Shown piece after piece: positions 1 to 33,878 of a DNA stretch of 33,878 bases (position 1 is the stretch's first letter; each line of letters starts with the position of its first letter). Position numbers and translations under genes: made by a program. Source of the stretch: Candidatus Pacearchaeota archaeon (lineage in GTDB: Archaea > Nanobdellota > Nanobdellia > Pacearchaeales > GW2011-AR1); assembly GCA_014728565.1 (NCBI GenBank), contig WJLK01000005.1:1-33878 (forward strand). The letters are read 5' to 3'. The notes beneath the pieces were generated by a model, which saw only the letters and a list, made by a program, of their open reading frames with translations, was not told the DNA's origin and did no database searches.

Positions 1-134
1 CTCAATATACTGCTAAGGAAACCTCTGCTAAGGAAACCTCTGCTAAGGAAACCTCTGCTAAGGAAACCTCTGCTAAGGAAACCTCCTCTGAGCAGAAAAC
101 AAAACAGAAAAAAGATAAAGTTTCTGGATTTTAA
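1..134 (+). CDS. 3' end of a CDS truncated by the window edge; C-terminal (AKETS)x5 pentapeptide repeat and Lys-rich tail
   Basis: Frame 3 is open from the window edge to TAA at 132-134 and reads QYT(AKETS)5SEQKTKQKKDKVSGF*. It is absent from the ORF track because it has no start in the window. Confidence 0.4.
   Translation, partial: QYTAKETSAKETSAKETSAKETSAKETSSEQKTKQKKDKVSGF
11..85. repeat. Perfect 15-bp tandem repeat tgctaaggaaacctc x5
   Basis: Five identical head-to-tail copies at 11-25, 26-40, 41-55, 56-70 and 71-85. The array may continue upstream of the window. Confidence 0.95.
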
Positions 135-168
135 TTAATTTTATAATACCTGAATTCCTTGTTTTCTC

Positions 169-969
169 ATGGTTAAAAAGAAAAAAAATAAAAAAAGATT
201 CTTATTAAAATCTCTTTTTTTTATAATTAAAATACCTTATTATGGATTTAAAGGAATCTCTTTTTTAGTAAAAAAATCAGATAAAGTAATTAAAAAAAAG
301 AGAGTAATGAAAAAAAGATCAAAGCTTATTCCTGTTTATGAGGATATTAAGTTAATTCAGTCAATAGAAGGAAATTATAAAAAATGGGAAAATTCTCTTA
401 TTGATTCAGATAGCAAGATAGGTGTTATATTAGGAGCAAGAGGTTCTGGAAAAACAGCATTTGGAATAAAATTCTTAGAAAATCTTCATGCAAAAACAGG
501 CAAGGATTGTTATGCAATAGGATTTAAAGAAGAAGAGATGCCTTCCTGGATAAAAATAGCATCAGATATCTCTCAGCTAACAAATGATTCTTTTGTTTTA
601 GTTGATGAAGGAGGTATATTATTCAGCTCCAGGAATTCTATGAGTAGTGCTAATAAGTTTCTTAGTGAGCTTATTCTGGTTGCAAGGCATAAAAATTTGA
701 ATATATTTTTTATCTCTCAGAATTCATCAAATTTAGATGTAAATATACTTAGGCAGAGTGATTTTCTAATTCTCAAACCCTCCTCTCTTTTACAAAAAAA
801 TTTTGAGAGGAAAATAATACAGAAAATTTATGAAGAGGAAAGTGATTTTTTTGAAAAATTCAAGGAAAACAAAGGTTTAGCTTATATTTATGGTGATAGT
901 TTCAAAGGATTTATCAGTAATCCTCTTCCGAGTTTTTGGACAAGTGGTATAAGTAAGAGTTTTAGATAG
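169..969 (+). CDS. P-loop NTPase, tentatively Zot / filamentous-phage pI-like morphogenesis ATPase family
   Basis: Walker A GARGSGKT and Walker B FVLVDEGG, followed about 20 aa later by LILVARHKNLNIFFISQN. This hhhhDExG ... AR[KH]xxxxIxFxxQ layout is what I recall for Pfam Zot. The N-terminus is Lys-rich low complexity, so the true start may be the internal ATG at 307 (MKKRSKL). Confidence 0.55.
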   Translation: MVKKKKNKKRFLLKSLFFIIKIPYYGFKGISFLVKKSDKVIKKKRVMKKRSKLIPVYEDIKLIQSIEGNYKKWENSLIDSDSKIGVILGARGSGKTAFGIKFLENLHAKTGKDCYAIGFKEEEMPSWIKIASDISQLTNDSFVLVDEGGILFSSRNSMSSANKFLSELILVARHKNLNIFFISQNSSNLDVNILRQSDFLILKPSSLLQKNFERKIIQKIYEEESDFFEKFKENKGLAYIYGDSFKGFISNPLPSFWTSGISKSFR

Positions 970-985
970 TTTTTATATGTCTTTC

Positions 986-2161
986 TTATTTATATGAATG
1001 GCTTGCTGTTAATGCCTCTCTGAGTATATTTGCTTTATCAGTTTTCTCCCATGTGAAGTCAGGATCATTTCTCCCAAAATGCCCATATGCAGCTGTTTTT
1101 TTGTAAATAGGTCTTTTTAAATTCAGACTTTCTATGACTCCTCGAGGTGTCAGATTGAAGTTTTTATAAACTAGTTCAGATATTTTTTCTTCAGGAATCT
1201 TATTAGTTCCAAAACAATCTACTCTGATGCTTGTAGGTTTTGAAACTCCAATAGCATAGCTTAAGGCAACCTCACATTTATCAGCAAGACCTGCTGCAAC
1301 AATATTCTTAGCTACATATCTTGCCATATAAGCAGCACTTCTGTCTACCTTACTAGAATCTTTGCCTGAGAATGCTCCTCCTCCATGTCTGCCAATACCA
1401 CCATAAGTATCTACAATAATCTTCCTGCCAGTTAATCCAGCATCTCCTTCTGGACCTCCTATTACAAACCTTCCAGTAGGATTGATATGAATTTTTGTTT
1501 GCTCATTCATATATTCTTTGCAAATAGGAGATACTACCTTCTCAAGAATCTCTCTTTTAATAGTTTCTTCAGAGATGTCCTCTATATGCTGCTGAGCAAT
1601 TACTACTGCTGTCAACCTGTGAGGTTTTCCATTTTCATACTCCACACTAACCTGAGATTTTCCATCAGGACCCAAACCTCTTATTATGTTTGTTTTTCTT
1701 ACAACAGATAATCTTTTTGTCAGTTTATGAGCAAGCATAATAGGAAGAGGCATTAGTTCTTCTGTCTCATTACATGCATAACCATACATCATTCCCTGGT
1801 CTCCAGCACCCTGTTCCTTATCCTCTCCCATACCCTCTGTAATTCCCTGAGAGATATCTGGACTTTGTTCTTTAATACCTGTCCATACACCTGCATCTTT
1901 ATAACTTATTCCAAATCTAACATCTGTATAACCTATTTCTTTCAGACAATTTCTTGTTATCTTTATTGCATCTAAGAATCCTCTGGTTTTTATCTCTCCA
2001 GTTATAAAAACACTGCCTGTTGTTATCATGCATTCAACACCTGCTCTTGAATCAGGGTCTTGGGCTATAAGGTTATCTAAAATAGCATCACAAATCTGAT
2101 CGCATATTTTATCTGGATGACCCTCAGTTACACTTTCAGAGGTTATCACATACTTTTTCAT
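986..2161 (-). CDS. metK: S-adenosylmethionine synthetase, bacterial/eukaryal type
   Basis: 391 aa with [55 protein letters not shown] and [19 protein letters not shown], the canonical MetK signatures. ATG start at 2161. Confidence 0.95.
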
Positions 2162-2223
2162 TTTAGATTCAATATTTAAGAGAAAAATTTATTTTTAAAT
2201 TAAATTATCATTTATAATATATT

Positions 2224-2781
2224 TTAACTACCTTTACATACTTCTAGATTAACACTCAATCTTCCTGAACTAAATCCACTAACATGTATAAGATGATTTC
2301 CTCCAGGTTTTGAAACACAACCCTCAAACTTTCCATCTCCAAAATTAATCATTTCCTCATCTGGTTCAAGATCATTTAAAGAATCATAATATATCCTCAG
2401 ATTATAAGCTCTGTAAGGAGATTCTGGACTAACTCTCAGTGATTCACCAAGAACTTCCATGAGATTTTCCTCAAGAGCACTGCATACACTCCTGCCGTCA
2501 ATACAGTTCTGATTAGGGCTTTTGTAACAAGTTCTGATTAAATCCTGAATTTCTCTGTACTGGGGAACAAAATTTATAGCACAATCTGATGTATAATACA
2601 TAGTTGCTTCTAGAAGATTAGATATCTCAATACTTGTCCCTTTAGAAGGACCTTTTGTAACATACAAAGATAGAAAAATAACTCCAATTATTGCTACAAT
2701 AGCAACTATAATTACAAATCCTGCTATTTCATGTTGGGCATATTTTGATTTAACAAATTTTTTATTTTTATTTTTTCTCAT
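2224..2781 (-). CDS. N-terminally anchored / prepilin-like secreted protein (185 aa), last gene of the island
   Basis: Basic N-terminus ...KSKYAQ followed by the hydrophobic helix HEIAGFVIIVAIVAIIGVIFLSLYV; several Cys in the ectodomain. 1-nt gap to the upstream gene. The cleavage motif is less canonical than in its neighbours. Confidence 0.45.
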   Translation of the reverse strand: MRKNKNKKFVKSKYAQHEIAGFVIIVAIVAIIGVIFLSLYVTKGPSKGTSIEISNLLEATMYYTSDCAINFVPQYREIQDLIRTCYKSPNQNCIDGRSVCSALEENLMEVLGESLRVSPESPYRAYNLRIYYDSLNDLEPDEEMINFGDGKFEGCVSKPGGNHLIHVSGFSSGRLSVNLEVCKGS

Positions 2782-2782
2782 A

Positions 2783-3823
2783 CTACTCTCCTCTATCTAG
2801 TTTAGTTCCTGCAACCAGCATTGCAACCTCACATTTGTCATAAGTGTATCCATTTTCATACATTTTTCTGCAAAGAGCAACATAACTTGATACCTTTCTT
2901 TCATTCTCAACATCTTTATCATAAATATCAAAAACATCGCAATTAAGATCACATTTTTCAGGAACAAGAACCTCTTCATAACACTCTTCTTCTTGTACAG
3001 GAGTACATTCCTCTACAGTTGATTCTATTCTTATCTCATAATCACATCCACCTATATTATCCCTTATTCTATCATCTTCAAAAAATACTATAAACTCAGT
3101 TGCACCAGCAGGAACATTTACAGTTTTAAGCTGATGTAGAAAATATTTTTTTCCAACTGGCTGATTTTTATTGTAAAATCTTCCCTGAGGGCCACTCATA
3201 GCACCTTTTACATAAGTTGTACTAGAGCAATCAAGTATATCTCTCATATGCTGAGGATCAATGAATTGTCCGCTTATTTTTGTTAGAGTGAATTTATCTC
3301 CAGGTGAAAAATCCCTTGGAGATTTAGCAGCAATTACATGGTCACTTTCTGGTTTTTTTGAAGCTATGTAACCTTTAACCCATTTAGTATCTGTACAAGG
3401 ATTATATTCAATAGGACAGGGCACAGGTGTTTTAATTGATTTCACAAGAGAGCCTCCTTTGCAGGCATTGTAGTCAGCATAAGTGCATTTAATCATCTCT
3501 TCTTCAGTTTTTCCAAAACCACTTGGTCTCACAACTTTTAAACTACTAAAAGGCCAGAAATATTCATAATTATCCTTATCTAGTAAAACTATTAGTTTGT
3601 CAGCATCAATGCAGTTTGATTTTGAGGCAACACAACTGAATTCAGGAGAGTCTGCTAAATTAACTAGAGCTGAAAGAGTTCTCTCTTCAGCTATTTTCAT
3701 TGCCTCCTCTCTTAGATTACCCATGAAAACTGCTACTACAAATAAACCTACTAAAACAAAGAAAAACATAAGAGCAACTATCATAAATGCCATTTCCTGT
3801 ATTTTTATCTGAGCTTTTTTCAT
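2783..3823 (-). CDS. Prepilin-like (class III signal peptide) Cys-rich secreted protein, 346 aa
   Basis: MKKAQIKIQEMAFMIVALMFFFVLVGLFVVAVFM N-terminus and a Cys-rich globular part. ATG at 3823. Confidence 0.5.
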   Translation of the reverse strand: MKKAQIKIQEMAFMIVALMFFFVLVGLFVVAVFMGNLREEAMKIAEERTLSALVNLADSPEFSCVASKSNCIDADKLIVLLDKDNYEYFWPFSSLKVVRPSGFGKTEEEMIKCTYADYNACKGGSLVKSIKTPVPCPIEYNPCTDTKWVKGYIASKKPESDHVIAAKSPRDFSPGDKFTLTKISGQFIDPQHMRDILDCSSTTYVKGAMSGPQGRFYNKNQPVGKKYFLHQLKTVNVPAGATEFIVFFEDDRIRDNIGGCDYEIRIESTVEECTPVQEEECYEEVLVPEKCDLNCDVFDIYDKDVENERKVSSYVALCRKMYENGYTYDKCEVAMLVAGTKLDRGE

Positions 3824-3837
3824 TTTGATATTTTTAT

Positions 3838-3860
3838 TTTTTGATGTTTTTGAAATCTTT
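3838..3860. repeat. Copy 1 of a perfect 23-bp direct repeat tttttgatgtttttgaaatcttt
   Basis: Identical to 3945-3967. Lies 14 nt upstream of the ATG of the 346-aa gene on the minus strand. Confidence 0.9.
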
Positions 3861-3895
3861 CACCCCCCTTTTGAGTCTTGGTTTGCTTAAAGATT

Positions 3896-3926
3896 CAGAA
3901 AATTCTTCATTCTTCTGAATTTTCTG
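3896..3926 (-). other. Stem-loop with a 10-bp perfect stem in the intergenic gap
   Basis: cagaaaattc (3896-3905) pairs with gaattttctg (3917-3926) around an 11-nt loop. A second 8-bp hairpin, caaaaatc-tttt-gatttttg, sits at 3931-3950. No clear oligo-T tract follows on the transcribed strand, so I do not call it a terminator. Confidence 0.5.
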
Positions 3927-3944
3927 GGCACAAAAATCTTTTGA

Positions 3945-3967
3945 TTTTTGATGTTTTTGAAATCTTT
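3945..3967. repeat. Copy 2 of the perfect 23-bp direct repeat
   Basis: Identical to 3838-3860. Ends 1 nt downstream of the stop codon of the 306-aa gene (3969-3971). Confidence 0.9.
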
Positions 3968-3968
3968 A

Positions 3969-4889
3969 CTAGTATAGTTGACATCCTGTAACTGCAGCCT
4001 CGTTTATTGAATCTATATCTTCGATTTCATCCAGTAGATAGATAAGATCTCTTGAACTTTCAATATCTCCTATTGTTCTGGATAGTTTAGGTCCTATTTT
4101 TGATTCACAGTTCACTCTTTTGAGTATATCAATTTTTTCAATGTAGATCTTAGCTAGTTCATTATGCCTGCTTTTTAATCTTCTAACATTGCATTCGTAT
4201 ATCTCTGGAGATGAAAAGATAGCAGCATATAAAAGGTCTCCTATGAAATATAAAGTTTCACTATTTTTTTTAACATAACTTCCAGTCAGGGAAATATCAA
4301 TATCACAATTTCCTGATTTAAAACAAACACTTATGCCATCACAATCTTCTGATGAGTTTACAAAATGCACATTGTTTATATTTAATCTTTGAAGCTCATC
4401 CTGGATTATGTCAGGAGAGTCATAGAAACAGTAATCACCAGCAGTTACAATTACCAAATCAGAAACCTTGAAAGGCATAAAAAAAGGCACTGAAAAAATA
4501 TAATAATTATTTCCCTGAACCTCATTTTCAGCAAAAACATATTTATCTACAACAGTTATTCTGTAGCCTTCTTCAGCTTCCTCTCTTCCAAGAGTCTCCT
4601 GGGAAAAGGAGATGTAATTTTTACCAAACGGAGGGTTTAAAACAGAATCACACTGATAATAGGTCTTAACTTTGTTTCTAAATCCAATCTCCATTGATTT
4701 TCCAGAAGCTAATCCAGTTTCTAGAGGATCAAAAAGAGATATAAATCTAGCTGCACTTTCTGTAAAAACAGTTTTTTCACCAGTTCCTATAATCTTGCTT
4801 GCAGTAAAAATTGCAAAAAACAGAATTATTCCTCCTACAATAATTGCAAAAATCCAGTTAAAACTCATACCAATTGCTTTTTTTCTCAT
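3969..4889 (-). CDS. Prepilin-like / N-terminally anchored secreted protein, 306 aa
   Basis: MRKKAIGMSFNWIFAIIVGGIILFFAIF N-terminus. 4-nt ATGA-type overlap with the upstream gene. Confidence 0.45.
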   Translation of the reverse strand: MRKKAIGMSFNWIFAIIVGGIILFFAIFTASKIIGTGEKTVFTESAARFISLFDPLETGLASGKSMEIGFRNKVKTYYQCDSVLNPPFGKNYISFSQETLGREEAEEGYRITVVDKYVFAENEVQGNNYYIFSVPFFMPFKVSDLVIVTAGDYCFYDSPDIIQDELQRLNINNVHFVNSSEDCDGISVCFKSGNCDIDISLTGSYVKKNSETLYFIGDLLYAAIFSSPEIYECNVRRLKSRHNELAKIYIEKIDILKRVNCESKIGPKLSRTIGDIESSRDLIYLLDEIEDIDSINEAAVTGCQLY

Positions 4890-5641
4890 CTTGTCAAAGT
4901 TTGATTGTATTTATTTACAAAATTGAATATAAATCTTTCCTGAAGTGAAGAGTTGTTATCAATAAAAGTAAATAGTGTAGCATTCTCATTTATGTTGTAC
5001 ACATTGACTCTAAAATAATCTCCTCTTGTTATTGCATTTAAACAAACATTGCATGTATCATTACCATGTTTTACCTGGTCAAATGTAAAGATTCTTATAG
5101 CATTGTATATTTTTCCTAACCTTACTGGAACATCAGTCTTGAAATCCCTTAAGAAATAAGTTTTTTCACCCTCCTTGGTGATACTAACAGGATACTCAAT
5201 ATCAAAAATAACTGATTCATCTTTAATTAAAACATTACTGTATACTTTTCCTCTATCTATATCAAGGTCAGAAAAATCACTGAAATCAACACAATCTGGA
5301 AGTCTCTCGTTCATGTATAAGCTGAGTTCATGCTCAATTTCTTCTTTATCAGGAATGTAATTTTTTCCATCATAAAAATAATAAGGGAATCTTCCCTCAA
5401 ATGAAGGTTCTGGAATTTCCTCATAATAACCTCCTTTTTTTCCAACATGCAGAACAGCCCTCTCTGCTATTTCTGAAACACAATCTTCAATTATTAAATG
5501 AATAGGTTCTATTTCATTACCTATTTTTTTTAAATTAAAATTAAAAATATGGGATTCAAGAAAAATAAAACCAGAAACAAGTACTATTAAAATTATCCCA
5601 AATATAACAAATGCTGTCACCTGGCTTTTTTTTAGGTTCAT
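4886..5641 (-). CDS. Prepilin-like protein, family P2 (paralog of 9342-10082), 251 aa
   Basis: The N-terminus is KKSQVTAFVIFGIILIVLV. It shares EPS...FPYYFY..KNY.P.KE.I, D.EYP.S.TK, F.TDVP.RLG and F.F.NKY with the 246-aa protein. Confidence 0.6.
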   Translation of the reverse strand: MNLKKSQVTAFVIFGIILIVLVSGFIFLESHIFNFNLKKIGNEIEPIHLIIEDCVSEIAERAVLHVGKKGGYYEEIPEPSFEGRFPYYFYDGKNYIPDKEEIEHELSLYMNERLPDCVDFSDFSDLDIDRGKVYSNVLIKDESVIFDIEYPVSITKEGEKTYFLRDFKTDVPVRLGKIYNAIRIFTFDQVKHGNDTCNVCLNAITRGDYFRVNVYNINENATLFTFIDNNSSLQERFIFNFVNKYNQTLTR

Positions 5642-5654
5642 TTTAAACCTTTTA

Positions 5655-6191
5655 TTAGGAAATTTCCTGATTTTTTGGTTCTCTTATTTTAACAAGACCT
5701 TCATTGAATAGTTTTATAATTCTCATTCTAACAACACCATCCTCGACAGGAACACAAAAAGGATTTGAAGATCTAGTTATAAACTCAATATCCAGGTGTT
5801 TTATCTCATACATCTCCATATTACATGCAGACCCTATTGGATAAAGAAAAAGATTAGACTCCATTCCTTCATAAACACTTAAATCCAGACCAATATTTTC
5901 ATAATCTCCTCTGAGACTTTTTGACAGATTTGCAAAACAGACAAACTCTACATTTGTTGGAAGAGTGCTTTTAAATTCATAATCATCACTCTGACTGTTC
6001 CAGGCTCTATCAATTGTCTCCTTAAAATCATCAGAAAAAAGACCTACTTTTGCACAATCTCTGGTTTTTAAAAAAGATCTCACTACCATAAAAGCTATAA
6101 CTAAAAAAAATATTATGAGTATTATTGAGAATATTGTTGAAAAAGATATACCAATACTACTGCCCTGTGCTTTTTTACCTCTTTTTATCAT
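5655..6191 (-). CDS. Prepilin-like protein, 178 aa
   Basis: MIKRGKKAQGSSIGISFSTIFSIILIIFFLVIAFMVV N-terminus. Confidence 0.5.
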   Translation of the reverse strand: MIKRGKKAQGSSIGISFSTIFSIILIIFFLVIAFMVVRSFLKTRDCAKVGLFSDDFKETIDRAWNSQSDDYEFKSTLPTNVEFVCFANLSKSLRGDYENIGLDLSVYEGMESNLFLYPIGSACNMEMYEIKHLDIEFITRSSNPFCVPVEDGVVRMRIIKLFNEGLVKIREPKNQEIS

Positions 6192-6237
6192 CTCATAACT
6201 AAAAAAACTTTATTAATAAATCTTATTGAACAAGAAT

Positions 6238-7146
6238 TTATTGAAGTGTGATAATCGGAGAATGTTTTTCAACAATTCTATAACCCTCTCTGATTATATC
6301 ATAATCAACCTTCCCCTGGCTAGTCTGAATGACTCTTCCTTTATGATCTCCAAACTTCATCCTAATATCAGGAGGTATTTTACCTTCATATCCTGCATCT
6401 TCTGGAATTTCTCCTATTTGAAATTCTAATCTTCCTGTTCTAGAATCTAAACCATAGTTAACAAACTGATCTCCAAGAACAGCAAAAAAAGGACCCTGAG
6501 TTTCAATTATAGCACCCTGGTCATATAATCTAAAAGGCTTAGGATTAGGTTTCCTTACATTAATTTTTCCAGGAGGTGAATTTTCTGCACCTGCTATAAT
6601 TGCAAGTGATTCTCCTCTCTGAATATCAACATATCTATTGCCTCTTAAAAATTCTACACTTCCTGTTTCTTTTCCTGCTGGAGCAGAAATTTCTACTCCT
6701 TGCTCTCCTAAAAAAACATAAGGTTCTGGAAAATCTCTTGGAGGAGTGTTAAAACTAACATAGGTTCTACCCTCTTTAGGGCCATTTATCTCAAGTTCTC
6801 TTATAAGAAGTTTCTGACCTGGAGAAAGGTAAGGTTGTTCATATTTTGGATCAACAGGCAATATCTCTCCATGAGGAAATCTAACATGTCTTGTTTCTTC
6901 TGCTTGCTCCTCTCTAATAGTTCTTATAGCCTCTCTTCTTGCTCCTCTTCCAGGAGGACCAGCCATGTCATCAGGACCTGAACCATCAACAGCAACAGGG
7001 ACTTTTCTTCCATTTACCCAGACATAAAAGACATCAGCTCTTGCTGAATTTTCATTTCCCAATACATCTCCTAATAAAATCCCAGCTAAACCTGCTGCAC
7101 TGGCTTTTAAAAAATTTCTTCTTGGAATTTTTTGTTTAGATTTCAT
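6238..7146 (-). CDS. Secreted protein with a twin-arginine (Tat) signal peptide; function unknown
   Basis: MKSKQKIPRRNFLKASAAGLAGILLG...ARA is a textbook S/T-R-R-x-F-L-K plus h-region plus AxA signal. I place the start at the ATG at 7146, not the track start at 7191. The protein has no Cys and is Gly/Pro/Arg/Glu-rich, unlike its neighbours. Confidence 0.6.
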   Translation of the reverse strand: MKSKQKIPRRNFLKASAAGLAGILLGDVLGNENSARADVFYVWVNGRKVPVAVDGSGPDDMAGPPGRGARREAIRTIREEQAEETRHVRFPHGEILPVDPKYEQPYLSPGQKLLIRELEINGPKEGRTYVSFNTPPRDFPEPYVFLGEQGVEISAPAGKETGSVEFLRGNRYVDIQRGESLAIIAGAENSPPGKINVRKPNPKPFRLYDQGAIIETQGPFFAVLGDQFVNYGLDSRTGRLEFQIGEIPEDAGYEGKIPPDIRMKFGDHKGRVIQTSQGKVDYDIIREGYRIVEKHSPIITLQ

Positions 7147-7224
7147 GTATTTTATAGGAAAAACAAGTTTATAAATCTTTTTATTTTTCATTACTACATA
7201 ATAGTAATATTTTTAAGATATAAA

Positions 7225-9345
7225 TTAGAATCCCAATACCTTTCTTGTCCAGGATTCTCCATAGGTTCTTTTTATAAATTCTTGTGTAGAAGGATAAAGA
7301 AGATTTTTAATTTTATTTTTTGCTCCTGCTTCTTCAATACCATAAAATCTCTGTTGCTGTTTTATATGAGCATCCATTGATCTTTCCGTACTATAGGCTA
7401 GAAAATTCCTGAATTTTTCTCCATCAGGACTATTCCAGTAATTTTTATCATAATGCTCAACAGCAGCTCCAACTGCAAGAGATGCAGCCATTGATTCTCC
7501 TAATAAAGCGCTCTCTCTTCTGTTAAGCTGATTAGAAACAATTGCACCATTTGTATAAGCAGTTAATTCATCAAAAATATAAAGAGGCTGATATTTCCAA
7601 TCACCATTTGCAGCCATATAAAAACTTTCTCCTGATAAATCATTATGAATGTATTTTTTAATATGATTAAAATTAATATTAGGTTCCTTTAAAATAACAG
7701 CCTTTCCATTCAATAAATAAAATCCATTGTATCCTCCTAAAACAGTATAAGCTCCTTCCTGTCTAACTGGGATTTTTGGAGCTATTTTATCTCTTATATA
7801 ACTATTAATACCATGAGTTGTTCCATGACCTAAATCTCCACTAGGACCGTCTTCATAAGGGTCAAATCTTCCATTGTTATGAGCTTTTAAATCCTCTAAA
7901 GCACTTTTATAAGATCCTTTATTTCCATAATCTGTAAATTCAACCTTGCTTTCATAAGAAATAACATAATTTCTTAGAACATTATTCATTTCAGTAATGG
8001 GTTTTGTAATAAGAGACAATGCTTTATTAGAATTTTGCTTATACATATCAAAAAACTTCTCTCGGTTTTCCTGGGTTAGTTTATAAAAAGAAACTCTATT
8101 GTATATTGCCTCTTCTTCTGTTTTTTTTGCAAAACCACCAATATCAGTTATATAATAATCCAAATCATGCTTCCATGTGTGAGTCTTTCCTGTTTTAGGG
8201 TCTGTGTAACTTGCTGTATATGCATTACCATCCTCATCCCTGCTTCTTATCTGAAAATTAATACTGTCTTTTCCCTGATTAGCAAACCTGCTGTGAATTC
8301 CAGTAGATGCTATCTGCACTGTTCCAGCTTTTAGATAACCCTCAACATACTCTGCAAACTGCTGACCTGTGTAAACAGTAAAAGGACCATCAGCACTAAC
8401 AAGATTAATTCTACCAGCTCTTTTCTCAATAGTGACAAAACTACTCTGTTCCATTTTATCACTACCAGCCTGAACCAGAAGAAAATCATTATCACTAATT
8501 TCAACACCTCTGGAATGTCCTGGAAGAAACCATAGGGAAGCTGACTCACCACCTTCAGGAGCACCAAAAGCTATCTTATCCTCATCATAAAAAACAATAA
8601 AAGCTTTTCCAAGTTCTTTAGCCTCACTTTTGCTTTTGTCAAACAAAAGATAGGTATCATAGTCATAAAACTCCTCTCCATCAGCTTTAGCAAGAGTTCC
8701 AATCTCTATTCTGTCAACAACTCCTTTTTTAACATAGAACTCACCTAACTTATTATCAAAATACAACCTGCTTTGAATATCATCAAGCTTCACACTCTCA
8801 AAAACATATTTTTCATCATCAATATTTATTGTTATTTCTTCTCCAACAAAAACAACTTCATCAAGGACATTTTCCTTATCTTCATCAAGTTGTTCAGGCC
8901 TTGAAATTTCTGCATCTTCAGGAATCTCTATTACTAGCTTGTTATCTTTTAGGATGATATGACTTCCTTCTGGAAGTTTGTACTTGTAATTTCCTAGTTT
9001 GTATTCTGTCTCTTCCTCTTCATCTCCTACAACAAAATCAGCTTCAATTAGATTTCCATCTTTAAATTTAAATTTAGAATCTTCTTTTAAATTATCAAAA
9101 ATCCTGTATTCATCCTGATTTTTCTCTCTGTATTTTAATGAACCTCCTTCATCAATAACCAAAGATTCTTCATCTGATTCTTTTACATTATCAGCAATAA
9201 GATACTCTCCACCATATTCTGAAAATCCATAAAGATGACTGTAATCATTTCCCTCAATTTCTTCTATCTCCTCTAAATCCTGAGCATAAACAAAACTAGA
9301 ATTAATTAGAATTACAATTAAAAAAAATAAACCTGCTTTTTTCAT
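7225..9345 (-). CDS. Secreted hypothetical protein, 706 aa, cysteine-free, acidic N-terminal half
   Basis: Sec-type signal MKKAGLFFLIVILINSSFVYAQD. I find no Cys in 706 aa. The C-terminal ~230 aa (GDLGHGTTHGINSY ... FDELTAYTNGA ...) looks globular, but I do not recognise it. Confidence 0.6.
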   Translation of the reverse strand: MKKAGLFFLIVILINSSFVYAQDLEEIEEIEGNDYSHLYGFSEYGGEYLIADNVKESDEESLVIDEGGSLKYREKNQDEYRIFDNLKEDSKFKFKDGNLIEADFVVGDEEEETEYKLGNYKYKLPEGSHIILKDNKLVIEIPEDAEISRPEQLDEDKENVLDEVVFVGEEITINIDDEKYVFESVKLDDIQSRLYFDNKLGEFYVKKGVVDRIEIGTLAKADGEEFYDYDTYLLFDKSKSEAKELGKAFIVFYDEDKIAFGAPEGGESASLWFLPGHSRGVEISDNDFLLVQAGSDKMEQSSFVTIEKRAGRINLVSADGPFTVYTGQQFAEYVEGYLKAGTVQIASTGIHSRFANQGKDSINFQIRSRDEDGNAYTASYTDPKTGKTHTWKHDLDYYITDIGGFAKKTEEEAIYNRVSFYKLTQENREKFFDMYKQNSNKALSLITKPITEMNNVLRNYVISYESKVEFTDYGNKGSYKSALEDLKAHNNGRFDPYEDGPSGDLGHGTTHGINSYIRDKIAPKIPVRQEGAYTVLGGYNGFYLLNGKAVILKEPNINFNHIKKYIHNDLSGESFYMAANGDWKYQPLYIFDELTAYTNGAIVSNQLNRRESALLGESMAASLAVGAAVEHYDKNYWNSPDGEKFRNFLAYSTERSMDAHIKQQQRFYGIEEAGAKNKIKNLLYPSTQEFIKRTYGESWTRKVLGF

Positions 9346-10082
9346 AGTGTTTTGGGTTTATATTTATTTGCAAAATTAAAACTAAACTCTTCACTAACTG
9401 ACTTTGGATTTTCATCTATAAAGACAAATATTGCTGTTTCATAATCAGGATAAAGGACATTTACTTTGAAATTATTATCTTCTGCAATTCCATAAAGACA
9501 GGTAATACAGATTCCCTCATGAGTCATCTGCTCTCCGATAAAAACTTCAACTGCATTATAAACAACACCTAATCTTAAGGGAACATCTGTCTGAAATCCT
9601 TTAAAAAAATAAGATTTTTTATCTTTAGTAACACTTATTGGATATTCTACATCAAAAGCAACAGTTTCATCGTAAATAGAAACCTCACTTTTTACCTCCC
9701 CGGGATTTATTTCAAAACCAGAAAAACTTTCAAAATTCATGCACTCTTTTAGTTTATCATTAAAATATCTAGATATCTCTGATCCAATTTTTTCTTTACT
9801 AGGCATATAGTTTTCTTTGTTATAAAAATAATAAGGAAAGTTATCCTGAACAGAAGGTTCAGGAATTTTATAATATCCTCCTCTGTTACTGGTGTATAAC
9901 ACAGCCTCTTTTGCTTTTTCTTCAACACAACTTTCTACAAAAGAATGAACAGGTTCTACTTCAGGATTTATTCTTTCAATATTCAAGTCATTTAATTCAA
10001 GAAAAACAAAACCTCCAACAACTGCAACTACTAAGATTCCTATTATAACAAATACAGTTATCTGACCTCTTTTTTCTTTCAT
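9342..10082 (-). CDS. Prepilin-like protein, family P2 (paralog of 4886-5641), 246 aa
   Basis: Canonical class III motif KRGQITVFVIIGILVVAVVGG. 4-nt overlap with the downstream 706-aa gene. Confidence 0.65.
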   Translation of the reverse strand: MKEKRGQITVFVIIGILVVAVVGGFVFLELNDLNIERINPEVEPVHSFVESCVEEKAKEAVLYTSNRGGYYKIPEPSVQDNFPYYFYNKENYMPSKEKIGSEISRYFNDKLKECMNFESFSGFEINPGEVKSEVSIYDETVAFDVEYPISVTKDKKSYFFKGFQTDVPLRLGVVYNAVEVFIGEQMTHEGICITCLYGIAEDNNFKVNVLYPDYETAIFVFIDENPKSVSEEFSFNFANKYKPKTL

Positions 10083-10210
10083 TATATTTTTAAGTTTGAT
10101 ATACCTGATTTAAATTGAGAAAAATCCTCTCCCTTATGTTTAATCTTCCAATCTATGAATCTGCTTTTACTTTCTGCTCCTCTTCTCCTTAGTTTAATAT
10201 TTTTTAACAT
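10082..10210 (-). CDS. Possible small basic ORF (42 aa), translationally coupled to the downstream prepilin-like gene
   Basis: ATG at 10210 opens MLKNIKLRRRGAESKSRFIDWKIKHKGEDFSQFKSGISNLKI*, with TAA at 10082-10084 sharing one base with the next ATG (TAATG). It is below the ORF-track cutoff. An open 43-codon frame is only moderately unlikely in AT-rich DNA. Confidence 0.25.
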   Translation of the reverse strand: MLKNIKLRRRGAESKSRFIDWKIKHKGEDFSQFKSGISNLKI

Positions 10211-10255
10211 TCTTAGTTAATACCTCTAAAATACAGAGAGTTCATTTTCTAGTTT

Positions 10256-12478
10256 TTAAATCTCAACTCCCCAATCCCATCCATCTTCCCGGTCATCAGT
10301 TGAAATTTCAACAGGTCTTATAATCATTGAACATGAATTAGGATTAGGTTGATTCTCATATTTATCTTTACATCTTATGTAATAATTTTTATTTACCTCC
10401 CAATTGGTTGTATGAATTTCTTCATCCAGTGTGTACATGCTAATACCATCATCAATTTCAAAATTACAGTCAGTATTACTATAACTACAATCTCCTTTTT
10501 CATTGAGTATTAGTTTTAATTCTCCTGCTTCTTTGTAGATCCTTGTTATAATAGGAGGCTGCCTGTCAATTCTTACTGAAAAACTAGTTGAATTATAATC
10601 TGCATTTCCACCTAAGTCAACACACTTGAAAAAATAAGTATAATTCCCTCTTGGCAAATCCTGCCTCTGCTTGTGTTTATTTGAGTTTGTCTCTAGGAAA
10701 AGCACATAATCTTCTTCTCTTGAAGGAGGACTGTTATACCTGTCATTATAATAATAACACCTTGCTTCTCCATTTTTATATCCATTATCAGTTATTATTT
10801 CTAGGAAAACAGCAACAACTCTTGTTGAATCAGCCATCTCTCCAGAAGGTTTTGTATCTATTATATTCAGTGGCTGAGTTCCAATAACAACATACTCATA
10901 ACTCTGGACATTGGTGTTTCTGTCACCCTCTTTAGCCCATGGCTGGTCTTTGCATTTAATATAATAACTATTCTCCTGTCTGTCTTTAATTCCTGTCAAA
11001 GTTGTCTTGCATGTATAAACATTCCTGTTGTTCATCTCCCAAACCTCTGTATCACACTGCATCTCACCTTCCATCAAGTCATAGGATTTATCCTCTCTGC
11101 TCCACTTACAATTAGAAGGCTCATTTACATAAACCTCCAAATCTAACTCACTCTGGTTATATTGAACAGGACTATCACTTGGAATATTGAAGTCAACTAT
11201 TACAGGAGGAGTTGTATCAGGACCTTTTTCAACACAGAAACTAACTGAATACGCATCCTGGTTATAATTTCCATTTCCATCTATACATCTTATGAATAAA
11301 GTATACTCTCCATCATTCTTTAATTCAGGATTAGATGCATTCATTGCAGAAGCTCCTGGAAGCGATAGTTTTTCTGTGTGGTTGTAGATAAAAAATGTAT
11401 TTCCACCAACATAGTATTCCATACTCTCATAATCTGTTTTTAATTTATAATCTATCTTACATTGTGCTGGTTCATTTGTTGTAAATGTAAATTCCAGTGG
11501 AAAAAAAGCCTTTATGCACTCCATGTTTTTTGGTTTAATGTAAACTCCTGTCGAAGGAGGTCTTGTGCTGGTATAAGGTTTGAATATATGGTCCTCACTA
11601 ACCTCTCTAAAAGTAATGATAGGGGATTTGACATCATGAGGATTAATCCATGCACATTTCTGATTTTCAGTTCCTTCATTAATTATCTCACAAGCCTGTC
11701 CCAGGCTTTTACAACTATACTCAGAACATTCTTCAAGGCTATTACATAATTCACAGTCCTCTCCTCCAATTGTAGCCTGCCACGGCAGACAGTAAAATTC
11801 AGTTATTTCAATTGATTTTTTTCTATAGGTTAGAATAAAAATAAGAGCTGCAATTCCAATACCTACTAGAGATGCCATAGGTTCTCCAACAACAGGTTCT
11901 AGTAATCCAGAAACTATTCCTCCGACTGCTCCTGCAACAGCCCCCCATTTAGCTCCTTCCTCTCCTCCAAGTGCTCCTCCAAGTGAACCAAAGATTCCCA
12001 TACTGACACTTACTTTAGTTAACATAGAAGCCATATTTAGTTTGCTGATGTCCCCCCAGACATCACCTCCACCTCCACCTCCAGGAGGAGGGGGAGTAAC
12101 ACCATCATCTCCACCGCCTGTATCACCACCTGTATCACCACCTGTATCACCACCTGTGTCACCTCCGCTACTGTCATCACCACCTACTATAATAGTATCA
12201 TCTCCTGTGCTGGTTCCTCCAGGACCGCTTGTTGGTATAACTCCTGTTCCAGGAGGAATTATAGGTCCTCCTATTTTTGTGATTCCTCCAGCAGTTGTGG
12301 TTGTTGAAGTAGTTCCTGTTACAGCTGGAGGAGTTGTAGTTATTCCTTTAGTTTCAGTAGAAGTTCCTGTTCCTCCTGGATTAACACTATCACTTATTGG
12401 AGCACTCACCAAAAAACTAAATGCTGCAACTGAGATTAAAAGATTTATAATTAATGCAAATGCTTTTATTTTATTCAT
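10256..12478 (-). CDS. Large surface protein, module D: signal peptide, Thr/Gly/Pro linker, hydrophobic helix pair, Cys-knot, four Ig-like repeats
   Basis: I place the start at ATG 12478 (MNKIKAFALIINLLISVAAFSFLVSA). The track start at 12547 would overlap the upstream gene. The protein is homologous to the C-terminal half of the 1173-aa ORF. Confidence 0.7.
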   Translation of the reverse strand: MNKIKAFALIINLLISVAAFSFLVSAPISDSVNPGGTGTSTETKGITTTPPAVTGTTSTTTTAGGITKIGGPIIPPGTGVIPTSGPGGTSTGDDTIIVGGDDSSGGDTGGDTGGDTGGDTGGGDDGVTPPPPGGGGGGDVWGDISKLNMASMLTKVSVSMGIFGSLGGALGGEEGAKWGAVAGAVGGIVSGLLEPVVGEPMASLVGIGIAALIFILTYRKKSIEITEFYCLPWQATIGGEDCELCNSLEECSEYSCKSLGQACEIINEGTENQKCAWINPHDVKSPIITFREVSEDHIFKPYTSTRPPSTGVYIKPKNMECIKAFFPLEFTFTTNEPAQCKIDYKLKTDYESMEYYVGGNTFFIYNHTEKLSLPGASAMNASNPELKNDGEYTLFIRCIDGNGNYNQDAYSVSFCVEKGPDTTPPVIVDFNIPSDSPVQYNQSELDLEVYVNEPSNCKWSREDKSYDLMEGEMQCDTEVWEMNNRNVYTCKTTLTGIKDRQENSYYIKCKDQPWAKEGDRNTNVQSYEYVVIGTQPLNIIDTKPSGEMADSTRVVAVFLEIITDNGYKNGEARCYYYNDRYNSPPSREEDYVLFLETNSNKHKQRQDLPRGNYTYFFKCVDLGGNADYNSTSFSVRIDRQPPIITRIYKEAGELKLILNEKGDCSYSNTDCNFEIDDGISMYTLDEEIHTTNWEVNKNYYIRCKDKYENQPNPNSCSMIIRPVEISTDDREDGWDWGVEI
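12121..12168. repeat. 12-bp tandem repeat tatcaccacctg x3 plus one degenerate copy, encoding (GGDT)n on the minus strand
   Basis: Perfect units at 12121-12132, 12133-12144 and 12145-12156; a degenerate unit at 12157-12168. Confidence 0.9.
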
Positions 12479-12506
12479 ATTTTGTTTTTGATTTATTCTC
12501 ATTCTA

Positions 12507-14252
12507 TTATTCAAATTCCTCCCACTCAACATCTTCCTCTTCCTCATCTTCTTCAGAAGGTTCCTCTCCTAATCTTTTTTTGCCATTATCTTTTACATAT
12601 ACTCCCTTGTCAGTATATCTTCCTATAAAATTGACATGATTACCACAGTCTCCAAGACTAATGCACAGCTTGTTCATATTATTCACCCAATTTTGTTCTA
12701 ACACTTCACAATTTTCAACACAGCTCTTTGAACCAAAAATATCCTCTTCAAAAATAACCACCTGTTTTGAATTTCCTAAACTGCATATTGATTTTGCTTT
12801 TCCCTCACTGTTCCAGAATTCAAATCCAGGAGGAACATTTGGCAAACATATTCCACCTCCTGCTAGAATACCCTCTGAATTTTCTTTTACATATCTAGCG
12901 TAATCTTCTTCTTTATTAAAAACATCATCAAAAAACTCATCATCACCTTCATCACTACTTTCTCCAATTTTTCCCTCTCCAGCAGCTTCATAATGAGCTC
13001 CTGTCATCCAGTAGCAATCTCTTAAATCTTTATTTTCACAATCATACCTCTCTATCTGGTCAATACAATCTGACCATCTGTTGACTCTGCATGCAGCTTC
13101 CTGGAAATTTCCATAAGCACTTCCAAATTCTTCTGAGATACAAACTTCATTTCTAAAATCAGCACAAGGCTCTATTGTTTCCTCACCATGTACACAGACA
13201 TGCCTGAAATGTCTGCTTCCCACAGGATCTGCTCCATTTCCAGTTTCTCCCTGATAAACACACCAGGATTCTCCGTTTCTGTAGTCATTGCCATTTTCAG
13301 TATTATGGCAATTAATATCATGACATATATGGTCACCATAAGCAGCCTCTCCTTCCTTGCAGATACTTCCTAATAGATATTCACAATTTCCACATGTTTT
13401 TGAGTTTGTATTAGGTTTCCCATATCCACAACTTTCCTGTTTCTGAACTATTTTTTGCCAGTAAGAGGGATCTTTACTGTAGATTTTATTTGCATCATAT
13501 ATATTAGCAGGATTTCCACAACTATCCTTAAAATAAACTTCAAATTTTCCTTCAACACAAATTGTCTCTTTAGTAGGTCCACAATTTGTAGCTAGATCAT
13601 CTGCTGAGCATAAATAATTCTTGAAAAATTCTGTTTCTGAGGTTTGATTTTCACTTTTTTCTTTTGTGGACTCTAGACATTCTCCTCTTGTCATAATTTT
13701 ACAGGTTCTTTCACCGTCAACCTCATAAACACAAGCTCCTCTATCCTGTCTATAAGCCAGCATAATACAGCTTTTTTCATTAAGAATATCATTTCTGAAG
13801 TTAGTTTCTAGACCGTAGATATTAGAGAGTCTTTTGCATCTTGTTAATGTAACAAAACTAGCCTGGTCTCCAATAAGACAGCATCCTAGATTACATTGAG
13901 GAACAATGCATTGAGAATCATCAACCCAGGTTCCCTTGTTTTCTTCACATACTCTTAAAGGAGTGTTCTCCATACATAAACCTTCTTCAGTATCAATGCA
14001 ACAACCTAATTTGCAGAAACTTGTTGCTTCACAACTAGTAGGTGTTTTTCTGTAAGGTTTTCCTGTTTCAGGATCAACTGAATTAAGACAGTTCTCTTCG
14101 AGAGTATTCTGGCACCAGGCACCATTTTCTGTTTTTTCACAACATACATTATACTCAGGAGTTTCGTCCTGAGCAAAAATAAAGGTAATTAAAAATAAAC
14201 TTGCTACTAGGAATAATAAAATCTTACTTGCCTTTATCTTATTTTTATTCAT
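12507..14252 (-). CDS. Secreted cysteine-rich protein, module C, 581 aa
   Basis: Signal peptide MNKNKIKASKILLFLVASLFLITFIFAQD. I count about 43 Cys. It is homologous to the N-terminal half of the 1173-aa ORF (RNGESWC, DPVGSRH, IEPCADFRNEVC, SLGDCG). The C-terminus is an acidic tail, EEPSEEDEEEEDVEWEEFE. Confidence 0.75.
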   Translation of the reverse strand: MNKNKIKASKILLFLVASLFLITFIFAQDETPEYNVCCEKTENGAWCQNTLEENCLNSVDPETGKPYRKTPTSCEATSFCKLGCCIDTEEGLCMENTPLRVCEENKGTWVDDSQCIVPQCNLGCCLIGDQASFVTLTRCKRLSNIYGLETNFRNDILNEKSCIMLAYRQDRGACVYEVDGERTCKIMTRGECLESTKEKSENQTSETEFFKNYLCSADDLATNCGPTKETICVEGKFEVYFKDSCGNPANIYDANKIYSKDPSYWQKIVQKQESCGYGKPNTNSKTCGNCEYLLGSICKEGEAAYGDHICHDINCHNTENGNDYRNGESWCVYQGETGNGADPVGSRHFRHVCVHGEETIEPCADFRNEVCISEEFGSAYGNFQEAACRVNRWSDCIDQIERYDCENKDLRDCYWMTGAHYEAAGEGKIGESSDEGDDEFFDDVFNKEEDYARYVKENSEGILAGGGICLPNVPPGFEFWNSEGKAKSICSLGNSKQVVIFEEDIFGSKSCVENCEVLEQNWVNNMNKLCISLGDCGNHVNFIGRYTDKGVYVKDNGKKRLGEEPSEEDEEEEDVEWEEFE

Positions 14253-14268
14253 TTTGAGTTTTGGTTTT
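14239..14268. repeat. Copy A of a perfect 30-bp direct repeat ttatttttattcattttgagttttggtttt
   Basis: Identical to 14291-14320. Covers the start codon and first codons (MNKNK) of the 581-aa gene. Confidence 0.9.
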
Positions 14269-14271
14269 GAT

Positions 14272-14293
14272 TAAACTTGTTTTAAAAAGTTTA
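14272..14293 (-). promoter_or_regulatory. Palindromic leader motif, copy 3 (taaacttgttttaaaaagttta)
   Basis: 7-bp arms TAAACTT/AAGTTTA with an 8-nt spacer, between the 270-aa gene stop and the 581-aa gene start. About 39/43 identical to 19391-19433. Confidence 0.4.
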
Positions 14294-14320
14294 TTTTTAT
14301 TCATTTTGAGTTTTGGTTTT
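14291..14320. repeat. Copy B of the perfect 30-bp direct repeat
   Basis: Covers the last codons and the stop (VKNQNSK*) of the 270-aa gene. Confidence 0.9.
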
Positions 14321-15113
14321 TTACAGGATTTCTTATCTCTACTAATCCTGGAGGAAATGCAACACTTCTTGTTGAAAACATGAATTTCTCATCTGTCTTT
14401 CTATCAGTTAATATATAAACTTTTGTTCCGTCACTTTTTGTTTTTTTCTCAACCTTTAGATTTGGGAAATTCATCATGTAATCCATGGTTTCACTATCTC
14501 CGTATCTAGCCTCCCAATTTAGTATAGAGCTTGTTATCATTGTGAACTCGTATAATTTTGAATCAACAGCTGTTCTAATTGATTTATAAGTCTCTCTGTT
14601 ATTTTTTTCTATGCTTAAATCAAGTTCTAGACTTATTAAAACAGTTTCAGGTATTATTTCTATATCTAATTCAGGTTCTTTCATTGAAACTGTATAACCA
14701 TCTTTTTCAAGAGCATCTTTCATAGAGTAGATGCAGTTTTTAATAATTGGATTCATATAGTTCTCTAACTCTCTTTCAACACTCTGCTTTAACAGTGGTT
14801 TTTGCATTACACATCTTTTGTAATTTTCCTCGGTGTAACATAGATATTCAACTCTGTTTCCCTGATACATATAGTAAAGTTCAGGGTCTATACTACCTCC
14901 CTGAACTTCAAGTATATTAATCCCCTCTTCTGAAGATTTTAAAAGGCAGTTTTCAATTTCATTCAAAGGAGGTTTTCCAACAAAAATATTTGTTATATTC
15001 TCTCTCTGAAGATAAATTAATAAAATTATCACAACTAAAATCAGTATACTTATAATTACAAATACAGTGACTTGAGATTTTTTACTCATGTTTTCCTTCT
15101 TTTTTATACTCAT
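14301..15113 (-). CDS. Prepilin-like protein, family P1 (paralog of 18640-19500), 270 aa
   Basis: The N-terminus is MSKKSQVTVFVIISILILVV; the internal ATG at 15089 would give a canonical short signal. It shares GG, LCY....YK.C...PLL, E.ENY..P and the terminal PPGL with the 286-aa protein. Confidence 0.65.
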   Translation of the reverse strand: MSIKKKENMSKKSQVTVFVIISILILVVIILLIYLQRENITNIFVGKPPLNEIENCLLKSSEEGINILEVQGGSIDPELYYMYQGNRVEYLCYTEENYKRCVMQKPLLKQSVERELENYMNPIIKNCIYSMKDALEKDGYTVSMKEPELDIEIIPETVLISLELDLSIEKNNRETYKSIRTAVDSKLYEFTMITSSILNWEARYGDSETMDYMMNFPNLKVEKKTKSDGTKVYILTDRKTDEKFMFSTRSVAFPPGLVEIRNPVKNQNSK

Positions 15114-15140
15114 CTTTTAAGCTAATTTTGTTTATAAATT

Positions 15141-18100
15141 TTAGTAGAGAGGGTCATATGCCCTGATTGTTTTTTTCGAACCTTTGTTACCAAATTCATC
15201 CTCACACTGTATGTAGTATGTTCTTGTAACCCACTTAGCAGTGTGCTCTAGACCATCTGTCGTATACATCTCACTTGCATTATCAAACTTAAATGCTCTG
15301 TGAAAACCATATCTGCAGACTGATTCTTCCTCTGTCCTTATCATTAAACCTCCGTTATAATACATTCTACTAATCCCAGGACTTCCTGTATCAATTTTAA
15401 CACTAAATACACTTGAGGCTTTGGCTGTATTCCCTGCATCATCTTCACAAGTGAAAGTTAGATTGTACCTTCCTCTTGTTGCGCTTGTTATTTCATAGGA
15501 ATGAAATACATCATAGGTCTCTGTAAACATATCAGAATAACCATTTCCACTCCATCTACATGTTGCTACACCTCCCTGAGCTCCTCCTTCTGTTTTTAAT
15601 CTTAGGGTGACAGTAGTAGGTTCAACACCTGCAATAACCTCTTCACCATTGCCAGGTTTAACTTCAACTATTTTTAATTTATTTTTTGATGTTGACAATG
15701 TATAAACATAACTTTCTTGCATTGTGTTTTTATTTTCAGATATATCCTGGCATCTAAGATAAAATGTACTGTGATTGGTTATCCCTGTCAGAGTTGTATT
15801 ACATGGAAGTCCATAAGGAGTGTAATCTGCAGGGTCGTGTGAACAATCCATCTTATTTGTCATTTTTTCATATGCCTCATCTTCTAGTGACCATCTGCAA
15901 TTAGAAGGCTCATTAACATAAACTATTGCAGGAGTTTCTGTTACACCATACGGTATAAAAGCTTTGTTTAAAGGATCTGTAAGAATTATTCTTGGAGGAG
16001 TTAAATCAGGACCTCTTTTAACACAAGTTTCTATTACATAGTTTCCAGGATTGACAATTCCATCAGCAGTCCTGCATTTTACATAAAATTTTGTCTCTCC
16101 TAACTCATCTAATTCTGCCTCTGTCAAATTATAAGGATCTTTAAAGGCTTCTGGAGCAGGATAAAAATACATCATCCTGTGGGCAGGAAGTAAACTACTT
16201 CCCTTAACTCCGAAATAATCATTCATATTTTCGTATCTATCTGCAGGGTTGGTGCTATATTTGCATTTTGCAAATGGGTCAACTTTAATTCCAAATTTTA
16301 CAGGTGTATAAGCATCAATACAACCCTTATTTTTATCATCCACTATTTTAAATCCACTTCCAGTGACTTCATAGTAACTATAGTTTTCTGATATATAGCT
16401 ATAAAGAGGCATTATTTCAGGAGCTTTATTATTTTTAGGACGACTAACACACATCTCATTTCCAGTTCCTTTATTAATGTAGTTACATTTCTGGCCTAAA
16501 CTCTGACATCTATATTCTGTACAAGGAACCTCAAGATCTTCATTACACCTAATGCAGTCATCACCTCCAACAGGAGGTTCCCATGGATAACACGAGAAAT
16601 CAATATTTACTTTTACAATCCATCTTATTGCAAATATAAATGCGAGCATAGCTGCTACTAAGGATAGCATTATGCTTTCAGTTATTAGATAGATAAGCAT
16701 TCCTGCTATCATTGCTGCTAGATATTCAAAATGTTTGTTGGTTATCTCTTTATAAACTATTTGGGAACTTATGCTTGACATTGTTGTTGCAATTCCATTT
16801 GTGTACATAGAGAAATCAATAGGGCTTGCAGCTATTTCTCCCTGAGCCAATCCAGGTATATCCTCCTCATTAGGATCCTCATCCATTATTTTAAGTAATA
16901 GAGGAGAACCATATGCTCCTGATACCTGCAATAATTCTCTTTCAAAGGCACTTAAATTACCCTGAGGATCATATTCTCCTTCTGTTACCTCTTGAAGACT
17001 ACCTGGATTTAAAGTTTCAAAAAATTCAAAATTACCTGGTTCAGCAGGTTTCTGGTCTGGTGGAGCTGTTGCATATTTTGAAAATTCATTTAACTGAGTC
17101 TGTGTTAGTCTTGGAGGACCATTTGTTAAGTCAGGCTTAGAAGATTTTACTCCGTAACCTCCGTCAGTAGGAACACCTATGTAATTGATATAAGCACCAC
17201 AATCTCCCAGACTGACACAAAAATCATTCATCTCTCTGGTGAACTTTTCAGTATGGCAATCACAATTCTCCTTACATGAACATCCAAATATGCCGCAAAC
17301 CCATATCTCTGTGCATCGCATACTTGCAATACTGCAGACTTTTTCTGCAGAATTCATTACTTCCATTCCTTCTACAAGATTATACTCTCCTATTAGGTTG
17401 AATCCAGGAGGATACTCAGGAAGACATACTTTGAAGTGAAAACCTCCTCCCATCTCAATTTCCTTAAGCCAACAGTCAGGATGTTTTTCACATAAACTTT
17501 CAATTCTTTCAACACCCTCGGTATCTCCTTTTGAATTCAGAGCAAGACAAGCTCTCCAACCATTAACTCTGCATGCAGCTTGAGAAACTGTCTGTCCGCA
17601 GGTTAGTGTGGTATCCTGCTGTACACATATTTCATTTCTATAATCTGCACAAGGTTCTATTCTTTCAGTTCCCATATAACATATGTGTTTTACATGTCTG
17701 CTTCCAACAGGATCTTTTCCATCTCCAATTTTACCATCATATTCACACCATGATTCTCCATTTCTTCTTACTACTCCGTCAACCTCACAGTTAATGTTCT
17801 GACAGTTGTATTCCCCATCCTTTTTTCCACAATAGGTTCCCTGGAAAAAATTACAGTCTATAGCAACTCCTTCAGGATTATCACATGAATCAAACCAGTA
17901 AACATCCTCCTCATTCTCTAAACATCCTTTATGATCATGAGGCTTGCATGTTGTATTTAGTTCAGGATTAGAACAATAGTAACCTTTGAAAAAATGTTCA
18001 TTAAAATCACTTTTAGTTCTTGATGCACACTCCTCTGCTGTTATATACAGGCATTTTTTTTCACCTTCCTCTGTCTCATAGGTACATGCACCCATGTCCT

Positions 18101-18638
18101 CTTTTGAGACAGAGAGTAGGCATTCAATCTCAGTATTGTGAGCTTCATCTCTTCTCCATTCTGTTGGAACATCTTCGTTTTCAGTATTTCCAAGCCACTC
18201 ACAATTTTTTTCAGTTGTCCAGACTGCCTCATCTCCCATGATACAGCAACCTTTTTCACATTCTTTTATATTGCAGAATTGATCTTCCTTGAAGGTTCCT
18301 CCTAAATTTTCACAATTTCTGAAAGAAGACCTTACATTACATATTCCAGTCTCATCACTAATACAACACCCCATTCTGCAAAATTCTGTCAGTTCACAAA
18401 GAGTAGGTGCTATATCAAAATCCTGATTGCATTGCCATGCAGGAACATACTGGCATCTGCTTCCATTCTGAGTCTCTTCACAACAAACCTCTCCCATTGC
18501 TCCCTGCTGAGCATCAACACTCTCTATGTTTTTTGTTCCTTCATAGACAATATATGAAAAAGCAAAACTGCTTATAATCAAGATCATTATCTGTAGATAA
18601 CCGATGTTTGCTTTTTTGTTAATCATTTTTTTTATCAT
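15141..18638 (-). CDS. Giant cysteine-rich surface protein, fused modules C+D (~1165 aa)
   Basis: The track start at 18662 is a GTG overlapping the upstream gene. ATG at 18638 or 18626 (MINKKANIGYLQIMILIISSFAFSYIV) is more plausible. N-half resembles the 581-aa protein; a central hydrophobic pair follows (YLAAMIAGMLIYLI, MLSLVAAMLAFIFAI); C-half resembles 10256-12478. Confidence 0.75.
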   Translation of the reverse strand: MIKKMINKKANIGYLQIMILIISSFAFSYIVYEGTKNIESVDAQQGAMGEVCCEETQNGSRCQYVPAWQCNQDFDIAPTLCELTEFCRMGCCISDETGICNVRSSFRNCENLGGTFKEDQFCNIKECEKGCCIMGDEAVWTTEKNCEWLGNTENEDVPTEWRRDEAHNTEIECLLSVSKEDMGACTYETEEGEKKCLYITAEECASRTKSDFNEHFFKGYYCSNPELNTTCKPHDHKGCLENEEDVYWFDSCDNPEGVAIDCNFFQGTYCGKKDGEYNCQNINCEVDGVVRRNGESWCEYDGKIGDGKDPVGSRHVKHICYMGTERIEPCADYRNEICVQQDTTLTCGQTVSQAACRVNGWRACLALNSKGDTEGVERIESLCEKHPDCWLKEIEMGGGFHFKVCLPEYPPGFNLIGEYNLVEGMEVMNSAEKVCSIASMRCTEIWVCGIFGCSCKENCDCHTEKFTREMNDFCVSLGDCGAYINYIGVPTDGGYGVKSSKPDLTNGPPRLTQTQLNEFSKYATAPPDQKPAEPGNFEFFETLNPGSLQEVTEGEYDPQGNLSAFERELLQVSGAYGSPLLLKIMDEDPNEEDIPGLAQGEIAASPIDFSMYTNGIATTMSSISSQIVYKEITNKHFEYLAAMIAGMLIYLITESIMLSLVAAMLAFIFAIRWIVKVNIDFSCYPWEPPVGGDDCIRCNEDLEVPCTEYRCQSLGQKCNYINKGTGNEMCVSRPKNNKAPEIMPLYSYISENYSYYEVTGSGFKIVDDKNKGCIDAYTPVKFGIKVDPFAKCKYSTNPADRYENMNDYFGVKGSSLLPAHRMMYFYPAPEAFKDPYNLTEAELDELGETKFYVKCRTADGIVNPGNYVIETCVKRGPDLTPPRIILTDPLNKAFIPYGVTETPAIVYVNEPSNCRWSLEDEAYEKMTNKMDCSHDPADYTPYGLPCNTTLTGITNHSTFYLRCQDISENKNTMQESYVYTLSTSKNKLKIVEVKPGNGEEVIAGVEPTTVTLRLKTEGGAQGGVATCRWSGNGYSDMFTETYDVFHSYEITSATRGRYNLTFTCEDDAGNTAKASSVFSVKIDTGSPGISRMYYNGGLMIRTEEESVCRYGFHRAFKFDNASEMYTTDGLEHTAKWVTRTYYIQCEDEFGNKGSKKTIRAYDPLY

Positions 18639-18639
18639 T

Positions 18640-19500
18640 TTAAAGTCCTGGAGGTAATACACAGCTTCTTACAGCAAATGTGAATTTTTGACCACTCGCC
18701 CTTTCCTCAATAGTATAGAGAGTGTTTGAATCTCCAGTAATGAACCTCTTAATATCAAATTCATTATGAAGAACCATGTATCCAACAGCATTAAAATCAC
18801 AATATTTAGCTTCCTGGTTGACAATTTCCATTGCTATTTCAGCGAGATTATACATAGGATGAACAAGATTCATAGTAAATTTCTCAAACTCTTTTTTATC
18901 CTCTTCATTTTTCATACTGAAATATTTATCAATTTCAACTGAAACATGCCTTGATTGGATTCTTGCATTTATCTTTAAGTCATCTGGATTTTCAATTTCA
19001 TATTTTTGCTCTAGATTTTTCTGAAGTGCCTGAAAACATTCATATACCTTAGGATAGATATAATTTTCAATTTCTTTCTGTATATGCTCTATTAGTAAAG
19101 GTCTCTGATTTATACACTTTTTATATAATTGAGAATTATAGCATAGAAACGTTCTATCTATTCCCTTATAAAGAACACTTCCTCTTGGATGTATATCTCC
19201 ACCATGTTCAGATATAATTTCTATTGCCTCTTCTGTAGCATCTCTTGTGCATGATTCAATATAAGCCTGAGGATTTTCTTCATCATATGCCTCTGTTTCT
19301 GCAGGCCTTAAAAGCAAAAGGAATATTAAAATTAGAACTATTAGCATTAAACCAAGAACTACAAATATTGTTACCTGAGATTTTTTATTTATTTTAAGTT
19401 CTGGTTTTGATAAAACTTGTTTTAAAAAGTTTTCACTCTTTCCAGATTCTGGTTTTGATAAAACTTGTTTTAAAAAGTTTTCACTTATTTTATCATCCAT
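18640..19500 (-). CDS. Prepilin-like protein, family P1, with an unusual 36-codon repeat-containing N-terminal extension (286 aa)
   Basis: The class III motif INKKSQVTIFVVLGLMLIVL begins at residue 37. Upstream lies MDDKI(SENFLKQVLSKPE)SGK(SENFLKQVLSKPE)LK. ATG at 19500 overlaps the wHTH gene by 16 nt. Confidence 0.6.
   Translation of the reverse strand: MDDKISENFLKQVLSKPESGKSENFLKQVLSKPELKINKKSQVTIFVVLGLMLIVLILIFLLLLRPAETEAYDEENPQAYIESCTRDATEEAIEIISEHGGDIHPRGSVLYKGIDRTFLCYNSQLYKKCINQRPLLIEHIQKEIENYIYPKVYECFQALQKNLEQKYEIENPDDLKINARIQSRHVSVEIDKYFSMKNEEDKKEFEKFTMNLVHPMYNLAEIAMEIVNQEAKYCDFNAVGYMVLHNEFDIKRFITGDSNTLYTIEERASGQKFTFAVRSCVLPPGL
19399..19437. repeat. Copy 1 of a perfect 39-bp repeat (period 48 bp) containing the palindromic leader motif
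   Basis: ttctggttttgataaaacttgttttaaaaagttttcact, identical to 19447-19485. Palindromic core aaaacttgttttaaaaagtttt at 19412-19433. Confidence 0.9.
19447..19485. repeat. Copy 2 of the perfect 39-bp repeat
   Basis: Identical to 19399-19437. Palindromic core at 19460-19481. Abuts the stop codon of the wHTH gene (19485-19487). Confidence 0.9.
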
Positions 19501-19673
19501 AGATTTACCCCCTCTTTTTTTATTCTGATAATTTTTTCATCAAGTGCAAGCTCCATAAGATAGCTCTGGGCAGTGTTCCAGCTAACTCCTAGAGTCTTGG
19601 CTAATTCAGAACTAGTTATCACCCTCTTTTCCCCAAGATATTTTAATATCTTACTTATTAACTCTTTATTCAT
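19485..19673 (-). CDS. Small winged-helix-turn-helix DNA-binding protein (62 aa), first gene of the island
   Basis: ITSSELAKTLGVSWNTAQSYLMELALDEKIIRIKKEGVNLWMI has the helix-turn-helix plus beta-wing pattern of ArsR/TrmB/MarR-like wHTH domains. It overlaps the next gene. Confidence 0.6.
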   Translation of the reverse strand: MNKELISKILKYLGEKRVITSSELAKTLGVSWNTAQSYLMELALDEKIIRIKKEGVNLWMIK

Positions 19674-19834
19674 GAGTATTCCTATTAGTTTACCTTTGTA
19701 TTTTAATATTATTAAACATTAGTATTTTAATAACATTATACCTTTTATAATACTTTTTTATATACCTATTATTAAAAATAGGTTATTTATAAGGTTTATT
19801 TATATTATTTATACTATGAATATTAATAGGAATA

Positions 19835-19864
19835 TTTAAAGTTTTTGGTTGATAAAACTTTAAA
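19835..19864. promoter_or_regulatory. Perfect 11-bp inverted repeat TTTAAAGTTTT-N8-AAAACTTTAAA upstream of the wHTH gene
   Basis: Arms at 19835-19845 and 19854-19864, about 160-190 nt upstream of ATG 19673. Contains ttgataaaactt (19849-19860), a 12-mer also present in both 39-bp repeat copies. Confidence 0.4.
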
Positions 19865-19970
19865 GGAGAAGGTTTGAAGAAGTAAATTGATTTGAGTTTT
19901 TGTATTTAAGCCACCATCACATGAGGGTTATCACATATGGTTGCTAATCCTCAACTCATACCAACAATCC

Positions 19971-20702
19971 TCAATCCTCAGTCTCAACTCTGGGGGCAAG
20001 AACAAATCCAAGTTCAATGATTGGAGTATTAAAATCAAGTCTTAGGGGATAATCATTTGAAAAATTAATCCTTACTTTGTCTGTTATTTTTGTTGCTTTT
20101 ATAATCTTTTGCAGATATTCCAGGGAATATTTAGAATGTGCTTCTTCAGCCTGGATATTTATTTCATCACTTGAGAATTCTGAATTAAAGGAATTTAAAG
20201 AGCCTTTTGCTTTTATAACAAATTTATTAGGTTGAGATTCAAAAGAGCAACTGTCTGAAACAACCAGACAATCTTCTATAGCTTCAGCAAAATCCTGGGA
20301 GGTCATCTCAATTCTTGCTGTAAATTCTAAACTAGGTATCTCTTTTTCCTCTCCCTCAACCTCAATAAGAGATAGATTAAACTCTCTCCTGATTTTATCA
20401 ATTATCTCAATTTTAAGTTCATTCTCATTTTTTGATAGAACAAGTATGCTACCTGTTTTTAATCTTCTTAAAACAGCTTTAAGATTTTCTAAACTAACCC
20501 CCAGTGTTTCCTGCTTTTCTACTTTTATTTCTGAAAAAGCACTTGAAGGTAGTTTGAATGTGACCATTGCAACATTTGCAGGGTCAATCGCAGTTATATT
20601 CACCCCCTCATTACTAACTTTTAACCTAACCTCTAGAACAAGTTCAGAAATTATCGATATTATATCAGACAATATTTTAGGACGCTCTATTTTTAATAAC
20701 AT
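19971..20702 (-). CDS. pcn: DNA polymerase sliding clamp PCNA
   Basis: About 243 aa. LSLIEVEGEEKEIPSLEFTARIEMTSQDF (interdomain connector region) and SKYSLEYLQKIIKATKITDKVRINFSNDYPLRLDF...GFVLAPRVE match the archaeal PCNA pattern. The track start at 20717 is TTG; I prefer ATG 20702. Confidence 0.9.
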   Translation of the reverse strand: MLLKIERPKILSDIISIISELVLEVRLKVSNEGVNITAIDPANVAMVTFKLPSSAFSEIKVEKQETLGVSLENLKAVLRRLKTGSILVLSKNENELKIEIIDKIRREFNLSLIEVEGEEKEIPSLEFTARIEMTSQDFAEAIEDCLVVSDSCSFESQPNKFVIKAKGSLNSFNSEFSSDEINIQAEEAHSKYSLEYLQKIIKATKITDKVRINFSNDYPLRLDFNTPIIELGFVLAPRVETED

Positions 20703-20840
20703 TTTTAAGCATACCAATTAAATACTTGAATTAATTTTTAAAGATTGTTATATTATACTATAGTTTATTATATAAATTAATATTTGTTAAATTAAACTAA
20801 TATATTCAGGGCTGTTTATTTAAAAATAAGAGGCAGATTT

Positions 20841-22388
20841 ATGGGAAATTCTGAGGAAACAGGTTATAAAGAAAAAAGAATTAGGGGGATAACTCTGATA
20901 TATTACTCAAGAAACGATGTAAAGAAAGCTCTTTCTCAGTTTTCTAAAAATAGAGAATGTGTTCCAAATTATTTTCAGAGTTTTGGAAAAAGACCAGACA
21001 GTTTTCAGTATGAATCTGATATTGTTGAACAAGTAAGAAGAGGAGCAACATCTTTTCACTGTTCAGAAGAGTTATGGAGGGACCCTCTTGAAATATCAAC
21101 AGACCTCTCAAGGGATGAATTAGATAACATGAGATTAGGATGGGATCTTCTTCTGGATATTGACAGCAAATATATGGAATATAGCAAAACCTATACAAAG
21201 TTATTAATAGATGTATTAAATTTCTATGGAGTTGAAAATATAGGTATAAAATTTTCTGGATCCAAAGGATTCCATGTAATTATCCCCTGGAAGGCCTTTC
21301 CAGATGAACTTCATGGAATAAAAACCAAGAATATGTTTCCAGAATGGCCGAGAATTCTCTGCCAGTTTTTATCATCAATTATTCAACCAAAATTAGCAGA
21401 TAAACTTTTTAAAGAAGAATCAGTAAGAGATATTGCTAAAAAAACAGGGAGTAAGGAGGAGGACCTGATTTTCACCGAGTGCCTTTCATGTCACAGATCT
21501 GCAGTGAAAAAATACTTAGTGAATTGGACTTGTGAAAACTGCAGGAGGATAGGAGAGCTAACTAGAATAGAGAAAAATAAGAGAATTCCAAAATGTCCTG
21601 AATGCGGAAAACCTCTCATACAGAAATCAAAAAAGGAAATTTTTTTCTGTGAATTTTGCAATTTAGATTCTAATAAAAATCCTGAAATGTTTTCAAAAAC
21701 AAGAGAGAAAACAGAAAGTCTTATAGATGCAGATCTTGTTTTAGTAGCACCCAGACATTTATTTAGAATGCCTTATTCACTTCATGAAAAAACAGCTCTT
21801 GCATCAATTGTTATAGATAAGCAGGAAATTGAAAATTTTCAACTTACTGATGCAAGCCCTCTTAAAGTTCAAATAAAGAATTTTTATCCAGAGGCAAAAA
21901 AACATGAAGCAAAAAATCTATTGATAGAAGCTATTGAGTGGAATTATGAAAAGGAGAAAAAAGAAAAAGAGATAGATAATAAAAAAGAAAAATTTCCAAT
22001 AAAAATACCTCATAAAAAAATAATAATTCCAAATCCAAGCGAGGATATTTTTCCACCACAGATAAAACTCATACTTAGGGGAGTGAAACAAGACGGAAGA
22101 AAAAGAGCTCTTTTTATACTCTTAAGTTTTTTTAAATCACTAGGGATGAATGATAACGAGATTGAAAAAAAAGTAAATAACTGGAATGAAAAAAATTACA
22201 GGCCTCTAAAAAAAAACTATATTATCTCTCAACTGAACTGGTTTAGAAGAAATCCAAAAATACTTCCTCCTAACTTTGATAATCCTATTTATAAGGAATT
22301 AAATGTGGATAGACCTGATTCCTTATCTAAAAAAACAAAAAATCCTTTAAGTTATTCTATAAAAAAATATTTTTCAATGAGAAGATAG
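20841..22388 (+). CDS. priS: Archaeo-eukaryotic DNA primase, PriS catalytic domain fused to a PriL-like C-terminal helix bundle
   Basis: GWDLLLDIDS (DxD), GIKFSGSKGFHVIIPW (SGxxGxH), RMPYSLHEKT, and two CxxC...CxxC zinc knuckles. The C-terminal FPPQIKLILRGVKQDGRKRALFILLSFFKSLGMNDNEI resembles the PriL PPC[IM] helix-bundle motif. Confidence 0.85.
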   Translation: MGNSEETGYKEKRIRGITLIYYSRNDVKKALSQFSKNRECVPNYFQSFGKRPDSFQYESDIVEQVRRGATSFHCSEELWRDPLEISTDLSRDELDNMRLGWDLLLDIDSKYMEYSKTYTKLLIDVLNFYGVENIGIKFSGSKGFHVIIPWKAFPDELHGIKTKNMFPEWPRILCQFLSSIIQPKLADKLFKEESVRDIAKKTGSKEEDLIFTECLSCHRSAVKKYLVNWTCENCRRIGELTRIEKNKRIPKCPECGKPLIQKSKKEIFFCEFCNLDSNKNPEMFSKTREKTESLIDADLVLVAPRHLFRMPYSLHEKTALASIVIDKQEIENFQLTDASPLKVQIKNFYPEAKKHEAKNLLIEAIEWNYEKEKKEKEIDNKKEKFPIKIPHKKIIIPNPSEDIFPPQIKLILRGVKQDGRKRALFILLSFFKSLGMNDNEIEKKVNNWNEKNYRPLKKNYIISQLNWFRRNPKILPPNFDNPIYKELNVDRPDSLSKKTKNPLSYSIKKYFSMRR

Positions 22389-22433
22389 TGTTTCATAAAT
22401 AAATTTAAATACCTAAGTTACATTAGTTTATTT

Positions 22434-24266
22434 ATGAGAAAGAAAAGAGGATTAATCCTAATAGTTATATTATTGTTTTCAATATCAGTTATTATTGCAC
22501 AGGAAAATACTGATCCAATCGAAAAATCTTATTCTTGCTATGAAGAAAAATTAGGAAGTAACTGTGGAGGGAGTCAGAACACAGAACAGCTCTCCTTTAA
22601 TTTATTAGCAATGAGTTATGATGCTGATATCCAGTCTGACTGCCGCTCTGCACTGGAAAATAAGAAAAAACAGAGTTGTTGGGGACCTACAGTAAATAAC
22701 CCCTGTACAATAAAACATACAGCTTTAGCTATACTGGCACTGGATAATATAAAAATTAGCACTACTGAGTATGTTGACTGGCTCTTAAAAAATAGAAAGA
22801 CCGATATTGGTTTGACATGGTATCTTGAAATAGATGCAAATAATAAATCAGAATGTGAAATTAATGGAAATAAAATAATTCTTGGAGAGGATAAGAAAAT
22901 AACAGGAAATAATCCTCCTGGATTAAAAAAAGCTTACGGCAACTACTGGTTTGAGATAACTGATCTTAATAAGGTATATGAAATTTCATGCGATAGAGAT
23001 TTTATTACAACTCTCATTTATAGAAAACCAGGAAGCACAACTTTATATTTATCAAGTGAAACAAAATCTGGAGCAGCTCATGATTCAGTTGAAGAAAAAG
23101 TAGAATCTTACTGTTTTACAACATCAAGTGTATGCGATTATGAAGGAACCTTATGGGCAGCCTTAGCTGTTATGAGGACTGGAAACAAAGCATCACCTTA
23201 CATGCCTTATATAACTGCAATGTCTGAAGAAGCTTCAAATAAAAAATACATTCCTGAAGCATTTTTATATATTTTAACAAATGAGGATGATTATTATGCT
23301 AGATTAATGGAAAAACAAAAAAAAGGTCAGTACTGGGATGAAAGTGGAAATAAATTATATGATACAGCCCTATCTTTGCTATCCTTACAAGCAGTTAATA
23401 CACAAGAGGTTATCAATACTAGAGAGTATCTGATTTCAATAAGGGAAAATTCAGGATGCTGGAGTTCAAATACAGCATTTATTTTATACTCTGGATGGCC
23501 TAAAACTCCATTGCCTGGAGAGGAGGAATCTGATTTAGTAAGTTGCCAGGAATATGGTTATTACTGTACTTCCTATGCAGGATGTCCTCCTGAAAGAGTT
23601 TTGGATAATTTTTATTGCGATGATTTCAGCAAGGTATGTTGTGAGGTTCAGGAAGTTGAAGAAACCTGTCTTGAAAAAGGAGGTGTTGTATGTGCAGATG
23701 GAGAGGTATGCTCTACCTATACTGTAGAGGCTTCAGATACTGTTGATTGTTGTCTCGGAGTATGTGAAGAGCCAGTTCCTGAAGAAGAGTATAATGGTTG
23801 TGAGGAAGCAGGATATTTTTGCAAGGCTGAATGTTCTCCAAATCAGGAAGAAAGAAGTGGTCTGTCAAGAGAATGTGATTTTGATGAAAAATGCTGTGCA
23901 AATATTGTTCAGGAAGATAGCGGATCAGGATGGTTACTTATACTTCTCCTTATAATTTTGATAATTCTAGTTATAATAGCAATAATATTTAGAAATCAGT
24001 TAAAAGTCCTTTTATTTAAGAAAAAGAAGAAATATAAGGAGGGAGAGGGACCAGGACCTTCAAGAAGACCTCCAGGCCTTCCACCACCAAGATTTGGATC
24101 TAGACCTCTTCCTAGGATAGGACCTCCTAAAGTATCTAGAGTTCCTAGCAGACAGAGGCCAGGAAAACAACCTGCAAGAAGACCTGTAAAAAAAGAAAAA
24201 GAGGATAAAGACAAGGATAAGGAATTTGAAGAAACAATGAAAAGATTAAGGGATATTGGGAAATAA
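22434..24266 (+). CDS. Membrane-anchored surface protein: signal peptide, possible alpha/alpha-toroid repeat domain, three Cys modules, TM helix, Pro/Arg-rich cytoplasmic tail
   Basis: Signal MRKKRGLILIVILLFSISVIIAQ. HTALAILAL, GTLWAALAVM, YDTALSLLSLQ and GCWSSNTAFILYSGW are reminiscent of prenyltransferase/terpene-cyclase-like repeats (weak call). TM helix WLLILLLIILIILVIIAIIF; tail PSRRPPGLPPPRFGSRPLPRIGPPKVSRVPSRQRPGKQPARRP. Confidence 0.65.
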   Translation: MRKKRGLILIVILLFSISVIIAQENTDPIEKSYSCYEEKLGSNCGGSQNTEQLSFNLLAMSYDADIQSDCRSALENKKKQSCWGPTVNNPCTIKHTALAILALDNIKISTTEYVDWLLKNRKTDIGLTWYLEIDANNKSECEINGNKIILGEDKKITGNNPPGLKKAYGNYWFEITDLNKVYEISCDRDFITTLIYRKPGSTTLYLSSETKSGAAHDSVEEKVESYCFTTSSVCDYEGTLWAALAVMRTGNKASPYMPYITAMSEEASNKKYIPEAFLYILTNEDDYYARLMEKQKKGQYWDESGNKLYDTALSLLSLQAVNTQEVINTREYLISIRENSGCWSSNTAFILYSGWPKTPLPGEEESDLVSCQEYGYYCTSYAGCPPERVLDNFYCDDFSKVCCEVQEVEETCLEKGGVVCADGEVCSTYTVEASDTVDCCLGVCEEPVPEEEYNGCEEAGYFCKAECSPNQEERSGLSRECDFDEKCCANIVQEDSGSGWLLILLLIILIILVIIAIIFRNQLKVLLFKKKKKYKEGEGPGPSRRPPGLPPPRFGSRPLPRIGPPKVSRVPSRQRPGKQPARRPVKKEKEDKDKDKEFEETMKRLRDIGK

Positions 24267-24325
24267 ATTTTTCTTTTTTAAATAACCTCAGTTAACTTTA
24301 AAATATCTTTATTCTTAATTAGCTT

Positions 24326-25597
24326 ATGAAAAAGAGGGCGATATTAGTTTTATTAATTTTAATACCTTTTGTAAATGCTTTAGATGTAAACCTGTATAAA
24401 GGCGAATATTTTTCAGGTGAAACTCTCCAGGCAGAAATAAAAGGAAATTTCTTAAAACTTACATCTGAAAATGTCCTTATTTATGAAGAAGGTATTCCAA
24501 GACCAGAACCTGTCCAGTCTGATTTAATAAAATATCAGAACAGGTATTATTATTATGCACTTCTCCCTAATAAAAAAGGAAACTTCTCTTTAAGAATACA
24601 AAATGCAATATACACTGAATTCGGAGAACTAAAATCAGATGAAATAAAAAGATATTTTAAAATAATACCCTCTAATAAATCAGTTATATCAATAAATCCA
24701 GGTTTTGTGATTACAAATGATGATTTTTCAGTTGATGTTAGAAGTTTTTTTGGTGACTCCCAGGTAAATGCAAATTTTAATAATCAGACAAGAGACTTCT
24801 ATCTTATAGAGGATGTAGAAAAGAAGCTTAGTTTTTCAGTTGCAGGGATAAACAAGGATTCTAATGTCGATGTCAACGGATATTCTATTCCTGTTTTTAT
24901 ACTAAGTAAAACTGAAGAAATAAATGAGACTGTTGTTGAAAATCATACTGAGATAAAAAAACTGGAATTTCAACCAACTAATTTAACAGGAAAAATAATT
25001 CAGGGAAAGGAATATTTTTTTGAAATAGCTTTAATAAACAAAGGTGATAATCTTTCAAAAGTAGTGCTAAGCAATAATATGAATATAACAGTAATTCCTG
25101 ATTATTTTAGTTTTATTGAAAAAAACAAAACTCTTTTATTGAACTTAACAATACCTCCCAGCTACTCAAATGTAAGTGGAGAGATAACAGCACAAATTGA
25201 TAATAATAAATTTTCTATGCCTATTCTACTTGGAATAGTATCTCCTAATTTAACAAATGCAACGGAGGTAAATGAAACAACAAGCCTTATTAGTTGCTAT
25301 CATATAGGAATTATCTGTGACTATGATGAAATCTGCAATGGTTCTATTAAAGCTAGTTTAGAGGGTCCCTGCTGCATTGGAAATTGCATAGAGGAAGAAA
25401 AATCGAATTATTCCTGGATAGTGGGAGTTGTTCTTATTGCTATTATTTTAATAGCAGTTTACTTTTTCTACAGAAAATCAAAAAAATCGCAAAAACCAAA
25501 ATCTTCTAAGGAACTTTTAAAAGAAAAATCTGATTTATTCAAAGAGAGAATGAAAAAACCTGGAGAGCAGGTAACAGGAAGTTTAGGAAAAGTTTAA
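24326..25597 (+). CDS. Type I membrane surface glycoprotein candidate, 423 aa
   Basis: Signal MKKRAILVLLILIPFVNA. I count about 17 N-x-S/T sequons. Juxtamembrane Cys module CYHIGIICDYDEICNGS..GPCCIGNC, TM helix WIVGVVLIAIILIAVYFFY, basic tail. Confidence 0.65.
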   Translation: MKKRAILVLLILIPFVNALDVNLYKGEYFSGETLQAEIKGNFLKLTSENVLIYEEGIPRPEPVQSDLIKYQNRYYYYALLPNKKGNFSLRIQNAIYTEFGELKSDEIKRYFKIIPSNKSVISINPGFVITNDDFSVDVRSFFGDSQVNANFNNQTRDFYLIEDVEKKLSFSVAGINKDSNVDVNGYSIPVFILSKTEEINETVVENHTEIKKLEFQPTNLTGKIIQGKEYFFEIALINKGDNLSKVVLSNNMNITVIPDYFSFIEKNKTLLLNLTIPPSYSNVSGEITAQIDNNKFSMPILLGIVSPNLTNATEVNETTSLISCYHIGIICDYDEICNGSIKASLEGPCCIGNCIEEEKSNYSWIVGVVLIAIILIAVYFFYRKSKKSQKPKSSKELLKEKSDLFKERMKKPGEQVTGSLGKV

Positions 25598-25629
25598 TTC
25601 TTTTTACTGTCTTTTTTCTTTCTGGATTT

Positions 25630-26079
25630 TTATTCAGAATTTTTTTCTTTATCAGACTTATCAGTCATCTGGTTGATCTTGTTTATCAGCTGGTTTCTTT
25701 GCAGAGTCAATGCTTTTGCAATTTCATCATATTTATGAATTTTAATTGCAAGGTCTGAAAGAATAGCTGTTAGATCAAAATTAGTTGTTTTTAATTCAGA
25801 GGGTTCTGTTATTTCCACATTTGAAGGCAACATGTTCAATACAATTAAAAAAACAAGATTTAAATTATCAACTTCCACCTCAACTTCAGAAAAAGTCGTA
25901 AACATGTTCTCAACATTCTCTTTTTCAAGTAATTTTGGTTCATGAACTTTTTTCTCAAGAATTTTAACTCCTTCTTGTTTTCCTAAAGTATCTACAACTT
26001 TCTCAAGTGTTTCTTTAATATGTTCAGGAGGTCTTCCAAGTATCTCAAAAATAAATCTCGCTTTTATTTTATTTTTCAT
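25630..26079 (-). CDS. Hypothetical cytoplasmic protein, 149 aa
   Basis: Clean ORF with an ATG start, no signal or TM segment, and a coiled-coil-like C-terminus. I do not recognise a family. Confidence 0.5.
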   Translation of the reverse strand: MKNKIKARFIFEILGRPPEHIKETLEKVVDTLGKQEGVKILEKKVHEPKLLEKENVENMFTTFSEVEVEVDNLNLVFLIVLNMLPSNVEITEPSELKTTNFDLTAILSDLAIKIHKYDEIAKALTLQRNQLINKINQMTDKSDKEKNSE

Positions 26080-26103
26080 TTTTATTGAAATTAATTAGAC
26101 CTT

Positions 26104-27231
26104 TTAAAAATTTGTTTTTTTGAAAATTAACAATACTGCAATAGCAATACACAGTAAAGCAAAAAGATAAATCAGATATCTTTTTATTTTCTCGGTTTTA
26201 GTTTCATAAACTACCTGGGTTTTTATATCTTCTGATTTTTTACCTAGTCTGATAACATTTCCAGTTATCTTGTTTTCAGAATTAGCCATTAACTCTGCTC
26301 TTTTTTTTAGTTCATCTGGATTATTTAAATTAATATTTTCAAAATCCCTTTCTTCCTTATTCTTCTTATCATTTTCCTCCTCTTCTCTGTCATCATCAAG
26401 TTCTTCTTCAATCTCCTGATTTTCTAAAATTTCAATATCATCTTCTTCAACATATCCTGAGGGTCTTAGTTTAAGATAAATCTCTGCATCTCCCTCAAAA
26501 TCCCTATATTCTGGCCTTATTCTTAGAGTTATTTCTTCTTCATCTCTGGGACCGTTTAAAAATTCCTTTAAATAATATCTTCCACTTCTCCACTCATCAG
26601 ATTCATCACCATATCTATCAGAAATAACATCCCCATGCTCCTCAATCCATAACCTGACGTCATACTCTTCATCCTCTAGATTATAAATCTTTATCTCAAT
26701 ATCAAATTCTTCTCCATTTATTATTTCATCATCCCACTCTATTTCAGCATAAATTTCATCCTGACTTTCTTCCTCATTATCCTCTCCATCTTCCTCCTCA
26801 CTATCTTCAATTTCATCATTCTCCTCATTTTCATCCTTAGAATCTAAATTAATCTCCATGAACTCTGTAAAAACTCTAACATTATTATTGGAGTCTCTTG
26901 TTTTAATATCTGCATCAAGATTTTCAGAACAATTTTCAGTTATTTTTAGTTTAAAATCAGAATTATTATTAACAGAGATATCTATTGCATCATTTACATA
27001 ATACATTGTTGATTTCCAATTTCCATCAAAAATTCTCGCAACTCTCTCCCCACTGTCTTTTATATCAATTTTAATATCATAAACACCTAAATCAAAATTG
27101 TTAAGAGAAACAGTAATCTCAAATTCCTCTCCTATTTTTATATTACTAGGATAATTAAAATCAATATTTTCTTCAGCCATAACAAAGCCAGTACATAAAA
27201 GCATCAGCAATAAACAAGACCACTTTTTCAT
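26104..27231 (-). CDS. Highly acidic C-terminally anchored surface protein with an internal domain duplication, 375 aa
   Basis: Signal MKKWSCLLLMLLCTGFVMA. Two related segments, GEEFEITVSLNNFDLGVYDIKIDI and GEEFDIEIKIYNLEDEEYDVRLWI, plus long D/E runs. C-terminal TM helix YLIYLFALLCIAIAVLLIF. Confidence 0.6.
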   Translation of the reverse strand: MKKWSCLLLMLLCTGFVMAEENIDFNYPSNIKIGEEFEITVSLNNFDLGVYDIKIDIKDSGERVARIFDGNWKSTMYYVNDAIDISVNNNSDFKLKITENCSENLDADIKTRDSNNNVRVFTEFMEINLDSKDENEENDEIEDSEEEDGEDNEEESQDEIYAEIEWDDEIINGEEFDIEIKIYNLEDEEYDVRLWIEEHGDVISDRYGDESDEWRSGRYYLKEFLNGPRDEEEITLRIRPEYRDFEGDAEIYLKLRPSGYVEEDDIEILENQEIEEELDDDREEEENDKKNKEERDFENINLNNPDELKKRAELMANSENKITGNVIRLGKKSEDIKTQVVYETKTEKIKRYLIYLFALLCIAIAVLLIFKKTNF

Positions 27232-27263
27232 AATTTAATCAGATTATTAATCTTTTAAAAAGT

Positions 27264-27653
27264 TTATGCAAAGAACTGGCTGAATCTCCTTCCTTTTTTC
27301 CTTGCTGTCTCTATATTTACCATCCAATTTTTACCACACTCCTTTAAATATTTAGGATTAATAAAAAACCAACCTAGTCTGTCAAATCTCACTGCAATAA
27401 CAGGTTTTAATCCAAATATCTCTGAGAAAATCATGAAATTTTCTATCTGTTGTTTAGTTATATATTTAACAGGCTTCTTGCTGGCTTTAACTTCAACTGC
27501 ATATTTGCTTCCTTTTTTACCAGCAATTAAATCACAGTCAGAATTTTCCATTACTCCTGATCCAGCCACTCTTACAGCCCGGTAATTATTATCAATAAAT
27601 ATCTGCAATAATTCCCTCTCTGTTTTACTTCCTTTAGATTTGTTTTTTGGCAT
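27264..27653 (-). CDS. hjc: Holliday junction resolvase Hjc
   Basis: 129 aa with KGSKTERELLQIF, VRVAGSG, DLIAGKKGSKYAVEVKASKK (E-x-K nuclease core) and KPVIAVRF, matching the archaeal Hjc pattern. Confidence 0.85.
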   Translation of the reverse strand: MPKNKSKGSKTERELLQIFIDNNYRAVRVAGSGVMENSDCDLIAGKKGSKYAVEVKASKKPVKYITKQQIENFMIFSEIFGLKPVIAVRFDRLGWFFINPKYLKECGKNWMVNIETARKKGRRFSQFFA

Positions 27654-27747
27654 TTTGAACCTCTTTTCACAGTTTTAATTATTTAATAAAATAAAAAATG
27701 ATTATATAAATATCTTGTTATTATATCCTAATCCGATGCTATAACTC

Positions 27748-28179
27748 TCACTTCTTCAGCAACAGAACCAGACTACCAACAACACCAACTAGAAACAAAA
27801 TAGGACATACAATTACAGCAAGAATAAGGAAAAAAGCCTCATCTCCCCCTCTCCAGAAATTTTCACCAAACAGATAGATAAAAAAACCATAAATAAAATT
27901 ATGAAGAAGAACAAAAACCAAGAAACCTATGGCTGAAAATCCTGTTAATAAAAGATATATTTTTAATTTTCCCTTTATTTTTGATTTAAAGACAAATACT
28001 GTTAATAATATTCCAAAAATAAAAAATGCAATTACAAGAACAGCAGCAGCTGGAAACAAGGCTCTTTTTGTTGAAACTTCAGTAGGAACAACAAAATATA
28101 ACAAAAGTAAAACAAAAACTGTTAATAGAGTATAGAAGATTATTTCAATATTTTTTATATTTTTTTTAGATTTTTTCAT
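27748..28179 (-). CDS. Small integral membrane protein (about 4 TM helices)
   Basis: 143 aa, almost entirely hydrophobic segments. 4-nt overlap with the upstream PAC2-like gene. Confidence 0.55.
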   Translation of the reverse strand: MKKSKKNIKNIEIIFYTLLTVFVLLLLYFVVPTEVSTKRALFPAAAVLVIAFFIFGILLTVFVFKSKIKGKLKIYLLLTGFSAIGFLVFVLLHNFIYGFFIYLFGENFWRGGDEAFFLILAVIVCPILFLVGVVGSLVLLLKK

Positions 28180-28874
28180 CCTAGATAATCAGCTATTTTC
28201 TGATTACTCTGTTGAGATGTGTTGTTGAATTTTGTCATTAACTCTTTTAGCTTGTTTTCAACACCCTCAGCACTTTTTATTAAAGGTTTGTAATCAACTT
28301 TCAGCCCAAGATAGGAATCAAGAACTTTTATTATCTCTCCAGCAGCTCTTGAATCAGGTATAGAGGGATTAGCCTCTACAAAAATACAAGAGAGAGGAAT
28401 ATCTTTTGATTTCAAAAGCAATATTCCTGTAACACCCATAATAACTCCATTTTGAAGATTACTTAAATTAATGTCCTTTAGTTTGTCATTTTTTAGATTA
28501 GTGAAATAAAAGACTTTGTTTTTTCCTATTTTTCCACTTGCTATTCCCTCTAAACTTATTATTTCCTTAGCTTTTAGTTTCTTCATAAGTTCTATAATTG
28601 TTTCTGCTATCTCCCATTCAGCACCAGAAACATTGGTAAGAGCTCTTAAAACAACTATGTTGTTTTTCTTATCATAGTAAATCTCTATGGGATCAATTAT
28701 TTCATTATCATGTATTGCTACAAGAGGAGCTATTTTTTTTGAAAATATCCTTCCTACCTTTACTGCATTTAAATGTTTTATTAAAAATTCAGTTGCAATT
28801 GTACTTGCAAATCCAAATCCTGGAAATCCCTCAATTATTAGGGGATTTTTTATATCCTCTTTTATTTCTATCAT
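28176..28874 (-). CDS. PAC2-family (proteasome assembly chaperone-like, COG1938) protein
   Basis: 232 aa. The N-terminal LIIEGFPGFGFASTIATEFLIKHL and the overall length match the archaeal PAC2 family as I recall it. Confidence 0.6.
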   Translation of the reverse strand: MIEIKEDIKNPLIIEGFPGFGFASTIATEFLIKHLNAVKVGRIFSKKIAPLVAIHDNEIIDPIEIYYDKKNNIVVLRALTNVSGAEWEIAETIIELMKKLKAKEIISLEGIASGKIGKNKVFYFTNLKNDKLKDINLSNLQNGVIMGVTGILLLKSKDIPLSCIFVEANPSIPDSRAAGEIIKVLDSYLGLKVDYKPLIKSAEGVENKLKELMTKFNNTSQQSNQKIADYLG

Positions 28875-28905
28875 GTTTTTAAGAAATAAAGAGAGTTTAA
28901 AAAAC

Positions 28906-29487
28906 TTATTGTGATGTCCAATAATTTTTTATATTGATATAAACAACTGCAAAGACTGCTCCAAGAGTATTAGCAACAATATCCCACATTGTATTATAAT
29001 AACCTCCAACACCTGTTTCTGGAAGAATCAAAACAGCGATGAACTCTATTATCTCATTTAGAGAACCAATTCCCATTCCTATAAAAATAAGAAGAATTGA
29101 AACAATCAGGTTATCTTTTTTTGAATAAGATCTTAAAATCTGGTAAGCTATTAAAGTAACAAAAATATAACAGTAGAAATGAACAAACTGATCATATCTT
29201 AAAAAAGGTAGAAGCATCACTCCATATAGTCTTGTTCCATTAATATAAACAAGACCTCCTAACATGTGCATTAACCCCCAAATACTTATTCCAAGGAGAG
29301 TTCCTGTTGTGAATCGATATTTCAGATGCAGAAAACTAATCAATGCAATAAAGAAAATCAAAACTCCAATATATATCAAAAATTCATAATTCTTTCTTCC
29401 CAAATAAAGGAATGCTGATATCAGGGTGTATGCTATACTGAAAAAAAGTATAGCTAGCTGAGTTTTAGTCACCTTTTTCATTTTCAT
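28906..29487 (-). CDS. Integral membrane protein, YjdF/DUF2238-like (tentative)
   Basis: Multi-TM protein. YDQFVHFYCYIF and NEIIEFIAVLILPETGVGGYYNTMWDIVANTLGAV resemble conserved DUF2238 motifs. Confidence 0.45.
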   Translation of the reverse strand: MKMKKVTKTQLAILFFSIAYTLISAFLYLGRKNYEFLIYIGVLIFFIALISFLHLKYRFTTGTLLGISIWGLMHMLGGLVYINGTRLYGVMLLPFLRYDQFVHFYCYIFVTLIAYQILRSYSKKDNLIVSILLIFIGMGIGSLNEIIEFIAVLILPETGVGGYYNTMWDIVANTLGAVFAVVYINIKNYWTSQ

Positions 29488-29672
29488 AAATCTCTTGAAA
29501 ACAGAGTTCTTCTCTGATTTGCTTTAGCCCGATGAATAGCTCTTTTTAAATCATCTATTACTTTTTTTTCAAGAGCATCCTCTAATTCCTCAGCAACATT
29601 AGTGATTGTTCCTGATTCATCAAGTTCTTTTACAATCTTCCTTACTCTTGATTTATTAATAATGCTCGTCAT
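29484..29672 (-). CDS. Small histone-fold-like protein (DUF1931-like, tentative)
   Basis: 62 aa. The C-terminal AIHRAKANQRRTLFSRDL resembles the histone-fold ending A..A.H.gRKT....D. 4-nt overlap with the downstream gene. Confidence 0.4.
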   Translation of the reverse strand: MTSIINKSRVRKIVKELDESGTITNVAEELEDALEKKVIDDLKRAIHRAKANQRRTLFSRDL

Positions 29673-29674
29673 AT

Positions 29675-30259
29675 TTATTCTAAACCAACTTCCTCTTTTA
29701 TATCCTGAATAGCTCTAATTGCAATTTCAAAAAACTCATCAAGAGGCATTACACTTTCTATTTCTCTTATAATCTCTCTGTTGCAACCAGCTGCAAAAGT
29801 CTTATCCTTGAATTTCTTTTTTAATCCCTTTGCTTTCATATCACTTATTTTTCCTTCTCTCATAAGGGCGTATGCATGTATCAAGCCAGTCAGTGTTTCA
29901 GCAGCAGCTAAAATATGTTCAATTTCTTTTGTTCTTTTTTTATCTTTTAAACCAGCACATTCAAATCCACATCCATGAGAGACAATATTATCTATAAATT
30001 CCTGGTCAAAACCCTCCTCTTTTAAAATTTCAGGAGCTTTAGTAAGATGCTCAATAGTGTTATTTTTAGTTATTCCCCAGTCAACATCATGCAACAATCC
30101 CAACATTCCATAGTATTCCTTATCTCTTCCTAGTTTTTCTGCAACAGCTTTCATAATTGCCTCTGACTCCAGATAGTGATTCCAGTCAGATTTATCCTCT
30201 GATTTGTTGTATTTTTTCAATATCTCAATTGCCTGCTCTCTTGTTATCGGAATTGTCAT
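29675..30259 (-). CDS. HD-domain metal-dependent phosphohydrolase
   Basis: H..ESEAIMKAVAEKLG...GLLHDVDW contains the H...HD motif; about 190 aa, typical of the HDIG/COG2316 type. Confidence 0.7.
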   Translation of the reverse strand: MTIPITREQAIEILKKYNKSEDKSDWNHYLESEAIMKAVAEKLGRDKEYYGMLGLLHDVDWGITKNNTIEHLTKAPEILKEEGFDQEFIDNIVSHGCGFECAGLKDKKRTKEIEHILAAAETLTGLIHAYALMREGKISDMKAKGLKKKFKDKTFAAGCNREIIREIESVMPLDEFFEIAIRAIQDIKEEVGLE

Positions 30260-31743
30260 TTTTTCTTATCCTCAGGTTTCATAAAAGGAAATAAAATTAC
30301 ATCCTTTATACTGTCCTGACCAGTAAGCAACATAACCATTCTATCAATTCCTAATCCAAGGCCTCCTGTTGGAGGCATTCCAATCTCAATTGCATTTATA
30401 AAATCTTCATCAAGAGGATTTGCTTCTTCATCTCCTTTAGAAAGCATTTTTTGTTGTTCATCTAATAACTCTCTCTGTACAACAGGATCATTTAATTCAG
30501 TATAAGCATTTCCTAGTTCAGCACCCATGCAAAAAGGTTCAAATCTTTCAATTATTCTGCATAATTTATCCTCTCTATGAGTCTTACATAGAGGAGTAGT
30601 TACAAGAGGATGGTCAAGAATAAAAGTTGGTTGTTCTATTTTTTCCTCACAAAAATGCTCAAAAATCGCCTGCATATTCCAGCCCCAGCAGTCCTCTTTT
30701 GTCTCAATTCTGTTTTTCTTTACAAATTCACTTATCTCTTTATCACTCATCTTGCTTATATCAATTCCAGCATATTTTTTTATAGCTTCTTCCATGGTCA
30801 TTCTCTTCCAGGGTCTCTTGAAATCAATTGTCTTTCCTCTGAATTTGATTTTAGTAGAACCATTTACTTTTTTAGCAACATACTCATAAATCTCCTCAAA
30901 CAAATCCATCATATCATTATAATCTGAATAAGCAAGATAGATTTCCATCATTGTGAATTCAGGATTATGCCACCTATCTATTCCCTCATTTCTAAAATTT
31001 CTTGATATTGTAAATACTCTTTCATAACCTCCTACAATCAGTCTCTTTAAATAAAGTTCTGGTGAAATTGCAAGAAACAAATCAATATCCAATGTATTTA
31101 AACGAGTTTTAAAAGGTTTTGCATTTGCACCCCCATATACTGTCTGTAAAAAAGGGGTCTCAACCTCCATTATATTTTTCATTTTCATAAATTCTCTTAT
31201 AGCATTTATTATCTCTGTTCTTTTAATAAAAACTTCTTTAACTTCTGGATTCATAATTAAATCAAGATATCTTTTTCTGTATTTTTCTTCTTCATCTTTT
31301 AGACCATGCCATTTTTCTGGCAAAGGCCGGATTGATTTTGAAAGTATTTCAAGATTACTAACCATAACTGAAATTTCTCCAGCTTTTGTTTTCATAACTG
31401 TTCCCTCTGCTCCTACAAAATCACCTGTATCAATAAATTTCTTAAATAATTCAAAACTTTCAAGAGTTTTGCCTTTTTTTTCAAAAATTAACTGGATGTT
31501 TCCTTTACTATCCTGAATAGTGGAAAAAATTAATTTTCCAAGATTTCTTTTTGTCATAACTCTCCCTGCAATTACTGCTTTGCTGTTTGTTCTCTCATCA
31601 TTTTTTAACTTGCTGAATTTTCTTTTAATATTTTCAGAAAAATCTTTCTGATTGAACTTATGAGGATAGGGATTTATTCCTAAGCCTATTAGCTCTTTTA
31701 ATTTTCTTTTTCTCTCTGAAATCATCTGTTCATAACGTCCCAT
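30256..31743 (-). CDS. lysS: Lysyl-tRNA synthetase, class II
   Basis: 495 aa with an N-terminal OB domain, FRNEGIDRWHNPEFTMMEIY (motif 2 region) and GGLGLGIDRMVMLLTG (motif 3). Confidence 0.9.
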   Translation of the reverse strand: MGRYEQMISERKRKLKELIGLGINPYPHKFNQKDFSENIKRKFSKLKNDERTNSKAVIAGRVMTKRNLGKLIFSTIQDSKGNIQLIFEKKGKTLESFELFKKFIDTGDFVGAEGTVMKTKAGEISVMVSNLEILSKSIRPLPEKWHGLKDEEEKYRKRYLDLIMNPEVKEVFIKRTEIINAIREFMKMKNIMEVETPFLQTVYGGANAKPFKTRLNTLDIDLFLAISPELYLKRLIVGGYERVFTISRNFRNEGIDRWHNPEFTMMEIYLAYSDYNDMMDLFEEIYEYVAKKVNGSTKIKFRGKTIDFKRPWKRMTMEEAIKKYAGIDISKMSDKEISEFVKKNRIETKEDCWGWNMQAIFEHFCEEKIEQPTFILDHPLVTTPLCKTHREDKLCRIIERFEPFCMGAELGNAYTELNDPVVQRELLDEQQKMLSKGDEEANPLDEDFINAIEIGMPPTGGLGLGIDRMVMLLTGQDSIKDVILFPFMKPEDKKK

Positions 31744-31744
31744 T

Positions 31745-32017
31745 CTAAATATAGCTTATTTTAAAATCCTTAAATCCCTGATTTTTTAATTCTGAGAATT
31801 CAATTTCTTTTACACTTGCAAATTTTGGACCTTTTTCACATATCTTCAGGATTTCATTAACCCCCTCATCTTTGCCTTCAGCTACAACCTCTACTCTTCC
31901 ATCATCAAGATTTCTCACAAAACCCTTAATACTTAGCTTATCTGCATTTTCCTTTACAAACTGTCTGAAGGTAACTCCCTGCACATTTCCTGATATTTTT
32001 ATTTTTAGGGTTTTCAT
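31745..32017 (-). CDS. acyP: Acylphosphatase
   Basis: 90 aa. ISGNVQGVTFRQFV and GFVRNLDDGRVEVVAEG are the acylphosphatase signatures. Confidence 0.85.
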   Translation of the reverse strand: MKTLKIKISGNVQGVTFRQFVKENADKLSIKGFVRNLDDGRVEVVAEGKDEGVNEILKICEKGPKFASVKEIEFSELKNQGFKDFKISYI

Positions 32018-32070
32018 TATTTTATAAATACATTTTCTGGTTTTTAATTCTTTTTATCAAGAAAAGAATA

Positions 32071-32652
32071 TTAACTTTCCTCCCTTAAATCCAATTCATT
32101 ATTAACTATAATAAATGCCTGAGATGCAAAATAAGTCTTTTTTCCTATGCTTATTTTATTAAAACCTTTGATTTCTTTTCTAGGCAAACCTTCATGATCT
32201 CCTATAACAAACACAGAATTTTCCAACTGAGAATTTTCTGATTCTCTGATGCTTCTGCCCTTTTTATCTAAAATCATTATTTCTCTGTTTTGTTCCTCAA
32301 GTTCTTTTGTTAGCTGAGAAAAACTTTTTTTCTCAATAAAACATCCTGGAAAAATCTCTTTTTTCTTATTTTCATTACACTTGTATAAAATTCTTTTAAT
32401 TAATCCAGCAATATCTTTCTTGCTTATTAGATTTTTATCTAGTTTATCTGAGATAAATTCCAGATGCCTGGGAGGACTAGGAGGACCATTGAATATTAAA
32501 TGTAAATTAACATTCTCTCGGAGTTTGTTTGATAAAAACAAACACTGTATAATAACATTGCAGACAATATCCATTCTTCCTGCTTTCATTAAATCTCTGA
32601 AATTTCCAGATGTTCTTGCTTTACTTGAATAATAAATAAATTCTCTTGCCAT
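32071..32652 (-). CDS. trmY: tRNA (pseudouridine54-N1)-methyltransferase TrmY (SPOUT, DUF358)
   Basis: 193 aa. GRMDIVCNVIIQCLFLSNKLRENVNLHLIFNGPPSPPRHLEF and VFVIGDHEGL match the archaeal TrmY pattern. Confidence 0.75.
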   Translation of the reverse strand: MAREFIYYSSKARTSGNFRDLMKAGRMDIVCNVIIQCLFLSNKLRENVNLHLIFNGPPSPPRHLEFISDKLDKNLISKKDIAGLIKRILYKCNENKKKEIFPGCFIEKKSFSQLTKELEEQNREIMILDKKGRSIRESENSQLENSVFVIGDHEGLPRKEIKGFNKISIGKKTYFASQAFIIVNNELDLREES

Positions 32653-32653
32653 G

Positions 32654-33460
32654 TTATATATTATCTAGTGGACTTTTAATATTTTTAATTGAAGCTTGGG
32701 ATATTTGTAAATATCTCTGGGTAGTTTTAATATCTGAATGACCTAATAGTTTTTGTATTATCTTAAGGTCAGTCCCCTGCTCTAATAAATGAGTTGCAAA
32801 AGAATGTCTTAGAGTATGAGGAGAGACTTTCTTTTTGATTTTAGCTTTTTTTGCTGCTAATTTGGCTATCTGCTGGATAGTTTTAATTGTTAACTTTCCT
32901 CCTCTTGATGATTGAAATAAAACATCCTCCTCTACTAATGATAAATAATTATATAGTTTTTCTTTTATAGATTCTGGAATCTTGACAAATCTGTCTTTTT
33001 TCCCTTTTGCAAGTCTTATGTGTATTAAATTTTCAGAAAAAAGTATATCCTGTTTTTTTAAATTAGTTACTTCACTAACTCTTAAACCACATCCATATAA
33101 TATTTTTAGTATTAATTTATGTTTCATATTTGTTAAAGAATTAATCATATTTTTGATTTCATCTTTTGTTAATATGTCTGGGATTGTTTTGTTTCTTTTT
33201 GGATGAGGAATATTAATTTTTTGATTTAAAATCTTATCAAAAAAGAAAGTAATGATACTGATGCTATGAGAAATTGTTGTTGGGCTTTTCTTAGACTCTA
33301 ATTGATTAAGAAGGTATTCCCTAGCTGTGTTTTCATTTATTCCTCTATTTTTAGAATAATTAAGAAATTTATTAGTCTCAAATAAATAAGATTTTATTGT
33401 TTTTTGTGAAAAATCCCTTAATTTTAGTTCTTCTTGGAGTTTTGATAATAAAGCATCCAT
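32654..33460 (-). CDS. xerA: Tyrosine recombinase XerA-like
   Basis: GCGLRVSEV, HTLRHSFATHLLEQGTDLKIIQKLLGHSDIKTTQRYLQ cover the R...HxxR...H...Y catalytic set. The track start at 33523 is TTG; ATG 33460 (MDALLSKLQEEL) gives a typical N-terminus. Confidence 0.85.
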   Translation of the reverse strand: MDALLSKLQEELKLRDFSQKTIKSYLFETNKFLNYSKNRGINENTAREYLLNQLESKKSPTTISHSISIITFFFDKILNQKINIPHPKRNKTIPDILTKDEIKNMINSLTNMKHKLILKILYGCGLRVSEVTNLKKQDILFSENLIHIRLAKGKKDRFVKIPESIKEKLYNYLSLVEEDVLFQSSRGGKLTIKTIQQIAKLAAKKAKIKKKVSPHTLRHSFATHLLEQGTDLKIIQKLLGHSDIKTTQRYLQISQASIKNIKSPLDNI

Positions 33461-33617
33461 TATCTGCAAAAAGTAAAGGATAATATAAAAAACTTCTCTT
33501 TTTATATCTAATAGAGACGGCAAACGAAATTTACTTCGTATGCCGTTATGTTAATTGCAATCTGCCTCTGCCCGCTGAAACAAAAACTTTTAAATAACAT
33601 AGAAATAATATAACACT

Positions 33618-33878
33618 ATGCTTCAAAAAATAGGTGATTTTTACAAGGAACATAAGATTTTGTCCAGTTTTCTTATCATATTTTTATTAACAATTATACT
33701 TTTACCTGTTGCGTGGTTTTATTTTCTTATTGTTTATAGTTATGTTTTAAGTATGTGGCTTTTAGCGCCAATTATTATTCTTTCATTGTTAATAACCATG
33801 TTTCTTATTAACTTGAATTTTTTCAAAACCTTTTTTCAAAAACATAAGATTCTTGCTGTTATTTCAGTGCCTGTTTTC
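33618..33878 (+). CDS. 5' part of a membrane protein running off the window
   Basis: ATG at 33618, open for 87 codons to the window end: MLQKIGDFYKEHKILSSFLIIFLLTIILLPVAWFYFLIVYSYVLSMWLLAPIIILSLLITMFLINL... with at least 2 TM helices. TATA-like ttttaaata lies about 30 nt upstream. Confidence 0.5.
   Translation, partial: MLQKIGDFYKEHKILSSFLIIFLLTIILLPVAWFYFLIVYSYVLSMWLLAPIIILSLLITMFLINLNFFKTFFQKHKILAVISVPVF

Follow-up and report, generated by a model that had tools for sequence, protein, structure and literature searches.

The window analyzed here corresponds to a contig of 33,878 bp assigned to "Candidatus Pacearchaeota archaeon," in line with the DPANN-like character ascribed to the genome in the original prediction. 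Also as predicted, positions 2224-19673 are occupied by 14 tightly packed ORFs, all on the minus strand (Table 1; locus tags GF386_00130-00185; each annotated in the database as "hypothetical protein"), which overlap or are separated by at most 48 nt, with the exception of two gaps of 173 nt (10083-10255) and 145 nt (3824-3968). The first gene encodes a winged-helix (wHTH) protein presumed to be the regulator of the cluster, and the earlier recognition of this domain is confirmed by matches to both Pfam models above their cut-offs. An orthologue with 63-77% identity occupies the equivalent position in loci L001, L005, L006, L009, L014, L016, and L055, and an RHH protein replaces it at the head of the cluster in L003. 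The region upstream contains a 24-nt direct repeat in two copies (19683-19730) and several inverted repeats.

Table 1. Features of the gene cluster and its upstream region
Feature	Coordinates	Strand	Description	Remark
Upstream region	19674..19970	.	AT-rich, 297 nt, PCNA gene to first cluster gene	candidate promoter/operator (putative function)
wHTH	19485..19673	-	winged-helix DNA-binding protein, 62 aa; first cluster gene	Pfam HTH_24, FaeA
P-A	18640..19500	-	pilin-like, 286 aa, KKS↓QVTIFVV	directly 5' of BIG
BIG	15141..18662	-	giant membrane protein, 1173-aa ORF from GTG, 65 Cys	likely ATG 18638, giving ~1165 aa
P-B	14301..15113	-	pilin-like, 270 aa, KKS↓QVTVFVI	precedes CYS
CYS	12507..14252	-	secreted, Sec-type signal, 581 aa, 43 Cys (7.4%)	paralogue of BIG N-terminal half
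CHALF	10256..12547	-	763-aa ORF, 21 Cys	likely start 12478, giving ~740 aa
P-C1	9342..10082	-	pilin-like, 246 aa, KRG↓QITVFVI	4-nt overlap with S706 start
S706	7225..9345	-	secreted, Sec signal, 706 aa, no Cys	orthologues 22-44% identical
S317	6238..7191	-	317 aa, twin-arginine (Tat) signal	weakly similar to S706 middle
m178	5655..6191	-	block gene 1, KKA↓QGSSIGISF	conserved locus order
P-C2	4886..5641	-	251 aa, P-C1 paralogue (47% identity)	inserted between m178 and m306
m306	3969..4889	-	block gene 2, KKA↓IGMSFNW	37 metagenome loci
m346	2783..3823	-	block gene 3, KKA↓QIKIQEMAF	orthologues 170-222 aa
m185	2224..2781	-	fourth and last block gene, KYA↓QHEIAGFV	conserved locus order

The gene order recurs in all informative related loci of Pacearchaeota, Woesearchaeota, and Nanoarchaeota, and this joint recurrence bears out the proposal that the genes form one conserved unit. 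The cluster usually lies between PCNA on one side and an S-layer gene on the other, and its minimal core comprises one P protein, one giant protein (either fused or encoded as CYS plus CHALF), and four ordered, unrelated pilin-like genes. Median identity is 58% for CYS, 54% for CHALF, and 61% for the primase, falling to 38% for P-C and 28% for S706, a gradient that, at the sequence level, agrees with a constant core and variable outer parts. The description of the cluster as an "island" did not hold up if taken to mean acquired DNA, given that it is a core syntenic chromosomal locus of ordinary composition. An integrated virus or mobile element encoding envelope or attachment proteins would account for the many unannotated genes on a single strand, and the window contains a tyrosine recombinase (32654-33523) and a Zot-like ATPase (169-969); however, the recombinase is 13 kb away, past housekeeping genes, and other genomes show no synteny between the Zot-like gene and the cluster. 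This explanation appears extremely improbable and is close to refuted by the location, with PCNA/primase on one flank and MetK or the S-layer gene on the other, that diverged Pacearchaeota and Woesearchaeota share, by the uniform composition, by the PHROG search (zero matches), and by the lack of any relative among 2.9 million IMG/VR contigs. Searches of Pfam, NCBIfam, PHROGs, and the PDB matched no named family except the wHTH regulator and generic Ig folds, and no described family or published account of a system of this composition was found, in agreement with the original prediction; the cluster is conserved but unstudied in DPANN archaea, which are tiny symbionts.

Two paralogous giant, disulfide-rich membrane proteins are encoded, namely, BIG and the combination of CYS and CHALF. 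From the N-terminus, BIG consists of an anchor (KKA↓NIGYLQI), a Cys-rich beta domain (residues ~57-520), a disordered acidic linker, a TM hairpin (645-678), a small Cys knot, and 4-5 Ig-like domains. There are 811 full-length homologues; the alignment of BIG shows conserved Cys positions, with invariant cysteines, and supports the TM hairpin, as does the AlphaFold model (pLDDT 80), for which Foldseek matched Ig/FN3 arrays only, the best structural matches being cell-adhesion receptors and bacterial adhesins (SiiE, RTX adhesins, GhpA). CYS (orthologues at 50-61% identity) aligns with BIG residues 25-521 (blastp, 32% identity, E = 1e-76). CHALF comprises an N-terminal anchor, a Gly/Thr/Pro-rich linker, hydrophobic segments, and a region paralogous to the C-terminal half of BIG (residues 648-1160; blastp, 32% identity, E = 6e-66) and has a weak match to Big_13 in Pfam. 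In L039, L044, and L053, CYS and CHALF are fused into a single protein of 1074-1425 aa. The earlier count of three very large Cys-rich surface proteins outside named families, with about 7% Cys in one of them, is accurate with respect to the sizes, the cysteine content, and the lack of any family assignment beyond generic Ig folds; it left out a fourth large protein, the Cys-free S706, and likewise the Tat signal of S317. That the large proteins are extracytoplasmic and disulfide-rich, with Ig-like repeats as in adhesins, is supported, the location because of the signal sequences, the invariant cysteines, and a thioredoxin-domain partner in L001. With their internal TM hairpin, the giant proteins are therefore membrane-embedded rather than free filament-tip adhesins, and the three TM segments of BIG leave no possibility of extrusion on a fibre.

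Eight proteins of the cluster begin with a basic stretch followed by a small residue, Q or I, and a hydrophobic helix. The class-III (prepilin-like) architecture previously assigned to all eight stands, but the shared motif [KR]-[GSA]-Q-[VI]-T-x-F-V does not: the exact form, Q-[VI]-T-x-F-[VI], is limited to the four P paralogues, and m178, m306, m346, and m185 carry motifs of their own (Table 1), so that five unrelated families bear signal sequences of the class-III type. Among 7,738 representatives of the P family, 149 of the best 150 share K/R at -2, an invariant Q at +1, and a hydrophobic helix thereafter, with G in 66%, A in 23%, and S in 9% at -1. Orthologues of every pilin-like family keep [KR][G/A/S]↓Q (A↓I in m306) and the hydrophobic helix, with the motif retained in 20/20 sequences for m306, 18/19 for m346, 15/18 for m185, 9/9 for P-A, 14/14 for P-B, and 14/15 for P-C; a loose motif scan beyond the cluster produced a single match, a spurious 50-aa ORF. 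Judged from sequence, these N-termini are not due to chance, and the conservation supports their behaving like class-III signals under purifying selection. A prepilin-type signal is favoured over a plain signal anchor because the latter needs neither an invariant +1 Gln nor a small residue at -1. Archaeal class-III signals usually have G or A at -1, a pattern that Ser falls outside. For the Methanococcus pilin peptidase EppA, cleavage has been reported to require the +1 Gln (PMC4390842).

The four block genes, m178-m306-m346-m185, are found in this order in 16/16 metagenome loci of at least 6 kb and, by protein homology, in L007, L009, and L012; in L055, L056, and L058, genes of matching sizes follow the same order. 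Profile comparison shows that the four proteins share nothing beyond the N-terminus, as in minor-pilin sets; the copy of m346 in the window has an additional Cys-rich insert of ~150 aa, and the m178/m306 junction, where P-C2 resides, carries unrelated insertions in other genomes. Immediately downstream of every P gene comes a gene for a large protein, secreted or membrane-bound, and the stop and start codons of the two often overlap. P-A, which is related to P-B by profile comparison (E = 6e-50), has a leader of 41 residues that contains a 48-nt tandem duplication (19382-19477). The AlphaFold model of P-C1 (pLDDT 87) shows a 27-residue TM helix, an 11-residue loop, and an alpha/beta domain; the P model consists of two helix-plus-beta-sheet units and lacks the long continuous pilin helix. 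Foldseek against the PDB matched neither a pilin nor any other solved fold (best E = 9e-3), none of 97 P members matched a Pfam pilin family, E values up to 1 included, and the P protein, as modelled, is unlike any solved pilin.

S706 belongs to a variable family, with C-terminal domains that differ among genomes, including a thioredoxin domain in L001 and an HExxH motif in a 628-aa protein of L003; the protein in the window has no match in Pfam or the PDB, and no orthologue of S317 was found in other loci. The P-C + S706 pair is repeated zero to three times per locus. This repetition, the variable, in part enzyme-like, C-terminal domains, and the architecture of several pseudopilin-like genes with membrane proteins would suit a type-II-secretion-like pseudopilus, in which a short piston exports or displays the S706/S317 enzymes and CYS across the S-layer, with the giant proteins as an envelope conduit. 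However, S706 and S317 already possess Sec or Tat signals, an ATPase and a platform are absent nearby, and the compact clusters L009, L055, and L058 have no S706 genes, so secretion of S706 is not the core function; we consider the pseudopilus improbable.

Neither a PilB/FlaI ATPase, a TadC/FlaJ platform, nor an A24 peptidase was detected in the window (Pfam on all proteins and a motif scan), as originally noted, and no secretion ATPase, TadC/FlaJ platform, or A24 peptidase is encoded within ~10 kb of the cluster in ~30 informative loci; motor genes, if any, are encoded elsewhere. As an indication of novelty, the absence of assembly genes from the window is weak evidence, because in archaea the genes for pilins frequently lie apart from the ATPase/TadC operon (PMC4858521; 10.64898/2026.04.22.720090). 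T4P components have been stated to be missing from DPANN genomes (10.1101/2020.05.14.094862), and FlaI/J/K have been annotated in Nanoarchaeota and Woesearchaeota (PMC8407392).

The absence of motor genes from every locus also accords with an envelope scaffold that forms no fibre and has no ATPase, in which the pilin-like N-termini, cleaved or not, would be membrane anchors only. Such a static complex between the membrane and the S-layer would employ P proteins as dedicated assembly or chaperone partners, and BIG and CHALF as stalks, either fastening an S-layer without its own anchor to the membrane or forming a junction between cells. Consistent with this arrangement, in many genomes the immediate neighbours of the cluster are an S-layer gene (Pfam S_layer_C) and the regulator of that gene, the neighbouring S-layer proteins have no TM anchor at the C-terminus, BIG is integral to the membrane and carries a stalk of Ig domains, CYS and CHALF are nearly as conserved as the primase, which suits structural parts better than fast-evolving adhesins, and the P model is a TM helix, flexible linker, and globular domain without a pilin-like fold. 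Archaellum FlaF/FlaG, which contact the S-layer, and the Sulfolobus sugar-binding proteins have class-III signals and yet are not fibre subunits, a precedent that also counts for the scaffold. The scaffold leaves unexplained why five unrelated families retain a cleavage motif of the peptidase type, its +1 Gln invariant, and why the four-gene block keeps its order; in L054, a distant relative, this block is succeeded by many small pilin-like genes (76-107 aa). Furthermore, no homology was detected between the cluster proteins and the S-layer protein. We view the scaffold as the main alternative, albeit a rather unlikely one.

Our tentative preference, which we put slightly below an even chance, is for a minor-pilin/adhesin module related to type IV filaments, with its machinery encoded elsewhere, that would represent a core surface module of Pacearchaeota and Woesearchaeota. 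Motif conservation, the fixed multi-pilin block, the small pilin-like genes of L054, the pairing of P with large proteins, the Ig-like half of BIG, the extracytoplasmic location, and the two tiers of sequence identity speak for it; the lack of a nearby motor, the P model that is not pilin-like, the absence of Pfam pilin matches, Ser at -1, and the three TM segments of BIG speak against it, and no small major-pilin gene was found in the Pacearchaeota loci. The module would derive from type IV filament (archaeal T4P/TFF) components, with the eight pilin-like proteins cleaved after G/A/S by a prepilin peptidase of the EppA/PibD type whose gene lies at another site of the genome. The m178-m306-m346-m185 products may assemble into a short pseudopilus or into an initiation or tip complex like that of minor pilins, and each P protein would pair with the large protein encoded immediately downstream, by analogy with a bacterial PilK-type minor pilin holding PilC/PilY1. 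BIG and CYS + CHALF would stay in the membrane via the TM hairpin, with the Ig-domain stalk and Cys-rich head projecting towards the S-layer or through it and binding a surface or a partner cell, and the S706 proteins, of low conservation and with ends of the thioredoxin or HExxH type, could be variable, possibly host-directed, cargo.

Among known systems, the Epd pilus of Methanococcus maripaludis (archaeal TFF "system 1," reported in DPANN; 10.64898/2026.04.22.720090) resembles the cluster in having several different pilin-like proteins per transcription unit, the cleavage motif [KR][G/A]↓Q with the +1 Gln needed by EppA (PMC4390842), adhesin-like accessory proteins, and stand-alone pilin loci. 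However, the Epd locus is equipped with a peptidase of its own, an ATPase, and two platform genes, all of them absent from the surroundings of the cluster, whereas the cluster shows no sequence or profile similarity to Pfam pilin families, lacks a small major pilin, and encodes giant 3-TM Cys-rich proteins with no Epd counterpart. The bacterial T4P/T2SS tip complex (PilI/J/K or GspI/J/K with the ~1100-aa PilC/PilY1; PMC13533445) similarly combines a constant group of some four minor pilins, unlike one another, with a very large adhesin-like protein encoded beside a pilin-like partner; this is an analogy only, as searches of the cluster proteins and models with Pfam and Foldseek detected no homology to PilY1, PilC, or GspK, and BIG is membrane-embedded, in contrast to the soluble PilY1 at the fibre tip. 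Subclades 4B/4E of Thermoproteales T4P loci (Makarova, Koonin, and Albers 2016; PMC4858521) have several small minor pilins and two large proteins, one membrane-anchored and S-layer-like, the other a signal-peptide adhesin or minor pilin, with multiple conserved cysteines in almost all components; these loci contain ATPase and TadC genes and come from a different phylum, and the likeness is one of description. The Sulfolobus bindosome with its sugar-binding proteins and archaellum FlaF/FlaG likewise place a prepilin-type signal on large, globular, surface-retained proteins, but depend on PibD, the bindosome also on a dedicated ATPase and membrane protein, and have no homology to the P or m families. 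Finally, the DPANN-specific "dark matter" family cls.004634 (CMH64_01370; "double PepSY-like"; Makarova et al. 2019; PMC6393860) is, like the P family, DPANN-restricted, widespread, and uncharacterised, and the two units of the P model could match its description; this comparison is by description only, and PepSY in Pfam matched none of the 97 P members, nor did a matching fold appear among the PDB matches listed.

Pacearchaeota have been reported to be strongly host-attached (10.1101/2020.05.14.094862). The cluster, for which filament formation and contact with the host are putative roles, is probably part of a cell-surface or host-contact apparatus of DPANN archaea.

The cluster consists of 14 co-oriented ORFs that run from 19673 down to 2224 and are separated by overlaps or gaps of at most 48 nt, save two gaps of 173 and 145 nt, bearing out the original prediction of 14 close-packed minus-strand genes. 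Four of these ORFs encode pilin-like proteins denoted P (P-A, P-B, P-C1, and P-C2), four others form a second pilin-like block (m178, m306, m346, and m185, named by their lengths in amino acids; hereafter, m-block), and among the remainder are the giant membrane protein BIG (1173 aa), two further large proteins, CYS (581 aa) and CHALF (763 aa), and the secreted proteins S706 and S317. All four cluster and flanking proteins that were looked up at NCBI (locus tags GF386_...) are annotated as "hypothetical protein". Searches of Pfam, NCBIfam, and PHROGs with all cluster proteins yielded a wHTH domain, a Tat signal, weak Big_13 matches, and nothing else, PDB sequence searches returned nothing for the BIG and P profiles, S706, or an S706 orthologue bearing an HExxH motif, and no family name, solved structure, or paper describing the cluster was found in the literature searched. 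Housekeeping genes flank the cluster, with those for LysRS, Hjc, and a Xer-type recombinase located farther away, and no RNA genes were detected in the window by Rfam and ARAGORN.

Coordinates of the cluster, its flanking genes, and local repeats in the window
Feature	Coordinates	Strand	Description
15-nt tandem repeat	10-85		Perfect, 5.1 copies of CTGCTAAGGAAACCT, very start of contig
Zot-like gene	169-969	+	266 aa; N-terminal hydrophobic segment and P-loop ATPase domain
MetK gene	986-2161		Flanking housekeeping
Cluster	2224-19673	-	14 ORFs
Additional P-C paralogue	4886-5641		Between m178 and m306
12-nt repeat in CHALF	12112-12163		4.3 copies; encodes GDTG repeats of the low-complexity linker
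Duplication in P-A leader	19382-19477		48-nt tandem duplication (SENFLKQVLSKPE twice)
PCNA gene	19971-20717		Flanking housekeeping
Primase gene	20841-22388		Flanking housekeeping
610-aa protein gene	22434-24266	+	Cys-rich (28 Cys), membrane-anchored, proline-rich tail
423-aa protein gene	24326-25597	+	16 N-glycosylation sequons

A search of related genomes and metagenomes for the same gene set, as the original prediction had proposed, covered 4 loci around BIG homologues, 14 loci that a scan of GTDB species genomes gave with CHALF as the anchor, 37 metagenome loci obtained with m306 as the anchor, and two loci around P homologues, and every informative related locus examined contained the cluster in conserved order. 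The shared arrangement reads (primase, PCNA) - wHTH - P-A - BIG - P-B - CYS - CHALF, followed by zero to three modules of P-C plus an S706-like gene, and then by m178 - m306 - m346 - m185 - (MetK) - small regulator - S-layer protein (Pfam S_layer_C). Each P gene is paired with a downstream large protein, and the S-layer gene frequently adjoins the cluster; the window contig ends before this last region. None of the 16 metagenome loci of at least 6 kb departs from this order of the m-block. Compact clusters in two loci (L009 and L055) lack the P-C/S706 modules, and a third locus, L058, also lacks P-A and BIG, so that the minimal core comprises P, CYS, CHALF, and the four-gene block. Median identities of the relatives' proteins to those of the window are 58% for CYS, 54% for CHALF, 46-56% for the m-block proteins, 49% for P-B, 44% for P-A, 42% for BIG, 38% for P-C, and 28% for S706, against reference values of 61% for primase and 71% for PCNA. 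BIG itself has 811 detectable homologues, the best 120 of which are mostly full length, with 38-53% identity, and come, where the source is named, from Pacearchaeota or Nanoarchaeia.

The shared gene order and the tiers of identity thus identify the cluster as part of the core chromosome, well conserved at its centre and variable towards its periphery. The "island" of the original prediction is accordingly not an acquired one: the same order recurs in related loci, and the cluster, with a GC content of 0.31-0.38, differs little in this respect from its flanks. A viral or mobile origin is scarcely credible given a chromosomal position that is fixed across lineages, with no PHROG matches to viral hallmark genes and no relatives in IMG/VR.

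The m178-m306 junction is an insertion hotspot that holds an additional P-C paralogue in the window and two unrelated genes in each of three other loci (L020, L039, and L056), the first of which in L056 matches Pfam NTP_transf_2/Polbeta. Downstream of the cluster in ten loci (L009, L019, L022, L028, L029, L038, L049, L053, L055, and L058), an opposite-strand gene for a 113-120-aa regulator (Pfam HVO_A0114 in L055 and L058; a weak MarR PHROG match for the L053 copy) precedes a gene for a 760-876-aa signal-peptide protein with a "YPAPF" start. The latter protein matches Pfam S_layer_C in L055 and L058, lacks a C-terminal TM anchor in all five full-length copies checked, and is likely the S-layer protein of Pacearchaeota. 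The genes for the 610-aa and 423-aa proteins are syntenic with the cluster in L001 and L003, beyond primase/PCNA, with size-matched genes at this position in L058, and may form one neighbourhood of surface genes with the cluster. For the 15-nt tandem repeat at 10-85, possible explanations are a truncated gene of which it forms the end, an array with a regulatory role, and an artefact of the assembly edge.

In an all-against-all blastp comparison of the cluster proteins, CYS aligned with residues 25-521 of BIG, and the C-terminal part of CHALF with residues 648-1160, both at 32% identity. BIG thus equals CYS plus the C-terminal part of CHALF, and therefore the cluster encodes two giants, one of them split, that are paralogous membrane proteins with both Cys-rich and Ig-like extracytoplasmic domains; in L039, L044, and L053, a second BIG-like protein results from the fusion of CYS and CHALF. 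CYS and S706 carry ordinary Sec signals, S317 carries a Tat signal, and about half of the BIG orthologues start with K.A|G[MI]SY[LV][EQ]I (the bar marks the predicted cleavage site), a sequence similar to the G-M-S-F core found in m306 and m178. The structural model of BIG (pLDDT 80, pTM 0.59) predicts an N-terminal helix, a beta-rich domain at about 57-520 that holds most of the invariant cysteines, a disordered acidic linker, short hydrophobic helices at 645-661 and 664-678, a small Cys-rich knot, and 4-5 beta-sandwich domains. Between the two hydrophobic helices lies a polar T-Q/E-S turn, conserved across the aligned homologues, and the hairpin predicted in this manner would place both large domains outside the cell. 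Among the matches listed in Foldseek searches of this model against PDB and BFVD, there were only multi-Ig/FN3 proteins, including receptor phosphatases, cadherins, ICAM-5, the adhesins SiiE and RTX, the grappling-hook protein GhpA, and phage tail fibres, with no pointer to the Cys-rich half. The original prediction could not place the large proteins in any named family, and these generic Ig/FN3 arrays agree with that view. Pfam searches detected no S-layer domains (S_layer_N/S_layer_C) in BIG, CYS, or CHALF and no PilC/PilY1 C-terminal beta-propeller in the cluster. Directly upstream of CYS, five loci (L009, at 7308-8316, L011, L013, L016, and L017) encode between one and three hydrophobic proteins of only 83-189 aa that begin with "M(K/G)(A/G)W(L/K)KGG..." and are absent from the window.

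At the motif level, eight window proteins possess the class III-type (prepilin-type) signal that had been predicted for them, that is, a short basic leader, a small residue at -1, and a hydrophobic helix of about 20 residues. Five families retain such signals. In a search of 1.84 billion representative proteins, a profile built from the four window P paralogues produced 7,738 matches, 571 of these at E <= 1e-30. Among the 150 best of the 7,738 matches, 149 have K/R at -2, G (66%), A (23%), or S (9%) at -1, and always Q at +1; the Q is followed by [VIL][TAS][IL][FWY][IV]I and then by the hydrophobic helix, and is located at residue 4-30 in most. In the fetched loci, the corresponding motifs are KK[A/G]|I.[MV].FNW in m306 (20 of 20 orthologues), [G/A/S]|Q[LI][KR]IQEM in m346 (18 of 19), and [S/A/G]|Q.E[IM].GF in m185 (15 of 18). 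Glutamine at +1 has been reported to be essential for EppA, the pilin peptidase of Methanococcus (PMC4390842). A conserved small residue combined with an invariant Gln is a requirement of the class III signal peptidase that goes beyond the need of a mere membrane anchor, and on these motifs, cleavage is predicted. Long leaders with a repeated cleavage-like motif occur in orthologues of P-A, P-B, m346, and m185 (L003, L012, L019, L020, L025, L039, and L044), for example, KKSQLKIQ three times in L025, reflecting either common leader duplication or mis-set start codons.

The likeness between the pilin-like families is confined to the N-terminus. The 286-, 270-, 246-, and 251-aa proteins (P-A, P-B, P-C1, and P-C2) form one family by blastp, as confirmed by profile comparison, and the same comparison rejected common ancestry, in the sense of a shared globular fold, of m178, m306, m346, and m185 with one another or with P. 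The model of P-C1 (pLDDT 87, pTM 0.79) has a TM helix (5-31), a loop (32-42), and an alpha/beta domain of two helix-plus-sheet units; no pilin, a fold with a long N-terminal helix whose distal half packs against a beta-sheet, was present among its Foldseek matches in PDB, nor was there a significant match to any solved structure, and P-C1 itself was the sole match in a word-indexed homologue search. No window protein matched Pilin_N, Class_IIIsignal/DUF361, or N_methyl in Pfam at E <= 0.01, or in NCBIfam, and 97 members of the P family matched no Pfam family, including no pilin family even at E <= 1. A PepSY/YpeB-like identity of P was considered and is unsupported, with no PepSY in Pfam (97 members), the PDB profile search, or the top 50 Foldseek matches; the predicted secondary-structure pattern of P-C1 is compatible with PepSY, and the DPANN-specific "double PepSY-like" dark-matter family (cls.004634) listed in PMC6393860 may be the P family. 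The m346 proteins (window copy at 3820-2783) terminate in C-E-[IV]-A-[KM]-[LI]-[IV]-A-G, which resembles "KVAMLVAGYEAA" near the C-terminus of the S-layer proteins in L009, L019, and L053; homology suggested by this shared "AMLVAG" motif was rejected by profile comparison (hhalign E = 0.4).

The original prediction that the window contains no pilus ATPase, platform, or peptidase withstood Pfam and motif searches, which extended the result to the related loci. No secretion ATPase (PilB/FlaI/VirB11) was found by Pfam annotation and Walker-A scan in the window or within about 10 kb in any fetched locus; no platform protein (TadC/FlaJ/PilC) was matched by Pfam in the window or the annotated neighbours of related loci; and no A24 peptidase (PibD/FlaK/EppA) was found by Pfam and GxGDxK motif scan in the window or fetched loci. 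Nor were motor genes found near P homologues on long contigs, where every P match examined mapped back to this cluster. The Zot-like protein of the window (Pfam Zot, 22.9 bits against a cut-off of 20.3; weak PHROG Zot-like and terminase matches) was rejected as the missing motor, given its generic P-loop profile matches and lack of synteny with the cluster elsewhere, and its gene is probably unrelated because it does not adjoin the cluster in other genomes. Published statements on DPANN conflict: T4P components have been described as "missing in DPANN" (10.1101/2020.05.14.094862), whereas FlaI/J/K are annotated in Nanoarchaeota and Woesearchaeota (PMC8407392) and TFF systems 1 and 4A are present in some DPANN (10.64898/2026.04.22.720090). 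Since the pilin genes of archaea often lie away from those of the motor (PMC4858521), the absence of motor genes from the locus alone proves little. This absence is one of the observations, together with the membrane-embedded giants, the P model that is not pilin-like, and the adjacency of the S-layer gene, that favour a motor-less envelope or S-layer-linked scaffold, a possible but rather unlikely explanation that leaves the conserved cleavage motif unaccounted for.

We tentatively favour, at nearly even chances, a type-IV-filament-related module. A prepilin peptidase encoded elsewhere would process the pilin-like proteins, which would then form the module; the m-block may act as a minor-pilin-like initiation complex or pseudopilus, the P proteins as pilin-like adaptors for the large proteins, and the giants as membrane-anchored stalk-and-head structures contacting a partner. 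A distant m-block relative in L054 (JACKQG010008248.1, 1118-8854), with 27% identity to m306, is followed by at least eight more pilin-like genes, four of them encoding only 76-107 aa, which ties the m-block to real pilin operons; this locus could be the link between the m-block and a true pilus. The gene logic parallels that of the bacterial minor-pilin/PilY1 tip complex (PMC13533445), but with no PilY1/PilC homology found here, and that of the Cys-rich multi-pilin loci of Thermoproteales (PMC4858521). Alternatively, the pilin-like proteins might constitute a pseudopilus secreting the S706 proteins, a very unlikely role weakened by the compact clusters without S706. More speculative, and decidedly unlikely, is a motor-less membrane-anchored organelle built from type-IV-pilin parts in Pacearchaeota and many Woesearchaeota, in which a class-III-signal scaffold without ATPase or platform would hold the two disulfide-rich giants, membrane proteins with Ig stalks, across the S-layer as a symbiont-host junction, possibly a conduit.

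Pacearchaeota and Woesearchaeota are abundant, uncultivated, metabolically minimal archaea thought to live attached to other cells, and to our knowledge, no attachment machinery has been assigned to them. We place the cluster among the archaeal pilin/adhesin loci, but with unnamed families, unusual 3-TM giants, and no linked motor. Large and strongly conserved, yet entirely unannotated, it is an obvious and strong candidate for the apparatus that a major uncultivated lineage would use for cell contact, for attachment, or in its envelope. Its proteins are concrete targets for metaproteomics, for localisation in enrichments by antibodies or cryo-ET, and for the prediction of complex structures, and touch on the general question of whether prepilin-type proteins work without a linked pilus motor, as well as on a possible archaeal form of the bacterial logic that combines minor pilins with a giant adhesin.

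What the first reader, a model, noticed from the sequence alone, without database searches (positions are those of the whole stretch)
10256..18638. Duplicated module with a gene fusion/fission: one ~1165-aa gene equals the next two large genes (581 aa + ~741 aa)
The 1173-aa ORF aligns by eye along its whole length with the two large genes downstream. Its N-half matches the 581-aa protein (RNGESWC, DPVGSRH, IEPCAD[FY]RNE[IV]C, AACRVN.W, CLP..PPGF, C[IV]SLGDCG). Its C-half matches 10256-12478 (C.PW....GG[ED]DC..CN, C[ST]EY.C[KQ]SLGQ.C, GPD.TPP, VYVNEPSNC[KR]WS, TTLTGI). The break falls in the linker just before a pair of hydrophobic helices. In the split version the first half ends in an acidic tail (EEPSEEDEEEEDVEWEEFE*), and the second half has its own signal peptide plus a Thr/Gly/Pro linker. 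Each version is preceded by a paralogous prepilin-like gene (286 aa and 270 aa). This Rosetta-stone arrangement argues that modules C and D act as one complex. If the two helices form a membrane hairpin, both halves would face outward.
Basis: seen in the sequence. Interest (0 to 1): 0.75.

Follow-up and report, generated by a model that had tools for sequence, protein, structure and literature searches.

The report
Duplicated archaeal surface-protein module, one copy split
A Pacearchaeota (DPANN archaeon) operon carries two ancient copies of a large, uncharacterised cysteine-rich envelope protein, one as a single gene and one as two genes; the split is real and conserved in many species, and it marks a very large protein family with no known function.

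Summary
The 1173-aa ORF (15141-18662, minus strand) matches the 581-aa protein over its N-half (E 5e-77, 32% identity). It matches the 763-aa ORF over its C-half (E 2e-67, 32% identity). The two preceding pilin-like genes are paralogues (E 6e-37).

The split is not an artefact:
- The gene ends in a double stop and the two genes are in different frames.
- The N and C genes are separate in 54 of 69 scorable species-level genomes, sometimes with other genes inserted between them.

The window is a Candidatus Pacearchaeota contig. Module 1 (fused) and module 2 form two clades (bootstrap 0.95), so the duplication is old. Fused orthologues of module 2 exist in at least four genomes.

The split is not a simple break. 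The ancestral N-terminal helix (K-A-x-I-S-Y-L-E-I…FAFSY) now heads the C-half, and the N-half has a new Sec signal.

Predicted structure:
- The N-half is a confident model (pLDDT 86.5) with no match in PDB or BFVD.
- The C-half is a cysteine knot followed by four to five Ig-like domains.
- No Pfam or NCBIfam family covers either half.

The operon also holds eight proteins with prepilin-like N-termini. Function is inferred only: a membrane-anchored surface assembly, probably for cell contact. The acidic tail is not conserved.

The parts
19485..19673 (-). 62-aa winged-helix ORF at the head of the operon; a possible regulator
   Evidence: ORF listing. Small RHH or FaeA-like ORFs occupy the same position in L001 and L002. 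Not tested further.
18640..19500 (-). Pilin-like gene A (286 aa), the partner of module 1. Its N-terminus is KKS|QVTIFVV followed by a hydrophobic helix.
   Evidence: Paralogue of the 270-aa gene, E 6e-37. The [KR][GAS]Q motif plus a hydrophobic stretch is present in 40 of 47 orthologues. No Pfam pilin family was hit.
15141..18662 (-). Module 1: fused large envelope protein. The mechanical ORF is 1173 aa; the likely start is the ATG at 18638, giving 1165 aa.
   Evidence: BLASTP to both halves of module 2. 811 homologues, the best 120 mostly full length. AlphaFold2 pLDDT 85.6, pTM 0.69.
18528..18614 (-). Module 1 N-terminal helix (residues 17-45), KKANIGYLQIMILIISSFAFSYIV. This is the ancestral signal-anchor or class-III-like helix.
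   Evidence: The motif K-A-x-I-S-Y-L-[EQ]-I is found in 69 of 120 close homologues, and the strict FAFS[YF]-type motif in 72 of 120. Predicted helix 7-45.
17103..18494 (-). Module 1 cysteine-rich N domain (residues 57-520, 46 Cys)
   Evidence: Aligns with the 581-aa protein. 27 Cys are conserved in at least 90% of sequences. Beta-rich, pLDDT about 85-97.
16737..17102 (-). Module 1 linker (residues 521-642): no cysteines, partly low confidence, ending in an amphipathic helix at 617-634
   Evidence: AlphaFold2 pLDDT below 50 at 550-560 and 595-619. No Cys in this region.
16629..16736 (-). Module 1 hydrophobic helical hairpin (residues 643-678), the putative membrane anchor
   Evidence: Hydropathy segment 647-687. 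Predicted helices 643-658 and 664-678. The pattern LIAMIA..YVITQS.. is conserved in homologues.
15144..16628 (-). Module 1 C region (residues 679-1173): a cysteine knot (C.PW..GG.DC..CN..C.EY.C.SLGQ.C) followed by four to five Ig-like beta-sandwich domains
   Evidence: Aligns with the 763-aa ORF. The top Foldseek PDB hits are tandem Ig, FN3 or cadherin ectodomains and adhesins, E down to 1.8e-12. Weak Big_13 match. All 19 Cys are at least 90% conserved.
14301..15113 (-). Pilin-like gene B (270 aa), the partner of module 2; N-terminus KKS|QVTVFVI
   Evidence: Paralogue of the 286-aa gene. The motif is present in 61 of 64 orthologues. Synteny is conserved.
12507..14252 (-). Module 2 N-half (581 aa): classical Sec signal peptide, cysteine-rich domain (43 Cys), and an acidic tail specific to this lineage
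   Evidence: BLASTP. 1451 homologues, the best 120 being 542-667 aa. AlphaFold2 pLDDT 86.5. No Foldseek hit with E of 1e-3 or lower in PDB or BFVD. Double stop codon. Identical to NCBI protein GF386_00185.
10256..12502 (-). Module 2 C-half (748 aa from the ATG at 12502; the mechanical ORF of 763 aa runs to 12547)
   Evidence: BLASTP. Homologues are mostly 650-850 aa and adjacent to N-half genes.
12392..12475 (-). Module 2 C-half N-terminal helix (KAFALIINLLISVAAFSFLVS), homologous to the N-terminal helix of the fused proteins
   Evidence: A K.YF.I.NL...AFS-type motif occurs in 82 of 120 C-half homologues. A FAFS-type motif occurs in 59 of 120 (loose pattern), against 2 of 120 N-halves.
12053..12391 (-). 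Thr/Gly/Pro/Asp-rich linker of the C-half
   Evidence: Read directly from the translation.
11822..12040 (-). Glycine-zipper hydrophobic segments plus the last hydrophobic helix of the C-half; aligns with the module 1 hairpin
   Evidence: The BLASTP alignment covers this region. Hydropathy. Conserved pattern in homologues.
10259..11821 (-). Cysteine knot plus Ig-like domains of the C-half
   Evidence: Weak Big_13, Y_Y_Y and DUF4625 matches. PF19077 is precomputed for many homologues.
9342..10082 (-). Pilin-like gene C (246 aa, KRG|QITVFVI), from the same family as genes A and B
   Evidence: 47% identical to the 251-aa gene and weakly similar to the 270-aa gene. The motif is present in 22 of 24 orthologues.
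7225..9345 (-). 706-aa secreted protein with no cysteines (module 3 cargo)
   Evidence: Signal-like N-terminus and 0 Cys. No Pfam match. Weakly conserved at the same position in other genomes.
6238..7191 (-). 317-aa protein with a TAT-like signal and no cysteines
   Evidence: Pfam TAT_signal at 21.7 bits, just below the cutoff. Weak similarity to the 706-aa protein.
5655..6191 (-). Small pilin-like protein 1 (178 aa)
   Evidence: The motif is present in 24 of 25 orthologues. The order 178-306-346-185 is fixed in other genomes.
4886..5641 (-). Pilin-like gene D (251 aa), paralogue of the 246-aa gene
   Evidence: 47% identity, E 6e-79.
3969..4889 (-). Small pilin-like protein 2 (306 aa, KKA|IGMSF)
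   Evidence: The motif is present in 19 of 25 orthologues, commonly as K[GA]|F-E-M-S-F. A profile search found no PDB relative.
2783..3823 (-). Small pilin-like protein 3 (346 aa, KKA|QIKIQEMAF)
   Evidence: The motif is present in 22 of 25 orthologues.
2224..2781 (-). Small pilin-like protein 4 (185 aa, YA|QHEIAGFV); last gene of the operon
   Evidence: The motif is present in 22 of 23 orthologues.

Best explanation
Shown: The window comes from a Candidatus Pacearchaeota genome. It carries a 13-gene minus-strand operon (2224-19500) built from repeated modules, each a pilin-like gene followed by one or more large exported proteins.

Modules 1 and 2 are ancient paralogues of one bipartite envelope protein. 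Its parts, in order, are:
- an N-terminal basic stretch and helix (K-A-x-I-S-Y-L-E-I...FAFSY);
- a beta-rich domain of about 480 aa with roughly 27-36 conserved cysteines and no known structural relative;
- a linker of about 120 aa without cysteines;
- a small-residue helical hairpin;
- a seven-cysteine knot;
- four to five Ig-like domains, each with two or four conserved cysteines.

In module 2 of this genome, and of most relatives, this protein is encoded by two genes. The N domain has gained an ordinary cleavable Sec signal. The ancestral N-terminal helix now heads the C-half gene. Fused module 2 genes survive in some lineages. A fused and a split form are sister taxa with full bootstrap support, and that split has a different break point. 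The state has therefore changed more than once.

Inferred:
- The split most likely arose by tandem duplication followed by complementary loss. One copy lost its 3' half. The other lost the N domain by an in-frame deletion.
- Both halves lie outside the cell. The C-half is a membrane-anchored stalk of Ig-like domains. The N domain is a disulfide-braced head, tethered covalently in module 1 and held non-covalently in module 2.
- Together with the eight proteins bearing class-III (prepilin)-like N-termini, they form a surface assembly of these small, probably host-dependent archaea. Its most likely use is cell-cell or cell-surface contact.
For: - Similarity of the halves.
- Source organism: (100% match to GF386_00185 of Candidatus Pacearchaeota, on a contig of 33878 nt).
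- The split is real and conserved: (54 split, 4 fused, 11 N-only, 14 unscorable out of 83 module 2 genes, from 82 loci that include two repeat copies of the L002 contig).
- Other genes are inserted between N and C in some genomes.
- Fused module 2 orthologues: (L032: 1385 aa, 51% identical to the 581-aa protein and 53% to the 763-aa ORF).
- Transfer of the helix to the C-half.
- Two clades and a repeated change of state: module 2 monophyly 0.95; L040 fused and L041 split are sisters at 1.00; the L041 N-half keeps a linker element.
- Partial tandem duplications occur in this locus: (two C-halves in L002; three modules in L036 and L071).
- Structure: pLDDT 85.6 and 86.5; Ig-like strings; N domain has no match.
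- No family or PDB sequence match.
- Cysteine pattern.
- Prepilin-like motifs are conserved in all eight families.
- Family size: 5690 clusters at 50% identity.
- Not viral.
Against: - No experiment or expression data exist, and the function is inferred from architecture only.
- The pilin-like label rests on a short N-terminal motif. No Pfam pilin family and no PDB pilin was hit.
- No prepilin peptidase, assembly ATPase or platform gene lies in or beside the operon. The flanks are housekeeping genes.
- Topology was not computed with a dedicated predictor. The residues after the last hydrophobic helix include Lys/Arg, which does not exclude a cytoplasmic C-half.
- Some genomes keep the N-half without an adjacent C-half, so the two halves need not form an obligate pair.
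- Contact between the halves could not be read from the model, because no coordinates or error map were available.
- High sequence conservation, especially of module 2, is unusual for adhesins.
- The neighbour-joining tree is poorly supported at deep nodes, so the number and direction of state changes is uncertain.
Confidence: 0.6

Rival explanations
1. The split is a sequencing or assembly frameshift, or a recent pseudogenisation, of a second fused gene.
For: A few related loci do look like this. In L054 the N gene ends in nonsense sequence and the next ORF begins inside the N domain. In L048, module 1 is broken inside the N domain at a different point.
Against: In the window, the N gene ends with two stop codons and the next gene is in another frame with its own basic N-terminus and helix. 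The same two-gene arrangement is found in 54 species-level genomes. Hundreds of metagenomic homologues have the same lengths. Unrelated genes are sometimes inserted between the halves. Both halves are more conserved than the fused paralogue.
Confidence: 0.02
2. The two modules are the main envelope coat (an S-layer-like lattice) of Pacearchaeota, not a contact device. The C-half would be a membrane-anchored stalk and the N-half a canopy, as in two-component S-layers. The pilin-like proteins would be separate or auxiliary.
For: The locus is present throughout the group: 523 confirmed stretches in species-representative genomes. Synteny beside housekeeping genes is strict. Sequence conservation is high. 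The architecture is a secreted partner plus an anchored partner made of Ig-like domains.
Against: No S-layer protein appears among the top 50 structural matches. No S-layer family was found in Pfam or NCBIfam. S-layer proteins usually evolve quickly. Nothing is known about abundance.
Confidence: 0.2
3. After the split the N-half and C-half work independently. The N-half would be a secreted factor and the C-half a separate anchored protein, so the adjacency reflects only history.
For: Three genomes have the N-half followed directly by the small pilin-like genes and no C-half. Eight more have no C-half within several kb. The N-half has a cleavable signal and no anchor. The C-terminal tail of the N-half is variable.
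Against: The N-then-C order is kept in 54 genomes. Both halves evolve at similar, slow rates. Fused orthologues persist. The N-halves that lack a C-half have shorter tails, which hints that the tail matters when a C-half is present.
Confidence: 0.15
4. The C-half is cytoplasmic. The protein spans the membrane with its head outside and its Ig-like tail inside, acting as a transmembrane link rather than a purely external structure.
For: The hydrophobic region could hold one or three crossings rather than two. Lys/Arg residues follow the last helix (YKK, RKK). The first motif after the membrane has CxxC...Cx4C spacing, which can bind zinc.
Against: Every Ig-like domain has two or four cysteines conserved in at least 90% of sequences, which is typical of extracellular disulfides. 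The structural neighbours are ectodomains and adhesins. Acidic residues outnumber basic ones after the helix in module 2. AlphaFold2 predicts a two-helix hairpin.
Confidence: 0.1

Closest known systems
Rosetta-stone gene fusion/fission pairs, and fission by duplication with complementary degeneration
   Same: One long protein equals two separate adjacent proteins. Fused and split orthologues coexist among related genomes. Partial tandem duplicates are seen in the same locus.
   Different: In this window the fused and split versions are paralogues in one operon. The split moved the ancestral N-terminal helix to the C-half and gave the N-half a new signal. Both products have to be exported.
Type IV filament systems with minor pilins and a large non-pilin adhesin (bacterial PilY1 with PilVWX/FimU; archaeal TFF 'system 1' loci, which are rich in pilins and accessory proteins, bioRxiv 10.64898/2026.04.22.720090)
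   Same: Several small proteins have a basic N-terminus, a [KR][GAS]|Q/F site and a hydrophobic helix. They are encoded next to large exported proteins, and a fixed set of four small ones ends the operon.
   Different: The locus has no ATPase, platform protein or prepilin peptidase. No pilin family was matched. The large proteins have their own membrane segments and share no fold with PilY1.
Sulfolobales two-component S-layer (SlaA canopy and SlaB membrane stalk); comparison from my own knowledge
   Same: An unanchored secreted partner is paired with a membrane-anchored partner rich in beta-sandwich domains.
   Different: There is no sequence or structural match. The anchor here is an internal hairpin plus an N-terminal helix, not a C-terminal helix. 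A covalently fused paralogue sits in the same operon.
Bacterial Ig-like domain adhesins (Pfam Big_13, PF19077; RTX adhesins; the Aureispira GhpA grappling hook)
   Same: The C-half is a string of Ig-like domains joined by G-P-D-x-T-P-P linkers. Foldseek E values reach 1e-9 to 1e-12.
   Different: Window proteins score below the Pfam cutoff (22 bits against 27). The domains carry conserved cysteine pairs. They are joined to a cysteine knot, a membrane hairpin and an unrelated head domain.
Very large surface proteins of other DPANN archaea (for example the SPEARE proteins of Nanohaloarchaeum antarcticus, PMC6642349)
   Same: They are large exported proteins of host-dependent small archaea and are proposed to mediate contact.
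   Different: No homology was tested or seen. The proteins here are far smaller, cysteine-rich, strongly conserved and organised in modules with pilin-like genes.

Membership tests
Fusion/fission (Rosetta-stone) pair | The long protein aligns significantly and collinearly with two separate proteins | tested here: met
   E 5e-77 (N-half) and E 2e-67 (C-half), over non-overlapping regions in the same order.
Fusion/fission (Rosetta-stone) pair | The separate genes are genuine, not a frameshift artefact | tested here: met
   Double stop, different frames and separate N-terminal signals. The two-gene state occurs in 54 genomes. Other genes are inserted between the halves in some genomes.
Fusion/fission (Rosetta-stone) pair | Orthologous (not only paralogous) fused and split forms exist | tested here: met
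   L032, L039, L040 and L051 encode single ORFs of 1198-1385 aa whose halves are 44-53% identical to the split proteins but about 30% identical to module 1. L040 and L041 are sisters at bootstrap 1.00.
Fusion/fission (Rosetta-stone) pair | The split products interact physically or functionally | not testable with these tools
Genomes with only the N-half argue against an obligate pairing.
Archaeal type IV pilins / class III signal peptide proteins | Short basic N-terminus, a [KR][GAS] cleavage site, then a hydrophobic helix of about 20 residues | tested here: met
   The motif is found in 19-61 orthologues per family, 76-96% of those scored, for seven of the eight families. The 251-aa type had only one assigned orthologue.
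Archaeal type IV pilins / class III signal peptide proteins | Match to a curated pilin family (for example Pfam Class_IIIsignal or archaeal pilin N-terminal families) | tested here: not met
   No such family was hit, even at E up to 10 on the N-terminal 60 residues. Profile searches found no PDB pilin.
Archaeal type IV pilins / class III signal peptide proteins | Assembly ATPase, platform protein and prepilin peptidase encoded with the pilins | tested here: not met
   None lies in the window or in the flanks of related loci, which encode housekeeping genes. The rest of the genome could not be examined.
Archaeal type IV pilins / class III signal peptide proteins | Processing by a prepilin peptidase and assembly into a filament | not testable with these tools
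   Requires experiments.
Bacterial Ig-like domain, Big_13 (PF19077) | Score above the Pfam gathering threshold | tested here: inconclusive
   Window proteins score 22.0 and 22.3 bits against a cutoff of 27. PF19077 is precomputed for many C-half homologues. Foldseek confirms tandem Ig-like folds.
Two-component archaeal S-layer | Sequence or structural similarity to known S-layer proteins | tested here: not met
   No S-layer family in Pfam or NCBIfam. None among the top 50 PDB fold matches.
Two-component archaeal S-layer | High abundance and lattice formation | not testable with these tools
   Needs proteomics or electron microscopy.

The most novel reading that the evidence does not exclude
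The operon encodes a so far undescribed envelope machine that defines Pacearchaeota-like DPANN archaea. It would be a type-IV-filament-related or bindosome-like assembly. Its giant cysteine-knotted proteins, which themselves start with a K-A|x-I-S-Y-L-E-I helix resembling a class III signal, would be subunits alongside eight pilin-like proteins. The orphan-fold N domain would be the working head that engages the host cell. The repeated fusion and fission of module 2 would then record how a tethered head became a detachable one.
Probability: 0.25. Interest if true: 0.85.

Novelty: new variant of a known kind. Interest (0 to 1): 0.62.

Why it matters
Pacearchaeota are abundant and uncultivated, and how they attach to or feed on other cells is unknown.

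- This locus is present across the group: 523 confirmed stretches in species-representative genomes, and 5690 protein clusters at 50% identity.
- Its position in the genome is strictly conserved.
- It has no curated family, and its head domain has no structural relative.

That makes it a well-defined candidate for the cell-contact apparatus. The split module predicts which polypeptides should bind each other. It is also a clear case of how an exported multi-domain protein can be divided into two genes without losing export of either part: the old N-terminal helix is reassigned and a new signal peptide is gained.

Tried and rejected
- Pfam and NCBIfam scans of all operon proteins gave nothing above cutoff.
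- A scan of the N-terminal 60 residues alone, at E up to 10, found no pilin family.
- PDB sequence-profile searches found nothing for the large proteins and nothing significant for two pilin-like families.
- Foldseek with the full fused model was dominated by generic Ig-like strings. Foldseek with the N-half alone found nothing significant in PDB (best E 0.18) or in viral models (best E 0.37).
- P0355 (1177 aa) looked like a fused module 2 protein but is a C-half with a long unrelated N-terminal extension.
- The acidic tail as a docking element was rejected because it is not conserved.
- Viral or mobile origin was rejected. No relatives were found in IMG/VR, and the flanks are housekeeping genes.
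- The bacterial-type promoter and terminator scan was uninformative for an archaeon.
- Four literature searches found no description of this family.
- The representative-library search returned only long fused forms in its top 150, so it added family size but no distant architectures.

Full report
**1. What the window is**

The 33.9-kb window has about 32% G+C. It encodes archaeal housekeeping genes: PCNA, a primase, Hjc, PAC2 and a class II aminoacyl-tRNA synthetase. The 581-aa protein is identical to NCBI protein GF386_00185 of a Candidatus Pacearchaeota archaeon, on a contig of exactly 33878 nt. The finding lies in a minus-strand gene string from 19500 to 2224.

**2.

- The 1173-aa ORF (15141-18662) aligns over residues 17-519 with the 581-aa protein (E 5e-77, 32% identity).
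- It aligns over residues 648-1160 with residues 208-733 of the 763-aa ORF (E 2e-67, 32% identity).
- The 286-aa and 270-aa genes that precede the two versions are paralogues (E 6e-37).
- The junction reads GAA TAA TAG, followed by an ATG at 12502 or 12478 in another frame.

**3. The split is real and old**

- Searching with the fused protein returns 811 homologues. The best 120 are mostly full length (1060-1308 aa; five gave split local alignments) and 38-53% identical.
- Searching with the 581-aa protein returns 1451 homologues. The best 120 are all 542-667 aa.
- Searching with the C-half returns proteins mostly of 650-850 aa.
- The three kinds share contigs and consecutive locus tags.
- Two long contigs show the same order: PCNA, small DNA-binding ORF, pilin-like, fused, pilin-like, N, C, pilin-like, and so on.

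A scan of species-representative genomes gave 523 confirmed stretches, of which 80 loci were kept. I called ORFs in all 83 held loci and compared them with the window proteins. L003 and L005 are further copies of the contig seen in L002. The states of the 83 module 2 genes were:

| State of module 2 | Genes |
|---|---|
| Split (N gene, then C gene) | 54 |
| Fused | 4 |
| N-half only | 11 |
| Not scorable (contig end) | 14 |

In some split loci, unrelated small genes lie between N and C. These include lipoprotein-like ORFs and HEPN/nucleotidyltransferase pairs. A frameshift artefact is therefore excluded for this window. L054 and L048 do look like broken genes, but at other positions.

**4. Paralogy, orthology and direction**

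- A neighbour-joining tree of the N domain separates module 1 (all 19 sampled sequences) from module 2. Bootstrap support for module 2 monophyly is 0.95. The window therefore shows two ancient paralogues, not a fused/split pair of one gene.
- True fused orthologues of module 2 exist in L032 (1385 aa), L039, L040 and L051. Their halves are 44-53% identical to the split proteins and about 30% identical to module 1.
- The N-termini are the decisive detail. Fused proteins of both modules begin with a basic stretch and a helix of the form K-A-x-I-S-Y-L-[EQ]-I...FAFS[YF]. This motif is present in 69-72 of 120 close module 1 homologues. Split N-halves begin instead with an ordinary Sec signal that ends just before the CCEKT motif. 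Split C-halves begin with the ancestral-type helix (K.YF.I.NL...AFS, 82 of 120).
- Because both paralogues share the architecture helix, N domain, linker, C region, the fused state is most simply ancestral.
- The split cannot be a plain break. A tandem duplication followed by complementary loss fits. Partial tandem duplicates are seen in this locus: two C-halves in L002, and three modules in L036 and L071.
- L040 (fused) and L041 (split) are sisters at bootstrap 1.00. The L041 N-half retains a hydrophobic linker element that other N-halves lack. So at least two independent changes of state occurred. Deep nodes are weakly supported, and the total number of changes is open.

**5. Anatomy**

AlphaFold2 models, each built with an alignment, are confident: the fused protein has pLDDT 85.6 and pTM 0.69, and the 581-aa N-half has pLDDT 86.5 and pTM 0.70.

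- N domain: beta-rich, beginning with four beta-hairpin-plus-helix units that carry GCC motifs. 27 cysteines are at least 90% conserved across both modules, and 36 are invariant in the N-half alignment. Foldseek finds no match with E of 1e-3 or lower in PDB or BFVD.
- Linker: no cysteines, and partly disordered.
- Hairpin: two short helices (643-658 and 664-678) joined by a polar turn. This region aligns with the last glycine-zipper segment and the final hydrophobic helix of the C-half.
- C region: a seven-cysteine knot followed by beta-sandwich domains with 4, 4, 2 and 2 conserved cysteines. Its best structural neighbours are tandem Ig, FN3 or cadherin ectodomains and bacterial adhesins.
- No Pfam, NCBIfam or PDB sequence family covers either half.
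- The family is large: 5690 clusters at 50% identity at E of 1e-3 or lower, and 2126 at 1e-30. It is absent from IMG/VR.

**6. Context**

- Eight operon proteins begin with a basic stretch, a [KR][GAS] site followed by Q, F or I, and a long hydrophobic run. The motif is conserved in 76-96% of scored orthologues for seven of the eight families; the 251-aa type had only one assigned orthologue.
- Four of them (286, 270, 246 and 251 aa) belong to one family.
- The other four (178, 306, 346 and 185 aa) end the operon in a fixed order in more than 20 genomes.
- This resembles class III signal peptides of archaeal type IV filament systems. A recent preprint reports that 'system 1' loci of methanogens and DPANN archaea are rich in pilins and accessory proteins (bioRxiv 10.64898/2026.04.22.720090).
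- Against that reading, no pilin family or PDB pilin was matched. No ATPase, platform protein or peptidase lies nearby, and the flanks encode FttA, Rad50/Mre11 and a GTPase.

**7. How it most likely works (inference)**

- Both halves are extracellular. Both are exported, and each Ig-like domain has conserved cysteine pairs.
- The C-half forms a membrane-anchored stalk and the N domain a disulfide-braced head.
- In module 1 the head is tethered covalently. In module 2 it is secreted and would have to dock non-covalently on its C-half, on module 1 or on the pilin-like partner.
- Module 2 is more conserved than module 1 in 32 of 32 genomes for the N-half and 31 of 32 for the C-half. Median identities to the window proteins are 49% and 50%, against 37% for module 1.
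- Genomes with only the N-half exist, and their N-halves have shorter tails. The pairing may therefore not be obligate.
- The acidic tail in this genome is not a conserved feature.

**8. Verdict**

The function is unknown and is proposed here only as a surface contact or envelope assembly. The fusion/fission phenomenon is a known kind of event. The system it occurs in is uncharacterised, large and specific to one lineage, and its head domain has no structural relative.

Noticed in passing
window 19485-19673 (-): A 62-aa winged-helix ORF sits directly upstream of, and slightly overlaps, the first pilin-like gene. Small RHH or FaeA-like ORFs occupy the same position in L001 and L002. It may regulate the operon.
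   Followed up: partly
window 19396-19482 (-), residues 7-35 of the 286-aa ORF: The ORF has a direct peptide repeat, SENFLKQVLSKPE, twice, ahead of the KKSQ site. The true start may be further downstream.
   Followed up: no
window 2224-10082 (-): Two further modules follow. The first is the 246-aa pilin-like gene with cysteine-free 706-aa and 317-aa proteins; the 317-aa protein has a TAT-like signal. The second is the 251-aa pilin-like gene, 47% identical to the 246-aa one. The operon ends with the set 178-306-346-185 aa. The number of 246/706-type modules varies between genomes.
   Followed up: partly
window 169-969 (+): A 266-aa P-loop protein with a basic, hydrophobic N-terminus and a Zot-type ATPase match (22.9 bits, cutoff 20.3) is encoded divergently from MetK. 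Any link to the operon is unknown.
   Followed up: no
window 986-2161 (-): The S-adenosylmethionine synthetase is the three-domain type (PF00438, PF02772, PF02773), which I know as the bacterial/eukaryotic form. The archaeal form (PF01941) matches only weakly.
   Followed up: no
window 20841-22388 (+): The 515-aa primase carries a small-subunit domain plus zinc ribbons. Its 531-aa counterpart in L002 also has a weak large-subunit match, which suggests a fused PriS-PriL.
   Followed up: no
window 22434-24266 and 24326-25597 (+): A 610-aa cysteine-rich protein (28 Cys) and a 423-aa protein, both with a signal peptide and a C-terminal anchor, keep their positions next to the primase in L001 and L002.
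   Followed up: partly
L072 10766-12160; L066 11801-13130; L057 12123-12983: Unrelated genes are inserted between the N-half and C-half genes. L072 has two pairs of small ORFs that look like nucleotidyltransferase/HEPN toxin-antitoxin pairs (by eye, not searched). L066 and L057 have lipoprotein-like ORFs.
   Followed up: partly
L002 16128-20427 (same contig as L005): Two tandem C-half genes (704 and 698 aa) follow a single N-half. A nearby 619-aa protein has a thioredoxin domain, which is of interest given the many cysteines in these proteins.
   Followed up: no
N-half homologues P0121-P0240: About a fifth of N-half homologues end in a short aromatic-acidic motif (…GFFG[DE]LF[DG]). The window's …VEWEEFE may be a variant. 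It could be a docking peptide.
   Followed up: partly
L036 and L071: These genomes carry a third module (an extra pilin-like gene plus a fused gene of about 1040-1060 aa) between modules 1 and 2.
   Followed up: no
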